Origin: a virus
Taxonomy: Duplodnaviria > Caudoviricetes
DNA: 64,000 nt
Virus record (IMG/VR): IMGVR_UViG_3300009678_000059
Span: 10,165 to 74,164 of that record
Direction: 5' to 3' (one strand)
Below, piece by piece: positions 1 through 64,000 of this stretch. The notes beneath the pieces are model-generated. The model ran no database searches, was not told the origin of the DNA, and was given only the letters and a program-made list of their open reading frames with translations. The first letter of the stretch is position 1. Each line of letters opens with the position of its first letter. The translations under genes were made by a program, and so were the position numbers.

Positions 1-224
1 TTACAAGCCATGTTCTCCACAGCATCGTCAAGATTGATGTTCTGAAGCGTCTTGTAGCCGTCTTTTGTAGGTTCCGGCATACCATATACAGATTCTATAA
101 GAACTGTCCTTCCGCGGTATCCCATGGTACTGGAAACAATATCAGCAAGCTGGTCTATACCTGCTTTCAGTTTTTCTTTGGCTTCAATTCCGGACGTGAT
201 GTCCTTTAAAATTTGATCGTTCAT
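1..224 (-). CDS. groEL: GroEL-like chaperonin, N-terminal part (runs off the window edge; not in the ORF track)
   Basis: Hand translation from ATG 224: MNDQILKDITSGIEAKEKLKAGIDQLADIVSSTMGYRGRTVLIESVYGMPEPTKDGYKTLQNINLDDAVENMAC. This matches the GroEL N-terminus (G.D.LAD.V..T.GP.GR.V; T.DG.T...I.L.D..ENM). Confidence 0.9.
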   Translation of the reverse strand, partial: MNDQILKDITSGIEAKEKLKAGIDQLADIVSSTMGYRGRTVLIESVYGMPEPTKDGYKTLQNINLDDAVENMAC

Positions 225-253
225 ATTAATATAGTGAATTTATATTTATAGCC

Positions 254-261
254 CAAAGATA
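254..261 (-). promoter_or_regulatory. Bacteroidota -7 promoter box (TATCTTTG) for groEL
   Basis: Matches TAnnTTTG, 30 nt upstream of the ATG at 224. Confidence 0.65.
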
Positions 262-309
262 TTAATATTTTTTTCATAGTCAACGCCTTACACTATAAGT
301 AAAAAATAT

Positions 310-317
310 TACTTTTG
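310..317 (+). promoter_or_regulatory. -7 promoter box (TACTTTTG) for the first late operon
   Basis: TAnnTTTG upstream of ORF 382, divergent from groEL. Confidence 0.65.
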
Positions 318-381
318 TTAAAGAGATAGACAGCATCTATCACTAATCGCAACAAACAAAACAAACAAAAAAAACAGCGAT

Positions 382-645
382 ATGACAAAATATGACTTCA
401 CGGCCTCGACTAATCAATTAGTTAAAACCGGCAATGTTTCAGGCGGAGATGCCACAAAGAGAATTCAATCATTTATGAGGCCAAGCATCAGTATGGCAGG
501 TACGAAAATCGCATTCTTTGAAAGCGGAAACTACATGTGCGCACTTCCTTTTTCAGAAATCGGAACAATTGCAGCAGCAACTCCTACAGATTTAGCAGAT
601 GCAGCAGCAAAACTTATTGCATTAATAGCCACTTTAACAGTATAA
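382..645 (+). CDS. hypothetical protein, probably virion-associated
   Basis: 87-aa ORF with an A-rich start context, first gene of the fibre/lysis operon. Confidence 0.65.
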   Translation: MTKYDFTASTNQLVKTGNVSGGDATKRIQSFMRPSISMAGTKIAFFESGNYMCALPFSEIGTIAAATPTDLADAAAKLIALIATLTV

Positions 646-649
646 GTCC

Positions 650-2275
650 ATGACTAAAATATCAAATTACGAACTTGACGAAACAATTTCAGGTAGCGAC
701 AGGGTAACAGGAACAGACGGAGCTACGGGACAGACTAAGAACTACCTTGTTTCTGAATTATCTACATATATATCAGATCAGGTTGAATCTGGATCTCAGG
801 GAGAGACAGGACCTGCGGGGCCGACAGGACCGCAAGGATCAGTAGGTCCACAAGGGCCAACAGGAACAACAGGTCCGCAAGGAGTAGCCGGAACAACAGG
901 TGCTGCTACAGTAGGACCACAGGGTATTCAAGGACCGGCAGGTCCAGTGGGCCCGGTAGGTTTAACATGGAAAGGTACTTGGAGTGCTGCTACAGCTTAC
1001 ATTTTAAATGATGCGGTGGGTTACAGCGGAGCTTCTTACTATAGAATTATTGCAGGAACAACAGCTACGGCTCCTAATATAGACACTACAAACTGGGCTT
1101 TGCTTGCTTCACAAGGAGCAGTAGGACCACAGGGGCCAACAGGAGCTACTGGACCAACAGGATCTGCAGGAACGCAAGGAATACAAGGAACTACAGGGGC
1201 AACCGGATCACAAGGGCTTACAGGACCTGCGGGACCAACAGGGCCGCAAGGACCACAAGGTATCCAAGGGATTCAGGGGCCGGCAGGAACTGTATCGATT
1301 ACTACCGGCGCTGTATTGGCGGTCACTCCTCCGGCGACAGTTACCCTGGGTTTTACACATAACACGGTGTCTACTTCAGCAGCAGAAAGGGCTGTTACAT
1401 TGCCATTAGGTTTTACGGCGGGACAAGAAATTATTGTAATGGCTAGTAATAATGCCTACGATTTTAATGTATTGCCGCCGGTAGGAGACACCATTTCTCG
1501 CATAGGAGTTTCTGCAGGTGTCTCAAGTATGCCTGTAAAAGCTAATGAAAATTACAGGTTTACAAAGCTAAGCGGAACTACCTGGAAAGCAGAGTCAATT
1601 GGCGCTTCGTTATCTCAGGTGCTTGGTGTTGGATCTGCCGCCACTAACAATTCAGGGAGAACTTTAGATTTAGGAGATAGTTCAATCCTTGTTCAAGGCC
1701 CTTCCGGACACAGTGTAACGATATTAGAAAGCACAATAGGTTTATTTAGTCCGGTATCAGGAGATGAGCTAACTATAAACACAGGAAGTATTGACTTCGT
1801 TAAAGGAGGGAACTCAGCTATTACAATATCTGCTGTCAATGGTACAACTCCAAGAAACATTCTTCTTCCTGACGCGAGTGGAACTGTAGCTTTGACTTCT
1901 GACATACCTACAGTAACTTCCGGAACATGGGCAGCTTCGTTTACACCTGTTCTCAATGTAGCCTCTACTTCCTACTTTAGTGTAGCTTATCAAAAAACAG
2001 GAAATATTGTATGTGCTACAATTGGATTTTTGGTAACTGTTACCGCAGCTAATACAGCCACAACGCTTACAATATCACTTCCGGTAAACAGATCAGGATC
2101 ATCACCGATACAGGTTGGATCTGGAACTTTAAAAAGGAACAACTCAGCGGCTGAATTCATACCTGTATATGTTGAATCAGCGGCTACGTCTACGGTTAAA
2201 GTTCAGTTTTACCCGACGCAAAACACTGATTACTACATAGGGTCAATTACCTTCCAATACGGAATCAACGTATAA
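650..2275 (+). CDS. collagen-like tail/head fibre protein
   Basis: Two Gly-X-Y tracts (GPTGPQG...) flank a [26 protein letters not shown]5/12-like module; beta-rich C-terminus. Confidence 0.85.
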
Positions 2276-2293
2276 CACAAAACCCCAAACACT

Positions 2294-2581
2294 ATGAAGG
2301 AGATATTAATTCAACTAGGTATTGACAAGGGCTTTTTAATAGCCGGTTTAGTCGGTGCTATCGCCGGAACAACTGGTAGCAAAAAACACATTTTAGCACG
2401 TATAGGCTCGATACTCATGGGTGTCGGGTGTGCTATATTCACCACGCCGTTAGCCTGTGACTTGATAAGCATTACTAACGAGCAGTCAAAACTCGGAATA
2501 GCAGTTGTTATCGGGTACTTGGGAATACAGGGAATTCAGAAAATAGTAATCTCTAAACTAAAGCAAAATGAAGTTATTTAA
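2294..2581 (+). CDS. putative holin
   Basis: 95 aa with about 3 hydrophobic helices and a basic C-terminus, upstream of the endolysin. Confidence 0.7.
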   Translation: MKEILIQLGIDKGFLIAGLVGAIAGTTGSKKHILARIGSILMGVGCAIFTTPLACDLISITNEQSKLGIAVVIGYLGIQGIQKIVISKLKQNEVI

Positions 2582-2807
2582 CGAAATGGTGTTAATCGCT
2601 ATCGCTATAGTAGCCTTGGTGAGCTTGGTTGTCGAGATGGAGGACCGCAGAAATTACAAACATGAGGCAATACTAAAAGCAGGCTTCGGGAGTCTTGCCG
2701 TTGGAGCTTTGACAGCTGTTTGTTATGAAACGATCTACTGCTATGCTTTCATGAATATGTGTTTCCTGGCAGTTTTGGTAATCAGATTAATATCGAGAAA
2801 AAAATAG
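2568..2807 (+). CDS. small multi-pass membrane protein (holin partner or antiholin candidate)
   Basis: 79 aa, three hydrophobic segments, between holin and endolysin. Confidence 0.55.
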   Translation: MKLFNEMVLIAIAIVALVSLVVEMEDRRNYKHEAILKAGFGSLAVGALTAVCYETIYCYAFMNMCFLAVLVIRLISRKK

Positions 2808-2811
2808 ATAT

Positions 2812-3393
2812 ATGGAATTACACGAAAAGTACAAGACTCTTTTTAACTCATACCACGTAAACACGCCTTTGAGGATTGCTCATATTATGGCGCAACTGGA
2901 AGCTGAATCCGGATTAAAACCTATTGAGGAAAATTTGAAATACTCTCCTAAGAGATTGGGAGAGGTTTTTCCTAAGTATTTCCCGAATGCGGAGGTGGCG
3001 AATTTCTATGCCAAGTCTCCGGCAATGATAGGTGCAAGGATTTACGCTAACAGAATGGGCAACGGTGACGAAAAATCCATGGACGGGTACAAATTCAGAG
3101 GCAGAGGTTTCATACAGACCACAGGAAAGAACAATTACCTGGTACTATCTAAAGACACCAGGATAGATTTTGTAACCAATCCGGACATGTTGCTGCAGGA
3201 AGCAAACGCAATGATTGCTGCCTTACATTACTGGAGCAAAGGAAAACTGAACACTCATGCTGACAATGACGATGTTGACGCGATAAGCGACATAATCAAT
3301 ATCGGGCATCATACGGCTAAGGTAGGCGACGCAAACGGCTTCAAACACAGGAAAGAACTGCTTGGCAAATGGAAAACTAAACTTGGAATCTAA
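2812..3393 (+). CDS. endolysin, glycoside hydrolase family 19 (chitinase-like)
   Basis: AHIMAQLEAESGLKPIEENLKYS, YANRMGNG and FRGRGFIQTTGKNNY motifs typical of phage GH19 lysins. Confidence 0.9.
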   Translation: MELHEKYKTLFNSYHVNTPLRIAHIMAQLEAESGLKPIEENLKYSPKRLGEVFPKYFPNAEVANFYAKSPAMIGARIYANRMGNGDEKSMDGYKFRGRGFIQTTGKNNYLVLSKDTRIDFVTNPDMLLQEANAMIAALHYWSKGKLNTHADNDDVDAISDIINIGHHTAKVGDANGFKHRKELLGKWKTKLGI

Positions 3394-3983
3394 TGAGTAA
3401 AAAAAACAAACTTCCGAGAACAACCGAGGCCGAAAACAGGCTTGGGAACAATACGATAATATTCGCATCAGTTTTTGCGCTTATAGTGTCGTTCCTGCTT
3501 GTGGGCTGCGGGGCAAGAAAGGTCAATAAGACAGAAACTGAAAAGACAGAAAAGACAGAACAGACATCTGTTTCCGAAGAAAAGTCAGTGACTGAAAGCA
3601 ACGTGAAAACAGAGGTTGTGACTGTTGAGAATTCAAACGACAGCACAATCACTGAAACTGTGGAAATAAGACCAATCGACAACACAAAACCGGCTTATTT
3701 TGACAATAACGGCAAAATAGAGAGTATTTCTAACGCTTATTTTTACAAGACCAGGACAATTAAGAAAAGCAAAACACAAAAGGCTCACAATGAGGTTTCT
3801 GAGTCTAAGTTAAATAAAACTGACGAAAAAGCCCTGAAGACAGAATCTAAAGTTTTGTTAAAAGAAAAGGCGGTTGCAAAACAGACGGAAAGAGAATCTT
3901 TGTTTTCATGGTGGTGGCTTTTGCTGATTATTCCGGTTGGAATCGCTATAAGAAAATGGATAAACAATGCCTGGTGGGTTTAA
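3393..3983 (+). CDS. unimolecular spanin-like lipoprotein
   Basis: Lipobox LLVGC near the N-terminus, hydrophilic T/E/K-rich body and C-terminal TM (LFSWWWLLLIIPVGIAI), directly after the endolysin. Confidence 0.7.
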   Translation: MSKKNKLPRTTEAENRLGNNTIIFASVFALIVSFLLVGCGARKVNKTETEKTEKTEQTSVSEEKSVTESNVKTEVVTVENSNDSTITETVEIRPIDNTKPAYFDNNGKIESISNAYFYKTRTIKKSKTQKAHNEVSESKLNKTDEKALKTESKVLLKEKAVAKQTERESLFSWWWLLLIIPVGIAIRKWINNAWWV

Positions 3984-4001
3984 CAAAATAAAACAACAGA
4001 A

Positions 4002-7000
4002 GTGACTAAAATAAAGAACTACGATCAGGATATAGAAATTGACCTTCAGGATAAACTTCTTGGAACAGATATAAACGGGAACCCTACCAAAAACTACCCG
4101 TTCTACAAGATAATCGACTTTTTGCTTTCGCAGGGAGTTGGCGAAGGAGGCGGGGACGTTTCCGGCAAGGAAGACAAATTCAACAAGGTTTCCACAGTTG
4201 CTGGAAACGAGTCAGATTTGGTGAAATATCCAAACACAAAAGCGCTTTATGACGGGCTTGTGGCCGCTGTATCCGAAGCAAACAGCTACACCAGCTCGAT
4301 TTTCACCGGTACGGCTCAGGACGACCAAGTTGTGCATCTTGACGGGAACGAAACGATAAACGATTTCAAGATATTTACAGAGCTGGTTACTGCTTCAGGA
4401 TTCAGGATACCAGGCGGTATTCCGGCAGGGTTCCATAAAGCAGACGGCTCCATTGACTACAGTGAGTACATCACGCTTGAAGACATACCGGAAGACGAAA
4501 CCCTTGTATTGCAGGCAACAAACAAGACCGGAGTAGCTATACCAAAAGGCTCTGTTGTTTACATTGACGGGGCGCAGGGAAGTAAGCCTACTATCGCATT
4601 GGCGTTGGCCGACTCTAATGTAACCACATCGCTGGCTATAGGTATAGTTAAAGATACCATAGCAAATAACGCAAACGGTGTTGTTGTCACAAACGGACTT
4701 ATAGAATCTCTTGACACCAGCGCATTTGCAGAGGGAAACAAGGTGTTTCTGTCTTCTGTTTTACCCGGAGGAATGACTACGGTTATTCCGTCAAGCCCTA
4801 ACAATGTTGTGGCTATAGGGACTGTAATTGACGCTCACGCCACTCAGGGTAAGATATTGGTGTCCATACTATACACGTCTAAACTTGACAGGCTGGTGGA
4901 TGTAGACGTAGATTCTGCCATGGATAACGACGTGCTTCAGTATAATTCTGCTTTGGGATTATGGGAAAACAGATCGGAACTGGAGATAGGCTCCATTCAG
5001 ACAGATTTAATCACAATTGGTAATACCGAACTTGACGAAAAGTTACTTCAGTTAAACAACGCATCGCTTTCTACCGGACTGTATGAATTCGGCTCAGGAG
5101 GCTTGACAAACAACTCATCCACCTCGTTTAACATAGGCAACGTAAAAGGATTTATTGTTGACTCTGATGACCCGTTGGATTCCAACCCGCTATTCATTGA
5201 TTATCCCGGAATCATCGGGCAGACGACTCCGTGGTTATTGTCTCATGCCGCTACCTATGTTTTAATCAAGCCTGATTTGACACCTATGCTGCTGAACGCA
5301 AGGCCGACGGTGACACAGAGGAAGGATAATATATTTTTAGGCGTTGTAGGCCATCCAAACGGGGCTATAGGAGGTATAGGAAACTCTCCTGACCTTATCA
5401 TGAACGTGATGTCACAGGTGAGGGCGATGTTTGAGCCTATCAGGTTCATTAACGGAGGAATTGTGTGTTATGCCAACGGGACCAATATGGCACTAGCCAA
5501 TACTCCGGGTAATCTTTACGGACTTGGAATCGGCTTTATCACAAACGGGAATGACGCACCTTCTGTACTGGCAGTTTCGGCAGGTACACCAAGTACGTTT
5601 CAGTACCGTACATATATAGGGACAGTTTTCGCGAATACCACTCTTATCGAGGGAGGGTTTTACGACCTGACGGGAGTAAGAACAGCTATACCGGGAAGCT
5701 CGAATCAGGCGACCAACCAGAGGATATATCTGCTTCAGAACGGCGCAATCAGGATACAGTACGGACAGAATCTGTATTCGACACTGAACAATGCAATATC
5801 TGCGGCATCAAGCGAGGTTTTCGTGGAGGTTACAAACAACAGGAGCCTTGGTATTTTGATCGGGATATTAGCGGTTACAAAGGGCTGTACAGATTTATCA
5901 GACGTAAATACGGCTAAGTTTTTATCCGTGAGCAAATTCGGGGAATCGAACATCGCTGCTGCGGGTATCGCTATCGGGACGCTTCAGACTGCCTACAAAA
6001 ACTCCCTGATACCTCAGATACTTGTTGACGACGCTTCAGGAGCTTTTACGCTGCAGAACGCAAGAGCCTTGAACACATCTACAATTCAGGAGTGGAAGAA
6101 TATAGCGGGGACTACTACGGCGAGTATTACGGGGAACGGTCTGCTGACTACGGCTGTTGATGCTTCGATTAATGGATTGACAGTTGGTAAAGGTTCGGGG
6201 AATATGTCCCAAAATACAGCAGTCGGAAATTTAGCACTAAGGGATAATGTCAGTGGGAATGCGAATACAGCAATCGGTTTTACGGCTTTAAAATTAGTCA
6301 CGACTACGGTAAACAATACAGCAGTTGGTCAAGGGGCTTTAGAGAATACGATAACTTCTAATAACACAGCTGTAGGATATGCGGCATTAAGTTTGAATTC
6401 TTCTGGCGCACAGAACAACGCTTTTGGAAGATTGGCATTAAGCAATATTACGTCAGGAAATGACAATATTGCAATGGGGAGTGCTGCTGGAAATTCTTTG
6501 TTAGATGGAGTAACCGCACATACATCAAGTACTCAAAATGTATTTTTAGGTGGCAACACAAGGTCATTCGCAAACGCTCAAACTAATCAAATTGTAATAG
6601 GATACCTCGCTCTTGGCATCGGCTCCAACTCCGTAGTACTTGGTAACGACTCAGTTACCAAAACTGCCCTGAAAGGAAACGTGATAATGGGCCAGACAGG
6701 GACTATTACTGACACAGGGGAAAAACTGCAGGTTACAGGTACTATCAAGGCAACGGCTGTCCACTCATTCATCGAGACAAACGTACAGGCGGGGACGACT
6801 TACATCCTGCTGGCTACGGACAACTGCAAGCAGATAATCACGACAAGCTCGTCTCCGGTTACAATCACGATTCCGACAGGTCTTGGGACAGGTTTCAGCT
6901 GCGAGGTATTACAGCAGGGAACGGGACAGGTGAGTTTTGTGGGATCAGGCACGACTCTGAGATATTCGAGTTTTGAGATGCCGAGCGTGGTTGAGATATA

Positions 7001-7076
7001 CGGAAGCGTGATAATAAGCAATATCTCGAATGTGACAAATGAGTTTAAACTGGACGGAGATTTGACGAGCCTGTAA
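4002..7076 (+). CDS. mosaic tail fibre/spike protein (GTG start)
   Basis: N-terminus (MTKIKNY..) resembles that of ORF 650; cement-like ATNKTGVAIPKGSVVYI segment; NTAVG/IG..AL beta-helix repeats; 1024 aa. Confidence 0.8.
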   Translation: MTKIKNYDQDIEIDLQDKLLGTDINGNPTKNYPFYKIIDFLLSQGVGEGGGDVSGKEDKFNKVSTVAGNESDLVKYPNTKALYDGLVAAVSEANSYTSSIFTGTAQDDQVVHLDGNETINDFKIFTELVTASGFRIPGGIPAGFHKADGSIDYSEYITLEDIPEDETLVLQATNKTGVAIPKGSVVYIDGAQGSKPTIALALADSNVTTSLAIGIVKDTIANNANGVVVTNGLIESLDTSAFAEGNKVFLSSVLPGGMTTVIPSSPNNVVAIGTVIDAHATQGKILVSILYTSKLDRLVDVDVDSAMDNDVLQYNSALGLWENRSELEIGSIQTDLITIGNTELDEKLLQLNNASLSTGLYEFGSGGLTNNSSTSFNIGNVKGFIVDSDDPLDSNPLFIDYPGIIGQTTPWLLSHAATYVLIKPDLTPMLLNARPTVTQRKDNIFLGVVGHPNGAIGGIGNSPDLIMNVMSQVRAMFEPIRFINGGIVCYANGTNMALANTPGNLYGLGIGFITNGNDAPSVLAVSAGTPSTFQYRTYIGTVFANTTLIEGGFYDLTGVRTAIPGSSNQATNQRIYLLQNGAIRIQYGQNLYSTLNNAISAASSEVFVEVTNNRSLGILIGILAVTKGCTDLSDVNTAKFLSVSKFGESNIAAAGIAIGTLQTAYKNSLIPQILVDDASGAFTLQNARALNTSTIQEWKNIAGTTTASITGNGLLTTAVDASINGLTVGKGSGNMSQNTAVGNLALRDNVSGNANTAIGFTALKLVTTTVNNTAVGQGALENTITSNNTAVGYAALSLNSSGAQNNAFGRLALSNITSGNDNIAMGSAAGNSLLDGVTAHTSSTQNVFLGGNTRSFANAQTNQIVIGYLALGIGSNSVVLGNDSVTKTALKGNVIMGQTGTITDTGEKLQVTGTIKATAVHSFIETNVQAGTTYILLATDNCKQIITTSSSPVTITIPTGLGTGFSCEVLQQGTGQVSFVGSGTTLRYSSFEMPSVVEIYGSVIISNISNVTNEFKLDGDLTSL

Positions 7077-7099
7077 GCATTTAATTTAAATAAAACATC

Positions 7100-7582
7100 A
7101 TGAAAACTACATTAACAGGAAGAATAGAGAGGATTAAATTGTTTATAGATAATGGATATACAGCAGACCTGGAAACAGGTTTGGTGTATAGTCCAAAACC
7201 AGGTACAGATGAGATGATAAAAAGAGGGTGTATTAATAATAAAGGTTATATGGCGCTAACAACAAAACTTAATGGTAAAAGCATCAAGTTGCAAGCGCAT
7301 CATTTTATATACTATTTAGCCACTGGAAAAGTGGTAGACGAATTAGATCACATCGACAGAACAAGACATCACAATGGAGTAGCAAATTTAAGGGAAGTAA
7401 CCCATAGTGAAAATCAGCAAAACAAAGATGAAGCTAGAGGGTATTACTATGTAAAAAAGATTGATAAGTACAGAGTTAAATTAATGACTAACGGTGTAAG
7501 AATGGATGTTGGGTATTTTAAAACCGAAGAAGAAGCTAAGCAGGCATATTTAATAGCTAAAAATAAATATCATATACAATGA
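7100..7582 (+). CDS. HNH homing endonuclease with a C-terminal AP2-like DNA-binding region
   Basis: AHHFIYY...LDHIDRTRHHNGVANLREVTHSENQQN; C-terminal YRVKL...VGYFKTEEEAKQAY. Confidence 0.85.
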   Translation: MKTTLTGRIERIKLFIDNGYTADLETGLVYSPKPGTDEMIKRGCINNKGYMALTTKLNGKSIKLQAHHFIYYLATGKVVDELDHIDRTRHHNGVANLREVTHSENQQNKDEARGYYYVKKIDKYRVKLMTNGVRMDVGYFKTEEEAKQAYLIAKNKYHIQ

Positions 7583-10050
7583 ATATAAACAGAAGATACA
7601 GACTGCTTTCGAGAGGAAAAAGCCCGTCAAAGGAAGCTATGAAGCGCACGTATAACCGCGCACTTCTTAATGGAGGTATTACTGTTGACTTCTCCGCAAA
7701 CATTGAGAATATCAGGGAGATTTCGCGAAAACTCGGCTACAACGTATTATCAGATGCAACTTTTGTTTATGTTCCGTCAAGCTACGGTGAAAGTAAAAAC
7801 TTTTCACAAAATCCTACTTTGAGGAATTTAGTTAAGTATAGTGAGGAGTTTGATAATGCGGCTTGGACTAAAGGCGGGGGAACAATAACGCCGAATGCGA
7901 TAGCCAACCCTATTGATGGATTAGTAACGGCTGATTTATATACGGAAGACAGTATATCGTCGCAGAAATTAATAAATAGTAGTTCTATTTTACTAAAACC
8001 TAACACGAATTATATATATAGTATTTACTTAAAATATAATGGTAGACAAACAGTACTAATTAACGCATCTGATGGGTTGGTTGGGAAAACTAGAACTTTT
8101 GATATTTTAAACGGCGTTATAATTGGGTCAAGTACTGATTGCAGTATTATTAGTGTTGCGGGGGGTTGGTACAAATGCACTATTACTAGGTTAATGGGGT
8201 CAACTGTAGGGGGCGGATTGTTATCAATGAATAACAGTACTTACGTTGGAAATGGAACTTCAGGGTTTTATATGTACGCTGCTCATGTTGAAGAGGGTAT
8301 TATCTCAACAACCTACCAAAGAACAACAGACGCAATATCCGACTTCACATTTACAAGGGCTACAAGTTCAACAACTACAAATAAACTAGGGGTTATTGAG
8401 GATAGTTGTTATAATCTTTTGCAGAGGAGTGAGGAGGTTGATAATGCGGCTTGGGGTAAATTTCAGTCAACTATAACGCCAAACACTACGACAGCGCCAA
8501 ATGGTACGGTAACAGCTGATAAATTAGTTGAGGATGTTTCAAATAATCGTCATTTTACCCGTCAAAACACTATAGGCAACGGAGGCTCATATACTTTCTC
8601 AATATTCCTAAAAGCGGCCGAAAGAAGTTTTGTCCGTTTTTGGGAGGACGTAAACACAGGCAAGCAGTGCTATTTTGACTTAACAAATGGGACAGCTAAC
8701 AATAGCAGTATGGATAGCACAAATATTACTTCATATCCTAATGGATGGTATTTATGCTCGGCAACAATAAATTCAGTAACTGGTAATTTTGGGTTTGCTG
8801 TAAATATAAGCACAAACGGAGTTACTACGTCCTATACAGGCGATGGAGTTTCAGGTATTTATATATGGGGAGCTATGTTAAACGCAGGCTCAACACCTAG
8901 ACCATACCTAAGAACAACCAACAGATTAAACGTTCCTTGTTTAGATTATAGCAGCCAGGCAAGAAGGAATCTTTTGAATTACAGTGAGGAGTTTGATAAT
9001 GCGGCTTGGACTAAAGGTAATACTAGTATTGTAGCAAATGCGATAAATGATATAAACGGAAGTTTAACAGCGGATAAACTAAATGAAACAGCAACAACTG
9101 GAATACATTCAGCAAGTCAATCTGTCACAATATCAAGTGCGGGAACATATACTGTTTCTGTATATGTGAAAGCAGCAGAAAGAACTTTTTTCAGAATAGC
9201 AGATGCTGCGGTTACTTTTGGTGCTATATTTAATTTATCTAGTGGGTCAGTCGTTTCAAACGCAGGGGCAAGTGTTATAAGCTCTGATATAGTCAGTAAA
9301 GCCGATGGGTGGTTTTTAGCGTCTGCAACTTTTAGCAGTACAACAGGTTCAAAAGGTTACTTTTTCGAAACTATGCCTAACGGTTCTACTATTAGCCATT
9401 TAGGTGTAGCCGGGAGCGGTGTATATATTTGTGGCGCACAGCTGGAATCAGGAAGCATGGTGACTCCTTACCAAAAGACCACGACACTTGTTTCTCCGAC
9501 AAAGGACGAGCCTAGTTTAGCGATAGAGCCGCAATCTACTAACCTAGTTCTATGGAGTGAAGACTTTGACAATGCGGTATGGCTTAAAGGGAATTCAACC
9601 GCTACGGTCAACACTAATTTAAGTCCATTCGGCACAAATAAAAGTTATTATTTAAACGACAGTAATGCTCTTGGTGTGGCTCACTTTTTAGAGCAAACAA
9701 ATAGTATCACTACAGCACTTCCTTATACCGCTAGTTTCTATGTGAAAAAAGCAACAGATACTTGGTGTCAATTTGCACTTGGTATAACAGCTTTTAGCGC
9801 AAATGTGTGGAAGAATTTTAATTTCGACACAGGACTGTTCGGGAATGGTGGCGCAACAGGGACTTGGACAGCTAAGAGTTTAGTTAATGGGTGGTGGATG
9901 ATTACCGTAACAAGTAACTCTATAGCAACAGGTGTCAATGTATCGGTAAATATAATCGCTACAAACAACACTGACTCTGCGACTAGAGGATTGGCTTATA
10001 CCGGAACAACTAGGAATTTTTGCGATGTATCAGCAATACAATTTGAATAA
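7579..10050 (+). CDS. repetitive spike/fibre protein, N-terminal fragment of a split gene
   Basis: Four (R/T)NLLxxSEEFDNAAW repeats, each followed by a carbohydrate-binding-like domain ending GxYIWGAQLE; stops right after the last AIQFE. Confidence 0.8.
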   Translation: MNINRRYRLLSRGKSPSKEAMKRTYNRALLNGGITVDFSANIENIREISRKLGYNVLSDATFVYVPSSYGESKNFSQNPTLRNLVKYSEEFDNAAWTKGGGTITPNAIANPIDGLVTADLYTEDSISSQKLINSSSILLKPNTNYIYSIYLKYNGRQTVLINASDGLVGKTRTFDILNGVIIGSSTDCSIISVAGGWYKCTITRLMGSTVGGGLLSMNNSTYVGNGTSGFYMYAAHVEEGIISTTYQRTTDAISDFTFTRATSSTTTNKLGVIEDSCYNLLQRSEEVDNAAWGKFQSTITPNTTTAPNGTVTADKLVEDVSNNRHFTRQNTIGNGGSYTFSIFLKAAERSFVRFWEDVNTGKQCYFDLTNGTANNSSMDSTNITSYPNGWYLCSATINSVTGNFGFAVNISTNGVTTSYTGDGVSGIYIWGAMLNAGSTPRPYLRTTNRLNVPCLDYSSQARRNLLNYSEEFDNAAWTKGNTSIVANAINDINGSLTADKLNETATTGIHSASQSVTISSAGTYTVSVYVKAAERTFFRIADAAVTFGAIFNLSSGSVVSNAGASVISSDIVSKADGWFLASATFSSTTGSKGYFFETMPNGSTISHLGVAGSGVYICGAQLESGSMVTPYQKTTTLVSPTKDEPSLAIEPQSTNLVLWSEDFDNAVWLKGNSTATVNTNLSPFGTNKSYYLNDSNALGVAHFLEQTNSITTALPYTASFYVKKATDTWCQFALGITAFSANVWKNFNFDTGLFGNGGATGTWTAKSLVNGWWMITVTSNSIATGVNVSVNIIATNNTDSATRGLAYTGTTRNFCDVSAIQFE

Positions 10051-10080
10051 CGCAACTATGATTTACCCAACGAAAATCGT

Positions 10081-10088
10081 TATATTTG
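10081..10088 (+). promoter_or_regulatory. -7 box (TATATTTG) inside the insertion, upstream of the HNH gene
   Basis: TAnnTTTG 14 nt before ATG 10103. Confidence 0.55.
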
Positions 10089-10102
10089 TAAAAAAAACAG
10101 AT

Positions 10103-10627
10103 ATGGAGGATTGGAAGTTCGTGAATGAATCTTATGAGATTAGTTCTAAAGGAAAATTAAGAAAAGGCAATTTTATACTTAAAGGCAGTATAAAGAAAAC
10201 AGGATACTTAGAATATTCAATGAGTGTAAAAGGAAAACGTATTTATGCATTAGCTCAAAGATTAGTAGCTATTCATTTTATCCCAAATCCGGAAAACAAA
10301 CCCGAAGTGAATCACATTGATTTCGATACGTTAAACAACGAAAAATCAAATTTAGAATGGAGTACTCGATTGGAAAACATAAGACATTCAAGAAGAAACG
10401 AAAGGTATCCTAAAAATATTTCTAAAAGAAGTGTTGATACTTTGAGAAAAGACAAGGATGCTAAAAGACACAAAATGAAGCCAGTAGCTAACGATATAGG
10501 GGAGATTTTTGAGAGTGTAAAAGAGGCTGAGAGAAAATACAAAAACGGAAATATTCATACTGCCATAAAAAAGGGATGGAGCTGTGCGGGAATGAAATGG
10601 AAGCATATTAACAACGAAAATAATTAA
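10103..10627 (+). CDS. HNH homing endonuclease (NUMOD4-like N-terminus) inserted in the spike gene
   Basis: MEDWKFVNESYEISSKGKL...QRLVAIHFIPNPENKPEVNHIDFDTLNNEKSNLEW. The start is likely ATG 10103 rather than 10025. Confidence 0.9.
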   Translation: MEDWKFVNESYEISSKGKLRKGNFILKGSIKKTGYLEYSMSVKGKRIYALAQRLVAIHFIPNPENKPEVNHIDFDTLNNEKSNLEWSTRLENIRHSRRNERYPKNISKRSVDTLRKDKDAKRHKMKPVANDIGEIFESVKEAERKYKNGNIHTAIKKGWSCAGMKWKHINNENN

Positions 10628-10629
10628 CT

Positions 10630-11127
10630 ATGGCAAGAAATTCAGCCACAAGCTACATAAAAACAACTACAGCAACAGTAACGCGAAACGCTGAACTTTC
10701 TTTTGTTGATTTGTTTAATAACAATATGCTAAACCAAAATAATTTTACTTTGTTTGTTGAGGGGTATAGTTATAATGGATTTAACTCTGATGGATGCGTG
10801 TTTTTAGCTAATGCAACGGGGGGCTTCACTTCTTCGGCTGACTGTATTGGTTTTTGGAATGGTGTTTCGGCATTATGGAGGGATACTTCTGTTACTAACG
10901 TTATCAATTCTGTTTTAACAGGTTCTTTTAAATTTGTAGTACAAAGAAGTGGTACTACTGTTAGGTTTTTTAGAAACGGGGTACAGTTTGGAACTACTCA
11001 AACTATAACTGTTGCGAATTATAGATATTTAAATGTAAATCATGGCGGTTCAACTTACGCAGTAGATAAAATATTTTTGTTTAACCGCACTTTGAGCGAC
11101 GCGGATTGCGTTTTGCTTACAACATAA
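10630..11127 (+). CDS. spike/fibre protein, C-terminal fragment (LamG/concanavalin-like)
   Basis: Begins MARNSATSYIKTTTATVTRNAE, the segment that normally follows GAQLE in this protein family; ends with a LamG-like DKIFLFNRTLSDADC. Confidence 0.8.
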   Translation: MARNSATSYIKTTTATVTRNAELSFVDLFNNNMLNQNNFTLFVEGYSYNGFNSDGCVFLANATGGFTSSADCIGFWNGVSALWRDTSVTNVINSVLTGSFKFVVQRSGTTVRFFRNGVQFGTTQTITVANYRYLNVNHGGSTYAVDKIFLFNRTLSDADCVLLTT

Positions 11128-11153
11128 ATTTTAAAACAACAACTAACTATAAC

Positions 11154-11852
11154 ATGAGATTAAAAGCGCAGAAAAATGAATTCTATGTTTACCTGCATAC
11201 AAAAGAAGACGGAACCCCTTTTTATGTAGGTAAAGGCAAGGGCAAAAGAGCTTTTCAAAAATATGGCAGAAGCTCTTGGTGGAACAGGACATTTGCTAAA
11301 TACGGACTTGACGTCATTTTTCTTGAAGAAAACTTACCGGAAGAAAAAGCAATTGAATCAGAAATATATTGGATAAAGCGAATAGGAAGGCTAGACTTAA
11401 AACAAGGCGTATTAGTTAATCAAACAGGCGGCGGAGACAAGGGTACAACTGGACGTCTGAACACTGAAGAATATAAAGAGAAAATGAGGAAGGTGAATTT
11501 AGGTAATAAATACAACTTAGGTAAAACACATTCTTTAGAAACTAAAGCAAAAATATCATTATCTCAAAAAGGAAGAAAAACATCTAAAGCGACTAAATTA
11601 AAATTAAGAAAAGCTATGTTAGGTGAAAAAAATCACATGTTTGGCAAAAAGATGTCCAATGAAGCAATACGCAAAAGAAGTATTAGCAGGTCAGGAGAGA
11701 CTAGAGAGAGAATTATTGTCCTAGATAGTGAAACAGGGGTTTTTTACACATCTGTAAGAGACGCCTCTAAATACTACGACATGAAATTCTCTACTCTGTA
11801 CAACCAGCTTATAGGTGTAAACAGAAATAAAACTAACCTAATAATAGTGTAA
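11154..11852 (+). CDS. GIY-YIG homing endonuclease with NUMOD3/NUMOD1-like repeats
   Basis: FYVYLH...PFYVGKGKGKRA, E..AIESE..WI, NQTGGGD; GKTHSLETKAKIS (NUMOD3). Start at ATG 11154. Confidence 0.9.
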   Translation: MRLKAQKNEFYVYLHTKEDGTPFYVGKGKGKRAFQKYGRSSWWNRTFAKYGLDVIFLEENLPEEKAIESEIYWIKRIGRLDLKQGVLVNQTGGGDKGTTGRLNTEEYKEKMRKVNLGNKYNLGKTHSLETKAKISLSQKGRKTSKATKLKLRKAMLGEKNHMFGKKMSNEAIRKRSISRSGETRERIIVLDSETGVFYTSVRDASKYYDMKFSTLYNQLIGVNRNKTNLIIV

Positions 11853-11855
11853 ATT

Positions 11856-12482
11856 ATGAAATTGTATGCACAGCAATACACCAGCCCTCTGCCGACAGAG
11901 GACAAATTCGAAAACGTATTTATTGAGGACACTGGATTTTCCGTAAAGAGAAACGACAAGTACTTTTCCACGACATTCGAGATGTACCACCTAAAGAACG
12001 GAAACAGAATCACCTTGGACACGTTTACGCTTCAGTTCCTTGGTGTGGACGGAGATTCAGCAACCACAAACAGGACTACGGTGATGTCGATTCCGAATCC
12101 GGATTACGAGGCTATGGTCGCGGCAATTCCGACAGAAGTGACGATTTCTAATCCAGACTATGAATCTGATGTTGACGGTTCTCAGGAATTCATTACAATC
12201 ACGAACCCTGATTATGAGCAAATGCTGGCAAATGTCCCTGTGAGAATCAATACTCCTATGATAAATTACCTGATAGAACACCAGGGAGTGATGCCGGAAG
12301 ACTACACTATGGTTGATTACGGCTATCCGAACTACACTGCGGTAATGCCGAACTTTGACGGCGGCACTCTGACTTCTCCTGAGCTTTTCCTGAATAATGA
12401 CTTTGCTAAGGCTTGGTTCCTGGAAAACGTCTTCATGAAAGGCGAGAAAGTAGGATTGCAGTTCCAATTCGTTACAGAATAG
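11856..12482 (+). CDS. hypothetical protein with three NPDYE repeats
   Basis: 208-aa ORF in the late operon. Confidence 0.7.
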   Translation: MKLYAQQYTSPLPTEDKFENVFIEDTGFSVKRNDKYFSTTFEMYHLKNGNRITLDTFTLQFLGVDGDSATTNRTTVMSIPNPDYEAMVAAIPTEVTISNPDYESDVDGSQEFITITNPDYEQMLANVPVRINTPMINYLIEHQGVMPEDYTMVDYGYPNYTAVMPNFDGGTLTSPELFLNNDFAKAWFLENVFMKGEKVGLQFQFVTE

Positions 12483-12904
12483 TGGTTACGGCATTACTGC
12501 TTGTGGCACTGTCCCTGGTGATTATATTTTCGCCGGGGATAGTCCTGTCACTGATAGCCCCGTTCCTGTTTGCTTTGATGTCTCTGCCAAATCTCCTTGT
12601 GATACTCGTGAAGAACTACAATGTACACAGCTTCCGGAAGACGGTGAACAGGTATTCCATGCAGTCTGCGGTAAACGTGGACAAGTTCGGGAACAACAAT
12701 CTGAGTCCGTTGCTGAACGCATTTCTGATAAAAAATGACGGTTACAGGTTTGGCGATCCGCAGGAAACAATATCTTCGGTGCTTGGGAGAAACCAATTTT
12801 CGAAAACATTAACAGTAATTGGCAAGATAATCGTAGTTTTACTCTACGTAATCGACGTGCAGTACTGGTTTAAGGGCGGACACTGCCTTAACAGCATAAA
12901 ATAA
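12482..12904 (+). CDS. conserved phage membrane-anchored protein (GTG start overlapping the upstream TAG)
   Basis: Hydrophobic N-terminus, then DKFGN...FG.P.ETISSVLG.N motif seen in many phage proteins. Confidence 0.65.
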   Translation: MVTALLLVALSLVIIFSPGIVLSLIAPFLFALMSLPNLLVILVKNYNVHSFRKTVNRYSMQSAVNVDKFGNNNLSPLLNAFLIKNDGYRFGDPQETISSVLGRNQFSKTLTVIGKIIVVLLYVIDVQYWFKGGHCLNSIK

Positions 12905-13127
12905 ATCAATCAAATAAAACAAACAGCTTTAGAATACGCGAGAGAGTTATTCAGTAAATTCGACACTGAGGGATACTGCAGTTCATTTTCAGGTAACAAA
13001 AGAAGTAATGGAGACTGTATTGAACGAGCTGATGGCGGAAACCAATAATATCGGATTTTACCTAGAAGTAAAAAGAGAACTGGACACGGTAATTGAGGAA
13101 AAAATAAAAGAAGGGCCTGGATATTAA
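12905..13127 (+). pseudogene. disrupted small ORF (ATC instead of ATG plus a frameshift)
   Basis: ATC-AAT-CAA frame gives (I)NQIKQTALEYARELFSKFDTE; the +1 frame gives ...TKEVMETVLNELMAETNNIGFYLEVKRELD. Together they resemble a common small Bacteroidota-phage protein (recalled, not searched). Confidence 0.45.
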
Positions 13128-13139
13128 AAAACATAAAAC

Positions 13140-13376
13140 ATGAACGGAAAAATAAAGAGAATTTCGATAGGGGTGGAAGTGCCGAAACAATTTCATTATG
13201 GCTGTAACTCAGTGTTCCCTATATACATAGACAATAAGCGCATTGAGACCGTGATAAACAATATAGAAGAAACTGAGAAGTTCTACTTTATTTACGCAAA
13301 ATACGACGGAGAGGTGCATCTTTGGAAGAAGATAGGCAAACACGAATATATTTCTGTAGAATATTTTATAGACTAA
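13140..13376 (+). CDS. conserved hypothetical protein of Bacteroidota podophage packaging regions
   Basis: KIKRISIG...WKKI...ISVEY motif; upstream of the GroES-like gene. Confidence 0.7.
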   Translation: MNGKIKRISIGVEVPKQFHYGCNSVFPIYIDNKRIETVINNIEETEKFYFIYAKYDGEVHLWKKIGKHEYISVEYFID

Positions 13377-13407
13377 ATCTCACTAAAAGTATCAATTAAA
13401 TTAATCA

Positions 13408-13977
13408 ATGGAATCAAATATTAAAAGTCCGTACAAATTCATCGTAAGCCCACACGGAGGACAGTACGTAGACACAAAGAACGTGGACGGAGTTGAATTA
13501 GTGGTAAACACCTCTATAGAAAACGCGGAAGATGTACAAAGAATAGCAGTCGTGAAATCTGTGCCGATAGGCTATAAAGGGGATATTCGCGCCGGAGATT
13601 TGGTCGTTATTCAGCATAACTGTTTTAGAGTCACATTCGACGACAGCGGGATTCCGAGACAATCTGACAATCACATCAAGGATAATCTTTTTGGCATCAC
13701 AGCGGACATAATCTACATGATAATCAGGGACGGTGAGAAGATAGCGCCGGATGATTCAATGTTTATAGAGCCTATCATTACGTACGATGAGTGGCATGGA
13801 TATAAAGCGATGGATAATATCGGAATCGCTCGCTATGTAAACAACGACATGAAAGCGCAGGGAATAAATCCGGGAGACAAAATCGCTTTCAAGAGCTATT
13901 CGAATTACGAGTTTGAGATTTTTGGCGAGAAACTCTGGCTAATGAAAAACAGAAGGGTTACTGCTAAATTGGAATAA
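13408..13977 (+). CDS. GroES-like co-chaperonin (tandem GroES-fold)
   Basis: FIVSP..., AVVKSVP...IRAGDLVVI and GIARYVN...GINPGDKIAF...YEFEIFGEKLWLMKNRRV resemble GroES beta-barrels. Confidence 0.6.
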   Translation: MESNIKSPYKFIVSPHGGQYVDTKNVDGVELVVNTSIENAEDVQRIAVVKSVPIGYKGDIRAGDLVVIQHNCFRVTFDDSGIPRQSDNHIKDNLFGITADIIYMIIRDGEKIAPDDSMFIEPIITYDEWHGYKAMDNIGIARYVNNDMKAQGINPGDKIAFKSYSNYEFEIFGEKLWLMKNRRVTAKLE

Positions 13978-13980
13978 ACA

Positions 13981-14010
13981 AAAAACCCGCTTCTTACGAG
14001 GCGGGTTTTT
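13981..14010. terminator. bidirectional intrinsic terminator
   Basis: AAAAACCCGC-TTCTTACGAG-GCGGGTTTTT between convergent genes. Confidence 0.85.
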
Positions 14011-14032
14011 CTTTTCCTGAACACTTCAAATA

Positions 14033-14362
14033 TTAGTTGTGGATAATATTGAAGTGAACTTTTGCTACCGCATTCAATGCGACAGTCGGGTGTACGTTTG
14101 TGATTGTTACAGAAAACGATCCTCTTGCCTGATCCTGAATTCTAACAATAGGCGCCCCAGCACCTGCGTACTGTAAAGCTACTTGGATTTCAGTAATCCT
14201 TTGGCATTTTGTGTTGTTGATTGTAAATGTTGTTGATGCTCCTGCTGCCGCCGTTGTAAGCGCGAAAGTAGTGATAACTCCTTCGTAAGCGTTTGCTCGA
14301 ACAGCTGTGGATACAGAAGTAATCTGTGTAACATTTTTAATCCTGCCGTTGTTAAGTGCCAT
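14033..14362 (-). CDS. beta-rich, structural-like protein (decoration candidate)
   Basis: 109 aa, T/A/V-rich, ends VHFNIIHN; lies downstream of the HNH in the antisense cassette. Confidence 0.6.
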   Translation of the reverse strand: MALNNGRIKNVTQITSVSTAVRANAYEGVITTFALTTAAAGASTTFTINNTKCQRITEIQVALQYAGAGAPIVRIQDQARGSFSVTITNVHPTVALNAVAKVHFNIIHN

Positions 14363-14412
14363 GTGTTTATGGTTTTAGTGTGTTAATATTATGTAAAAGT
14401 AATACTTTTTAT

Positions 14413-15072
14413 TTATATATGCTTCCATAGCTTACGACTTAATATGCAGCTTATCGTATCTCTATCGACTCCATATATCTCTGCTATTTCTCGTTGAAAC
14501 ATATTTTTTCCTATAGCCCTGATTTCAAGCACCTGTTCTTCTGTTAATTTCGCTCCACCATGCTTTGATCCTTTTTGCGGTTTTAGCAATCCAGTATCGC
14601 ATGCGTGTTGTATGTTTTCAGCAGTTGTACACCATTCTAAATTGTCCTTACGATTATCCCACTTGATTCCGTTTTTATGATTGACAAATGGTTTATTTTC
14701 AGGATTCGGTATAAAGTGTAAAGCAACTAAACGGTGTACCATAAATCTTTCTTTTTCTGAATCTTTATGTAGAGCCACAGATAAATAACCGTCTTCCATT
14801 TTTGAAAGATGCAGCCTTCGAGGAAATACGTAAATATAGCTTTTCACGCCTCCTGCATCACTAATGTCATAAATGCCTTCATATCCGACAATCCTTGTCC
14901 ATTCTTCTCCCTCGACATCAGAGGGCGGAATTGTTGTGTACTTAGCAAGAGATTTAGCTTTACACTTCTTACATTTTGCACGAAATCTAATGATTCCATT
15001 TTTAAGTTTATCCATTGGAAATAGCTCCAATGGTTTTATCTCGTTGCAAGTATTGCATTTTTTTATCTCCAT
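14413..15072 (-). CDS. HNH homing endonuclease (Zn finger + NUMOD4 + HNH + C-terminal HTH)
   Basis: CNTC..CKKC; EEWTRIVGYEGIYDISDAG (NUMOD4); VHRLVALHFIPNPENKPFVNHKNGIKWDNRKDNLEW. True start ATG 15072. Confidence 0.92.
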   Translation of the reverse strand: MEIKKCNTCNEIKPLELFPMDKLKNGIIRFRAKCKKCKAKSLAKYTTIPPSDVEGEEWTRIVGYEGIYDISDAGGVKSYIYVFPRRLHLSKMEDGYLSVALHKDSEKERFMVHRLVALHFIPNPENKPFVNHKNGIKWDNRKDNLEWCTTAENIQHACDTGLLKPQKGSKHGGAKLTEEQVLEIRAIGKNMFQREIAEIYGVDRDTISCILSRKLWKHI

Positions 15073-15084
15073 AAAATAGAAAAA

Positions 15085-15160
15085 CCCGTAAATCAAGAGG
15101 TCGTAGTCTCTATCCTTACGGGAATTCAAATGATGTTTTTATTTCGGCTACGACTCCGAA
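15085..15160 (-). ncRNA. kissing-loop 5' leader, copy A
   Basis: Sense strand: UUCGG[AGUCGUAG]CCGAA ... CCCGUAAG-GAU-AGAG[ACUACGAC]CUCU-UGA-UUUACGGG-UUUUU. Loops pair GUCGUAG/CUACGAC. Confidence 0.75.
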
Positions 15161-15163
15161 CTG

Positions 15164-15171
15164 CAAATATA
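15164..15171 (-). promoter_or_regulatory. -7 box (TATATTTG) for leader A/HNH
   Basis: TAnnTTTG 3 nt upstream of hairpin P1. Confidence 0.75.
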
Positions 15172-15186
15172 CTCACAATTATTCGT

Positions 15187-15194
15187 TATTTTTG
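15187..15194 (+). promoter_or_regulatory. -7 box (TATTTTTG) for terminase
   Basis: TAnnTTTG 32 nt before ATG 15227, back-to-back with the antisense promoter. Confidence 0.65.
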
Positions 15195-15226
15195 TCTTAA
15201 ATGTAATTTGAATTAAATCTAAATAA

Positions 15227-17875
15227 ATGAAAGACTTATCAAAGGATGTCGAGTACGCAATATCAAACTGTATTGATGTATTGAATTACGATGTAGATAT
15301 TGTCGGAGTCAAGAGTGAGAAGTTACAATCTGTAATGTCCTCCAAGATAGACACGTTTGCTTCTGCCAAAGAATTAATACTTACCTGGGAAAACTCACTG
15401 AATGCTCCAAGAGAAACCAAATTAAGGAAATATGTTCAGGATTTGGTAGACGCAGGAGAGAACGCTATTGAAGTACTTAGGTTTGCATTAAGAAAAGACA
15501 TTGATCCGAATGAAGTGGATCCTGAGCGCCACGGTATCGCTGCAAAGGCAAAACCACTGATTTTTAAGGCAATCAGTGAAATTAACTCAGGAGTTATTCA
15601 ATTAAGGATGCAACTTGACGCAGGTAAAATTGACTTAAAAGCAAGGGAGTTTACGAGATCGTTTCCGGAGAAGTTTGCGAATCAGGAATTCTTTCCTGAA
15701 AAAGATTATTACAAGGAATGGTATGACGAAGCCACTGACAGTGTAATGCTTTGCCCTCTAGGAACTAAAGGTGAGATTATAAATCTTAGCGGACTGAACA
15801 TCATGCTTCCTAAACCTCCGCCGAAAACAAAAATCCTGTTCCATAAACTGCCAAAGGAAGAACAATACTGGAGACGTACAGAGGTTCCGAAAGGACTGAC
15901 TGTTGATACGGAAGACCAATTCACGGAATATATTTTAGAGGAATTCAGAAGACGTAGAGAAGGCGTTTGGTTTTACAATAACGGAGTCCCTGTATGGCTT
16001 ACTCCTGCGCACTACATGGCGCTACAACACATCAAGATGCTTGATACCGGCGAATGTATGGATTTCAGGTTCGCACAAAGGGATATGTTTTATTTTACAA
16101 GAGCTTGCGACGTTGACCAAAGATGCTTGGGTGAATTTTTCGTAAAGTCAAGACGTACCGGATTTACCTATCAGATTATTTGTGAGTACATCAATGACGG
16201 TACAATGATGGGGAATTCAAGATTAGGTATGATTTCTAAGACAGGGGAAGATGCTCAGGAAAACTTCCTGAAAATGGCCTATGGCATTCAGAATCTACCA
16301 TTCTTTTTCGTTCCGGTAGTCAAGGGTAAAATTGACAGCAAGACGGAAATCGAATTTGCAAAACCATCAGATTCCACCAAAACTTCAAAGAAAAAGAAAG
16401 ACAACAGTACTGATGATTACCTGAATACTTTGCTGAACTGGAAAACAACCACTGAGTCGGCTTATGACGGACTTCGTATGAAGAAACTGTTTGTCGATGA
16501 AGCATCAAAACCATTACCGCCTTTTAACTTAGAAACGTATTTTGGTAGGGTAGCGCCAACGGTAAATAATGGTGGACGCATAGTCGGGAAGCTGTATTTT
16601 GGATCGACGGTTAATCCAATGTCGAAGGGAGGAGACAAGTTCTACAAGATGTATTTAGGCTCCATTATATCCAAGCGAGACAAAGACACCAATAAGACGG
16701 CAACAGGGCTTTATGCTCACTTCTTAGCAGCTCACCTGAACATGGAATTGTTTACGGATAAGTACGGAGTATGTCATACAATGGTGTTGCCTGGGGAATC
16801 TTTCCTTAATGTTTACGGGGATAAAATCTCACAAGGCTCCATACAGTACCTTGAAAATATCCGTAGACAGAAAAGAAAGCAATCGCCTATTCTTTACAAC
16901 GAGGAGTTGAGAGCAAATCCGATGACAGTTGAGGAAGCATTCAGGGATGAAGCAAAAAGCAGTCTGTTTGATTTGGAGAGGCTAAATGACCAAATCGCCT
17001 ACAATAATGACATGGAAGTTGAGCAGACTCTTGTCAGGGGTAATTTTTCATGGAAGGACAACATAAAGGATTCAGAGGTAGTCTGGACTCCTGCGGCACA
17101 GGGCAGATTCCTGCTGTCATGGATTCCGCCAAAGGAACTTCAGAACAGATGGACAACGAAAGCTAATCCGTTTGGAGGCCAGAGCAGGTATCCTTTGAAT
17201 GATGATTTAGGAAGTTTGGGAGTCGATAGTTACGATATTGATGCAGTTCAGGATTCACAGCTTACAAATACGGAGAATGGCTCGGAGTACGACTTAGGCT
17301 CTAAGGGCGCTATTCACGGAGTAACCGGAATGACGATGAAAGACGCACCGAGCAATTACTTCTTTCTGGAATACATTGCAAGGCCACAGTCTGCAGAGAT
17401 ATTCTTTGAGGACGCTTTGATGGCGACGGTATTTTACGGTATGCCGATTATGATTGAGAGTAATAAGGCGAGGATTTTATACCACTTTAAGAATCGCGGC
17501 TACAGGGGCTTCGTGATTACACGTTTTGACAAACCTGCTAATAGATTATCGCCAACGGAAAAGATGCTCGGAGGGTTGCCGTCAAACAGTGAGGACGTGA
17601 TACATATGCACGCAAATGCCATCGAACTATACATCAATAAGTATGTAGGTATTTATTCTCAGGGGCAAGATGTTGTAGCTGCCCGTGAAGAAGGTGAAAT
17701 CGGAAGCATGCCTTTTAATCGTACGCTTCGTGACTTTTCTAAATTTGATTTACGAAACAGGACAAAGCATGATGCAACCATTAGTGCGGGACTAGCTCTT
17801 TTGGGGTGTAACCGTAAGTCTTACACGGTACAGCAAGTGAGTAAGTCATTAGATTTCAAGATTAGGACGTTTTAA
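15227..17875 (+). CDS. terL: terminase large subunit with an N-terminal TerS-like extension
   Basis: Walker A VKSRRTGFTY, Walker B LFVDEASK, nuclease GVDSYD and HDATIS; 882 aa with about 150 aa of helical N-terminal extension. Confidence 0.92.
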   Translation: MKDLSKDVEYAISNCIDVLNYDVDIVGVKSEKLQSVMSSKIDTFASAKELILTWENSLNAPRETKLRKYVQDLVDAGENAIEVLRFALRKDIDPNEVDPERHGIAAKAKPLIFKAISEINSGVIQLRMQLDAGKIDLKAREFTRSFPEKFANQEFFPEKDYYKEWYDEATDSVMLCPLGTKGEIINLSGLNIMLPKPPPKTKILFHKLPKEEQYWRRTEVPKGLTVDTEDQFTEYILEEFRRRREGVWFYNNGVPVWLTPAHYMALQHIKMLDTGECMDFRFAQRDMFYFTRACDVDQRCLGEFFVKSRRTGFTYQIICEYINDGTMMGNSRLGMISKTGEDAQENFLKMAYGIQNLPFFFVPVVKGKIDSKTEIEFAKPSDSTKTSKKKKDNSTDDYLNTLLNWKTTTESAYDGLRMKKLFVDEASKPLPPFNLETYFGRVAPTVNNGGRIVGKLYFGSTVNPMSKGGDKFYKMYLGSIISKRDKDTNKTATGLYAHFLAAHLNMELFTDKYGVCHTMVLPGESFLNVYGDKISQGSIQYLENIRRQKRKQSPILYNEELRANPMTVEEAFRDEAKSSLFDLERLNDQIAYNNDMEVEQTLVRGNFSWKDNIKDSEVVWTPAAQGRFLLSWIPPKELQNRWTTKANPFGGQSRYPLNDDLGSLGVDSYDIDAVQDSQLTNTENGSEYDLGSKGAIHGVTGMTMKDAPSNYFFLEYIARPQSAEIFFEDALMATVFYGMPIMIESNKARILYHFKNRGYRGFVITRFDKPANRLSPTEKMLGGLPSNSEDVIHMHANAIELYINKYVGIYSQGQDVVAAREEGEIGSMPFNRTLRDFSKFDLRNRTKHDATISAGLALLGCNRKSYTVQQVSKSLDFKIRTF

Positions 17876-17926
17876 CCATATATAGAAAAATAATATCATA
17901 GTGAAAAATATCATAAGAAAAAATTA

Positions 17927-17934
17927 TACTTTTG
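17927..17934 (+). promoter_or_regulatory. -7 box (TACTTTTG) for portal
   Basis: TAnnTTTG 19 nt before ATG 17954. Confidence 0.65.
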
Positions 17935-17953
17935 TTAAAACAACTGAGCAGTA

Positions 17954-20395
17954 ATGACAGAGAGCGATAACAAGGTTAAAATAAGCGCAAATGTGGCCTA
18001 TCCGTCACAGTTGGCTCCATACGAGGAAAAGAAACAGACTGAATGGGGACTACAGTTGGCTAGGTCGATTGAATCTGATTGGTTTTACGGCTTCACCAAT
18101 GCCGGCGGAGTATTGAATTCAAAGTTCAACACCCAACGCCAGGACATGCTTGAAAGAAGACTGTATGCTAAAGGCCTGCAGTCGATGGATAAATACAAGG
18201 ATAATTTCAAGGCGAATGGCGACAAGTCATTTTTGAATTTGTCCACCAAGCCGATTTCGATTATTCCAAAATTAGTTGACATAGTTGTAAACGGAATGGT
18301 TGACAGGGGCTATGCTATCAAGGCAACTTCTGTGGATCCGACAGGTTACGATAAGAGACTTGCTTTCAGACAGGCTGTTGAGACAGACATGGTTGCCAAG
18401 GAATTTATAGACAAGGCGAAGGAAATGTACGGGGTTGATGTTTCGGCATCGCCTATGCAGGAGCTTCCGGAATCTGAGGAGGAGCTGAATCTTTACATGA
18501 ACCTTACCTACAAGCAGGAGATTGAGATGGCTCAGGAACTGGCCATTGACCAGGTGCTTACAGAAAACAGATACAACGATACCACGGATTCCCTGATAAA
18601 AAGAGACCTGACAGTTTTGGGGGTTGCATGGGCGAAACACAAATTTGTTCCGGAAAGAGGGATTGTTGTGGAGCATGTGAATGCCGAGAACAAGGTGCAG
18701 TCGTATTCTGAAGACCCTTATTTCAGGGACTGCTTCTACCATGGTGAATACAAGACAGTGCCTATAAGCGAAGTTTTGACAGAATTCCAATGGCTGAATG
18801 AGCCTAAATACGAAGAACAGAAAAGGCAGGTTACAGAATCAAGTCAGGCATGGTGGGATTACAACCTTATGGCAGAGAACGACAGGATTAAAGGAACCAC
18901 GAATCTTTTATACTTCACTTACAAGACCACAAGAACCAGAGCAAGTAAGATTAAGGAAAAGAAAACCGGAGAGAAGATTGTTTCGAAGGCATATTCTGAA
19001 TTCGACGAAAAAGCCCTGAAGAAAGGTCAGAAAAACGATTTCAAGAGAGTAGCTGTAGAGGAAGAAATAATCTTTGAAGGAGTTTACGTGCTTGGAACAA
19101 ACCTGATGCTTAAATGGGAATGTGCCGAGAATATGATACGTCCGAAGTCTAACAGACAAAAAGTAATAGACCAATATATAGGAGTGGCCCCAAACAAGGA
19201 AAGAGGATATATTGATTCTCCGGTTGCGAGGATGATACCTGTTGAGGACAAGCTGAACATACTTGAGCTTAAGGCAGAGCAGATTATTCAGAAAATCAAG
19301 CCCGACGGATTCATCATTGACCCGGACGCTATTGCGGAACTTGATTTTGGCAAAGGGAATGTGCTGACGGTTCAGAATATGGTTGACATGTTCGAGCAGA
19401 CGGGTAGTATTTTTGCGAGAAGCTACAATTCAGGCGGCGATCAGATGTTTTCAAAACCAATCACCGAGCTTAAAACAGGTGACTCACTGGCAAAACTGTC
19501 CTCGCTTATACAACTGAAGGCTCAGTACATGGACCAGATGAGAGACGTGATAGGTCTGAACAAGGTTTCGGACGCTTCGACTCCAGACAAGGAAAGTCTG
19601 GTGGGAGTTCAGAAATTAGCCTCGTTAAATTCAAACATAGCCACAAGACATATCCTGAGAGGGGCAAGCGATATTACAAAGAGAATGGCTGAGGCTATCA
19701 CTTACAGGGTTGCTGACCTTTTGAAGTATTCTGACTTAAAAGACGATTTCGCTATGAAAATCGGAACACAGTCGGTACAGATACTGGATTCTGTGAAAAA
19801 TCTTCACCTGCATGATTTCGCCATTCACCTTGACCTTGAACTTGACGACGAGGAAAGAGCAAAACTAGAAGCGGATTTAACTCTTGAAATACAACGTGGA
19901 ACGCTCTCTTTCGAGGACAAATATAAAATTCTCGCCATAAAGAACTTTAAATACGCCGTAGAGTACGCCTCGATACTTAGGTCCAAGCGAGAGAAAAAGA
20001 ACCAAGAAATTAAGGCTCAGGAGTACAAGATACAGGCAGACGAAAACATCAGAGCAGCTACAGCGGCCAATGAGTCCAAGATGCAGACAGAGCAGGCTAT
20101 AGGTCAGATCAAAATGATGCTTCAGCAGGCTGTGAACGAAGGGGAAATCAATAAAGAGCGTGTTCGCGGAGAAGAAGAAAGAAAGACTGTACAGGTAAAA
20201 GGTCAGTACGACATCGAGATCGCTCAGATGAACGGCGGAATTCAGGTTCACAAGCAGAATATGGCTGAGGACAGGAAAGATGACAGAACAAAACTTCAGG
20301 CTACTCAGCAATCAGAACTGATTGACCAACGTGCTAAAGACAAGGGGCCGAAGGATTTTGAGGATGATTTTGACCTTGGAGATTTCGAGATATAA
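17954..20395 (+). CDS. portal protein
   Basis: 813 aa after terminase; RRLYAKGLQSMDKYK, PISIIPKLVDIVVNGM, MRDVIGLN...DASTPDK.SLVGVQKLA; coiled-coil C-terminus. Confidence 0.88.
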   Translation: MTESDNKVKISANVAYPSQLAPYEEKKQTEWGLQLARSIESDWFYGFTNAGGVLNSKFNTQRQDMLERRLYAKGLQSMDKYKDNFKANGDKSFLNLSTKPISIIPKLVDIVVNGMVDRGYAIKATSVDPTGYDKRLAFRQAVETDMVAKEFIDKAKEMYGVDVSASPMQELPESEEELNLYMNLTYKQEIEMAQELAIDQVLTENRYNDTTDSLIKRDLTVLGVAWAKHKFVPERGIVVEHVNAENKVQSYSEDPYFRDCFYHGEYKTVPISEVLTEFQWLNEPKYEEQKRQVTESSQAWWDYNLMAENDRIKGTTNLLYFTYKTTRTRASKIKEKKTGEKIVSKAYSEFDEKALKKGQKNDFKRVAVEEEIIFEGVYVLGTNLMLKWECAENMIRPKSNRQKVIDQYIGVAPNKERGYIDSPVARMIPVEDKLNILELKAEQIIQKIKPDGFIIDPDAIAELDFGKGNVLTVQNMVDMFEQTGSIFARSYNSGGDQMFSKPITELKTGDSLAKLSSLIQLKAQYMDQMRDVIGLNKVSDASTPDKESLVGVQKLASLNSNIATRHILRGASDITKRMAEAITYRVADLLKYSDLKDDFAMKIGTQSVQILDSVKNLHLHDFAIHLDLELDDEERAKLEADLTLEIQRGTLSFEDKYKILAIKNFKYAVEYASILRSKREKKNQEIKAQEYKIQADENIRAATAANESKMQTEQAIGQIKMMLQQAVNEGEINKERVRGEEERKTVQVKGQYDIEIAQMNGGIQVHKQNMAEDRKDDRTKLQATQQSELIDQRAKDKGPKDFEDDFDLGDFEI

Positions 20396-20403
20396 ACCAA
20401 TAT

Positions 20404-20446
20404 GGCCGATATGCCTCTCGACGAAGCACACTTTATCGGCCTTTTT
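20404..20446 (+). terminator. intrinsic terminator after portal
   Basis: GGCCGATA...TATCGGCC stem followed by TTTTT. Confidence 0.7.
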
Positions 20447-20499
20447 CTACTTAAATAGACGATTTCTATAAGAAAAACCTTTACGATAGATTTTTTTTA

Positions 20500-20507
20500 T
20501 ACTTTTG
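20500..20507 (+). promoter_or_regulatory. -7 box (TACTTTTG) for the scaffold-capsid operon
   Basis: TAnnTTTG 33 nt before ATG 20541. Confidence 0.65.
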
Positions 20508-20540
20508 TTGTAATAATGCAATTAAATCTAAATCAATAAT

Positions 20541-21686
20541 ATGCCAAACGAAGAACAGATTGGGACTGAGGAAAATTTGGAAACTCAAATTGAGAATCAG
20601 GAACCGGTAAAACAATGGGGTGTAGTTCGCGAGGATGAGCCATCGAGTTACGCAGGAGAGAAGCTGACGATATTAGGAGAGGATAATCCGGACGATACGG
20701 TAATCACTCCGCCTGCAACTAACGAAGAAGTGGTTACACCACCTGCATCGACAGAAGAAATAGTTACTCCGCCTGCAACTGAAATTCCTGCGGCAACAAC
20801 ACAAGCGGAAATTGACGACATAGCTGTGTTGAACTATTTAAAGGAAAAAGGATTTTCTGCTGAGAAGCTGGAAGACCTGAAACCTAAAGAGTCTATACAA
20901 CTGGATCCGGAAATGGAAAAGTACCTAGAGTACAAGAAAGACACCGGAAGAAGTTAAGCAGACTTCATGGAATTACAAAAGGATTGGACAGCAGTGGATA
21001 AAGGAGACATCCTTATGCAGAATCTGCGAAATGAAAATCCTACGTTGAACCAAAAACAATTAGAGTTTTTGTTCAACAAAGAATACAGTTTTGACGCCGA
21101 CCTGGATGATGACAACGAAATCACCATGAAGGAAATAAACATAGAGCGTGATTACCAGAGAGGTCTTAGGACATTGGAGAGTCAGAAGGAGCAATACAAA
21201 GCAGTCAGAGGTTCTGATGAAGGTATCCCGGAAGAATACAAAAATGCCAAGACAGCGATGGACAACATGCTCAAACAGCAGGAGGAAGCAAGGACTACTT
21301 ATGAGAGTACGATTCAGGACTTTCAGGCAAAAACTGATGCGGTATTTACCAACAACTTTGAAGGTTTCGAAGTAAAAGTAGGTGAGGAATCATTCAGAAT
21401 CAAGCCGGAAGACGTACAGAGTGCAAAAAACACTTTGTCTGACCTGAACAACTTCAATACGAAGTTCTTTGACCAAACAGGAAAACTGACAGATCCGTCG
21501 GGTTATTACAAGGCATTGCATTTTGCTATGAACGCTGATAAGGTTGCGGAACACTTCATTAATCTGGGTAAATCCATGAGAGCTGAAGAGGAAGACCGCG
21601 AATCTAAAAATATCAAAGTTTCAGGGCCTGGCAATATCTCAAATAACCTTGGAGCATCGGGCAAATCCTGGAAAGTCGTTAGCTAA
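20541..21686 (+). CDS. capsid scaffolding protein containing one in-frame TAA (20955-20957)
   Basis: ORFs 20541-20957 and 20967-21686 are in the same frame: ...YLEYKKDTGRS*ADFMELQKDW...; acidic, located between portal and MCP. Confidence 0.75.
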
Positions 21687-21732
21687 ATCTCGCGAAAAGT
21701 ATTTTTTATAAAACGACAAAAAACAAGAACAC

Positions 21733-23043
21733 ATGGCTTTACAGGCAGCACCAGGAGTAGTATATACTCCAACAGCAACTAAAACTCCAACACCAACGAA
21801 CTTTATCGCTGATGCAGAGTACAATTTATTAACTCAGTACATTCCTGAATTGGAATCTGAAATCACTAAGAGATTCAACGACCAGTCAGTAACAGGTATG
21901 TTGGAAGCATTAGGAAAAGAGTCTTCTTTCCAAGCGGATTTAATCAAATGGAACGAAGAAGGTCGTTTGACTCAACTTGCTACTGCGGTAACTCGTGCTT
22001 CAAACGTATTTACTTCTGTGGGTCACACTTTCAGAGTAGGTGAGACTATCGTTGTAAGAGACGTAGCAGGAGCATCATTGAGACAAGGGCAAATCACTGC
22101 TGTAACTGCTGATACATTCACAGCTTTATGCGGACACGCTTCAGGATGGACTGCGTCAGGAACAACAGGTATTATCGTTTATGCTGACTCTAACGAATTT
22201 GCTAAAGGATCTACAGGTTTCACTGAATCTTTGAACTCACAAGTTACTCAGTTCACACAGGCTCCGGTTATCATCAAGGAAATCTTGAAAGAATCTCGTA
22301 CAAACTTAGCTCTTAGAACTTGGGTTGATACAGGAGAAGGATTCTTGTGGTACTACAAAAACCTGAATGATACTACAATGCGTTTCAAAAATGCTTGTGA
22401 GAGAAAACTTGTTTTAGGTCAAAAATGGGCAGGAGATTTAGGTACAGCAGGTGTTAAAGGTACTGAAGGATTATTAGCTGCTGCTTCAGCAGGAAATATC
22501 TTTGCAGGACCTGCTTCTGACTTAGATGATTTCGACGAAATTGTTGACCGTTTGAATGCACAAGGCGGAATCAGCGAAAACTACATGTACAACACTTCTG
22601 CTCACAACAGATTGATTGACCGTATGTTGAAGGCTGAAAACGTAACAGGTTCTTCTTGGGGTGCTTTTGACAACAAGGAAACAGGATTGAAATTAGGATT
22701 TAAAGATTTCAACTACGGAAACTACAACTTCTACAAATCAAGCTGGAGATTATTGGATGATCCAATGGGTGAAGGTTCAGGATTAGGAGCTACCAAATAT
22801 CACGGACTTATGATTCCTTCAGGATCTAAAAAAGTTTACGATGTTATGAAAGGTGAGGCTGCAACAAACCCATTCTTGCACTTGAAATACAGAAGCTCTG
22901 CTGAAGTAAACAGAAAGTACGAAATGGCAATCAGAGACTGGAAACAAGGAACTCATACGTCTGACGTTAGAGAAACTGAATTTCTTACAGAAAGAGCTTT
23001 GGTTCTTACAGGAAGAAATAACTGTATTGTTTTTCAAGGATAG
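21733..23043 (+). CDS. major capsid protein
   Basis: 436 aa after the scaffold; strongly biased, highly expressed-type codon usage; QYIPEL...RF..QS..GML, KWNEEGRL, TEGLLAAA, FLTER.LV..G.NN...F. Confidence 0.88.
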   Translation: MALQAAPGVVYTPTATKTPTPTNFIADAEYNLLTQYIPELESEITKRFNDQSVTGMLEALGKESSFQADLIKWNEEGRLTQLATAVTRASNVFTSVGHTFRVGETIVVRDVAGASLRQGQITAVTADTFTALCGHASGWTASGTTGIIVYADSNEFAKGSTGFTESLNSQVTQFTQAPVIIKEILKESRTNLALRTWVDTGEGFLWYYKNLNDTTMRFKNACERKLVLGQKWAGDLGTAGVKGTEGLLAAASAGNIFAGPASDLDDFDEIVDRLNAQGGISENYMYNTSAHNRLIDRMLKAENVTGSSWGAFDNKETGLKLGFKDFNYGNYNFYKSSWRLLDDPMGEGSGLGATKYHGLMIPSGSKKVYDVMKGEAATNPFLHLKYRSSAEVNRKYEMAIRDWKQGTHTSDVRETEFLTERALVLTGRNNCIVFQG

Positions 23044-23074
23044 AACTATTTGTTTTTCAAGTAGTTGTAAAATT

Positions 23075-23103
23075 AAACCCACTCAATTCGAGTGGGTTTT
23101 TTT
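23075..23103. terminator. bidirectional intrinsic terminator
   Basis: AAACCCACT-CAATTCG-AGTGGGTTTTTTT between MCP and the convergent HNH. Confidence 0.85.
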
Positions 23104-23767
23104 ATATATGCGTCCATGTTTTTCTTTTTAAAATGTTGCATACAGTTGCTTTTGATACGCCAAATCTTCCAGCTATTTCGCCAAGAGAAATCGAGTATCC
23201 TATTTCACGTATATCCAACACCTCGCTTTCAGTAACTTTAGAAGCTCCGTTTTTTGATCCACTGGGCGGTTTTCTCAAACCCATTTCCCACGAATGCTGT
23301 ATATTTTCTTCATTAGTGCACCATTCTAAATTCCAATCATTATTATTTGTCTTGTCTCCGTCCTTATGGTTTACTTCGGGTAAATTAAGTGGATTTGGGA
23401 CAAAAGCCATTGCAACTGCTCTGTGTATTAAAATAAACTTATGCTTCTTATTATATTTTATTGAGGTAGCTAGGTATCCGTTTTCGGTCAATTGAGGAAC
23501 CCTTAATCTATTTGTTGGAAATCCAGCAACCGATATTCTTCTAATTCGGCCTGTATTGCTAGTTACAAAAGTATCCTCCATTCCTACACTTGGAAGCCAA
23601 ATCTCTCCTGGTAAATCAGCGATTCCAACCACCCCTTTCCTCGTAGTATTTCTTTCTACGTCGCACTTTTTGCAAGCGGCTATTCTTTTATCTGAGCCTC
23701 TCCTTCTGAAATGAAACAAGAATAAAGGTTTCTCAACACCACACTTTGTGCAGATTTTCGTTTCCAT
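23102..23767 (-). CDS. HNH homing endonuclease (paralog of 14413-15072)
   Basis: CTKC..CKKC; EIWLPSVGMEDTFVTSNTG; IHRAVAMAFVPNPLNLPEVNHKDGDKTNNNDWNLEW; C-terminal HTH. Confidence 0.92.
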   Translation of the reverse strand: METKICTKCGVEKPLFLFHFRRRGSDKRIAACKKCDVERNTTRKGVVGIADLPGEIWLPSVGMEDTFVTSNTGRIRRISVAGFPTNRLRVPQLTENGYLATSIKYNKKHKFILIHRAVAMAFVPNPLNLPEVNHKDGDKTNNNDWNLEWCTNEENIQHSWEMGLRKPPSGSKNGASKVTESEVLDIREIGYSISLGEIAGRFGVSKATVCNILKRKTWTHI

Positions 23768-23933
23768 ATTTTACGAATTCAAGGCTTTTGCGATTTCGTT
23801 GTACGCATTCATTTGCTCAATATATTCTTCATCTTTTACTTTTCCTTCCCTACGAGCGATTATTAAATCTCTAATAGCTACTCTAATTGTTTCGATTACT
23901 TCTTCTTTGTTCATGGTTTTCTGTTTTTATTAA
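23748..23933 (-). CDS. hypothetical protein
   Basis: 61 aa, overlaps its neighbours in the antisense operon. Confidence 0.55.
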
Positions 23934-24319
23934 ATTCCTATTTGTTTTTTTGCTGATTCGGTTAGGGTTATGCCTGTACCTACTAAATCTTCAATCTTAT
24001 AACAGCCTTTTAGTATTTTCCAATCCTCAAATCTAACAGTCCAAACTGCCCAATCCTCAAACAAAACCTTTTCTTTGGCTTGTTGATAAATCGGTTGTTC
24101 TTTTTCCCATCTATCCCATTCCTCATCTGTTGCAGGAGATAATGGTTTACCTAACAAAACATTTCCCTCATCATCTACGCAAACAAACATTTCAAGTTTT
24201 AACGGCTTTTTTAGGAATAATGCGTAGTTTATTATGTTGATTGAAAAAGCGTTTGCTTCTCCTTTGCATTTTAGCCTTTGCTCTAAAACAAAATCGGTCA
24301 TTGATATTAATTTATTCAT
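23930..24319 (-). CDS. hypothetical protein (Flavobacterium-phage-type)
   Basis: MNKLISMTDFVL...NYALFLKKPL.LEMFV...YQQAKEKVLFE...LTESAKKQIG. Confidence 0.7.
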   Translation of the reverse strand: MNKLISMTDFVLEQRLKCKGEANAFSINIINYALFLKKPLKLEMFVCVDDEGNVLLGKPLSPATDEEWDRWEKEQPIYQQAKEKVLFEDWAVWTVRFEDWKILKGCYKIEDLVGTGITLTESAKKQIGI

Positions 24320-24563
24320 CTCTCAGTAGTTTTTGCAGTTCTCGTCTCCTATCAACTAATTTCTCATCGTTATTACCGCATAGTTGCAGCTCATATAGTT
24401 TTCCTTCGATTTGGTCAAGTTCCTGTTGTAGTTTTTCTTTCATATATTTTTCTTTCATGTTTGGTTTATATTCTTTGATACATTTTAGACAGTAGGCGAA
24501 TATTCCGTTCTCGCTGTTTTTTAATGATGGTTTTGGGATTTTGCAGGCGCAGGTTTCTTTCAT
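24312..24563 (-). CDS. hypothetical protein with a CxC...CxxC zinc-binding N-terminus
   Basis: 83 aa; CACK...CLKC, then coiled coil. Confidence 0.55.
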   Translation of the reverse strand: MKETCACKIPKPSLKNSENGIFAYCLKCIKEYKPNMKEKYMKEKLQQELDQIEGKLYELQLCGNNDEKLVDRRRELQKLLRDE

Positions 24564-24586
24564 GGCTCTTTCTCGATTGTATTTGG

Positions 24587-24835
24587 TTAATAGTTATTTA
24601 TATCGAATGTGATGTCTCGGCCTTTCCAACTTTCATCGACTTCTGCGGTTGAAGCCCAAATTAAATCCGGATAAGTTGATTCAAATACTCTTACTGCGAC
24701 GCTTCTGTTTTGCTCTTTGGTTTCTATTATTTTATAGCCTAATAAATCTCCATTATGGCGTGTGTACAATACTTTGTAGTAGTATCGCTTAGACAGTTTT
24801 GCTACCCATTGACTGAATGTTAGTTTTGGTTCCAT
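24587..24835 (-). CDS. hypothetical protein
   Basis: 82 aa, coupled to the upstream ORF (TAATG). Confidence 0.6.
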   Translation of the reverse strand: MEPKLTFSQWVAKLSKRYYYKVLYTRHNGDLLGYKIIETKEQNRSVAVRVFESTYPDLIWASTAEVDESWKGRDITFDINNY

Positions 24836-25065
24836 TATTTTTCTCTGATTATTTCAGCGTTAAAATACATGGCTAAATTCTCAACTTCCTGATTGAAGTC
24901 TGCTTCGTTTCTCCTTGTGTTACATAAGACAATAGTTCGTTCTTCACCCGACTTCCTTATTAAGCAATAAGCGAGAGCGTCTTTATCGTAGCTGTCTACG
25001 CCTATGAAGAATTCTTCTTTTATTTGCCCTAGTCCTGATTTGTCGATGTCAAATATTGTTTTCAT
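24835..25065 (-). CDS. hypothetical protein, first gene after leader D
   Basis: ATG 25065 (MKTIFDIDK...); the GTG at 25104 lies inside the RNA hairpin. Confidence 0.6.
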   Translation of the reverse strand: MKTIFDIDKSGLGQIKEEFFIGVDSYDKDALAYCLIRKSGEERTIVLCNTRRNEADFNQEVENLAMYFNAEIIREK

Positions 25066-25085
25066 AATTTCTGTATAAAAAGAAA

Positions 25086-25177
25086 AGCCAACTATAGCTC
25101 TCACACTATAATTGACTTTCTTGATTAGTCGTTATTCCTATTGACTAATAATTTCTTAAAGGCTAGTGAGAGATAGC
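25086..25177 (-). ncRNA. kissing-loop 5' leader, copy D (extra hairpin in the linker)
   Basis: Sense: GCUA[UCUCUCAC]UAGC ... AUUAGUC(12 nt)GACUAAU ... AGUCAAUUAUAG[UGUGAGAG]CUAUAGUUGGCU-UUUCUUUUU. Loops pair CUCUCAC/GUGAGAG. Confidence 0.7.
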
Positions 25178-25183
25178 TTGGGA

Positions 25184-25191
25184 CAAATGTA
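25184..25191 (-). promoter_or_regulatory. -7 box (TACATTTG) for leader D operon
   Basis: TAnnTTTG 6 nt upstream of P1. Confidence 0.7.
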
Positions 25192-25264
25192 ACAAGAACT
25201 TTTGGTGAAATCCAATCGTATAGAGAAATAATATTTAACAATACTTGGTGATAGATTTTTCTTA

Positions 25265-25272
25265 TATCTTTG
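25265..25272 (+). promoter_or_regulatory. -7 box (TATCTTTG) restarting late transcription
   Basis: TAnnTTTG 25 nt before ATG 25298. Confidence 0.65.
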
Positions 25273-25297
25273 TTCCTATAATCTAATTTAAATCAAA

Positions 25298-26275
25298 ATG
25301 TCAGAAAACAAAAAAGCGCCTCTTTTTGGAAAGAAGGTTGAAACGGAAAAAGAAACAGTTATCCCGGAAGTAAAAGTTACGGAAACTCCGATGATTACAA
25401 TGTCGATAGATGAGTTGAATGCTCTTATTGACTCAAAACTGAATGCTGCCAAAACTCCGGAAGTAAAGCAGGAGAGAGTAGTTTCAAAGGAGGAGAAGAC
25501 TATCAGAAACCACATGTCAGATGACATCCCTGAATTACGAGATTTCCCTGTGAGAGAGAGAATTTATGTCTTATGTGACGGAAGTAAACCGGAAGCTCGT
25601 GAAATCAAGAGTCGCCATAAGCCTGGAAGTCCGTTACAATATTTCAATAGAGAAACTAACGAAAGTCACGCATTATTCTTCTCAATGACTCAGGCATCGT
25701 TTTACAAAACTGAACACAAAGGAGACTCGAAGGTTGACCACATCTTTATGAAAGACGGTATGCTTACAACCTATCCGGAAGATGTAAAATTACAATCGTT
25801 CCTTGAAATACATCCCGATAATGAAAAAAATGGTGGTTCGTTATTTATGGAATATTTGCCAGGTAAAGAGGCTGAGAATGATTTGGAAAGCGAAGACCTT
25901 TTGTTTGCCGCACAAAAACTAGCAAGAGAACTTTCTTTTATCCGTCAAGATGCTGTAGCAAGGCTTTTATGTAAAAACTACAAAGAGTCATGGGAACCCG
26001 CAGAAATGAAATTAGCTTTGTTTAACGAAGTAAAAAGATCTGCTAAGGAGTTTATGAAGTTGGCGAACGATCCTAGATTAGAGATCAAAGGAATTGCACG
26101 TACTGCTGTGCAAAGAGGTTTTATCGAGTATAAAGGTTACAAGTTTTGGAATGACCAAGGTGAAGTGATTGTAGATGTGCCACGTAATTCAAACGAATAT
26201 GAAGTATTGGCTGATTATTTCCTAAGCAACCAAGGTCGTAATTACTATGAATACTTGGTTAACTCAATCAATTAG
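25298..26275 (+). CDS. conserved post-capsid protein of Bacteroidota podophages (probable virion/head-completion protein)
   Basis: ERIYVL...SRH...PLQYFN.ET...ALFF...Q...KDGML...DVKLQSFLEIHP.N. Confidence 0.7.
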   Translation: MSENKKAPLFGKKVETEKETVIPEVKVTETPMITMSIDELNALIDSKLNAAKTPEVKQERVVSKEEKTIRNHMSDDIPELRDFPVRERIYVLCDGSKPEAREIKSRHKPGSPLQYFNRETNESHALFFSMTQASFYKTEHKGDSKVDHIFMKDGMLTTYPEDVKLQSFLEIHPDNEKNGGSLFMEYLPGKEAENDLESEDLLFAAQKLARELSFIRQDAVARLLCKNYKESWEPAEMKLALFNEVKRSAKEFMKLANDPRLEIKGIARTAVQRGFIEYKGYKFWNDQGEVIVDVPRNSNEYEVLADYFLSNQGRNYYEYLVNSIN

Positions 26276-27018
26276 TCAGTAATCTCAACTTTATAATTCA
26301 TCAAAGCGTTGTAGCACTCCGGTGTTATGACGCTTTTCCATTTCTCTGCCAACTCTTTAATGTAGCTTTCTTTAGCTATTTTATACACTTGAAATGCTTC
26401 TTCAATCGTTCTGAACAAGCCTAAGTAAATACGCATATCACCCTTGTTCAGTCTAGCTTGAAATCTATTCTTTTTCTTAACAATTCCAATGGGTAAGTCG
26501 GTTTTTTTATCACGTTTGGTTAATGATGTATTTATTTCGTGAGGAACAAAAACACATGTTTCAGGAGAGTATATTTTATTCCATTTCACAATTATATCTT
26601 TGTCTAGGTCACAATCTTCTATTTGGTTTTCCTCATACCATTTTGCAAATACTTGATAGTTATGCCATCTTTCATCTACAGAGCAACCAATGTATGATGG
26701 TCTTTTTTTAAGAGATTTTTCGCTATAACATCTTTGAATCATACTTTGCCAAGTACTATATGATTTTGTGGTCTCACCGTTAACCTTAGTTCTGTATTTA
26801 CCTTCGCCAAGGTATCCCATTCCGAAAACTGACCTATGAAACACATTTCGGACTACTCCTCTTTTTAGATTTGCAATTTGCATTCCAGTCATTGTGTGAC
26901 CACCTATATCAAACTTAATAGTGCAATCAAGTGCGCCAAAGAATTTAACTATCTCAATCCAATATCCTTCATTGGTTAAAAACCTTTCTCCTGTCCTGTC
27001 TATAAATTTTCCTTGCAT
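26272..27018 (-). CDS. HNH-type homing endonuclease (T4 MobD-like, AP2-like C-terminus)
   Basis: YSTWQSMIQRCY, YIGCSVDERWHNYQVFAKWY, LDKDII..NKIYSPETCVFVP.EIN, YLGLFRTIEEAF. Confidence 0.85.
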   Translation of the reverse strand: MQGKFIDRTGERFLTNEGYWIEIVKFFGALDCTIKFDIGGHTMTGMQIANLKRGVVRNVFHRSVFGMGYLGEGKYRTKVNGETTKSYSTWQSMIQRCYSEKSLKKRPSYIGCSVDERWHNYQVFAKWYEENQIEDCDLDKDIIVKWNKIYSPETCVFVPHEINTSLTKRDKKTDLPIGIVKKKNRFQARLNKGDMRIYLGLFRTIEEAFQVYKIAKESYIKELAEKWKSVITPECYNALMNYKVEITD

Positions 27019-27029
27019 AAAATAAAAAT

Positions 27030-27101
27030 ACCCTCAAAAAAGGGTAGGACTCCTTAGATGAGGGTATAGTATAATGTTTTTGACAGCCGTCCTACTTGCT
27101 G
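27030..27101 (-). ncRNA. kissing-loop 5' leader, copy C
   Basis: Sense: CAGC[AAGUAGGACG]GCUG ... ACCCUCA-UCU-AAGG[AGUCCUAC]CCUU-UUU-UGAGGGU-AUUUUU. Loops pair GUAGGAC/GUCCUAC. Confidence 0.75.
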
Positions 27102-27105
27102 AGAA

Positions 27106-27113
27106 CAAATATA
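27106..27113 (-). promoter_or_regulatory. -7 box (TATATTTG) for leader C/HNH
   Basis: TAnnTTTG 4 nt upstream of P1. Confidence 0.75.
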
Positions 27114-27138
27114 CGAAGTTACTAAGCAAAAAAAACAT

Positions 27139-27146
27139 TAATTTTG
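27139..27146 (+). promoter_or_regulatory. -7 box (TAATTTTG) for tail genes
   Basis: TAnnTTTG 19 nt before ATG 27166. Confidence 0.65.
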
Positions 27147-27165
27147 TTAAAACAAACACAACAAT

Positions 27166-27897
27166 ATGATACCAATTAATACCGTGCGAAACGTGGTTTT
27201 GTTCGCGCTAAATAAAAGTTCGAGAGGGTACTTGGGCGTCGAGGAGTTTAATTACTTCGGACAGTTGGCCCAAATGGAAATCTTCGAGAACCTTTTCCAC
27301 GACTACAACAAGCAGATCAACAAGGAGAACAAGAGGTTGACCGGTACGGAATACGCGAATCTGCCTAAGAATTTACGCGAGCAGATAGACGCATTTGCGG
27401 CTTACTCAAACGACACCAACTTTACGTATGACGAGATTACTGATTTGTGGTCTTTCCAGGATACGGATCTGTATCGCGCCGAAGGGTTGTCATTGGTAAA
27501 CACAGATACTGACAAGTATGTGGATGTGGAAGAAGTTTTGAAATCACAGCTAAACATCCTGAAAAACGACATTAATACGGTTCCGAGCTTATTGTTTCCT
27601 GTTCACATCAGACTGGGAGAAGCATTCAAGATTTCTCCAGTAGTTCCTGTAGGGTATAATTTAGAATTGTTCTACATAAGAAAACCAGCAGATCCGAAAT
27701 GGACTTATACGAATGTAGGAGGTAATCCAATGTACAACGCAGGAGCTTCTGACAAGCAGGATTTTGAATTGCATCCGAGTCAGTTGGTTCCTTTGGTAAC
27801 GAAGATTTTGGGCTATGCCGGATTATCTATCAGGGAGCAGGAAGTTGAGCAATTTGCTAATTCAGAAGAAGTGAAAGACTTCCAAACTAAACAATAA
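27166..27897 (+). CDS. head-tail adaptor / tail tubular protein A-like
   Basis: INTVRNVVL.ALNK..RGYL...EFNYF..LAQ.EIF; YIRKP.DPKWTY; DFELHPS..LV.KIL.YAG.SIRE. Confidence 0.75.
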   Translation: MIPINTVRNVVLFALNKSSRGYLGVEEFNYFGQLAQMEIFENLFHDYNKQINKENKRLTGTEYANLPKNLREQIDAFAAYSNDTNFTYDEITDLWSFQDTDLYRAEGLSLVNTDTDKYVDVEEVLKSQLNILKNDINTVPSLLFPVHIRLGEAFKISPVVPVGYNLELFYIRKPADPKWTYTNVGGNPMYNAGASDKQDFELHPSQLVPLVTKILGYAGLSIREQEVEQFANSEEVKDFQTKQ

Positions 27898-27905
27898 AAT
27901 AAGAT

Positions 27906-28784
27906 ATGGCTATTAACGGAAAAACTTCTGAGGAATATTACGATTCCAGAAACAGCGAGAACTACGGCGACTATGCTTTTGTAGGTATCGAGCAATTGGT
28001 AAACAGCTTCATGGGGAGCTATTCAGGCGACGACACATTGCTTGGACACATACCGAGACATAAGGCGGTAAAGAAGATAAAGGAGCAGGTACGGGAGTTG
28101 ACTTTTACCACACTTAATCAGCCTAAGGTTGTCGAGCTTGATTTGGGCGACGCACTGGATATTATCAAGCCGCAGGATTACGTGGATTATATCAGGATTT
28201 CCTATGTGGACAAGACAAACGGGCGCATCATGCCAATGGCGGAAAACAGACATACGCCACTTGGTGTTGCATATCTGCAGGATCAGGACGCGAATCTGCT
28301 GTTTGATGACCAGGGCGATGTTCTTATCGGGACCACGATTCTGGAGCAGGAAAGTGACAAGCAGAACACTTCTATACTTGAAGGTGTAAATGTTAACGGG
28401 AACTGCATTCACGAATATTTCATTGACAGGCCGCTGTACAATATGGACACTACGATGAATGCCAACGGGACTTTTTCTCAAAACGAGAACAGGATTCACT
28501 TTGGCTCTGATGCAGCGACAAAGACAATACTGTTGGAATACATCTCTGACGGACTTAATGTTCCGGAGGCTTCGATTAAGGTTCACAAATTTGCAGAACA
28601 GGCACTTTACGCAAGTGTTCATTACGAACTGGCTAAGGCAAGCATCAAGGTTCCGAACTACGAGAAGGCAAACATCAAAAAGGAAAGAGACGCTTTAGTA
28701 AGAAACGCCAAGGTTCGTTTGTTGGGTATTAAACCACAGGAGTTTATACAGCAGCTGAAGGCTTTTAATAAATGGATACGATAA
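27906..28784 (+). CDS. tail ring/gatekeeper-like structural protein
   Basis: YG.YAF...EQ.VN.FM, P.DYVDYIRIS, LLEYISDGL...IKVHKFAEQALY...AK.RL; located in the tail module. Confidence 0.7.
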   Translation: MAINGKTSEEYYDSRNSENYGDYAFVGIEQLVNSFMGSYSGDDTLLGHIPRHKAVKKIKEQVRELTFTTLNQPKVVELDLGDALDIIKPQDYVDYIRISYVDKTNGRIMPMAENRHTPLGVAYLQDQDANLLFDDQGDVLIGTTILEQESDKQNTSILEGVNVNGNCIHEYFIDRPLYNMDTTMNANGTFSQNENRIHFGSDAATKTILLEYISDGLNVPEASIKVHKFAEQALYASVHYELAKASIKVPNYEKANIKKERDALVRNAKVRLLGIKPQEFIQQLKAFNKWIR

Positions 28785-31700
28785 TGAGGATAGCAAATAA
28801 TTTTACCAAAGGAACGGTCCAAAATGACGTTGATGAGAGGTTCACAGACGGAGCCTTGGTTGGAGAGCCTGTTAATATTGAGATATTTACAGGGGTAGGT
28901 TCTGACGCCGGAGTCTTGAAGAACATTCCGGGAAACATAAAGATGTCTAACTATACCGAGCAGTTTTTTCTTTCTCCGAGCGCTAAGTGTATCGGAGCAG
29001 GAAAGAATGAGAGTGAGGAGAAGCTGTATGTTTTTATCAAGGACACGGCCTTCGATTTTGTTATCGAGTACAATTCGGTCACAAACACTTCGGCAAGAGT
29101 GCTTCAGTCGGCAGCTTCTTCAGGTGTACTGAATTTTAATGCAGATGAGAGAATCACCTGTGTTGACATTTTTATTGACGCAGTGACCAATGACACTATT
29201 ATTGCGTGGAGCGGCGACTCTAATCCTCCTAGGATAGTTAATGTTACCACCGCGAAAACATGGGCTGTTGGCGGTTTTACAAACGACGAAATCTCCGTGA
29301 TGAAGCCATCGCCGATATTCGCACCGGTTACTCACTTGACCACATCTACCGAAAGCATACTTAACAACTTTATTGAGGATAAGTTTCTGAGTTTTGCCTA
29401 CAGGTATAAGTATTCAGACGGATACTATTCGGCTCCGAGTTCATGGAGCGTGGTTGCATTTACGCCAAGCGATTTTAAACTGGATTATCAGACCTATGAC
29501 AACCTTGGAATGGTGAATCTTTCCAATGCTGTTGATGTTAGTTTCAATGTAGGTCCAAGGGACGTTGTTCAGGTTGATTTGTTATTCCGCGAAAGCGATC
29601 ATACGACTGTTTATGTGGTGCAACAATTCGTGAAATCTGATGAAGTATGGGAAGATGAGACGACTCAGACGTTTCAGTTCAGTAAATCGAAGATATATAC
29701 TGTTTTGCCGGAATCTCAGTATTTCAGGAATTTTGACAACGTGCCTTTGAGCGCGAAGGCTCAGACGGTAATAGGCAGCAGGATTGCGTATGCGAATTAC
29801 GTTGAGGGCTATGACATTACTGACAAGATAGACTTTGATGTAGCGGTGACATCTACGGAAGTATTCAGCTTCAATCAGGAAGGGATTGAGAATACCAACA
29901 TCCATATCGGGAATTGGGACCATACTGTTGATTTCGAGGAACTGACTTTTACAGAAAGAGAGTATGTTATGGCTCCTGTGGCCGACCAGATGAATTACAC
30001 GACAAATGAGATTACGATGAGCTATGCCAATCTTAATCCTGCGGCAGTAAATAAATTTGGGCGATTCGCAGCGACTGTTACTCCTGATTCCAGGTACGAC
30101 TCGGTTAACTACAGTATAGAATTCAGAAACGGGGCTACAATACTGCAGACTTCGGGGCCTTTTGCCGGAACTCAGACAGCGAGTTACGACACTCCACTTA
30201 ATGCGCTGTACACGGTAAAGGCTTATGTTATTCCGTCTACGGATGTACTGATATATGACTGCGAGATGAAATACAGCCTTGGCGACCTTGTGTTTTTGGG
30301 TGGCGGAGAATGGTTTATACAGGACTGGTATAAGGCATATTTTCAGGTATCGTGTATAAACACCACTACAGGGCCTCCGAGTTTTATCAATGCGTTTGCT
30401 ATAACCGACAGAATGGGTGTTGATCTTACCGGGTTTGAGTTTGTGACAGGAAAACAATTGCGTGTGAATATGGTATTGCAGTCCAGCTTGGTTAAGGAGC
30501 ATAGGCCGGACGCTACGTTTTACTACAATATCACCGAGGACTATGTGGATTTGGCTGATTTCATGACCAACTCTACGTTTCAGTCTGAATTTGAAGATAC
30601 GTTTACGCAGGTATTCAAAAACAACTACATAAGCAACGAGGGAGTTTTTGTGTCAATGACCGATTTCAGCATTACATATACCGGTGACACACTTAAAGTA
30701 AGCATGCCGGTTGTTGTATATAATGTTACGGAGCCTTCGGGTATTACCGAAAACAAGGATGAGTTTTTCCTTGTGTCCAGAGGGCGTGTTACATCTACCG
30801 ATACAAACGCCTATGCGTCTATGCACTCTAACAGGGATTACGAGACATGTCTGTTTTACATGGACGAGCAGGGAAGGAAGACAACGTCTTTGGTATGCGA
30901 CAACAATACAGTTTACATCCCGGCAGATAAGAGCGACCTGATTAACAGGCTTTCGGTTACTGTAAACAACGATCCTCCGAGTTGGGCCAAGTATTACAAG
31001 TTCGGCATCAAGCAGGTTAAGAAGCAGTACGAGACGATTTACGGGAATGTTGTTTATGAGGACGGAGTGTTCAGATGGATAAAACTTGAAGGCGAGAACA
31101 AGAACAAGGTTCAGGAAGGCGATCAGCTTATCGTTAAGACAGACATGTCCGGACCGTTGGACCAACTTGTGAAGGTGAAAGTTCTTGAAATAAAGGAACA
31201 GGCTGCAAACTTCATAACTGGGAACCTTAACGACCTTGGTGACGATATAAGCGAGCCGGCAGGACTGTACTTCAAGATTAAGCAGGGGACGTTTGATGCG
31301 AATGTCACACAGGAGTCATTCATGCAGTTTACCGAGACTGTGAAGCGAAGATATGCTTCGACTACATTTGTTACCACTGACCCTATATTCGGAATCATGG
31401 ATCCGGCGTTTGTACCTTATGCTGTTGCTGCGGGAACGACAATCAGATTCTTTCTGAACATGAAGGCTTACGGCTCGATTGCTTTTGACCATAAATTTGA
31501 AATCACGAAAGAGGCTGAGATAGATTACCTATCTGTTGAAGACTGGTTTAATGCGGAGATAGCAGCCAATGCGGATTACCTTGAATTCGTAGACGAAAAC
31601 TTCACGACTGCAGGATTTACTATTGACGGAGACAGGTTTCAGGTAAAACCAAACAGGGACGGAACGGCATCGAGGGACATTATCACCGAGGTTACATTTG

Positions 31701-33202
31701 ACATAAACTTCTCTCGTGGAACACTGATTTTTGAGACAGAACCAATAGAGCAGCTTAATGCCAATTTCTTTGAGACACCGAATGTTTACACTATCACTGC
31801 CGGAGCTCATGAATTTGTGGAACACAGCCTTACCGACACGTTTAACTGTTTTGCTTTTGGCAACGGGGTTGAGAGTTATAAGATAAAAGACGAGCTAAAT
31901 ACAAAGAGTTTTTCCATAGACTCGAACCCGTCTAACGTCAATACTGACGGCTATAAAAGGATTGTGAGATCTGCCGACATCACATATTCTGAGGTTTACA
32001 ACTCTAATTCCAACGTAAACAGGCTTAACGAATTCAATTTGTCACTTGCTAATTACAAGGACGATGTGGACAAGACTTTTGGCCCGATTTACAGACTGAA
32101 GGGCGAGAACACCAACCTTGAAGTTTACCAGGAAGACAAGGACTCCATCGTGTACTACGGGAAAGATTTGCTTTACAATGCCGACGGAACCACGAACTTA
32201 ACAGGAGTGCCGCAGGTATTGGGGACACAGAAGGCATACGAAGGAGAGTGGGGGATTTCCCAGCATCCTGACAGTTTTGACTTTTACGGTTATGACTCAT
32301 ACCACACGGACGTTAAGAGAGGATCTGTAATCAAGAAGTCGAACAACGGGCTGTTTGATATTTCGACTCAGGGAATGAAGACATACTTCAGAAGACTGTT
32401 TAAGGAAAACACAATTCAGCATATCAACGGGAAGTACGACCAGCTGAACAAGGTGTATATCCTGAACATCAAGTACAATGACGGCAACGAAGACCTATAC
32501 AGAACATGGGTTTATTCTGACGAGAACAACGGATGGTTGACTACTCAAACTTTCAATCCGGAAGACATGATACGTGTGAACGGGAACTTTTACTCATTTG
32601 AAAAAGGAGAGGTTTACAAGCACAACAACACTACTGACTTCAATACTTTTTACGGTATTTTTGCATACAGTGTAGCGTCGTTCAATATGAGTCATGAGCC
32701 AAGCAGTAGAAAGGTTTTTAAGACCATAGAGGTACAAGGAAACACAGCTCCGACTGTTGTATTAAGGACAGACATGGATTCAGGAAACGTGCAGCCGGAT
32801 TACTTTGAGAAAAAGGAAAACGTGTACCATTCGTACATCAGGATGAACAACGAGACTATGGATACCTCGCTTTTGAGCTATCAGGGAATCGGGACAGCTA
32901 CTGTGAATAGCTTTGACCTGGAATTTTCCTTCGACCTGGACAGCAATATATCTGTGGGCGACAAAATCCGTAATGTAGCCATGGAACTTGTAGGTGTGAT
33001 AACTTCTAAAACAAGGAATTCACTTACCTTAACCGCCATGGACAATATAATTTCGGGTGATTATGTGGTTTGCTGTAAGCCGGAATCTGCAGAACAGCAG
33101 GGTCTTTTGGGTTACACAATGAATGTAACAGCTACCTTTGGCGACACTGTACAGCAGGAGATATTCGAGATAGCCTCGGAAGTAAACAAATCATATTTGT
33201 AG
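28784..33202 (+). CDS. large tail nozzle/stabilisation protein (tubular protein B-like)
   Basis: About 1470 aa; F.KG...DVDER N-terminus, FSFAYRYKYSDG.YSAPS.WS, FDNVPL.AKAQ.VIG.R..YANY.EGY, GEWGISQHP.SF. Confidence 0.8.
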   Translation: MRIANNFTKGTVQNDVDERFTDGALVGEPVNIEIFTGVGSDAGVLKNIPGNIKMSNYTEQFFLSPSAKCIGAGKNESEEKLYVFIKDTAFDFVIEYNSVTNTSARVLQSAASSGVLNFNADERITCVDIFIDAVTNDTIIAWSGDSNPPRIVNVTTAKTWAVGGFTNDEISVMKPSPIFAPVTHLTTSTESILNNFIEDKFLSFAYRYKYSDGYYSAPSSWSVVAFTPSDFKLDYQTYDNLGMVNLSNAVDVSFNVGPRDVVQVDLLFRESDHTTVYVVQQFVKSDEVWEDETTQTFQFSKSKIYTVLPESQYFRNFDNVPLSAKAQTVIGSRIAYANYVEGYDITDKIDFDVAVTSTEVFSFNQEGIENTNIHIGNWDHTVDFEELTFTEREYVMAPVADQMNYTTNEITMSYANLNPAAVNKFGRFAATVTPDSRYDSVNYSIEFRNGATILQTSGPFAGTQTASYDTPLNALYTVKAYVIPSTDVLIYDCEMKYSLGDLVFLGGGEWFIQDWYKAYFQVSCINTTTGPPSFINAFAITDRMGVDLTGFEFVTGKQLRVNMVLQSSLVKEHRPDATFYYNITEDYVDLADFMTNSTFQSEFEDTFTQVFKNNYISNEGVFVSMTDFSITYTGDTLKVSMPVVVYNVTEPSGITENKDEFFLVSRGRVTSTDTNAYASMHSNRDYETCLFYMDEQGRKTTSLVCDNNTVYIPADKSDLINRLSVTVNNDPPSWAKYYKFGIKQVKKQYETIYGNVVYEDGVFRWIKLEGENKNKVQEGDQLIVKTDMSGPLDQLVKVKVLEIKEQAANFITGNLNDLGDDISEPAGLYFKIKQGTFDANVTQESFMQFTETVKRRYASTTFVTTDPIFGIMDPAFVPYAVAAGTTIRFFLNMKAYGSIAFDHKFEITKEAEIDYLSVEDWFNAEIAANADYLEFVDENFTTAGFTIDGDRFQVKPNRDGTASRDIITEVTFDINFSRGTLIFETEPIEQLNANFFETPNVYTITAGAHEFVEHSLTDTFNCFAFGNGVESYKIKDELNTKSFSIDSNPSNVNTDGYKRIVRSADITYSEVYNSNSNVNRLNEFNLSLANYKDDVDKTFGPIYRLKGENTNLEVYQEDKDSIVYYGKDLLYNADGTTNLTGVPQVLGTQKAYEGEWGISQHPDSFDFYGYDSYHTDVKRGSVIKKSNNGLFDISTQGMKTYFRRLFKENTIQHINGKYDQLNKVYILNIKYNDGNEDLYRTWVYSDENNGWLTTQTFNPEDMIRVNGNFYSFEKGEVYKHNNTTDFNTFYGIFAYSVASFNMSHEPSSRKVFKTIEVQGNTAPTVVLRTDMDSGNVQPDYFEKKENVYHSYIRMNNETMDTSLLSYQGIGTATVNSFDLEFSFDLDSNISVGDKIRNVAMELVGVITSKTRNSLTLTAMDNIISGDYVVCCKPESAEQQGLLGYTMNVTATFGDTVQQEIFEIASEVNKSYL

Positions 33203-33207
33203 AATTG

Positions 33208-33240
33208 AAAAACCCCGTCATAATTGGCGGGGTTTCTTTT
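33208..33240. terminator. bidirectional intrinsic terminator
   Basis: AAACCCCGTCA-TAAT-TGGCGGGGTTTCTTTT. Confidence 0.85.
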
Positions 33241-33639
33241 TTATAATCTTTTGAAATATTGGCCGAAGCCCTTGTCTCCCTCGGAAAATCCTGATTTCAG
33301 TAGTTTGTTGGCTATTATCGCACTTGAAGTAGGCACGAATAGCATTTTGAAATATCTTCCCTTCGCATAATCACATAATCCAACAATCAGTGCATCTAAA
33401 CCACCTTTCCTGTCTTTTACATCAGGATTTGACATGAAGTATGTTGGTATTGCAGTTGCCGAATTTGTTTCCCAAACCCAAACCAAGTATACCGGAACTT
33501 CGTTTTTATAAGTTACCAAGCATTTGTCTGGCAACAAGGTGAAATCAATCATATCGAATTTATGCTGTCCGCTCCAAAAGTAAAACGTGTTTACAAAGTC
33601 AATCTTTTTTCTAACTTTTGTTTCGAATTTATCAATCAT
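33241..33639 (-). CDS. GNAT-fold acetyltransferase-like protein (T7 gp13-type neighbour of ejection genes)
   Basis: LP...LVTYKNEVPVYLVWVWETNS..A...FMSNP..KDR..GLD.LI..L...AK...F......S...KL.K.GF. Confidence 0.55.
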   Translation of the reverse strand: MIDKFETKVRKKIDFVNTFYFWSGQHKFDMIDFTLLPDKCLVTYKNEVPVYLVWVWETNSATAIPTYFMSNPDVKDRKGGLDALIVGLCDYAKGRYFKMLFVPTSSAIIANKLLKSGFSEGDKGFGQYFKRL

Positions 33640-33642
33640 AGA

Positions 33643-34290
33643 TTATTTTTCTTTTAATATGGTTTTCACTAATTCTCGAAATGATTTTCTGCAACCATTG
33701 AATAGATGAATGTTGGCTAAAGCTATTTGATACATTGAATTAGCCAAATCTTCATTTGTAGTCCTTATTAATCTCAACTTAACACCATTACGCTGAATGT
33801 TAGACGCCCATTTTTTTTCTTCTCTATCCCAGCTAACACCGGTATATCGTGATGTTTTGTTTTTTATGTCCTTGGACGTGTTTTTTCTATGCGTTATTGA
33901 TTGTAGATTAACTGCTCTATTGTCTAATTTGATATTGTTTTTATGATCTACAACTTCCTCCCTACCACTTACTACGTGTCCATTAAAAACTGCTGCGACT
34001 AATTGATGTGTGAAATGAGTTGTTTTAACATCTTCGTTAGAGGTTCGGAAACATAGGTATTCATTTTTGCTGTAGTTTTGTTTTAGGATTTTACCTTCAT
34101 AAAAAGCGTGTCCTCCCCATCTTTTGTGGCGAACCATTCTGTCTAATGATTTAGCCCTGCCTAGGTCGCTTACTTTATACAGTCCGATATGATTAGGAAT
34201 ATCTCTCCATAATTCAATCTTCCAAAGCATATCTATTTCGCAGAAATAAGTAATGTCGGATAAATCTAAGTTTTCGTAATAATATGTCAT
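33643..34290 (-). CDS. NUMOD4-HNH homing endonuclease with AP2-like C-terminus
   Basis: ELWRDIPNHIGLYKVSDLGRAKS; THQLVAAVF...VVDHKNNIKLDNRAVNLQ; SRYTGVSWDREEKKW. Confidence 0.92.
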   Translation of the reverse strand: MTYYYENLDLSDITYFCEIDMLWKIELWRDIPNHIGLYKVSDLGRAKSLDRMVRHKRWGGHAFYEGKILKQNYSKNEYLCFRTSNEDVKTTHFTHQLVAAVFNGHVVSGREEVVDHKNNIKLDNRAVNLQSITHRKNTSKDIKNKTSRYTGVSWDREEKKWASNIQRNGVKLRLIRTTNEDLANSMYQIALANIHLFNGCRKSFRELVKTILKEK

Positions 34291-34303
34291 AAAAAAATAA
34301 AAA

Positions 34304-34377
34304 CCCGCACGTCAAGAAGTGGAAGGTTCTATCGATGCGGGAATTCAATAATGTTTTCAATCAGGCTTCCACTCCTG
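34304..34377 (-). ncRNA. kissing-loop 5' leader, copy B
   Basis: Sense: CAGG[AGUGGAAG]CCUG ... CCCGCAUC-GAU-AGAA[CCUUCCAC]UUCU-UGA-CGUGCGGG-UUUUU. Loops pair GUGGAAG/CUUCCAC. Confidence 0.78.
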
Positions 34378-34382
34378 TATTG

Positions 34383-34390
34383 CAAATATA
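34383..34390 (-). promoter_or_regulatory. -7 box (TATATTTG) for leader B/HNH
   Basis: TAnnTTTG 5 nt upstream of P1. Confidence 0.75.
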
Positions 34391-34415
34391 AGGAATTAAG
34401 CTGTGAAAAAATATC

Positions 34416-34423
34416 TATCTTTG
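34416..34423 (+). promoter_or_regulatory. -7 box (TATCTTTG) for ejection genes
   Basis: TAnnTTTG 39 nt before ATG 34463. Confidence 0.65.
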
Positions 34424-34462
34424 TCTTAATAACAAGAGTTTAACTAAAACAACAATATAACA

Positions 34463-35128
34463 ATGGGTGTAGCAGCAGGAACACAGATGGCCTCGGGAAC
34501 ACTTGGAACAGCAACCGGTATTTACAACCTTATCAGAGGAGCTAAAGAACAGGCTGCCGCCAAACGAGCCATGAATGAATACGAGCGTCAAAAATTAACC
34601 AATGTAGCTGATGGATTACAGGTTTCGACACTTGGTTCTGATTTACAAAGAGAAGAACAAATGAGATTGGCAGCGTCTCAGAATCAGATGTTGGCCGATT
34701 CCGGAACAAGAGGGATCGTTGGCGGCATCGGAAAAGTAGAGGCTGGAAACCAAAAAGTGATGCAGCAGACAGCTGCCGACCTGGACGAGCAGCAGAGAAA
34801 AATCGAGATGATGCAGGCCGAAGACAATGCGAGAATAAGAACAATGCAGGAAGCCCGTGAAAACGCGGATTTAGCAGCCTTAAGTTCTCAGTTTCAGTCC
34901 GGAAAAATGGACGCTAATCTTGGAATGGGGAATATTATACAGGGAGTAGGGCAGCTTGGACACGGTTATGCTATGACAAGCGACAGTTCGCTTAAGCCAC
35001 AGGCGAGTAACTACAACACAGGTTATCCAAGTGGGCCGCCACAAGCCCCTCCAGGAATGTATCTGTCTACATACGGAACGACAACACCTTATAATTATCC
35101 GGCAACAACTCAACCTGGAAAACAATAA
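34463..35128 (+). CDS. internal virion (ejection) protein, gp14-like
   Basis: G/A/Q-rich helical protein with hydrophobic ends, first of three increasingly large ORFs after the tail genes. Confidence 0.7.
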   Translation: MGVAAGTQMASGTLGTATGIYNLIRGAKEQAAAKRAMNEYERQKLTNVADGLQVSTLGSDLQREEQMRLAASQNQMLADSGTRGIVGGIGKVEAGNQKVMQQTAADLDEQQRKIEMMQAEDNARIRTMQEARENADLAALSSQFQSGKMDANLGMGNIIQGVGQLGHGYAMTSDSSLKPQASNYNTGYPSGPPQAPPGMYLSTYGTTTPYNYPATTQPGKQ

Positions 35129-35133
35129 AACAG

Positions 35134-36723
35134 ATGAAATTAGGAAATACAGGAGCATATATAACCGACGCACCAATACAGAGGAATGATGTTGGAATTG
35201 CGATGACTCAGGCTGAGGACGCCGGCTTTAAGCACAGAGCCGAGGAATTCGTGAGATTCAAAGCAAAGAAAGAGCAGGACGACAAATACGACGAAGCGGC
35301 TTTTAAAGACATGCCGAAGGCTGAGTATACCAGAGACGCAGATAAGAATAAGTTTCTTAGTGACGGGTTTACTGACGCTACAAAAGTGGTGTATGATGCG
35401 TACAGCAAATTTAAATCAGGTCAGCTTTCATGGCCGGAATTCAACAGAACAAAGCAAAATACACTAAACGCACTTAACCACCTTAATGAAGGCGCTAAGA
35501 AAACAGAAGCGTATTATACTGGTGCTGCAAAAGATATTGCTGACGGTAAAGTACATCCTTTGTTTCAAGACCAAATCATGAAGACGGGGGAGGCCATGGA
35601 TAATATCAGACTTAAATTCAATCCTGACGGGACCGCACATGGTTACGCTATGTCGCCTGACGGAAAAGAAGTAGTGTATGACTCTCCTTTGAATGCTTGG
35701 GGAACTAACTTTCAGCAATACAATCACTTAGTTGACTTGAATACCCTGGATAAAAACTTCGTAACGGCTAATCCAATGCCTGTTACTGAGAGATTTAACG
35801 GGTACATGAAGACAGGGACTACTAATATTTCTGAGCAAATCAAAAACAACATAAAATCTGAAGTACAGTCAAGAATGGGGAATCCTGATATTGTTGCTCA
35901 GGTAGCTTCTGAAATGTATAAAAAGCCGATTACCAGAGTAACTGACGCTGCTGAATTACAGAAAGTGGCTCAGAAGATGGAAGATGATTTGCTTAATTCT
36001 TACTCAAAATCAACTAAAAAAGACTTTGATTCAGGTCAGGCTGGTTATTACCAGGGAGTAAAAGAATTTAATATCGGTAGAAAAGACAAGGAGGAAGAAA
36101 AACTTAAAAACGCTCCTGTTGACGTGAAACTTGACGACACCACGTTTACTGAGGACATTATGCATATTAAGGACGAGAAAGGAAATGTAAAAAAGGTTAA
36201 AGTAACCAAGGATGGTGTTTATCAGAACGGTCTTAACTACGTCAAACCTATTGCTATCGTTAATTCAGGAGGTACTAAATCAGGAATGGATAATATGTCT
36301 GTAAACAGTGCCTTTATCAATAAAGACGGAAGGGTGGTTGTTACCGGAAGTGTCATTGATAAAAAAGGAGAGACTATTAAAAACGATGACGGAACCATTA
36401 CTTACGCAGGGACAGGCAAGGCATTTACAAGGTTAGCGAGTGAGGAAACACTTGCGGCTATGGCTAAGGCAGGAAACTTTTTTAACAAGAAAGGAAAACC
36501 TGATACAGAGGCATTCAAGAATCACCTGAAAGAGAAAAACAGGGAGGAATGGGACAACGACCACCGAAATGCCACTCGTGAGGAATACGACAAAGCAAGA
36601 GGTGATGGAAAGAAAAGTAAACCAGCATCAAACATTGATGAGAAAAAAATACAATATTTGATGAAACAAAACAAAGGAGCAACAAGACAGCAGATTATTG
36701 ACGCTTTAACTAATCAACAATAG
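35134..36723 (+). CDS. internal virion (ejection) protein, gp15-like
   Basis: 529 aa, charged and helical; position in the module. Confidence 0.6.
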   Translation: MKLGNTGAYITDAPIQRNDVGIAMTQAEDAGFKHRAEEFVRFKAKKEQDDKYDEAAFKDMPKAEYTRDADKNKFLSDGFTDATKVVYDAYSKFKSGQLSWPEFNRTKQNTLNALNHLNEGAKKTEAYYTGAAKDIADGKVHPLFQDQIMKTGEAMDNIRLKFNPDGTAHGYAMSPDGKEVVYDSPLNAWGTNFQQYNHLVDLNTLDKNFVTANPMPVTERFNGYMKTGTTNISEQIKNNIKSEVQSRMGNPDIVAQVASEMYKKPITRVTDAAELQKVAQKMEDDLLNSYSKSTKKDFDSGQAGYYQGVKEFNIGRKDKEEEKLKNAPVDVKLDDTTFTEDIMHIKDEKGNVKKVKVTKDGVYQNGLNYVKPIAIVNSGGTKSGMDNMSVNSAFINKDGRVVVTGSVIDKKGETIKNDDGTITYAGTGKAFTRLASEETLAAMAKAGNFFNKKGKPDTEAFKNHLKEKNREEWDNDHRNATREEYDKARGDGKKSKPASNIDEKKIQYLMKQNKGATRQQIIDALTNQQ

Positions 36724-36728
36724 AAAGT

Positions 36729-39700
36729 ATGCCGGATCCTATTAAAAATTTAAATCTCGATTTAAGCGGGTACAAAGAAGAAAGCAATCCTCCAAAGGGG
36801 TTGAACTTGGATTTAAGCGGATATGAAGACGCTCAAAAAAAAAAATCAGATTCTACTGTAAGTCAACCAAAATCGGCTTCGGTAACAGAGAGTGGTTCGT
36901 CGGTTACATCAGGCGTAAATCCGTTTAAATCTGCAGAGATTCCGGGGCAGTTACCTACTGCTCCGACAAACATAGCCGCAAAACCTGCGGCTAAACCTGT
37001 TTCTGCGAAGAAGGAAAAAGAGAAAGCTAAACCCAAGGCAGAGGAAGACGATTACAGCTTTTTGGATTATGCAGCTGACAATTTAGGTGCTGGTGTGGAT
37101 TACGCAGCCAAGTCGATAGCTGAACTTCCTGAAATGGCGTATGACATGATTAGGTCTGATAAATTTATGGATTCACTGGATAAGTTAACTCCTGTGGTTC
37201 CTGCCGGGACTATTGCCAGAAAAACACTTGAATTTTTAGATCCTACAAAAGACAAGAAGGCCACCGCTGAGGATATTAAGCAGTATTACGGGATCAGGAA
37301 CATACCCGCGGAACACCTGAAAGAAAGGATAAGTGGCTTAAATAAAAACATAGAAGAGCAGAATAAAAAATACGGCGGAGACGCACTTTCGGCAATACAA
37401 AACGATAGATATGTTGATGCGGCAAAAATGATTGCAGGAACCACGATACAGTCGCTTCCTATTATGGCAGCAGCTATTATATCTGGTGGTTCGACTGCTG
37501 GAAACACGGCAATAGGACTATCTACGGCTTCTCAGAAATACGCTCAGTTAAAAGACGAACACCCCGAACTAAGTACCGATAAAAAACTAGCAAATGCAGG
37601 AACTACAGGCTTGCTTGAAGCGACCATAGGAACCCTTGTTGAAGGTGTTTCCGGGCAGGCTATTAGAAATATAATATCTAATAAAGGAGCTCAGGAAGGT
37701 GCTCGAATAGTAGCTAACGGTTTCAGGTCAATGTTTGCTAAGGCTGTGGAGAAAAATCCATTACTGGGAGCTCTTGGTGAGGTTATAGAGGAATCTACGG
37801 TTGAGTTTGGAGAGCAGCTTAACGACATGAATTCTGGCATCAGAAAGGAATTAGATTTTCATAGTATTGCCAATGCGGGATTGAGCGCCGTTGGGATGGG
37901 AACTGTTACAACCGTACCTGTTTATGCTGCAAAAAAATACTCCACACACAAGGATTATAAGGAGATGAAAGATGTGAACAAACAGATATTCAAACTTACA
38001 AACGAGCTTAACAATCCTGAGATTTCAGAAACCACCAAAACTGAGATAAACAAGAATATTGATAATCTTGTAAAACACAATCAGGCGCTTGTTCAGAAAA
38101 GCACTGAGAATATCGAGGCGCTGCATCCGGATGTTAAGGAGAAGTTGATTGAGTCGATTGGGACCCTTGAAACACTTAAGGAAAAAGCTCAGGCTATTAA
38201 GGATGACAACAGTTCGCCGGAAACAAAGAAGATGCTGCTTGCTAATTTGAAACAGGAGGCAAAACAGGCTAATGTTATTAAAGATAAAATCCTGAAAGGT
38301 GAGGCTACGGTTGTTGATACGCTTCCTGAGAATATGCAGGAGGAACTGAAAAGGAAGGCTAAAAGCGAAATCATGTCAAGTCTTGACCCTGAAGTTAAGG
38401 ACAAGGAGCTAAATGAGGCTACCACTGAAGACAAGGTGCTTGCTAAGGCAAATGAGATTTACGAAAAAGGAAGGCCGAGTAAAGCTCAGTCCGCAGAATC
38501 CAGTTCTCAGTCTGCAGAAACAACATTGCCGGAAACTACGGAAGCCGCACTACCTTCGGCTCCTGAGAACACAGCTTCGGAAACACCTACTGCAATACCG
38601 GCAACTAATGCAGAAATTGCACAAGTTGCTCCACAATCACAACCACAAACCATAACAAATGAAGCAACATCGTCAAATAATCCTCCTGTTGATGGAGACC
38701 TTGGAATTAGACCTGAACAGCTGGGAGAGAATAGAGCGGCCCTCGAAGAAGTTATTGACGAGAAAAGTACACAACCCTCCATTGAGCTTGGAAAACCTGA
38801 AGAAAGTTCTGAAATAAAAGCAGAAATCGAGCATAACGGCACTGTTTTTACAAAGACAATTGACGGGAATTGGGTAAATACTAAGACTCAAAACCAAATC
38901 AAAGGTATTTCTGACAAAGGAAAGGCGCTTATTAAAAGTCTTGACGAAAAATTGGGCGGCAACCTGAGCGATGTTGACCATGCCAAGAAGGAAATCGAAA
39001 GAGGTGTGCTGAACTGGAGCGGAGATGTCGGCTCTGAAAGAGTTGCATTAGGTATCACATGGGCTGATATTAGAAAAGGAGAAAAAGACATTAAGGCCGG
39101 AAAAACAACCACAGCTCCTGCCAAAAAACTTATAGAGGCGCTGAAGGAAGCAAAGGAAAGAGGCGGGTATCATTATGTTCAGGGAATGGGCGGTGTACAG
39201 TCGAAACAATTCGTACCTTTAAGTGAAGTCCAGAGAGCTTCAAACGAAAACAGCTTGACTGACGAGGAAATCGCCATTATAAACAGCAATGAGGAAAGGC
39301 TTGCTAAGGAATTTGACGAATACTTTAACTCACTTGATGAAGAATCACAAAACGCAATACTAGACAACTATGAAAATACCGAAAACAAATCAGGAAAGAC
39401 TGGCTCAGATGCCAAAGTCGGAGAAGGCAAGGATGATGTATCAGATACAGAAACAGAGCCAAGAGGAAAGAACAAAGAAGAAAGAGTAGATTCTGGTGAG
39501 GACACTGATGTCCCTACCACGAAAGAACCTGTTAAGGAAGAAAAGTCCGAGACTAAGGAACAGGCAACTGAAACTACAGACAACAACTTCGAGAAGAAGA
39601 AAGGCAAGCGTTCTGTTTTAAAGAGAGCTTCCGAAGGAAATAGCACAACAGTTAAGCAGGCTATAAGTAAATATTCTCTTGATTATGAAGTAGAAAATCA

Positions 39701-42700
39701 GATTCAAGCAGAAAAAGACGCTAGAGCTTTTGTTGACGAAGTAGGGATGTATGCTGCATTAGACGCAGTAAGAACAAACAAAATAGTCGGCGGTACAAAA
39801 GCATTTGTTTATCAGGCTATTATAGACGACCTTAAAGCTAAAATTGAAAATGCCAAAGTGGACGAAAGAGAAGATTTCGAAGACTTGAATCGTGAGGTTT
39901 TAGGTGAAATACTTGTAGAAATGGCCAAAGAAGGAACTAATGCAGGTAGGTTTAATTCTGCATTAAACAAAATCTATATTGGTTCTGGAGGAATGTACAA
40001 CCTAAGCAAGAGAGTTGCCGACTACAAAGCTGCTAATAACGGGGTTATTTCTGACGAAGTTTTGAAGAAATTCACTGAGGCCGATGCTAAGATCAGGGAA
40101 CTTGAAGCGAAACTTGACGAGATGCAGAAGGAAAAGGTCAAGGCTGAGGAAGAACAGTCACTTAAAGACATCATTGAAGAAGTTGCAAGACAGAGTAAGG
40201 TTGGCAAAAATGCCCAGATAAAATCAACAGCCAAGGCTCAGGCATTTGCTGACAAGCTGAGAAGTTTTAAGACGACAAGTCTGGGCGGAGCTATGGCTGC
40301 TACTCCTGTGAGTTTGGCTTATGATGCCGCTATCGAGATTGCTGCAAGGACTATCGAAACTTCAGGAAAAATTCATGATGCTATTTTAGAAGGAATTGAA
40401 TACATACGTAACCAAAACATTAGTAAGCAGGAAAAGCAAGAAGCTATCGCTCAATTCTCCAATGCCTTCAGTCAGTCAGACGGAGAGCAGAAGCCTATCA
40501 CGATTGGAGATGACGGGAAACTGAAAATTCCGCACTCTATAATCAGAGGTCATGTTGAAAACGGTATTGACACTGTTGAGGATTTGGTTGAAGCTGTTCA
40601 GGCAGATGTGAACGAAATGTTCCCGGACGAGGATTTTACAGAAAGAGAAGTCCGTGACGCTATCACGAGATACGGAAAGACGATAAATCCCACTCAGGAC
40701 GAGATAGAGCTGGAAATAGGCAGGATGAACTCTCTTGGGAGGCTTATTTCCGGAATTGAAGATGCCGAAAGCGGACAAAGACCACTCAGGAGCGGACTAC
40801 AGAGGCGCGAAGCAACCAAGGAAGAAAGAAAAATGCAGCGTGAACTGAGAGAACTGTTGCGCGACCTGCCGATGAACGATGCCGAAACAGCTAAGACCTG
40901 GAAGACAGCGTTGGATTCCATCAAAACAAGGCTTGCAAACGAGATTGAACAGCTTGATGACCAAATAGCTGCCGGAGAAAAAAGGAAGGCTGAGAGAAAG
41001 ATTATAGAGCTTGACGATGAGGCAAAGGGCCTGAAGGAAATCCGCGACGCCAAGAGAAAAGAGCTTGATGAACTGGTAGGAAAACCTGAGCTTACGTATG
41101 AGGAAAAAGTAGCCAAGGCAATCAAGAACACCGAGGACGCCGTTGCTAAGTTGCAGGAGAAAATAGCTTCCGGTGATCTTGCTTACAAGACAAAGCCTAC
41201 ACCTGTGACTTCTGACAAACTTGAATCACTGAGAGCGCAGAAAAAAGCATTGGAAGCTCAGATTGACGAGATGCGTCAAGACAGTGGATTGGCTGAAATG
41301 AAAAGGCTGGAGACAGCAAAACAAGCCAGAAAGAATCGTATCAAGGAATTGAAGCGCAGGATACAGGAGAAGGATTTCTCAACCAGAAAACCAAAACCTT
41401 TGCCGGTTGATGCTGAAATCCTAGAAATAGAAAGACAGCTTTTGGAACAGAAGGCTATTTTTGACAAGGAAAAGTACAAGCAGGAACTTGACAATCAGCA
41501 CGTATTCAGGAAATGGTGGGGCAGAGTCGGGAACGTACTTGGACTGCCTCGATTATTCAAGGCCGGTGGGGAGTTTTCTGCTGTACTTATGCAGACAGGA
41601 TTTTTGACTACTGAGATGCTTGTTAGGAATCCAAAAGAAGTATTCAGGTCCATAGGCATGCTTGGAAAGGCTTTTTCGTCTAACACGACAGCTCAGAAGT
41701 ACGAGACCATAGTAAAAACTCACCCGCTGTATCCTTTGATGCAGAAGGCTAAACTTACACTTACCGGTACTGACCACAGGATTGATGCCACAGAGGAAGC
41801 GTTTCAGCTGGATTTAGTGAATGACACATGGAATGCAATTGGAGAAGGGCTTAATAAAGCCACAGGAGAGAGAGAAATACTTACGCCTTTAGGGAAATTA
41901 AAAACCATGATGGGTAAAGAAGTAACTGCCGAAGACAGGAAGATGGCTGGGGATCAGTTTAAGGATTCTAACCTTTGGAAAATGTTTGAAAGAGGAGCCG
42001 TGACTTATTCCAACCACATGAAAGTACTGAAGTTTGAGGAAGGGGTTAAGGAGCTTGAAAAGCAGGGCTATGACCCGATTAACCACTTCGAGCAGTATAA
42101 ACAGCTGGCTAAATACATAAACGTATTTTCCGGAAGGGCCAACCTTGGACGTGCCGAGATGGTGAGTAAGGATTTGGCAGTAGTGTTTTTCTCTGCAAGA
42201 ATGGCTGTATCTCAGTTTCAACAACTGAACCCGTTCTTTTACGGCGGATTAGCTGATTGGAGCAATGTGAAAGGCATAACTTCTCTGAATAAGGTTAAGT
42301 CTACGGTAGCTCAGCAAATGGCCGTAAAATCGTTTGTTACATCATTTGTGGCTATCACAGGTTTTGCCACGGCATTCATGGCGGCAGCAAATGCGGCCTC
42401 TGATGATGACGAGGAAAAATGGACCATTGAAACAGATCCAAGAAGCTCTGACTTCGGGAAACTGCGAAAAGGGAAATTCACATTTGATATGTGGCATGGG
42501 CTTGGAACCTGGGCTGTGTTTTTTGCAAGGACACTTTCTCAGCAGACCAAGAAAAGGGATTCCGGTGAAATATCTGACTTGGGAGTCGGAAGAACGGATG
42601 CCTATGGCGACCTTGGAGTTAAGTTTGTAGGGAATAAACTGGCCCCGACAGCAAGTTATTTATGGAAACTGATGCTGACTCATCCTGAAGTGGACCCGAA

Positions 42701-43004
42701 CACGGGAGAAGTTTATAGGGTTGACAAGTACGGAAATGTATTTGGTGAAGATGACACCATGGATTTACTAAAACCTATCTACTGGAATGCGATATACAAT
42801 ATAGCAAAAGAGGATCCTGACGCATGGCAGGTATTTCTTACATCTATAGGTTTGTTTGGAGCGAATACAGGCGTAGAACAGGAGAGGGTTAAATTCAAAG
42901 ACGTCACCAAAAAACATAAATCAGAACCTGCTTCCAGACAGGATTCGTCAAGGCAAATATCCGAAAGACAGGATGTGTCGAGACAGAGTTTTAAAAGGCA
43001 GTAA
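36729..43004 (+). CDS. large internal virion (ejection) protein, gp16-like / polyvalent
   Basis: 2091 aa; long coiled coils, low-complexity linkers, G/A-rich hydrophobic segments, C-terminal DPRSSDFGKLR motif. Confidence 0.75.
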   Translation: MPDPIKNLNLDLSGYKEESNPPKGLNLDLSGYEDAQKKKSDSTVSQPKSASVTESGSSVTSGVNPFKSAEIPGQLPTAPTNIAAKPAAKPVSAKKEKEKAKPKAEEDDYSFLDYAADNLGAGVDYAAKSIAELPEMAYDMIRSDKFMDSLDKLTPVVPAGTIARKTLEFLDPTKDKKATAEDIKQYYGIRNIPAEHLKERISGLNKNIEEQNKKYGGDALSAIQNDRYVDAAKMIAGTTIQSLPIMAAAIISGGSTAGNTAIGLSTASQKYAQLKDEHPELSTDKKLANAGTTGLLEATIGTLVEGVSGQAIRNIISNKGAQEGARIVANGFRSMFAKAVEKNPLLGALGEVIEESTVEFGEQLNDMNSGIRKELDFHSIANAGLSAVGMGTVTTVPVYAAKKYSTHKDYKEMKDVNKQIFKLTNELNNPEISETTKTEINKNIDNLVKHNQALVQKSTENIEALHPDVKEKLIESIGTLETLKEKAQAIKDDNSSPETKKMLLANLKQEAKQANVIKDKILKGEATVVDTLPENMQEELKRKAKSEIMSSLDPEVKDKELNEATTEDKVLAKANEIYEKGRPSKAQSAESSSQSAETTLPETTEAALPSAPENTASETPTAIPATNAEIAQVAPQSQPQTITNEATSSNNPPVDGDLGIRPEQLGENRAALEEVIDEKSTQPSIELGKPEESSEIKAEIEHNGTVFTKTIDGNWVNTKTQNQIKGISDKGKALIKSLDEKLGGNLSDVDHAKKEIERGVLNWSGDVGSERVALGITWADIRKGEKDIKAGKTTTAPAKKLIEALKEAKERGGYHYVQGMGGVQSKQFVPLSEVQRASNENSLTDEEIAIINSNEERLAKEFDEYFNSLDEESQNAILDNYENTENKSGKTGSDAKVGEGKDDVSDTETEPRGKNKEERVDSGEDTDVPTTKEPVKEEKSETKEQATETTDNNFEKKKGKRSVLKRASEGNSTTVKQAISKYSLDYEVENQIQAEKDARAFVDEVGMYAALDAVRTNKIVGGTKAFVYQAIIDDLKAKIENAKVDEREDFEDLNREVLGEILVEMAKEGTNAGRFNSALNKIYIGSGGMYNLSKRVADYKAANNGVISDEVLKKFTEADAKIRELEAKLDEMQKEKVKAEEEQSLKDIIEEVARQSKVGKNAQIKSTAKAQAFADKLRSFKTTSLGGAMAATPVSLAYDAAIEIAARTIETSGKIHDAILEGIEYIRNQNISKQEKQEAIAQFSNAFSQSDGEQKPITIGDDGKLKIPHSIIRGHVENGIDTVEDLVEAVQADVNEMFPDEDFTEREVRDAITRYGKTINPTQDEIELEIGRMNSLGRLISGIEDAESGQRPLRSGLQRREATKEERKMQRELRELLRDLPMNDAETAKTWKTALDSIKTRLANEIEQLDDQIAAGEKRKAERKIIELDDEAKGLKEIRDAKRKELDELVGKPELTYEEKVAKAIKNTEDAVAKLQEKIASGDLAYKTKPTPVTSDKLESLRAQKKALEAQIDEMRQDSGLAEMKRLETAKQARKNRIKELKRRIQEKDFSTRKPKPLPVDAEILEIERQLLEQKAIFDKEKYKQELDNQHVFRKWWGRVGNVLGLPRLFKAGGEFSAVLMQTGFLTTEMLVRNPKEVFRSIGMLGKAFSSNTTAQKYETIVKTHPLYPLMQKAKLTLTGTDHRIDATEEAFQLDLVNDTWNAIGEGLNKATGEREILTPLGKLKTMMGKEVTAEDRKMAGDQFKDSNLWKMFERGAVTYSNHMKVLKFEEGVKELEKQGYDPINHFEQYKQLAKYINVFSGRANLGRAEMVSKDLAVVFFSARMAVSQFQQLNPFFYGGLADWSNVKGITSLNKVKSTVAQQMAVKSFVTSFVAITGFATAFMAAANAASDDDEEKWTIETDPRSSDFGKLRKGKFTFDMWHGLGTWAVFFARTLSQQTKKRDSGEISDLGVGRTDAYGDLGVKFVGNKLAPTASYLWKLMLTHPEVDPNTGEVYRVDKYGNVFGEDDTMDLLKPIYWNAIYNIAKEDPDAWQVFLTSIGLFGANTGVEQERVKFKDVTKKHKSEPASRQDSSRQISERQDVSRQSFKRQ

Positions 43005-43009
43005 AAAGC

Positions 43010-43041
43010 AAAACCCGCATCGTAAATGGTGCGGGTTTTTT
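43010..43041. terminator. bidirectional terminator between the late and early arms
   Basis: AAAACCCGCATC-GTAAAT-GGTGCGGGTTTTTT. Confidence 0.88.
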
Positions 43042-43045
43042 GTTA

Positions 43046-43228
43046 TTATTCTTCAGGTTCTTCCGGAGGTATTATTCCGTAATAGAAAAAGTTGATGGTA
43101 TTAACTATCTCGGCAAGCCTTTCGGGATTATCTCCTGAGACATAGAGTTGGTTCTTTTCTTTTTCCAGGGCTGCTATGTCGTGGATTCTTTTGTGTGGGA
43201 GTTTTGCGGTTGAGAATTTTTTGGCCAT
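43046..43228 (-). CDS. hypothetical protein
   Basis: 60 aa, coupled to the upstream MTase (TAATG). Confidence 0.55.
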   Translation of the reverse strand: MAKKFSTAKLPHKRIHDIAALEKEKNQLYVSGDNPERLAEIVNTINFFYYGIIPPEEPEE

Positions 43229-43854
43229 TACTTGATAGTTGATTCAAGTATTTCGACACATAACTCATTCGGTATCTTGGACCTGTTGTAACTGTCTTTC
43301 TTGCCCTGAGTACCCGTCTTCGAGCCTCTTGGCGCAGGCTGATGGTGACAGTTCTTGTTTCCGTTGTGGCACATCGGTCGAGGAACCCATGTTTTTGAAT
43401 TGGTCCAAATATCCGTCGGTTTGGCCCTGTCGTCGCCGTAAGTGCAATACCAAACCGTATGACGTTTGAACTCCTGCATGAACGGCATTTTTCTGAGCAT
43501 GCCACGAGGGTTTTCTATGAAAAACACCATGTCCGGATTTATCACAAGCCAATACTTTATCATGCCTATCCAATGCTTGTTTACCCTGTCGCATTTGTGT
43601 GCGTATTCGCTTTTTGGCTCTATGCTGTTTGTCCTATGCTTGCTTACAGCAGCTATCGAATAAGTGGTGCAGTCAGGGCTTGACCAGATAACATCGGGAG
43701 TGAAAGGAACATGGTCTTTTGACAGTTCCTCAATGTCAATTGACAGATTTATTTTATCGTAAGGAGTCCAATCAACTGAAAAAACATCCATCCCTAATTT
43801 TTCGGCTGCATTGCCTACCGATCTTGATCCTGCGAAAAGTTCTAATACCTTCAT
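43228..43854 (-). CDS. DNA cytosine-C5 methyltransferase
   Basis: Motif I VLELFAGSRS, motif IV WSSPDCTTYS, motif VI FFIENP. Confidence 0.85.
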   Translation of the reverse strand: MKVLELFAGSRSVGNAAEKLGMDVFSVDWTPYDKINLSIDIEELSKDHVPFTPDVIWSSPDCTTYSIAAVSKHRTNSIEPKSEYAHKCDRVNKHWIGMIKYWLVINPDMVFFIENPRGMLRKMPFMQEFKRHTVWYCTYGDDRAKPTDIWTNSKTWVPRPMCHNGNKNCHHQPAPRGSKTGTQGKKDSYNRSKIPNELCVEILESTIK

Positions 43855-44451
43855 TTATTCTTTTTTACTGTTGATTCTTTTGGCGCTTCCGAGGATTGTT
43901 TTTTTGTTCTTTTTCCTGGCTCTGAACAATTCATTTGCTTCGGCGATTTCCCACATTTCAAGTTCAGCCATGTGACCGATCATCTCCTCATACGCCCCGC
44001 GGTTATCGTAAGTAAAATCCTCGTTGTTGGTGACGCATTGTTCAAACATAGGGCTGATGAACTTTATCTTCCCAGAGGTGTTCAGCATGGATTTTCGCAC
44101 TTCCTTGGTGGCAAGTGAAACTCCCGGAATCATATCACGGGCAACCTCTATTCTTTTGGCGCAAATATCAAGTGTAATGATAGTTGTTGTGGTTTCTATT
44201 GAAGACGCCGCAAGATATTCAAAGGCATTTGTCTCGAACATTTTCAGGGTTCCGAATGTACCTATCCTGTTCAGGTATTCTATGTTCTTGTCAAACGCCT
44301 TTTTGCCTTTTTCGGTGGCGAAACTTCCAAGCCAGAGCTTAGTTGTGAAGTAAGGAACTGTAGGTATTTCCACGTTCATGAATTTCCCTTCTTCGTTTGT
44401 GATAAGGTATATTTTTGTCTTCTTCTGTTGGTCTAGTTCTTTATCTGTCAT
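43855..44451 (-). CDS. hypothetical protein
   Basis: 198-aa ORF abutting both neighbours. Confidence 0.65.
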   Translation of the reverse strand: MTDKELDQQKKTKIYLITNEEGKFMNVEIPTVPYFTTKLWLGSFATEKGKKAFDKNIEYLNRIGTFGTLKMFETNAFEYLAASSIETTTTIITLDICAKRIEVARDMIPGVSLATKEVRKSMLNTSGKIKFISPMFEQCVTNNEDFTYDNRGAYEEMIGHMAELEMWEIAEANELFRARKKNKKTILGSAKRINSKKE

Positions 44452-44462
44452 GGTAATTTGGT

Positions 44463-44852
44463 TTATTTTAGTTTGTTTTTTACTTTTTCTTTATTTCTTT
44501 CGGTAATCTGAATGTCCCAGAATATTCTTTTCATTTCCAGTTCTTCGGCGTTTTCTTCCCGGTAGTTTCGGTAATATTCGGTGGCGCACTCCTTGCATGA
44601 CGAGTTTAGTTTTTGCTCGTATGTTATAGTAAAATCCAATACCGGCTTTACCTTTGAACAAACACTGCATGTTTTATGGAGCTTTGATTTCTCAATCAGC
44701 CTCATGTAATACATTATCACCTTGTAGGCATCGTTATACTGATTCTTAGGAAAAGTTATATTCTCATTCTTTAGCTGCATGTGCGTGTTATAGAATTCGA
44801 ATGTCTGAAGACTTTTCCTAAGTGTCAGGTCTTTTTTGTTGGATTTACTCAT
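44463..44852 (-). CDS. zinc-finger protein
   Basis: CSVC...CKEC. Confidence 0.6.
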   Translation of the reverse strand: MSKSNKKDLTLRKSLQTFEFYNTHMQLKNENITFPKNQYNDAYKVIMYYMRLIEKSKLHKTCSVCSKVKPVLDFTITYEQKLNSSCKECATEYYRNYREENAEELEMKRIFWDIQITERNKEKVKNKLK

Positions 44853-45245
44853 TTAAAAAATGGTTGAAAGTTCGACTTTTTCAAAACCATCTGGCTTTAT
44901 TAATTTGCCATCTTCTCTGAATAAGCAAACTCCATTAGGGCATTTTTTTGAATTGTTTTCGTGTATCAACTGAAACACTTCTTCAATTTTGTGCTGCATT
45001 CCGTGAGATAAAATTGTCCCGACTAAAATATAAAGCTGATCTCCCAAGGCATCTGCAACTTCAACAAGGTCGTTTTCCTCACAGGCGGTTAAATACTCCT
45101 CGTTTTCCTCCTTCATCAGATCGTATCTCAATTTGTATAAGTCAGGATTACTGACAAGTACAGGTTTGTGGTTCACTTCCTGGTTAGACATTCTCATGAA
45201 GTCCTCAACTTTTTTAATAATTTCTTTGAAAAATAATGTAGTCAT
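44853..45245 (-). CDS. MazG-like / phosphoribosyl-ATP pyrophosphohydrolase-like NTP pyrophosphatase
   Basis: LRYDLMKEENEEY...DLVEVADALGDQLY...VHENN.SK...REDGK..KP. Confidence 0.85.
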   Translation of the reverse strand: MTTLFFKEIIKKVEDFMRMSNQEVNHKPVLVSNPDLYKLRYDLMKEENEEYLTACEENDLVEVADALGDQLYILVGTILSHGMQHKIEEVFQLIHENNSKKCPNGVCLFREDGKLIKPDGFEKVELSTIF

Positions 45246-45246
45246 T

Positions 45247-45432
45247 TTAATTGTTTTTGATATTGTTATATGTTTCTATGCGTGACCAGCCGTGGTTAGC
45301 TCCAAGTGTATTGTACAGCTCTCTTGCTTGCTCTTTTGTCAGTTTTGATTTTATGATTTCGCCAGCTGTCCCGGACTTTGAGTCATATTCGAAAACCGCG
45401 TAATCTTTGAACATTGAATTTACTTTTGACAT
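45247..45432 (-). CDS. hypothetical protein
   Basis: 61 aa, coupled ORF. Confidence 0.55.
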   Translation of the reverse strand: MSKVNSMFKDYAVFEYDSKSGTAGEIIKSKLTKEQARELYNTLGANHGWSRIETYNNIKNN

Positions 45433-45926
45433 TATAAGTGTATTGTTACTGTTAATTCCAAATCGTCGATGTGGTCAACTTCAACGAATTCGTATGAGGT
45501 TTTTGGTATGATTCCCACGTTATCATCTGCCAAGACTCCAGACAACACCAGGCTGTCATTTCCTGTTTTTACCCAAATGTCGCTCAGGTTATTCAAATCC
45601 CAATTACACACATAATCCTTCTTTGCCGGCTTCCATGTTTTTACTCCGTTTCGTCTCTGTATGCTTCCGTGGTTGATTACCGTATGGAACCTGTACTCTA
45701 TATGTTTTACCTTTTCAAGTTTCAGGTTCAGGTATTCTTCCGGTATAGAGTCGCTGAAAAACTTATGGAGATTATTCACTACAATTGCCCTTGCGAATGT
45801 GTTAAGCGATCCGTTGTAGATTGACTGCCCGTTTATCTTAATATACTTGTTCGGGGCTTTTTTGTTGTCCGTTTTTGGTATATGTGTGATGAGGGGCATT
45901 GAGATTATGAGTGGATTTTTAGTCAT
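45432..45926 (-). CDS. RusA-like Holliday junction resolvase
   Basis: WDLNNL...K...DSL...GVLADDN pattern (D-x-D/N-N...K...D...DD). Confidence 0.6.
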   Translation of the reverse strand: MTKNPLIISMPLITHIPKTDNKKAPNKYIKINGQSIYNGSLNTFARAIVVNNLHKFFSDSIPEEYLNLKLEKVKHIEYRFHTVINHGSIQRRNGVKTWKPAKKDYVCNWDLNNLSDIWVKTGNDSLVLSGVLADDNVGIIPKTSYEFVEVDHIDDLELTVTIHL

Positions 45927-46522
45927 GCAGTTTCGGATAGGTTTAAATGGTTATTTATTCTTTTTACTAAATCTAAAAACTGATTATATGACAGGTTTCT
46001 TTTAGCTTTGTTACAGTCTTCACAACATGGTAAGCAGTTTTCAACTAAATAACCAATAGAGCTATCTATCCTGTCTATTCCATTGCTTAAAAAAGACGCA
46101 TCGTACTCTCTTTTTCTTTTCGCTCTATCTAACCTACATTTATTAGGTTCTTGACCGCAATAGTGGCAATCAGAAAAAATAAGCGATTTAAAAGTTTCTT
46201 TTGTTAGTGAGAAATCCCAATCCTTGCTTTTTGCTCTACTTTTATAATTAGAATATGTAATGCTTATTTGCGCATCAGACATACTTAATGAAGTATACTC
46301 TTTATTCTGAATATTAGAACATTTTCTACATGATTTACCAGATTTCCTTACATCCTTAAAATTTTCAATAGTACTCTCGTACTGGTTAGAGCAGTAATTA
46401 CATTTAATTTCGTATAAATGCCTGCCGTTATCTAGGTATTTTAAAAACTTAACTATTTCTTGGTTAAATTTCACTAACCCTATTCTTGAATTAATATCTA
46501 TTCTCTTTGGACTATTCCTCAT
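45923..46522 (-). CDS. HNH-like endonuclease downstream of thyX
   Basis: CNYC..CRKC; YKSRAKSK...F.LT.E.F..LI...CHYCG; NGIDRIDSSIGY...NC.PCC..CN.AK. Confidence 0.8.
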   Translation of the reverse strand: MRNSPKRIDINSRIGLVKFNQEIVKFLKYLDNGRHLYEIKCNYCSNQYESTIENFKDVRKSGKSCRKCSNIQNKEYTSLSMSDAQISITYSNYKSRAKSKDWDFSLTKETFKSLIFSDCHYCGQEPNKCRLDRAKRKREYDASFLSNGIDRIDSSIGYLVENCLPCCEDCNKAKRNLSYNQFLDLVKRINNHLNLSETA

Positions 46523-46585
46523 GTTCTTAAAATTTAGCGCAAGATAAGATATTAATTCAATTGAACAAGGCTTCTAAACTAACAT

Positions 46586-47272
46586 TTACATAAACATCCC
46601 GTTTCTCCAATCAATGTTGGAAAATACGTTTGGTAGCTCTTTCTCTAAAGCATCACCTACTAGATTAGCAAGTATCCTTATCTCTTTCTGGCTGTGAAAA
46701 TCTAATCGTACATTCAGGAAAGCTAACCAGCTTCTAAGTGTTCCATTAAAATTAAGTGTAGTGGTTGTGCATCCTGGTAAAAACATTCGCATGCATTCTT
46801 TTGCTATGCCTTTGTCAATTCCTTTTCTGTAGTAAGCCTCTATTGTCTCTAACAGTTCTTTTCCCTCAGACACAAATTCTGACCATTCTAAGGTGTCGGC
46901 ATCAAAGTCATTGTCCATGTAAAAGATAGTTCCGACAGCTTCTGTACTACTCTGCCTGTTCGTAGGATGCTCCAGTCTTAACTCAATGTTTTCAAATAAA
47001 ACACGATCTGAATACCTTTGAGAATGCTCCTGTGGGTTTATGCTTTTGTGCCGAATCCATTGCAATCCGATTGCCCTTGATGTCTCAACTTCAAAACCGA
47101 AGTTTATCATATCTAAAGGCGACCAATGATGCTCTTTCATCAGGTACTTTATAAGTTTGCCGTTGTCGTTCTTAATTACTCCGTGGCGAGCAATTGCGGA
47201 TACTATTTCCTCAGAAGTCATGCCTTTGTATTTACCGACTCCCTCTGTTCTTGTTACTTGTTGCAGGTTCAT
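46586..47272 (-). CDS. thyX: flavin-dependent thymidylate synthase
   Basis: HWSPLD, SRAIGLQWIRHKS, QEHSQRY (RH-x7-S motif), KE..R.FLP, G.LRSW..F...R....Q.EIR. Confidence 0.93.
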   Translation of the reverse strand: MNLQQVTRTEGVGKYKGMTSEEIVSAIARHGVIKNDNGKLIKYLMKEHHWSPLDMINFGFEVETSRAIGLQWIRHKSINPQEHSQRYSDRVLFENIELRLEHPTNRQSSTEAVGTIFYMDNDFDADTLEWSEFVSEGKELLETIEAYYRKGIDKGIAKECMRMFLPGCTTTTLNFNGTLRSWLAFLNVRLDFHSQKEIRILANLVGDALEKELPNVFSNIDWRNGMFM

Positions 47273-47719
47273 TTATTTTTCTTCTTTAGGTTTCCCTGTT
47301 ATTTTACTTAGTTGATATTTTCTGCTGAGTTCTGGATTATTTTCCAATTCTCCATTGTGATGCAGGCAGCAGGCTTTTAAGAAGCGTTTGTCTATCACAA
47401 GCGGTGTATTGTTATTTCGGGCTTCTTCGTCGTAGAAACCTATCCTTCCTGCCGTGTGTTCTATTGTATTGGCGACATTTGTACAGCCGTCGATGAAACA
47501 TTTGAACTTTGCCTCGGTCAAGACTTCTATCCGTACCGATTCGTAAATCTTGTTGATCTCTTTGCGTTTTTCAGACACCTTGTTGATTGGCTTTAGAGAT
47601 TTCAGTTTCAGATTCGGAACATGGCCTTCCTTGAAACATTCCTGAGAACACCACTTGTCGGTTGTTTTGAAGATTTTGAATTCCTTTGAGCAGTTTTTAC
47701 ATTTTTTGGTGTCCTTCAT
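47273..47719 (-). CDS. zinc-finger/HNH-like (NinG-type) protein
   Basis: CKNC...WCSQEC; C.IDGC...A.TIEH..GR...CC..H. Confidence 0.55.
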   Translation of the reverse strand: MKDTKKCKNCSKEFKIFKTTDKWCSQECFKEGHVPNLKLKSLKPINKVSEKRKEINKIYESVRIEVLTEAKFKCFIDGCTNVANTIEHTAGRIGFYDEEARNNNTPLVIDKRFLKACCLHHNGELENNPELSRKYQLSKITGKPKEEK

Positions 47720-47721
47720 AA

Positions 47722-48324
47722 TTAGTCAAGTCCGAAATATAAGTCATTACTTAGCGTGTTTGTGTCCACATTTCTTAATGCTTCAATCATTTTTTGCTTG
47801 CTCTCTCTACATAGCCCAAAACCATAAGTTCTGTATCTGTATGACCGTTCAAAACTAGATGCTGGATACATTAAATCGCCGTCTATTACTAATTTATTAT
47901 TGGTTAAGTCCTCGAAAAATGTATCTACAAAAACATTGTAGTATAGTATTCCTTGTTCATCTGTTTTCCTAGCGTAAGCAAACCTAGTTATTGAGAAATC
48001 AAACATTGAAATTATCTCAATAGCTGTTCCGTAGGTGTGCCTGATAAGCTCTATTCTTACGTTTGTTTTCTTGTTTTTAAACGAAACTGTGTTGTCGTTC
48101 TCGTAAGAAAAAATATAGTCTTCATTTGTTTCAAAAAAAACCTTAGCATTTAAAAAATCGTTTTCGTTTTCGAAAAACATATCTAAATCTTTTATTTTCT
48201 GATTTTTAAATATGTTCTTAAAACAACCCCCAGCTATGAATCCAGCATGACCTTCCATGTAGTAGTCCAAGAACCTGACTTTATTGAAAGTTTCCTTTGG
48301 CTTTTCTTTAAACTCCATTGTCAA
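47722..48324 (-). CDS. nucleotidyltransferase (polyA polymerase/CCA-adding head-like)
   Basis: FIAGGC-x11-DLDMFF catalytic motif; IELI...I..FDF.I..FAY; R...Y..YGF. Confidence 0.75.
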   Translation of the reverse strand: MTMEFKEKPKETFNKVRFLDYYMEGHAGFIAGGCFKNIFKNQKIKDLDMFFENENDFLNAKVFFETNEDYIFSYENDNTVSFKNKKTNVRIELIRHTYGTAIEIISMFDFSITRFAYARKTDEQGILYYNVFVDTFFEDLTNNKLVIDGDLMYPASSFERSYRYRTYGFGLCRESKQKMIEALRNVDTNTLSNDLYFGLD

Positions 48325-48787
48325 TTCTTTTTAAAATCATGGCTTTTTGAAGTAAGAAGTAAACCAGAATATCATTGAACTTTTCCTCAACAATTTTCTC
48401 AGTCGGCAGCTTTCCGTCTTCAATATCGTTTATGATGTCGTTGTAGGAAATCAGGTGTTTAAGTAGGAATCCGTTTAGGACTCTTTCAGGAATCCTGCAC
48501 GTCATATTTGCTCCTGCTTCGAAATTGTGATAAGGATTGTTGTTTCTGCGGTATTCCTTTCCTTTGACTACCAAAAGTTCCCGTATTTCCGAAAGGGTAC
48601 GGTTAACTACTGTGTCGAATCTTTCTTCTGATGTAGGCTGAACCACTTCGTCCATGAAATGAGGCTTTCTGTCTGCCTCGAAATATCGTTCAAGTATGTC
48701 TCCGTTAAGATGGTCTGTACTCGTTGTAGTAATAAATTCCGGCTTGTTCACCTCGATGTTTTCCAGGTTTTTCTTTCTTCTTCCCAT
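48308..48787 (-). CDS. conserved phage protein, possibly nucleotide-modification associated
   Basis: LVVKGKEY...N.YHNF..GA...LLKHL.S...EKFNDILVY..L. Confidence 0.6.
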   Translation of the reverse strand: MGRRKKNLENIEVNKPEFITTTSTDHLNGDILERYFEADRKPHFMDEVVQPTSEERFDTVVNRTLSEIRELLVVKGKEYRRNNNPYHNFEAGANMTCRIPERVLNGFLLKHLISYNDIINDIEDGKLPTEKIVEEKFNDILVYFLLQKAMILKRIDNGV

Positions 48788-48791
48788 TGTT

Positions 48792-49442
48792 TTAGTTTTG
48801 ATTAAGTTGATTCAGTACGTATTCGCTCCATTGTGCGGCTATTGCTTTTGCTATACCTTCAAAGGTCTTTGAGCGGAGTTTTGCCCTTTCCGGACCAGGT
48901 GGCAGGTAATGTAATCTCTGCGCTTCGTTTTTAGGTAAGCTTTTCCAGATTTCCTTTACATTGTCGGTTTCCTGTAATTTAGGAAGTCCTTTCAACCAGA
49001 AACAGGTGGCTTTGCTTTCGGCGTGACCGAACATGTATGGCTGTATTAACTGACTGTATTTTTGCCCTATTATTTCTACTGCGTACTTATGAGGGATTGG
49101 ATTTTCCACAGCTATAAAAGGAACCGGAGCATCAAGCAGGGCTTTGAAAAAAGAAGCTCCTTCCTGCAGATTTTCCCATCTTTCAGTGTTTTTACTGCCG
49201 TCGGTCTTGTTGTACAGCCAGCATACTCCGCTGTTGGTAAGGTATGTGCATGTTGGGTGAGCAATCATTAAATCCCATCCGTCATTCAATATCTTTAAAA
49301 CATCTCCCTTTATGTGCCATTCCGGATGGCCGCCGCTGCAATCCTGAAGGTCACAACTGTAGGCTGTATGACCCAGTTCCCTAAAGGCTTTAGTTACCGC
49401 CTGGCTTTCCTCGCATGCAACTAAAATTCTTAATCTTTTCAT
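48792..49442 (-). CDS. DNA cytosine methyltransferase-like protein
   Basis: LVACEESQAV..AF...GH.AYSCDL, WDLMIAHPTCTYL, AVENP, QP..FGH...KATC.WLKGLP.L, RSKTF.GIA.A.A.QW. Confidence 0.8.
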   Translation of the reverse strand: MKRLRILVACEESQAVTKAFRELGHTAYSCDLQDCSGGHPEWHIKGDVLKILNDGWDLMIAHPTCTYLTNSGVCWLYNKTDGSKNTERWENLQEGASFFKALLDAPVPFIAVENPIPHKYAVEIIGQKYSQLIQPYMFGHAESKATCFWLKGLPKLQETDNVKEIWKSLPKNEAQRLHYLPPGPERAKLRSKTFEGIAKAIAAQWSEYVLNQLNQN

Positions 49443-49446
49443 TTAT

Positions 49447-49875
49447 TTAATTTTGTTTTACAAGCACTGTTTCAAGGATGCCAAATCTACCGATTCTTTT
49501 AACGTATTTGTATCCTTCGGCAATCTTTTTTATTTCCATTTCCCTGTAGACTTCCTGGGCGGATTTTGCGTTTTCAAGTCTTTCTTTTTGGAGTTCAAAC
49601 TTGGTGTTTGCTGTTGATTTAACTTCTTTTTTTATCACTCTGATTGGTAGTTCTTTTGGTTTTTTTTCCTTTATGACTTTTGGCGGTTTTGGCTTTGGAA
49701 CCGGTCCTGTCTTTGATGTTTTTGTGATTCCTGCCCGTTTGAGAATGTTGCGGACATGAGTGTAGCCCATGTTGTGTTTTGTACACAATGACCTGATCGA
49801 CAGTTCTGATGAGAGGATGTCGGCGATAATTTCCGGAGTGGGAGTTATCGTGCTTGCGGAATATCCTTTCGGCAT
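49447..49875 (-). CDS. HTH-containing hypothetical protein
   Basis: LSIRSLCTKHNMGYTHVRNILKRAGI. Confidence 0.6.
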   Translation of the reverse strand: MPKGYSASTITPTPEIIADILSSELSIRSLCTKHNMGYTHVRNILKRAGITKTSKTGPVPKPKPPKVIKEKKPKELPIRVIKKEVKSTANTKFELQKERLENAKSAQEVYREMEIKKIAEGYKYVKRIGRFGILETVLVKQN

Positions 49876-49995
49876 TTATAAAGCGTTTTCGTTTATGATT
49901 CCCCAAAGGCTGATGAGTCCGTTTGCCATCATGGTGAGTATGCCGAGGGATATTATCCAGGCGACTATCTCGATTGTTTTTCTATTTCTCTCCAT
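49876..49995 (-). CDS. small membrane peptide (39 aa, not in ORF track)
   Basis: MERNRKTIEIVAWIISLGILTMMANGLISLWGIINENAL; fills the gap and abuts the next ATG. Confidence 0.55.
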   Translation of the reverse strand: MERNRKTIEIVAWIISLGILTMMANGLISLWGIINENAL

Positions 49996-50437
49996 TTTCG
50001 ATAACTGTTCCGTCCATTAATACTACTGTTTCTGCGGTCATTAATTTGCTTGCGTCTTGATTTTCCATGGTTGTTTGGTTTTGGTTGTTTATGGTTAATT
50101 CGGTATTTGTCAATGCGAAATATAGGTTTTGAAGTTGGTGGACTTCAAATACCGTTGCGATACATATTATTACATCATTTACATAATATCTAAAAGCGTT
50201 ATCATGTGTTGAGTAAGTATAATACCAATCAAAAATACTTGGTTTTATTTTAAACCTATGATGATCTATTTTATTAAACCCAAACTTCAAAAGCCATTCT
50301 TCTGTTAGCGGTATTGGTTTAATTTGATTGTGTTCTTCTCTGATTGCATAATTCAATGCTTCCCATCCTACCGTGTTTACATGTCCTTTTGTGTCATAAA
50401 CATAATTTCCTAACCTTAATTCATTTGCTCTTACCAT
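49982..50437 (-). CDS. YopX-like hypothetical protein
   Basis: ANELRLGNYV...IKPIPLTEEWLLKFGF...VHQLQNLYFALT..EL. Confidence 0.7.
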   Translation of the reverse strand: MVRANELRLGNYVYDTKGHVNTVGWEALNYAIREEHNQIKPIPLTEEWLLKFGFNKIDHHRFKIKPSIFDWYYTYSTHDNAFRYYVNDVIICIATVFEVHQLQNLYFALTNTELTINNQNQTTMENQDASKLMTAETVVLMDGTVIENGEK

Positions 50438-50440
50438 GGT

Positions 50441-50656
50441 TTATCTTATTAAAATTGGTTGTCCCGGTTTGTAGTCTGAGTTGCTGTATATCCTGAGCTT
50501 GATTCCGTCCTGGTAGCAGTCGTAAAAAAACTTGTAGTAATAGTTTTTGCGTATCGTGTGTTTTTCGTGAACAATGATTATTCCGTCTGATATATTTCGG
50601 GTAGCACAGGATGTGAGTAAAACTGTAATAGCAATAAGTGTAAAAATTTTCTTCAT
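50441..50656 (-). CDS. small lipoprotein
   Basis: MKKIFTLIAITVLLTSC signal peptide/lipobox. Confidence 0.7.
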   Translation of the reverse strand: MKKIFTLIAITVLLTSCATRNISDGIIIVHEKHTIRKNYYYKFFYDCYQDGIKLRIYSNSDYKPGQPILIR

Positions 50657-50670
50657 GGTTGGGTTTTGGT

Positions 50671-50901
50671 TTATTTAATATTTTCTAGTGGATAGGCGTT
50701 GAGGATTGATTGAGTAGTAGTAAAATCATCATCATAACCCTCACCATAAACAACCTTTTCACTCGCTTGTTTTAATGCCTCTTGAGTATGAATAGATATA
50801 ATATCTCTTATCTCATGAATGGTTACATTATTCCATATCTCTGAACTTGATATATCTCTTTTGCATCCGTTTTCCATTAAAAACTCCTCTATGGTTATCA
50901 T
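50671..50901 (-). CDS. hypothetical protein
   Basis: HTQEALKQASE...SILNAYPLENIK motif. Confidence 0.65.
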   Translation of the reverse strand: MITIEEFLMENGCKRDISSSEIWNNVTIHEIRDIISIHTQEALKQASEKVVYGEGYDDDFTTTQSILNAYPLENIK

Positions 50902-50907
50902 AATTAT

Positions 50908-51183
50908 TTATTTTAGTCTTGTTATTATTTTTCCTGCTGTCCTGAAAGTTTTCTCAGGTATCAGTTGTTTCGATTTGTGGTATGCGACATCAAATGAGCG
51001 AATTACGAAGTAATCGACATCCATTCGCCACAGCTTCCTGATGAGCGATATTTTGTCCAACTCATCGCCTACTTCAAGTGTTTCTAATTCTGTCAGTACC
51101 TTGTTTACCAAAGTCACTTTTCGTGGTTTTTTGTCTTCCATTCTGGCGATTTTCTGCTGTACTGCGTAAAATTCTCTGTCCAT
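50908..51183 (-). CDS. hypothetical protein
   Basis: 91-aa ORF in operon. Confidence 0.6.
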   Translation of the reverse strand: MDREFYAVQQKIARMEDKKPRKVTLVNKVLTELETLEVGDELDKISLIRKLWRMDVDYFVIRSFDVAYHKSKQLIPEKTFRTAGKIITRLK

Positions 51184-51203
51184 GGTTTTTGGTTTTGGGT
51201 TAT

Positions 51204-52043
51204 TTAATTAATAGCTTTTTTAAATGTTTCAAAGTCTTCCAAATGGTCTTTCAGGTATTCATTTACACACCTAGACCAGCATCTTTTTCTTACAATTTCA
51301 ACAGGTTTTAGACTGGTTATCTTGGCGGTTAAATCCTGCAATATCTGCCTGCCTTCATGAAAACCCTTTATATTGGCTAATTCTCTTTGCTCGACAGCAT
51401 ATTTGTTTTTTTCCTCAGAGTAAATATCCTTTTTTCGCTCGTCGGTTATCGAAATCATTCCAAGAGCCTCCAGTCTTTTGAATTCCATCCAGGTGCTTGG
51501 TTCGTTACCTGCTTTTAAATCATCGTAAACGGACTTCAGGTATTCATTTCTTATTTTATCCTTGTCACCATCTGTTACCACGACTTCCTGTTTTGGAGCC
51601 GAAATGTTGTTGGCTTTTTTCTGGTTAATTTTCCAGTTTTTATACTTTTTCAAGATTTCAGAAACATATTGGCTGTCGAAAAGCTGAAAATGCTCTGTTT
51701 TGACGTCGTAGACACAGTTTCTTTCTAATTCGAAGGCTTTGTATATCTCCTCAATAGATAGGTCTTTAAAATAACCTAGAATCGTTTTCATTAAATCAGC
51801 TTTTACGTCGTAGCTGATTTCATCTTTGATTCCGGCTAATCTCGCAGCCTTGAAAAGCATTTCTCCGATTGTGTTTTTTAAATCTGAATCCTGCTGAAAA
51901 TCCCTGACTTTTATAAAACCGTATGTTTTTTTTACAAATGATACATCTGAAATGTTGGATACATCACTAAACTTCAATATCCCCCCAGCCTGTTGCGTTT
52001 TTGTAAGCGACACTAATTGGCATCCTTCCGACTTTTGGTTCAT
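51204..52043 (-). CDS. putative helicase loader / replication accessory protein
   Basis: Overlaps the initiator 3' end as lambda P does; [12 protein letters not shown]...[14 protein letters not shown]. Confidence 0.5.
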
Positions 52044-52692
52044 CTTTTAAATTTTTATTGTTATTGTTATCAGTTTCGTTTTTTAGCCAATTCCCAGCAG
52101 TTAGATATAAGGATTTGTAAGAAGTGTTCTTTTTATAATTTTCAATTTTATCTAACACTGAATTAATTTGTTCAACAGGGTATTTTTCTTTTAATTTTTC
52201 AACTTCTTCAAAAGTGATTTTTAAATGGTCAAATTCCCTGTAAAAAATCTCAGCTTTATTTTTATTATTATCTTCTTTACATTCTTCTAATTCTTTACAT
52301 TCTTTAATTGGTTTCACTTGCGTTTCACTTGCGTTTCGTTTGCGTTTCACTTGCGTTTCACTTGCGTTTCGCACATCCTGATAATCGTCGTATTTACAGA
52401 TAGTTAACCGTGTCGTAACCGTTTCATTTTTTAACAGGACCATTTCGTCCTTTTGTAATAAATCTAAAAAACGCTTTGCTTTGCTTTTATTGGTGTTCCA
52501 TCGTTTTGCCCAGGTATCCAAAGAGTACAGTTTTTCTCCTCGTTTACAGGTAAATAAAACACCTTTAATCAAGACCTTCTGCTCCTCATGATTGGCTTCT
52601 ATTATAATATCTAACCACCATTTCAAATAGTCAGTGTTTTCCCAAATCCAATGATGAACTAACTGTCGGTGAACTTTGATCCAGCCGGACAT
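51967..52692 (-). CDS. lambda-O-like replication initiator
   Basis: [15 protein letters not shown]...YLKWW.D.I..ANH wHTH N-terminus, ...[11 protein letters not shown], internal iterons, small C-terminal domain. Confidence 0.85.
52311..52370. repeat. tandem 11-bp iterons (putative replication origin)
   Basis: GTTTCACTTGC x2, GTTTCGTTTGC, GTTTCACTTGC x2, partial GTTTC; adjacent AT-rich tract 52200-52310. Confidence 0.85.
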
Positions 52693-52913
52693 TATGATTC
52701 ATATTCTAAGTATCCGATAAACTTTTTAAGATGCCTAACCAGTAATATGGCGGAGTGCTTGTCGAGGTGTACTTTTTTAGTGTCGAAAGGATTCTCGTTA
52801 CCTTGTTTTTCGATTTCAATAAGCAGTTCGTTATTGTCAGCAAGGTGTACTTGTAATTCTGTATTTGTTTTTGAACTATATGTTGAGCAAAAAATTGTCT
52901 TTACATTTCCCAT
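52692..52913 (-). CDS. hypothetical protein
   Basis: [11 protein letters not shown]...[10 protein letters not shown]...LK..I; coupled to the initiator. Confidence 0.65.
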
Positions 52914-52954
52914 ATTGTTGTTTGGTTTAAGGATTACCAGCAACCGTTAATTAA

Positions 52955-53632
52955 TTAAAGTTTAATGATATTGTTGCCTCTTTTTTTGTAGTTCAGGATA
53001 TTCTCGAAAGCAGTAAGATAATCTGTGGTTTTGGCGCATCTTGGAAGTCTCAGGATATTCTGCTGGATAACTTCAAGCTGTTTTGCAGATGCTTTTTTAT
53101 GCAGGGAGATTACAGCTGAAATGAAATCCTTTGTCTTGTAGAACGAAATCTGATTCAGTGATAAGATGTATTCGGCGATTTCCTCGGCGTGTGCATACGG
53201 TTCAAAAACTTTCCCGCTGCGTAATGCAGATGATTTTAAAGCTGTTCCTGTAAAAATCGCGATGCTTGCAGAAGTTCCGAACTGATACTTTTCTTCAAAT
53301 TTCAAAAGCCTTCTGTAGCAGTCAATGTTCTGATCCGAATAACTCTTGATGTAGTCAATAACTTTCCATTGGCTCTGGCTTGAATTAAGGGCCATTGTTT
53401 TGGCGATTACGTCACCGGTGATAACTTCGTAGCTGATTGGTAAATCAAGGTTTCTAAGGGCTGTAAATCTGTGTTGACCGTCGATGATGTTGAAGAAGTT
53501 GTCTATTAAGATTGGTCTTCCTGGAATCACTCCCCACTCTTTGATTGAAGCCTCTATTTTTTTTACTGTTGCAGGTGTGATAACTCTGTTTTCCTTTAGG
53601 AATTTAAACTTGTTGTACTCTTTGGTCTCCAT
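52955..53632 (-). CDS. ParB/Srx-domain protein
   Basis: F...KENR...V.KI..SI...G...PI.ID....IIDGQHR..AL..L.LPI.Y. Confidence 0.8.
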   Translation of the reverse strand: METKEYNKFKFLKENRVITPATVKKIEASIKEWGVIPGRPILIDNFFNIIDGQHRFTALRNLDLPISYEVITGDVIAKTMALNSSQSQWKVIDYIKSYSDQNIDCYRRLLKFEEKYQFGTSASIAIFTGTALKSSALRSGKVFEPYAHAEEIAEYILSLNQISFYKTKDFISAVISLHKKASAKQLEVIQQNILRLPRCAKTTDYLTAFENILNYKKRGNNIIKL

Positions 53633-53653
53633 GGTATGTGTGTGTTTTGAATT

Positions 53654-53815
53654 TTAATTTGATAATTTTTCTATTGCTTCTATTTCTGATTTTTTCCATC
53701 TTCCATTTTCAAGTCTCGAAGTGAGTGTCCTGAAATTCATTCCCAGCATTTCTGCAACTTTTAATCTTCCTTGTTTGCCTATAAGGATATAAACCTTGTC
53801 TTCTAATTCTTTCAT
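53654..53815 (-). CDS. small HTH (Cro-like) regulator
   Basis: 53 aa from ATG 53815: GRLKVAEMLGMNFRTLTSRLENGRWKKSE. Confidence 0.65.
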   Translation of the reverse strand: MKELEDKVYILIGKQGRLKVAEMLGMNFRTLTSRLENGRWKKSEIEAIEKLSN

Positions 53816-53838
53816 CGTGTATTTGTTTGTTGTGGTAG

Positions 53839-53846
53839 CAAATGTA
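53839..53846 (-). promoter_or_regulatory. -7 box (TACATTTG) for the Cro-like/replication operon
   Basis: TAnnTTTG 23 nt before ATG 53815. Confidence 0.7.
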
Positions 53847-54012
53847 GAACTATTTCTTTGATTTCCTACAATAAAAATACAAAATTTTCTGAAAAAAATA
53901 CACAAAAACTGCAACTCACTGAGTTTAGGTGTATTACGTCGATAAGAATTTTAAACAAATGTTAATCATGTTGGATTTGTCGCTGAGAATTCGTATAATA
54001 AGATAACGACAT

Positions 54013-54045
54013 AAAAAAAAACGGGAACCTTTCGGAACCCGTTTG
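54013..54045 (-). terminator. intrinsic terminator after ssb
   Basis: Minus strand ACGGGTTCC-GAAA-GGTTCCCGT-TTTTTTTT. Confidence 0.75.
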
Positions 54046-54066
54046 TTTGTTTTTGTAAGAAATATC

Positions 54067-54471
54067 TTAAAACGGAAGATCATCTTCTGGCATATCTGAA
54101 CTATAATTATCTGCCGGTTGTTGCTGTGGAGCCGGAGCTGAATTTGAGTTATCGCCCTTGCTTCCTAATAGCTGAATATCAAAAGCGGTGATACCGTTAT
54201 CTACTTTTGCAGTACCGTCAGCAGCCAAATAAGCTCTGTTATTTGGTTTACCTGAAACATAAATCATGTCTCCTTTTTTGATGTACTGAGCTATGTTTGT
54301 ATTGTTTCCCCATTTTGACACGGTGATCCAGGTTGTTGTCTCCTGTTGCTGCCCATCTTTGTCTTTGAATTTCTCAGAAACTGCAACCGTGAAGTTAATC
54401 ACCTGGTTGGTTCCGAATTCTTTTACTTCTGCGTCTTTTCCTACTCGCCCGATGGCTTCAAATCTTATCAT
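54067..54471 (-). CDS. ssb: single-stranded DNA-binding protein
   Basis: IGRVGKDAE, FTVAVSE..KD..G..QE.TTW, KKGD.IYVSG; acidic C-terminus DDLPF. Confidence 0.95.
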   Translation of the reverse strand: MIRFEAIGRVGKDAEVKEFGTNQVINFTVAVSEKFKDKDGQQQETTTWITVSKWGNNTNIAQYIKKGDMIYVSGKPNNRAYLAADGTAKVDNGITAFDIQLLGSKGDNSNSAPAPQQQPADNYSSDMPEDDLPF

Positions 54472-54481
54472 GTTGTTTAAT

Positions 54482-55309
54482 TTAAATTTGGTTTAACTTT
54501 ATTTTATTGTAATATTCTATTGCAGGCTCAATCTTATCAAGCAATGCCTGTTCTTTGACTGGACAGCGTGTTATTTTGAAAGTCTTAACACGTTCTTCCG
54601 GAGTGTATGCGGGATTGTCTGAGAATATCAGATTTCGCCTAAGCTGATCGAACAAAGGCTTTACTGCTTCGTCCTCGATGTCGATGATTCCGTACTTGTT
54701 TTTCAGCTTCCAGACTTCGTTTTCATAAAGGTGGTCCGGACAGTCGGTTAACGTGTAATGCAGGTGAAATTCATCTGCGTCGTAAAGATACATATAAGTT
54801 CGGCCTTGCCATTCATACGTGGAGTTTAAGTCGCCACCCATGAATGTTTCAGGACTCCAGCTTGACTTGATGTCCTTGATGATTTTGGAACCGTTTTTCT
54901 TGGTCACGATGTCTGCCTCTCCGGTGATGTTTCCGATAGTTTTACGCTCGTCATTCTTGATGTAGAACGAATCTTCAATCTTGGATAAAAGCCCGATTCC
55001 CTGATCCTCTCCGTAAAGCCCCTTGTGAACGTATTTGTTTTCAAGTTGGTTGTAGTAGCCTTTCTGGTTAAGTAGCCACATTTTCTCAATAAACCTTTTT
55101 GCAGTATCTGACAACTCAGGCGGCGCATCTCTGCGTCTTGTGAAATCCTCGAATTCCTTTTGTTGGTTTGGAGTTAAAGCCTTGCCTCCGGAAGCGATTC
55201 TTTCTTCATAACCTTTAAGAGTTTCTGATTGTTTTTCAGAAAGTGTTGTGCCTCTGCCTTCGGTCATTAATGCCGCTATCCCGGATGCCCTGAATAAAAT
55301 GTTTGCCAT
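54482..55309 (-). CDS. lambda-exonuclease/YqaJ-like exonuclease
   Basis: FRAS...LM, KG...E..GI, KNDER, ITGEADI, IKDIKSSWS...F, YEWQ...YM.L. Confidence 0.85.
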   Translation of the reverse strand: MANILFRASGIAALMTEGRGTTLSEKQSETLKGYEERIASGGKALTPNQQKEFEDFTRRRDAPPELSDTAKRFIEKMWLLNQKGYYNQLENKYVHKGLYGEDQGIGLLSKIEDSFYIKNDERKTIGNITGEADIVTKKNGSKIIKDIKSSWSPETFMGGDLNSTYEWQGRTYMYLYDADEFHLHYTLTDCPDHLYENEVWKLKNKYGIIDIEDEAVKPLFDQLRRNLIFSDNPAYTPEERVKTFKITRCPVKEQALLDKIEPAIEYYNKIKLNQI

Positions 55310-55312
55310 AAA

Positions 55313-56296
55313 TTATTTCTTTTTAGATTTCGTCAATTCTCTTTTCTTGTCGTCGAACATCACGATTAACTCATGATCCTCAGCACCGATTCCTGCTTCA
55401 CATTCCTCCAGTTTTTCTAAAGTAGTGGAGTTGGTGATATGCTCGATTACACGTTCACGCATACTACTGTTATTTACATCGGTAATATCAAGTACCGTTG
55501 TCTGATTGTCGGCATATTCCACCTCAATATCAACTGTTTCCTGATTGGTGAAGTTGTCGTTCTTGATAACGGCCTGATCTGAAACCATTGCTTTTTGCAT
55601 GGAAGTTGAAAGCGGGGCATTTTTGGCAAGATGCAGTTTTATGATAGTCTTGGATGCCATTTTCCCGAATTCGTCTTTCCATAGTCCGGTTCCGAATTTC
55701 TTGAATGTCATGGAATATTTCTTGGCGTGTTCCATCATTTGTTCTGAGGTCATGTACATTGTTGACTCAAAACCATTTACTAATTTGAAGTAGCAAACAT
55801 ATCCTACTACCGGCTTAGACAGTCTTTCCTTGTCGTCCTGAATCCAGTTGAATTTGATTTCTCCCGTAAGCCTGTTTACGGTTTCGATTTCTCCTTCTCT
55901 TACGTCTGAGTCGTTGATTGTAAGGAATTGCCCTGAACGCATTGCCAGTTGCTTTATTCCTTTAGCCGACAACTGGAACTGAACCATATCTTTATATGAT
56001 CCGTCTGCCTGACGTGTTTTGAACGGAACCAGGTAAGCGTGTCCGATGCTTGGATTGATTGGCAAATCAAGTGTTGCGGCCATCAAAGCCGCGGTATAGA
56101 GCGAGTTTTGGTCAGCCTTGCCTAATGCTCCATTGGAGTTGACTACCGAAAGTATTGAAGTCACGAAAGAAACTCCTTTGTCCTTGTCTCCTAATACTTC
56201 GGCGAACTTGCTTTTTATAGCGTCCGAATTCAAAAAGTTTGAAAGCGATTTTACTCCTACTACCGGAGTATTATTTTGAGTCTGTAAGTTTGACAT
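55313..56296 (-). CDS. recT: RecT single-strand annealing protein
   Basis: SL..AA..AA.LDLPINPSIGHAYLVPF, QFQ...KG..QLA.RSGQ, GY..YF.L.NGF....YM...QM..HA.KYS..F, W..EF..MA.KT..K. Confidence 0.9.
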   Translation of the reverse strand: MSNLQTQNNTPVVGVKSLSNFLNSDAIKSKFAEVLGDKDKGVSFVTSILSVVNSNGALGKADQNSLYTAALMAATLDLPINPSIGHAYLVPFKTRQADGSYKDMVQFQLSAKGIKQLAMRSGQFLTINDSDVREGEIETVNRLTGEIKFNWIQDDKERLSKPVVGYVCYFKLVNGFESTMYMTSEQMMEHAKKYSMTFKKFGTGLWKDEFGKMASKTIIKLHLAKNAPLSTSMQKAMVSDQAVIKNDNFTNQETVDIEVEYADNQTTVLDITDVNNSSMRERVIEHITNSTTLEKLEECEAGIGAEDHELIVMFDDKKRELTKSKKK

Positions 56297-56314
56297 AATA
56301 TTTTGATTTAGATT

Positions 56315-56392
56315 TTATTTTAATACTACGATCACCATTATTGCAAAAGCAGCGGTGAAGCATATAGCGATTGTGATTAATTCTTTTTTCAT
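56315..56392 (-). CDS. small membrane peptide (25 aa, not in ORF track)
   Basis: MKKELITIAICFTAAFAIMVIVVLK; TAATG coupling to the upstream gene. Confidence 0.5.
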   Translation of the reverse strand: MKKELITIAICFTAAFAIMVIVVLK

Positions 56393-56664
56393 TACATTCC
56401 CAGTGCTAGTTCTTCGAGACGGATTGATACTTTGTTATACGCTTCAAGGAATTCTGATTCTGTACACTCCACATGGTCCGACATAAAAGCAATAGTCGCA
56501 TTGTTTACTGCTATTGATGGATTAAAAGATGTATCTGTTACACAGATGCATTCTTTATCATTGTACACTTTGAAGAAATGACAAATACTTTTTTTAAATA
56601 CTGGTAAAGTTATTTCTACTTCTCTTGATACGGTTTCGTGTACTTGAATTTTAATTGTTTCCAT
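56392..56664 (-). CDS. hypothetical protein
   Basis: 90-aa ORF. Confidence 0.65.
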   Translation of the reverse strand: METIKIQVHETVSREVEITLPVFKKSICHFFKVYNDKECICVTDTSFNPSIAVNNATIAFMSDHVECTESEFLEAYNKVSIRLEELALGM

Positions 56665-56675
56665 GGTAATTTGAT

Positions 56676-56849
56676 TTAGTTGATTTGTTTGACTTGTATT
56701 GAGTTTTTGCCTCTTTTGATTAATCTGTTTTGATTATTGTGAAGGAATATTTTCAGTGCCGATTCTTTGTTTAATGCTTCAACAATTTCTTCATGGTCCA
56801 CTGCCTCATCACAGTGTTCTACGTAAAAGGTAATTAAAAATCTCTTCAT
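56676..56849 (-). CDS. hypothetical protein
   Basis: ATG 56849 (MKRFLITFYVEH...). Confidence 0.6.
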   Translation of the reverse strand: MKRFLITFYVEHCDEAVDHEEIVEALNKESALKIFLHNNQNRLIKRGKNSIQVKQIN

Positions 56850-56870
56850 ATATGGTGTTTTGGTTCGGAG

Positions 56871-56944
56871 CAAAGATAGGAATGTTTTTTAATTACGCAA
56901 TAATTTAATTTATTTTTTAATTCACATTTATTGTTATATGTTTG
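56871..56944. promoter_or_regulatory. divergent promoter pair
   Basis: Minus: TTG-19 nt-TATCTTTG (56871-56878) toward the recombination genes. Plus: TATGTTTG (56937-56944) toward the integrase island. Confidence 0.75.
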
Positions 56945-56969
56945 CACTGTAAATATAACGAAAAACAAA

Positions 56970-57149
56970 ATGAAAAGAGGTAGAAAAAGCATAGATCCAA
57001 AGGATAAAAAGAAGTCATTCGGGGCATTGGTTCCTGAAAAAGTAATAGATTATTTAGGTAGCGAAACTTGTAAATATGCAGCCGAGGAAGCTGTTATGAA
57101 ATTATATGATAAGACAATTAAGATAAAAAGATTTAACGATAATAATTAA
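56970..57149 (+). CDS. small DNA-binding protein (AT-hook/RHH-like), candidate regulator
   Basis: MKRGRKSIDPKDKK...VPEKVI..LG; first gene after the plus promoter. Confidence 0.55.
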   Translation: MKRGRKSIDPKDKKKSFGALVPEKVIDYLGSETCKYAAEEAVMKLYDKTIKIKRFNDNN

Positions 57150-57175
57150 CCGGATTTCACCAAAACTCAATTACC

Positions 57176-57358
57176 ATGAAAGAAGAAGAAAAAAAAGCAT
57201 TGATAGAAGGGTTCATTAAACTTTCAGCACAACACGCATTTACCATATTTGAACTTTGCGAATTGAAAACTCATATAGAAAGCAAAGTTATTGACTCAAA
57301 AACTGGGAAGACATATCAATATTCATTTAAACTGATAAGCGATGAACCTGAGCTATAA
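57176..57358 (+). CDS. hypothetical protein
   Basis: 60 aa, overlaps the integrase start. Confidence 0.55.
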   Translation: MKEEEKKALIEGFIKLSAQHAFTIFELCELKTHIESKVIDSKTGKTYQYSFKLISDEPEL

Positions 57359-58586
57359 ATGTTATTCGACTAAGAAAAGCAGCAAATTGCTTTTGAGAAT
57401 ATACAGAAAGGATTTTGATTTGTCTGTGGCTTTGGAACTTTCGGTGACTCCTGATATGTGGAGCCAAGAGAATCAGTCATTCAAAGATAATTCGCTGTTG
57501 AATGCTAAGTTATTGGAATTGAAGTTGTCGGTCTTAAATCAATACAACAATGATTATGTTCAGGGAATTTTGATAGACAAAACCTGGCTTCAAAAAACAA
57601 TTGCTTCAGTGTTCAGCCGTCCATCGGAAGAAAAAGGATTAGTTAACCTTGACCACAAAATATATCTGTCTGACTTCAGCAAACACTGGCTTGAAAACAA
57701 GGCTGAGAAATGGAAGGTGTCTCATAATAAAACCATGGGGCTGCAACTGAAGGCTCAGTACGAAAATTTCCTGAAACTTTTGGTGAGATTTGAGGTAAAG
57801 TCCTCGAAAATTGTGATGAAAGACATATCAAGCGATACTATTTACAGCTTTGTGGAATTCATGGAGCAGGAAGGTTATAGTGTGTCTAAGATTGACAGAG
57901 AAGTAGGCAGGTTCCGGTTTATGTGCAATCGCGCTATTGAAGACAATATCAGGATCTCAAATGATTTTCAGAAAAGGATTTTTCTTGACAAAAGACAGGA
58001 TGAGTCGGAAGGTGTTTATCTGAACGAGGATGAACTCGAACAGATATTTAATCTGGATTTGAATAACGACTATCACCTGGAAAACGCAAGGGATAATTTT
58101 ATCATATCGTGTTTCTCAGGAATCAGGGTATCGGATCTTCGAACCAACCTAAATACAGATAATATCAAGGACGGGATTATCTCTGTTAAGACTCAGAAGA
58201 CAGGTCAGTTTACCAAGATACCGGTTCATAATTATGTTAGAATGATTCTAAATAAAAGATTTGGAAATCTGCCTGCTACAACAACAGTTACGGTGTACAA
58301 TAAGCAACTGAAGGAAATTTGCAGGTTGGCCGGGATTGATTCTCAGGTTTACTCAACATTGTGGAACCCAACAACCAAGCGCAAAGAGAAAGGCTACTTT
58401 TTTAAGTGGCAACTGATAAGCTCTCACAAAGGCCGTATCAGCTTTGTTTCTAATCTGAAAGGCAAAGTATCGGATGAAGTTTTGATGTCGGTGGGGGCAT
58501 GGAAAACCAAGGAAATGATGTCGCATTATTCTAAGACGAGCAAGCAGGAATACGCTGATAAACTTAACGAGTATTGGAATGGATGA
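57342..58586 (+). CDS. int: tyrosine recombinase / phage integrase
   Basis: Arm-binding-like N-terminus, SAM-like core, FSGIRVSD (R), K in TQKTG, SSHKGR (H-x-x-R), VGAW (W), HY (Y). Confidence 0.92.
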   Translation: MNLSYKCYSTKKSSKLLLRIYRKDFDLSVALELSVTPDMWSQENQSFKDNSLLNAKLLELKLSVLNQYNNDYVQGILIDKTWLQKTIASVFSRPSEEKGLVNLDHKIYLSDFSKHWLENKAEKWKVSHNKTMGLQLKAQYENFLKLLVRFEVKSSKIVMKDISSDTIYSFVEFMEQEGYSVSKIDREVGRFRFMCNRAIEDNIRISNDFQKRIFLDKRQDESEGVYLNEDELEQIFNLDLNNDYHLENARDNFIISCFSGIRVSDLRTNLNTDNIKDGIISVKTQKTGQFTKIPVHNYVRMILNKRFGNLPATTTVTVYNKQLKEICRLAGIDSQVYSTLWNPTTKRKEKGYFFKWQLISSHKGRISFVSNLKGKVSDEVLMSVGAWKTKEMMSHYSKTSKQEYADKLNEYWNG

Positions 58587-58962
58587 ATTGATGTTTACAT
58601 TCGATCAGTGGGTTAAAAGGCTGTCCAAGAAACAGCCTAAAACCACATTGACTCAGGAACAGTTATTAGCTTTCGAATATATAGTAATGGGATTGGTTCA
58701 ATGGTGGATAGACTCGAATCCAGACAAGGATTTTGAAAAAGACAACGACCTGTCTATGCTGAAAGTATTAAAACTGCATTTTTTTGTTTGTGCAGTGGAT
58801 ACTACAAAAAACAAGGAAGCCCCTTTACTTGATTTGTTTTCGTTTACAGCAATGCCATACGGCCATGTGTGTAAAGAAATATACGACTACATAAGACGCA
58901 AAGGAGAGTTTGATAATTTCATATTAAGCAACAAGGCACTGATACTAAAAAAACCCGTCTAA
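58579..58962 (+). CDS. Panacea/SocA (DUF4065)-like protein
   Basis: LSMLKVLKLHFFV...LLD..F.AMPYGHVCKEIY resembles the Panacea LKL.KLLYY...F.AW.YGPV..E.Y signature. Confidence 0.65.
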   Translation: MDELMFTFDQWVKRLSKKQPKTTLTQEQLLAFEYIVMGLVQWWIDSNPDKDFEKDNDLSMLKVLKLHFFVCAVDTTKNKEAPLLDLFSFTAMPYGHVCKEIYDYIRRKGEFDNFILSNKALILKKPV

Positions 58963-58976
58963 TTAAGCGGGTTTTT
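58947..58976. terminator. bidirectional terminator
   Basis: AAAAAACCCG-TCTAATTAAG-CGGGTTTTT. Confidence 0.85.
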
Positions 58977-59187
58977 CCATTTCTATTAAATCCAGAACCA
59001 CCTTCAGGTTATAACTACTAACATGGTTAGGTATTTCACCTGAGAATCTATACACTCTCAAAGCGTTTGATATGATTTCCCGGACATTGCGACGAAGCAG
59101 GAATGATGCAGGGATGGTTTGTTTTTTTTTAATCAGTTCTTGATATGTCTTTGTTGACATGATGATTTCGGTAGAGAGAGGCTCCAT
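58963..59187 (-). CDS. hypothetical protein (uncertain)
   Basis: 74-aa ORF between two terminators; no clear promoter seen. Confidence 0.4.
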   Translation of the reverse strand: MEPLSTEIIMSTKTYQELIKKKQTIPASFLLRRNVREIISNALRVYRFSGEIPNHVSSYNLKVVLDLIEMEKPA

Positions 59188-59262
59188 ATTGCTGTGTGTT
59201 AGCGTTTATGGAAAATAAAAGTAAACAATTTTTAGTAAGATTTAACGAAAACTTTGTAAATC

Positions 59263-59294
59263 AAAAAAGCCCTACTATCACTAGAGGGCTTTTT
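59263..59294. terminator. bidirectional terminator ending the early operon
   Basis: AAAAAAGCCCT-ACTATCACTAG-AGGGCTTTTT. Confidence 0.85.
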
Positions 59295-59313
59295 ACTTTC
59301 TGTACGTCATGTA

Positions 59314-59676
59314 TTATCGTTTAAATGTTTCCTGAAAGAAACCTGCACTATTGTGAGTTTCCCATTTTAAGGTGTGTTTGTCGATTGATTTTACCTGAAC
59401 TATAAGATATGCCAATCTTGGATTTGTAAACGTGCATTTTAGCTCATTTTTAATAAGCGTATATGTTCCGCTGTCTACAAATGCTCCGTGTTTTGAATTC
59501 CTGACTACTTTGTTGTCCGAGGTGAATTGGTATGTGTCGCTTGATTCTCTTTTTTGACCGTCCAACATTGAGGATTCTATTTTCCAGGTTCCACCGGAAA
59601 TTGTTTCTTCTGAGATTTCATTTGAGCAGTTTGTCATTGTTACTGCGATTACGAGAATTGTAAATAGTTTTTTCAT
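59314..59676 (-). CDS. lipocalin-like lipoprotein
   Basis: Signal peptide ..VTMTNC; I.G.WKI.S (lipocalin GxW), F..D...G.Y.L..N.L. Confidence 0.75.
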   Translation of the reverse strand: MKKLFTILVIAVTMTNCSNEISEETISGGTWKIESSMLDGQKRESSDTYQFTSDNKVVRNSKHGAFVDSGTYTLIKNELKCTFTNPRLAYLIVQVKSIDKHTLKWETHNSAGFFQETFKR

Positions 59677-59680
59677 GATA

Positions 59681-59971
59681 TTACATTTTTTTGAATTTAT
59701 ATTCTAAATCGTCAATTTCGTTTTGCAAAGCAGATAAAGAGTCTTCTATTACGTTAATTAAAACAGCTATTTCAATTGGGTGATCGGTAGTTGTTCTGTT
59801 GATATAATTAGTGTGTTTTTCGTTAGTTTTAACTTTAATATTGATAATGCAGCTTCCGGCGTTATCACTATTAAGACAGTTTAAAGCAAATGTTTTTTCT
59901 TCAAGTTCTTTTTTCTTTTGGTTTATTTTTTGGTGTAATTGTATTGCTTCGTTTAATATTTCTGTATTCAT
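59681..59971 (-). CDS. hypothetical coiled-coil protein
   Basis: 96-aa ORF. Confidence 0.65.
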   Translation of the reverse strand: MNTEILNEAIQLHQKINQKKKELEEKTFALNCLNSDNAGSCIINIKVKTNEKHTNYINRTTTDHPIEIAVLINVIEDSLSALQNEIDDLEYKFKKM

Positions 59972-59983
59972 GAGATTTTATTT

Positions 59984-60181
59984 TTAGTAAGATAAGTTGT
60001 TGAATTGTTTGAATGGGTTGATGTTACTTTCTATTGCTCGAATGCGAACTCCTATTTTTCCGTTTTTATACTTTCGAAGGTTATAGATGCTGCCGATTTT
60101 TTCTTTGAACTCAACGGCTAATTTTAAACTGGTAAACTTTACTGTCTGGAATTTTTTGGATTTCGATTCTTTGCTTTTCAT
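59984..60181 (-). CDS. hypothetical basic protein
   Basis: 65-aa ORF. Confidence 0.55.
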   Translation of the reverse strand: MKSKESKSKKFQTVKFTSLKLAVEFKEKIGSIYNLRKYKNGKIGVRIRAIESNINPFKQFNNLSY

Positions 60182-60208
60182 AGTACGGTTACGGTGGTTT
60201 GTTTGGTT

Positions 60209-60466
60209 TTAAATCAAGTTTTCTAAGTCGTTTAATTTTATTTTTTGAATATTATTAATCAGGAAATCTATTTTCATTTGGTCTAATAAAGACAGTTTTT
60301 GTAATTGTTTAATGTCAGGTCGAAAATCACTTATGAATTCTTCAATGATTTTCTTATCGTTTTTATCGGAATATCTTCCACTATATCTTTTTTCTATTTC
60401 GTCCAGAATATCATCTAAATCGAAATCGTCTAAATCAATATCTATATCTCTGTTAATAGTTGCCAT
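60209..60466 (-). CDS. hypothetical acidic protein
   Basis: DIDIDLDDFDLDDILDEIE. Confidence 0.65.
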   Translation of the reverse strand: MATINRDIDIDLDDFDLDDILDEIEKRYSGRYSDKNDKKIIEEFISDFRPDIKQLQKLSLLDQMKIDFLINNIQKIKLNDLENLI

Positions 60467-60484
60467 GGTAGTTTGTTTTGATTG

Positions 60485-60727
60485 TTAGATTACCGGAATA
60501 TCCAGGGCTTTCATTATTTTTACTATGGTCATAAATGCGACTGACGGCCTGAGTCCTCTTTCTATTTCTGAGATGCTTTTGTTATGGAAAGGATCACCGA
60601 AGGCTTTTTCTGATAATTGGACCAGGGATAGTTTCTGTATTTTCCTTTCGTTCTTTATCATTGTGCCAATGGCCCGGATTTCACGTTCTATTTTGCCTTT
60701 TTCTTTCCTGCTTTGTATTGTTTCCAT
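60485..60727 (-). CDS. XRE-family HTH regulator
   Basis: IG.MIKNER...KLSLVQLSE...ISEIERG.R...F.TIVKI.KALDI. Confidence 0.85.
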   Translation of the reverse strand: METIQSRKEKGKIEREIRAIGTMIKNERKIQKLSLVQLSEKAFGDPFHNKSISEIERGLRPSVAFMTIVKIMKALDIPVI

Positions 60728-60747
60728 TTTGATTTTGAGTTAAAGTC

Positions 60748-60834
60748 CTAGTGACTGAATTTTATTAATAGAGTTGTGAATATCCCGACTGCCAGAATAA
60801 ACCGTATCAGGATGTCAATTGTTGCTTTTTTCAT
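60748..60834 (-). CDS. small membrane peptide (28 aa, not in ORF track)
   Basis: MKKATIDILIRFILAVGIFTTLLIKFSH; ATGA overlap with the upstream ORF. Confidence 0.5.
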   Translation of the reverse strand: MKKATIDILIRFILAVGIFTTLLIKFSH

Positions 60835-60974
60835 GGTTTTGCTTTTATTGGTTGATGAAAATTTTTGTCTTCAGGATCAGTTATTGAATTCCCTTCAATC
60901 GGTTCTCCTGGTTTTGGAATTAATTGTTGTAACAGGAATTTGTTGTGCCTGTCAAAAACCTGCTTTGTATTCAT
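60831..60974 (-). CDS. small protein (47 aa, not in ORF track)
   Basis: MNTKQVFDRHNKFLLQQLIPKPGEPIEGNSITDPEDKNFHQPIKAKP; tightly packed. Confidence 0.45.
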   Translation of the reverse strand: MNTKQVFDRHNKFLLQQLIPKPGEPIEGNSITDPEDKNFHQPIKAKP

Positions 60975-60976
60975 GG

Positions 60977-61051
60977 TTATATGAAGTTAACTATTATCAG
61001 GATTACAATTATTGCGATCCAAATGTATATTTCGAGTGGTTTATTTTTCAT
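60977..61051 (-). CDS. small membrane peptide (24 aa, not in ORF track)
   Basis: MKNKPLEIYIWIAIIVILIIVNFI; start context CCATG as in neighbouring genes. Confidence 0.5.
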   Translation of the reverse strand: MKNKPLEIYIWIAIIVILIIVNFI

Positions 61052-61071
61052 GGCTTTGGTGGTTAGTGGGT

Positions 61072-61368
61072 TTATCGTGAAACTACTTTTTCAATTACAG
61101 ATGTTCCTGTATTAATCATGTTAATAACTTTGCTCCAGTTTTGTTCGTCTGCCTCCCATTCTATTTCTTGCTTATCGTATTCCATTTGCCAATTACTTAA
61201 CGAGTATCCATTACCTGATAATCTAAAATCGCCATGCTCGTTTTTTCTTAATGTAAGTTTCCCAACATTATCGCACATTGCGCTTATGGTAGTGAAAACT
61301 ACTTCTCTGGAATCTTTTTTTACCGACAATAAAGGCTTGTTGTTTCTAAGTGTTTTATATTTTTCCAT
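61072..61368 (-). CDS. hypothetical early protein
   Basis: 98-aa ORF. Confidence 0.65.
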   Translation of the reverse strand: MEKYKTLRNNKPLLSVKKDSREVVFTTISAMCDNVGKLTLRKNEHGDFRLSGNGYSLSNWQMEYDKQEIEWEADEQNWSKVINMINTGTSVIEKVVSR

Positions 61369-61372
61369 GATA

Positions 61373-61570
61373 TTAGATTTTTAAAAATTTGTAGTTGTGC
61401 TTCTTTGATTCAGGATTATTTTTGAAAGAGGATTTCTTTTTTGCTTCGGTTGTGTCCAGGCTGCTGAAGTTGTATTGAGCCAAATCCAGGCCGTTCTTTT
61501 TCCCCCAAAGGAAGAACCTGTTTTTATGGTTTATTGCCGTTCTTCGTGGCCTTATTGATTTTGTCTGCAT
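61373..61570 (-). CDS. hypothetical early protein
   Basis: 65-aa basic ORF. Confidence 0.55.
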   Translation of the reverse strand: MQTKSIRPRRTAINHKNRFFLWGKKNGLDLAQYNFSSLDTTEAKKKSSFKNNPESKKHNYKFLKI

Positions 61571-61572
61571 TG

Positions 61573-61755
61573 TTATTCGTTTATGTAGTTTTCCTCTAAA
61601 TCAACGGTGAATTTCGCGCCTGTTTCTTCATCAATTAAATCATAAACCATCTCTCCGGCCCCTTCTTTTATCCATTCTGATAATTGTTTTGCTGCGTCTA
61701 AAGGATCGTTTCCGCTAATTGCGTTAAATGTCAGTGATATTGTGTAAGTTTTCAT
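61573..61755 (-). CDS. hypothetical early protein
   Basis: 60 aa; A...P.DAA...DEETG..F.VDL. Confidence 0.65.
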   Translation of the reverse strand: MKTYTISLTFNAISGNDPLDAAKQLSEWIKEGAGEMVYDLIDEETGAKFTVDLEENYINE

Positions 61756-61766
61756 GGTATAAATTT

Positions 61767-61988
61767 TTATAAAGTGAATTTAGCTTTTGATTTTGATACT
61801 CTCAGTTCTGATCCTGGGACAGGTATCAATCCGCGGTCTTTCTTTTCTATTGTGACGGTGTAAACTTCGTTTTCCTGCTTTAAATGATAGATAATAGAGT
61901 TTACCTTTCCGCACGTCATTTTTGCATCCATCAGGGCTTTTATGTGCTTTTTGTTGGTCGCTGTTAGGTGTCCTTCAATTGTTTTCAT
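61767..61988 (-). CDS. hypothetical early protein
   Basis: 73-aa ORF. Confidence 0.65.
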   Translation of the reverse strand: MKTIEGHLTATNKKHIKALMDAKMTCGKVNSIIYHLKQENEVYTVTIEKKDRGLIPVPGSELRVSKSKAKFTL

Positions 61989-61993
61989 GGCTT

Positions 61994-62275
61994 TTAGTAT
62001 TTTTCTGGGTTTCCGGTTATTCCTGAAGAAACTAATTCACTTTCTTTTTTAGCGTTATCAACCATGAGGTTAAATTTTTCTATAGCTTTTTCGTAAGTTT
62101 TAAACATACCATTTGAGCAAAACGTGCTTTTTGTGGTTTCGTGTACTGCGTAACTATCACCGTTTGTATAAGGTTTTAATAATCTTATTAAATTTACATG
62201 GCTGCCGTCTTTAAAATTAGCGTATCTAATTAGCGGGCTTTGAAAAACTATTTTAGGTAGTGTTAAGTAACTCAT
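61994..62275 (-). CDS. hypothetical early protein
   Basis: 93-aa ORF. Confidence 0.65.
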   Translation of the reverse strand: MSYLTLPKIVFQSPLIRYANFKDGSHVNLIRLLKPYTNGDSYAVHETTKSTFCSNGMFKTYEKAIEKFNLMVDNAKKESELVSSGITGNPEKY

Positions 62276-62286
62276 GGCTTTTTGAT

Positions 62287-62508
62287 TTATTGGATTTTAA
62301 AAATATATTCGAAAGTCTGTCCTGATTCTTCAACCTGGAATAAGGCTGTTTTGTATTCTTTGAGAGAATGATTCTCAATTTTGAATGCTTTTAATGTTCC
62401 GACTTTAAAGAGTCCGCAAATTGTATCAATTGTGTTTTTTACTTCTTCTGTAGTTGGCACGTTGTTTTTTCTCAGGTCGATGCTTCCGGTGTGGTTTGAA
62501 TTTTCCAT
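62287..62508 (-). CDS. hypothetical early protein
   Basis: 73-aa ORF. Confidence 0.6.
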   Translation of the reverse strand: MENSNHTGSIDLRKNNVPTTEEVKNTIDTICGLFKVGTLKAFKIENHSLKEYKTALFQVEESGQTFEYIFKIQ

Positions 62509-62525
62509 GGTTATTATTTTTTTTA

Positions 62526-62951
62526 TTAATTAAATGTTCCTATGTCGCCTTTGTAGTCGCAAAAGTTTGTCATTAGAAAACCCTGAGAGTTTATTTCCTG
62601 CTCGTATTGTAGAACATCACCTTTGTAAATTGAAAGATACAATTCCGGGTTTTTTTTCGGGGCTTCGTGTCTTATTTGCATGTCGAACATTTGCCCGTTT
62701 TCCAGGGCAATAGTAAATTCACGTTCCCGGTGTGCCTCGTAAACTGTAGATATAACTTTGCAGTCTTTAAATACGTGCTTTTGGAATTCAATATAACTGC
62801 CGTCCTGGTTACTGTCCCATTTTACCGTAAAAGTGTTGGTAGTTGTGGCCTGGATTGTTTTTGGTTTTGGCGAAATGTCCTCGTTTAATGGTTCCGCAGT
62901 GCATGAAGTAAGGGCCAAGGCTATTGATAGGAATGATATAATTTTTTTCAT
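62526..62951 (-). CDS. lipoprotein
   Basis: MKKIISFLSIALALTSC lipobox; beta-rich body. Confidence 0.75.
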   Translation of the reverse strand: MKKIISFLSIALALTSCTAEPLNEDISPKPKTIQATTTNTFTVKWDSNQDGSYIEFQKHVFKDCKVISTVYEAHREREFTIALENGQMFDMQIRHEAPKKNPELYLSIYKGDVLQYEQEINSQGFLMTNFCDYKGDIGTFN

Positions 62952-62958
62952 GGTATAA

Positions 62959-63048
62959 TTATTTAAAGATTTTGTTTAAAACGATTCCGGCAAAAGTGCC
63001 AATTGATAAAAGTGATATTATTAAAAAAATTGCGTCGGGTGTGGTCAT
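62959..63048 (-). CDS. small membrane peptide (29 aa, not in ORF track)
   Basis: MTTPDAIFLIISLLSIGTFAGIVLNKIFK; fills the gap exactly. Confidence 0.55.
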   Translation of the reverse strand: MTTPDAIFLIISLLSIGTFAGIVLNKIFK

Positions 63049-63051
63049 GGT

Positions 63052-63549
63052 TTAAAATCTTTTTCCGTCTTCTGTAAATTCGTATTCGTTAGAAATTAAT
63101 GTTTCTGCTATTGCTTCATCACTAATTAAGTACTCGTATTCGTTTTGTAACATTACAGAGTAATCCTCTAAAATGTTATTTAAAAAATCGTTTTCAATTT
63201 CAATTAATTCTTCCTCGTTGTCTTCTTCTTCTGTTATGTAATTATCAAAAACCGGCTGCCAAACTTCCATAAATGCTTCCGTGGTTTTGTATGTTTCGCA
63301 TTGCTCCCCGTGTTCGTTAAGTATGTTTTGTGATACTTCATTAGCTGATAGCAAAAAATTTCCTTCTGCGTGTCTGTTTCTGTCAAGGTCAAAACTTGTT
63401 ATTTTTAAACCTATTCTTTCCGCGTCTTCGTAGGTTGATTCCCACCATTCAAAATTTACATTTATGTCCTGATTGTCTGCAATTGCAACTTGTTTTGATT
63501 TGTCGCTTAATTCTTCGAAATTGTAAACTGTTGTTTTGATAGTTTTCAT
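63052..63549 (-). CDS. acidic early protein of a widespread phage/plasmid family
   Basis: TTVYNFEELSDKSKQ.AI...WWE..Y.D...IG...Y..L..EYEYL.SDEAI.ETL..NEYEFTEDG. Confidence 0.7.
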   Translation of the reverse strand: MKTIKTTVYNFEELSDKSKQVAIADNQDINVNFEWWESTYEDAERIGLKITSFDLDRNRHAEGNFLLSANEVSQNILNEHGEQCETYKTTEAFMEVWQPVFDNYITEEEDNEEELIEIENDFLNNILEDYSVMLQNEYEYLISDEAIAETLISNEYEFTEDGKRF

Positions 63550-63574
63550 AATTATAAGTTTTAAATATTAGTTT

Positions 63575-63817
63575 TTAGTTGCATTTTAATTCTTCGCCAT
63601 CATTAGACAATTGGCAGAACCTAACAGAGTAAGATTCTTGTATAAAGCAGTTACATTCTTCAAAAAATCCTGGAGTATCTTTGTAATCCTCTTTTTTTGC
63701 GGTCCAACACGTGTCAAACCTTAGTACATCCGAGGCTTTAATTTTGTCTTTTGGATTGTTCTCGTCTCTAAAAATAAGATCTCCTTTTTTGTTGTAATCT
63801 GATAAGTAAGTTTTCAT
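63575..63817 (-). CDS. hypothetical early protein
   Basis: 80-aa ORF. Confidence 0.65.
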   Translation of the reverse strand: MKTYLSDYNKKGDLIFRDENNPKDKIKASDVLRFDTCWTAKKEDYKDTPGFFEECNCFIQESYSVRFCQLSNDGEELKCN

Positions 63818-63848
63818 GGTGATGAGTTTTAAATATTAGTTAAATTTG

Positions 63849-63892
63849 TTCCCTTGTCGGTATCGCTCCGAATCATTTCTTTTGCAAGGGAA
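63849..63892 (-). other. intergenic hairpin with a T-loop-like cap
   Basis: UUCCCUUG-(13 nt)-UCGG[AGCGAUA]CCGA-CAAGGGAA. Confidence 0.5.
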
Positions 63893-63902
63893 TTGTGATT
63901 TA

Positions 63903-64000
63903 TTACTGATTTTCCATCAACCAATCAATCAAAACTTGTTCATCTATTGAGTTGATGGCCTCGTATATACTCATGCTTTCTAAATTACTGTAACTGTTAA
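63903..64000 (-). CDS. 3' end of an ORF entering from beyond the window
   Basis: ...NSYSNLESMSIYEAINSIDEQVLIDWLMENQ*. Confidence 0.5.
   Translation of the reverse strand, partial: NSYSNLESMSIYEAINSIDEQVLIDWLMENQ

Follow-up and report, generated by a model that had tools for sequence, protein, structure and literature searches.

A covarying kissing-loop RNA leader of phage homing-endonuclease and replication genes, a possible promoter-proximal attenuator

What is the structured element that separates promoter from start codon in the minus-strand endonuclease cassettes of this Flavobacterium-type phage genome, and what might it do for the genes behind it? The window, i.e. the whole 64,000-nt stretch of DNA analysed (positions 10,165 to 74,164 of IMG/VR record IMGVR_UViG_3300009678_000059), was described beforehand from its sequence as holding four minus-strand elements of shared architecture. 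All four were read, and in each (4/4) the order was a TAnnTTTG box, a hairpin P1, an A/U-rich linker, a long hairpin P2, a U-run and an ATG, the leader RNA being ~85-105 nt long. The count of four was too low: the genome has five copies, the fifth lying on the plus strand. Window positions are used for copies 1 to 4 and genome coordinates for copy 5.

15164..15171, minus strand: promoter box of copy 1, TATATTTG, Bacteroidota -7 type, among the intergenic TAnnTTTG sites
15143..15160, minus strand: copy 1 P1 hairpin, 5-bp stem, 8-nt loop at 15148-15155
15085..15122, minus strand: copy 1 P2, 8-bp outer and 4-bp inner stems separated by a GAU/UGA internal loop
15100-15107, minus strand: copy 1 P2 loop, complementary to the P1 loop
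15080-15084, minus strand: copy 1 U-run
14413..15072, minus strand: copy 1 cargo, NUMOD4 + HNH_3 endonuclease gene (Pfam), 219 aa, ATG at 15072
25184..25191, minus strand: promoter box of copy 2, TACATTTG, among the intergenic TAnnTTTG sites
25162..25177, minus strand: copy 2 P1 hairpin, 4-bp stem, loop at 25166-25173
25124..25149, minus strand: extra 7-bp hairpin within the linker, copy 2 only
25087..25116, minus strand: copy 2 P2, near-continuous 11-bp stem, loop at 25098-25105
25076-25086, minus strand: copy 2 U-run
23102..25065, minus strand: copy 2 cargo, several small ORFs, then an HNH_3 endonuclease gene at 23102-23767 (Pfam)
27106..27113, minus strand: promoter box of copy 3, TATATTTG, among the intergenic TAnnTTTG sites
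27084..27101, minus strand: copy 3 P1 hairpin, 4-bp stem, 10-nt loop at 27088-27097
27030..27065, minus strand: copy 3 P2, 7-bp outer and 4-bp inner stems separated by a 3x3 internal loop of pyrimidines
27044-27051, minus strand: copy 3 P2 loop
27024-27028, minus strand: copy 3 U-run, preceded by one A
26272..27018, minus strand: copy 3 cargo, HNH endonuclease, 248 aa (PHROGs phrog_953, E 1.1e-66)
34383..34390, minus strand: promoter box of copy 4, TATATTTG, among the intergenic TAnnTTTG sites
34362..34377, minus strand: copy 4 P1 hairpin, 4-bp stem, loop at 34366-34373
34304..34341, minus strand: copy 4 P2, 7-bp outer and 4-bp inner stems separated by a 4x4 internal loop that contains tandem G.A
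34319-34326, minus strand: copy 4 P2 loop
34299-34303, minus strand: copy 4 U-run
33241..34290, minus strand: copy 4 cargo, NUMOD4 + HNH_3 endonuclease at 33643-34290 (Pfam), then a 132-aa ORF
genome 7622-7717 (outside the window), plus strand: copy 5 leader, upstream of an HNH gene (hairpin-pair scan)
23075..23099, plus strand: A-stem-T hairpin between the end of a plus-strand late gene and the 3' end of cassette 2, with the form of a two-way terminator that would insulate the cassette
33210..33235, plus strand: simple two-way terminator-like hairpin of the same type at the 3' end of cassette 4

P1 lies 3-6 nt 3' of the box in all copies and has a stem of 4-5 bp and a loop of 8-10 nt, as was originally described. 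P2, previously given as 12-15 bp, has 11-12 Watson-Crick pairs and, besides these, a non-canonical hinge made either of tandem G.A with U.U or of U.U mismatches. Three copies share one P2 layout: outer stem (7-8 bp), internal loop (3x3 or 4x4), inner stem (4 bp) and 8-nt apical loop. P2 of copy 2 contains two G-U pairs that are possible on the minus strand only and was scored terminator-like, and the hinge of copy 5 is plain U.U mismatches, as in copy 3. The start codon of the window copies is found 12-21 nt past the P2 base. The P1 and P2 hairpins are the minimum-energy fold of the leader copies (ViennaRNA), and no alternative fold was found for the leader, the linker being nearly pure A/U. 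The two loops are perfectly complementary over 7 nt in 4/4 window copies, and an independent hairpin-pair scan regained all four loop pairs that had been listed. At -7 to -10 kcal/mol the loop-loop duplex is stronger than either P1 (-1 to -4 kcal/mol) or the P2 tip (0 to -3 kcal/mol) singly; whole P2 reaches -11 to -16 kcal/mol.

Hairpin pairs with a 7-nt loop complement are not rare by themselves (20 loci, against 15.4 +/- 3.8 in 40 dinucleotide shuffles). When a TAnnTTTG box just upstream of P1 was added, five loci were observed against 0.075 expected, with a shuffle maximum of 1. The compensatory covariation noted among the first copies was put to a homologue test of 76 distinct sequences, aligned to a model unable to score loop-loop pairs. 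The kissing helix was 99.8% paired across this set, and both sides change at five of its seven pairs; one such pair is CG in 49, GC in 19, AU in 6 and unpaired in 0. P1, outer P2 and inner P2 likewise covary. The observed values were reached by 0/500 shuffles and the signal vanished when the partners were slid by 1-3 columns. G-U pairs occur on the leader sense strand only. The element is a structured RNA encoded in sense with the cassettes, as the earlier description had it.

The leader recurs in well over a hundred phage sequences. It makes up a large RNA family, specific to phages and missing from Rfam 15, in keeping with the earlier failure to recognise it as a named family: no Rfam family matched, nor any riboswitch model even at E up to 5-10. 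A P2-only pattern search gave 101 distinct viral matches, among which 88 had an upstream hairpin with a P2-complementary loop and 85 had TAnnTTTG; a pattern of promoter and linker only also retrieved elements with matching loops. In bacterial genomes the P2 pattern found 2 true elements in 120 matches, and eight other matches satisfied the loop-complement test by chance. GATARA and TYTTGA are fixed letters of the P2 pattern, and conservation of the GAU/UGA hinge, and in part of the inner stem, is a product of this selection; copies retrieved by other routes have U-rich hinges. Covariance model R1 scored copy 1 at 95 bits, copy 3 at 37.6 bits and copy 4 at 94.7 bits, and misses copy 2 because of the linker hairpin at 25124..25149. 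The linker is 19-20 nt in 63/75 copies and 93% A/U, and an unpaired A opens both loops (71/75 and 69/75 copies). The preliminary description held that each loop pair differs from the others. This is so inside this genome, but across phages four of the seven kissing pairs are near-invariant and a handful of loop variants recurs, so that the loop "codes" are drawn from a small shared repertoire and are not free. Loops are distinct in all 13 multi-copy loci (P about 0.02), which lends weak statistical support to the suggestion that they keep the copies orthogonal; descent from different cassette lineages would explain distinct loops equally well.

The assignment of the genes behind the leaders stood (Pfam, PHROGs), three copies directly preceding an HNH gene and copy 2 heading a five-to-six-gene unit of which the HNH_3 gene is the last. 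A tie to HNH genes as such did not survive, since the same leader precedes GIY-YIG, endonuclease VII, helicase, primase, DnaD-like and replication-initiator genes and a 79-aa protein of unknown function, and identical loop sequences can precede unrelated downstream genes. Nor is the leader bound to antisense cassettes, being co-directional with the upstream gene in 85/93 copies. It is linked to a start codon as well as to a promoter: an ORF lies within 80 nt in 103/106 copies, starting <=22 nt from the U-run in 102/103 with a sharp mode at 6 nt, and in 69/103 the ATG is 4-7 nt past the U-run, which leaves no room for a second promoter. Three copies (L179, L159, L180) have no immediate ORF; one of these runs off the contig end and one has a broken, remnant-like P1. 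In cultured Flavobacterium phages the promoter, leader and endonuclease are jointly present or absent and thus form one mobile cassette. In phage mumin6-1 they make up, with an endonuclease of NUMOD4 type, a single ~624 nt insert between two genes that in phage filifjonk9-1, which lacks the insert, are 10 nt apart.

Restraint of expression, one of the functions originally proposed, is the most economical reading of these observations, and we infer that it is what the leader is for. The leader probably limits expression of the downstream gene, and we give about an even chance to its doing so in cis, as a promoter-proximal attenuator that the kissing loop tunes. Together with its host-type -7 promoter it would constitute a portable expression module that, in phages of Flavobacterium-type hosts, serves cassettes of free-standing homing endonucleases as well as some replication genes. 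Transcription would start at or beside P1, the hairpin whose loop makes the 7-nt pairing with the tip of P2. P2 with its U-run, which has the intrinsic-terminator form that had been ascribed to it with the loop held by P1, would halt a fraction of transcripts, whether begun at the module's own promoter or entering from upstream, and the nuclease and the genes behind it would be expressed solely by the read-through fraction. The kissing helix, with the near-fixed linker length, would set terminator folding and through it the level of read-through, either strengthening termination or, as in the guanidine-IV riboswitch, weakening it. Among 18 elements collected without requiring a U-run, 14 have at least five U directly after the G+C-rich lower stem. 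Against attenuation, one sublineage (L043 10119-10200, L090 333-413, L130 6598-6679, L159 6633-6715) has a U-run that begins 6 nt past the stem, yet keeps P1, P2 and the covarying loops, the fold being conserved where the canonical terminator is not. Likewise, two plus-strand HNH genes of the same genome (7100-7582 and 10104-10627) manage without the leader. A plain hairpin would be enough for attenuation; that so elaborate a fold is conserved hints at a further function, be it in binding a partner or in the stability or translation of the RNA.

The leading alternative, itself unlikely, is a gated switch in place of a fixed throttle, in which a factor of the phage or its host, either an antiterminator that binds RNA or a modified polymerase, would recognise the leader and allow passage of P2 only in mid-infection, by analogy with lambda N/nut or with Q on the PR'-tR' unit; the leader would then define a temporal class of replication genes and homing endonucleases. 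The helicase, primase, DnaD-like and replication-initiator genes headed by the leader besides nucleases fit this, as does the essential single-strand-binding protein gene that in mumin-type phages lies directly 3' of the endonuclease gene and would make a strong unconditional terminator costly, a point against plain attenuation too; the same cost would apply in the co-directional arrays that hold most copies. Conservation also exceeds the needs of pairing in the four near-invariant kissing pairs, the loop-opening A and the GAU/UGA hinge, the last with the caveat that the P2 pattern fixed it together with some of the inner stem. No candidate for the factor emerged, however; variable loop letters are hard to square with one sequence-specific binder, and in copies 3 and 5 and other diverged members plain U.U mismatches replace the hinge, which argues for a structural and not a protein-recognition requirement.

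That the leader is instead an independent small RNA gene, its ~85 nt stable, abundant product acting in trans as a host-protein decoy or sponge, or as a regulator through the single-stranded A/U-rich linker, with the downstream gene using the leak, appears rather improbable. The promoter-RNA-terminator layout is that of a classical small-RNA gene, with the terminated PR' transcript of lambdoid and Stx phages as precedent; the compact RNA, bounded by a hairpin at its 5' end and the terminator hairpin at its 3' end, would resist nucleases, and the few copies lacking an immediate ORF are in its favour. Opposed to this are the nearly universal adjacent ORF, the remnant-like state of one ORF-less copy and the gain and loss of the leader along with the nuclease gene; moreover, the loops occupy each other, leaving free only a low-information stretch of A/U, which differs from copy to copy. 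The small RNA working with the nuclease that had been suggested is unlikely because the downstream proteins are unrelated.

We are similarly doubtful, if slightly more so, of a role as mRNA stabiliser and/or translation platform, in which P1 locked to P2 would guard against 5'-end-dependent decay and a U/A-rich start region would be kept single-stranded beside a rigid hairpin, helping initiation, the U-run serving ribosome binding and not termination. Shine-Dalgarno pairing is rarely used in Bacteroidota. The constant position of P1 past the -7 box, the tightly constrained P2-to-ATG distance, the 93% A/U of linker and spacer and the fold kept in the sublineage with no adjacent U-run agree with such a role. 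The run of at least five U exactly at the foot of a G+C-rich stem is nevertheless the terminator signature, and the great majority of copies have it, even those collected without requiring it; the leaders of ordinary genes in this phage are short (19-64 nt) and unstructured, and many transcripts in co-directional arrays would not begin at P1. A small-molecule riboswitch of guanidine-IV build, whose ligand would make or break the kissing loop and so switch the terminator, shares the order of first hairpin, linker, terminator hairpin and loop-loop pairing but is very improbable: besides the null Rfam search, free covariation at three to seven positions leaves the loops no conserved pocket, which already makes it unlikely, seven G+C-rich Watson-Crick pairs should form with no ligand, and the downstream genes have no common metabolic theme.

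The guanidine-IV riboswitch (mepA motif) is a close relative in form to the attenuator that we favour. There an upstream hairpin kisses a terminator hairpin loop to loop and so controls read-through, and linker length against P2 stem growth governs the competition (PMC11611296). Both RNAs have two hairpins joined by a linker, the second of intrinsic-terminator form, with kissing apical loops. The riboswitch has conserved loop letters, guanidine-dependent pairing and efflux genes behind it; the leader, to which no Rfam model matched, has seven covarying Watson-Crick pairs that should form unaided, a long hinge-containing P2, a 19-20 nt A/U linker, and phage nuclease and replication genes behind it. 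The lambda PR' - 6S RNA - tR' unit resembles it in promoter, short non-coding transcript, intrinsic-terminator form and read-through-dependent genes, but stands once per lambdoid genome before the late operon, whereas leaders form many small units per genome; the lambda RNA lacks loop-loop tertiary pairing, and no Q-like factor or binding site was identified for the leader. In pT181/pIP501-family plasmid rep leaders, too, loop-loop kissing decides a leader terminator on a replication-gene mRNA, but the partner is a separate countertranscript and the folds are mutually exclusive, while here both partners lie in one RNA. HEARO (HNH Endonuclease-Associated RNA and ORF), the omega RNA of IscB, is likewise a structured RNA directly upstream of an HNH-domain gene; the leader, again with no Rfam match, is a third as long, lacks a guide segment and stands before non-nucleases as well, and its proteins are NUMOD4/HNH_3 or phrog_953 homing endonucleases of 215-255 aa that have no RuvC domain. 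Homing-endonuclease genes of T-even phages, free-standing or within introns, are restrained by several layers of control, and those for I-TevI and mobE (T4 and Aeh1) have their own promoter and an upstream RNA structure that keeps expression low or late. The leader cassettes share with them the own promoter, the RNA structure upstream and the status of the unit as an insert relative to siblings. The T-even hairpins sequester the ribosome-binding site or start codon, are gene-specific and have no kissing loop; in the leader the ATG lies outside P2, and the element is a portable family shared by HNH, GIY-YIG and non-nuclease genes.

The four minus-strand leaders of the window were found on reading to be built in one common order, running from a TAnnTTTG box (TATATTTG in three copies, TACATTTG in one) through a small 5' hairpin (P1), an A/U-rich linker, a long 3' hairpin (P2) and a U-run to the ATG. 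P1 begins 3-6 nt past the box and has a stem of 4-5 bp and a loop of 8-10 nt, and the foot of P2 lies 12-21 nt from the ATG. P2 of copies 1, 3 and 4 has two stems, an outer one of 7-8 bp and an inner one of 4 bp capped by an 8-nt loop, with a symmetric internal loop (3x3 or 4x4; the hinge) between them; in copy 2 P2 is nearly continuous, and the linker contains an additional hairpin. The minimum-energy fold (ViennaRNA) was P1 plus P2 in each of the four, and all were retrieved, with the loop pairs originally recognised, by a scan for adjacent hairpins with 7-nt loop complementarity, so that the part order and complementary loops of the preliminary description were confirmed. All four claimed copies stand, but the genome holds more than four, as the same scan returned a fifth on the plus strand, 2.4 kb before the window. 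No loop sequence is common to any of the five. By itself, complementarity of loops is no rarity (20 loci, compared with 15.4 +/- 3.8 in shuffled sequence), but when a promoter box shortly before P1 was also required it was observed at 5 loci, where shuffles gave an expectation of 0.075.

Directly upstream of copy 5, just before the window at L001:7526-7615 (+; genome coordinates of this phage), another TATATTTG box precedes a pair of hairpins, and a U-rich run ends the downstream one. The whole looks like a separate small-RNA gene of ~85 nt.

The genome is an IMG/VR virus record of 74,164 bp with seven HNH genes, which are placed relative to the leaders and late promoters as follows.

Leaders, HNH genes and late promoter boxes (window coordinates unless marked)
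15085-15171, minus strand: leader copy 1, heading a NUMOD4+HNH_3 protein (Pfam)
25086-25191, minus strand: leader copy 2, heading several small ORFs and then an HNH_3 protein (Pfam)
27030-27113, minus strand: leader copy 3, heading an HNH endonuclease of PHROG 953 (E about 1e-65), paralogous to that behind copy 5
34304-34390, minus strand: leader copy 4, heading a NUMOD4+HNH_3 protein (Pfam)
genome 7622-7717, plus strand: leader copy 5, heading the paralogous HNH endonuclease of PHROG 953 (E about 1e-65)
7100-7582, plus strand: HNH_3 gene without promoter or leader, co-oriented with tail-fibre-like neighbours
10104-10627, plus strand: HNH_3 gene with a TATATTTG box 14 nt before the ATG and no leader, co-oriented with tail-fibre-like neighbours
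310, 15187, 17927, 20500, 25265, 27139 and 34416, plus strand: TAyyTTTGT boxes of late genes

The HNH genes that had been assigned to copies 1-4, three directly behind the leader and one at the end of an operon, were thus verified by Pfam and PHROG matches. Two of the seven HNH genes being leaderless, the association is one-way in this genome: each leader has an endonuclease unit behind it, while some endonucleases lack a leader. The -7 boxes of the late structural genes are of the TAyyTTTGT flavour, often followed by TAAA, and their leaders are unstructured and 19-64 nt long; the TATATTTG box is used instead by the leader cassettes and a few other units. In four intergenic regions a box of each kind is present, the two arranged back to back at a distance of 16-74 nt, and simple two-way terminator-like hairpins close the antisense cassettes at their far ends. 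No tRNA or tmRNA gene was found in the window by ARAGORN. A search for close relatives gave no megablast match among 50,697 phage records, and an HNH protein query returned one distant locus only.

Copies in other genomes were sought with two patterns, each deliberately covering part of the element: the first combined promoter and linker word, and the second the P2 hinge and U-run only. The first gave 112 matches in 111 viral stretches, 17 of which passed a hairpin-plus-loop-complement filter, and 13 of these 17 (eleven loci) had the full architecture with other complementary loops. The second gave at least 101 distinct viral matches; among the 101 listed, 88 had, upstream, a hairpin with a loop complementary to that of P2 (over 7 nt in nearly all), and 85 had the TAnnTTTG box. 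As a control, the second pattern was run against 596 Gb of bacterial and archaeal genomes, where 120 matches included two real elements, both on short contigs from metagenome bins, and eight others that passed the complementarity test by chance. From these figures the leader is judged to be phage-specific and the false-positive rate of the loop test to be low. Among cultured phages, BLAST found a 92% identical, unannotated leader in 34 records from the Muminvirus group of Flavobacterium phages, and matched neither of two other leader variants. The preliminary description had not recognised a named RNA family, and Rfam 15 agreed: cmscan over the whole window returned nothing at gathering score, and a permissive scan (E up to 5-10) of the four window copies and one cultured-phage copy gave chance-level matches only, at 15-20 bits compared with cut-offs of 50-111. 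Full-text literature searches found no published description, and as far as can be told the leader is new to the literature; it may be included among the roughly 10,000 unnamed structured-RNA candidates that were catalogued from IMG/VR in 2023 (PMC10690425).

Divergent elements were also seen. At L125:5316-5411 (-), a variant precedes a 781-aa primase-like gene, and the partner of its P2 loop is an upstream 8-nt complement outside any obvious hairpin loop, which makes the pairing a pseudoknot and not a kissing loop. Four loci with the leader before replication-initiator genes (L055, L036, L059 and L068) have a second P2 subtype with kissing loops of 6-7 nt and an internal loop of AGUA opposite GAA(A), which we take to resemble a loop E or sarcin-ricin type motif.

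A covariance model was built from five copies on P1 and P2 only, a form in which loop-loop pairs cannot be scored by the model, and a search of the loci fetched with the P2 pattern gave 99 hits, 76 of them distinct. In the alignment of these 76 sequences 99.8% of the kissing-helix cells are paired, a single cell being unpaired in the whole helix, and both partners change in five of the seven pairs. Three of these five are variable (CG 49/GC 19/AU 6; CG 49/AU 22/GC 2; UA 64/AU 8/CG 1/GC 1), and the other two change in one sequence each; four of the seven pairs are almost invariant. Covariation was also present in P1, outer P2 and inner P2. The observed level was reached by none of 500 shuffles, the signal was lost when partners were slid by 1-3 columns, and the G-U pairs are compatible with the sense strand only. 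Together these results support the structure and its tertiary pairing as well as comparative analysis allows, and the compensatory covariation first claimed from four copies is borne out.

Several features outside the helix are also conserved. An unpaired A opens both loops (71/75 and 69/75), and the linker, 93% A/U, is 19-20 nt long in 63 of 75 sequences. The main-group hinge is GAU opposite UGA, amounting to tandem G.A plus U.U, and its near-invariance there is not independent evidence since the P2 pattern itself demands these letters. In copies 3 and 5 and other diverged members it is swapped for U.U mismatches, so the constant feature is a non-canonical hinge four pairs below the loop. Identity of the GAU/UGA hinge with a hammerhead, pistol or k-turn was rejected on comparison with these motifs, the other core elements and the 3-nt bulge being absent and Rfam giving no match. 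Calculated energies were -1 to -4 kcal/mol for P1 alone, 0 to -3 for the P2 tip alone, -7 to -10 for the loop-loop duplex and -11 to -16 for all of P2; with P1 and the P2 tip weak relative to the loop-loop duplex, both probably depend on the kissing helix. For P1, kissing helix and P2 stacked end to end, our own geometric estimate is a column of about 27 layers (roughly 75 A), a distance that a tether of 19-20 nt can just span; this would explain why the linker has a fixed length and why a hinge is needed.

In a sublineage with the U.U hinge, represented by the loci L043:10119-10200 (-), L090:333-413 (+), L130:6598-6679 (-) and L159:6633-6715 (-), the U-run does not begin until 6 nt past the stem. 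Loop covariation persists among its members, with GUGGACG in some and GUGGAAG in another.

Downstream genes were classified for 106 distinct copies. The expectation that leaders precede HNH/NUMOD4 genes held for about 50, which fall in one cluster, but not for the rest: GIY-YIG genes follow 10 copies and a gene for a 79-aa unknown follows 13, and endonuclease VII, primase, helicase, DnaD-like and replication-initiator genes also occur. A loop code matched to the type of downstream protein was rejected, as identical loops head HNH, GIY-YIG and other genes. The antisense setting that had been emphasised applies to the four window cassettes but not to the family, in which the leader and the gene upstream of it run in the same direction for 85 of 93 copies (median gap 60 nt), so that this window is the exception. 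The proposal that copy-specific loops keep cassettes orthogonal found weak statistical support: wherever a locus has more than one copy (13 loci), the loops differ (P about 0.02 if drawn randomly from the pool), but different cassette ancestry could equally account for this, with no selection for orthogonality needed.

In the cultured phage mumin6-1, a stretch of about 624 nt that separates a hypothetical gene from the SSB gene is made up of promoter, leader and NUMOD4 endonuclease. In its sibling filifjonk9-1 the same two genes are 10 nt apart, and promoter, leader and endonuclease are all absent. Presence or absence of the whole unit at one site in close relatives is the mark of a mobile homing-endonuclease cassette, and the joint absence indicates that the leader belongs to it; the polymorphism is one of the family, between these two phages, and not of the present genome. 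On comparison of the mumin6-1 cassette (L355:3458-4081) with the filifjonk9-1 site (L358:1141-1150), the same short A/T word, AAATAAATAA, was seen on both sides of the cassette. The first codons of the SSB genes behind the site differ between the two phages, which is what co-conversion beside a homing site would produce.

P2 with its U-run had been likened to an intrinsic terminator, and at the sequence level the likeness holds, the U-run lying directly at the foot of a G+C-rich stem in 14 of 18 elements whose retrieval did not depend on a U-run; a terminator consensus scan also scored copies 2 and 3. With the U-run and the ATG 4-7 nt apart in 69 of 103 copies, no room is left for a second promoter ahead of the gene, so that its expression has to run through P2. 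Most simply, the leader would be a promoter-proximal attenuator with a read-through level set by the fold; the kissing contact may strengthen or strain the terminator. A fuller form of the attenuator model, offered tentatively, is that the kissing loop is a ligand-free, RNA-only device programming the efficiency of an intrinsic terminator, that it serves as a portable "preset attenuator" giving mobile nuclease genes safe expression anywhere, and that loop differences within a genome are selected against cross-kissing.

Against a pure throttle it may be said that the sublineage keeps the fold without an adjacent U-run, that essential genes lie behind the leader in some phages, and that the fold is more elaborate than attenuation requires. 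Three rivals are therefore kept in view: a factor-gated switch in place of a fixed throttle, which we consider rather doubtful, a small RNA acting in trans, which seems unlikely, and a stabiliser or translation platform, which is quite unlikely. An ORF within 80 nt was missing in only 3 of 106 copies, one of which runs off the contig end just after an ATG and another of which has a damaged P1; this counts against the small RNA. A leader peptide was rejected because no ATG lies between promoter and P2 in the window copies, as was an opposite-strand mini-ORF read from the complement of the AAAACAT linker word, whose frames, read by eye, are 13-31 codons long with differing ends and leave the covariation unexplained.

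If the attenuator reading holds, the leader represents an RNA family that is widespread, covaries strongly and numbers well over a hundred copies in public phage contigs; the family is absent from Rfam and present also in cultured Flavobacterium phages, and it would explain how selfish nuclease genes bring their own promoter and brake. Few regulatory parts have been characterised in Bacteroidota, for whose synthetic biology the leader is a possible compact, tunable promoter-attenuator part. An experimental system is at hand in Flavobacterium sp. LMO6/LMO9 with mumin-type phages and a natural cassette-free sibling phage.

Among known systems, the T-even repression hairpin of homing-endonuclease genes holds the start codon or ribosome-binding site, whereas the leader ATG lies outside the hairpin, 12-21 nt beyond the P2 foot in window copies and 4-7 nt beyond the U-run in most others. 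For HEARO and the IscB omega RNA there was no Rfam match and no IscB-type RuvC plus HNH protein downstream, the 219-221 aa cargo proteins having NUMOD4 and HNH_3 as their only Pfam domains. The tandem RNA repeats of type III toxin-antitoxin loci (toxI repeats, terminator, toxN) are absent, the leader being a single unit with one model hit per site. The closest described architecture is that of the guanidine-IV riboswitch (mepA motif), in which completion of the terminator stem is hindered by kissing of its loop with that of the first hairpin, the length of the linker also having an influence (PMC11611296). The guanidine-IV model was not matched around any of the five copies scanned (four in the window, one from a cultured phage), even with E relaxed to 5-10, and its conserved loop nucleotides, the ligand site, are absent from the leader, where loop positions covary (CG/GC/AU, UA/AU, CG/AU/GC); with seven covarying Watson-Crick loop pairs no ligand pocket is apparent. 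The likeness is one of architecture only, namely two hairpins with apical loops able to kiss, the second of them terminator-like. If the reading is true, a tertiary loop-loop contact is here hard-wired to a terminator without a ligand, and a mechanism of the guanidine-IV type becomes testable in a simpler natural system.
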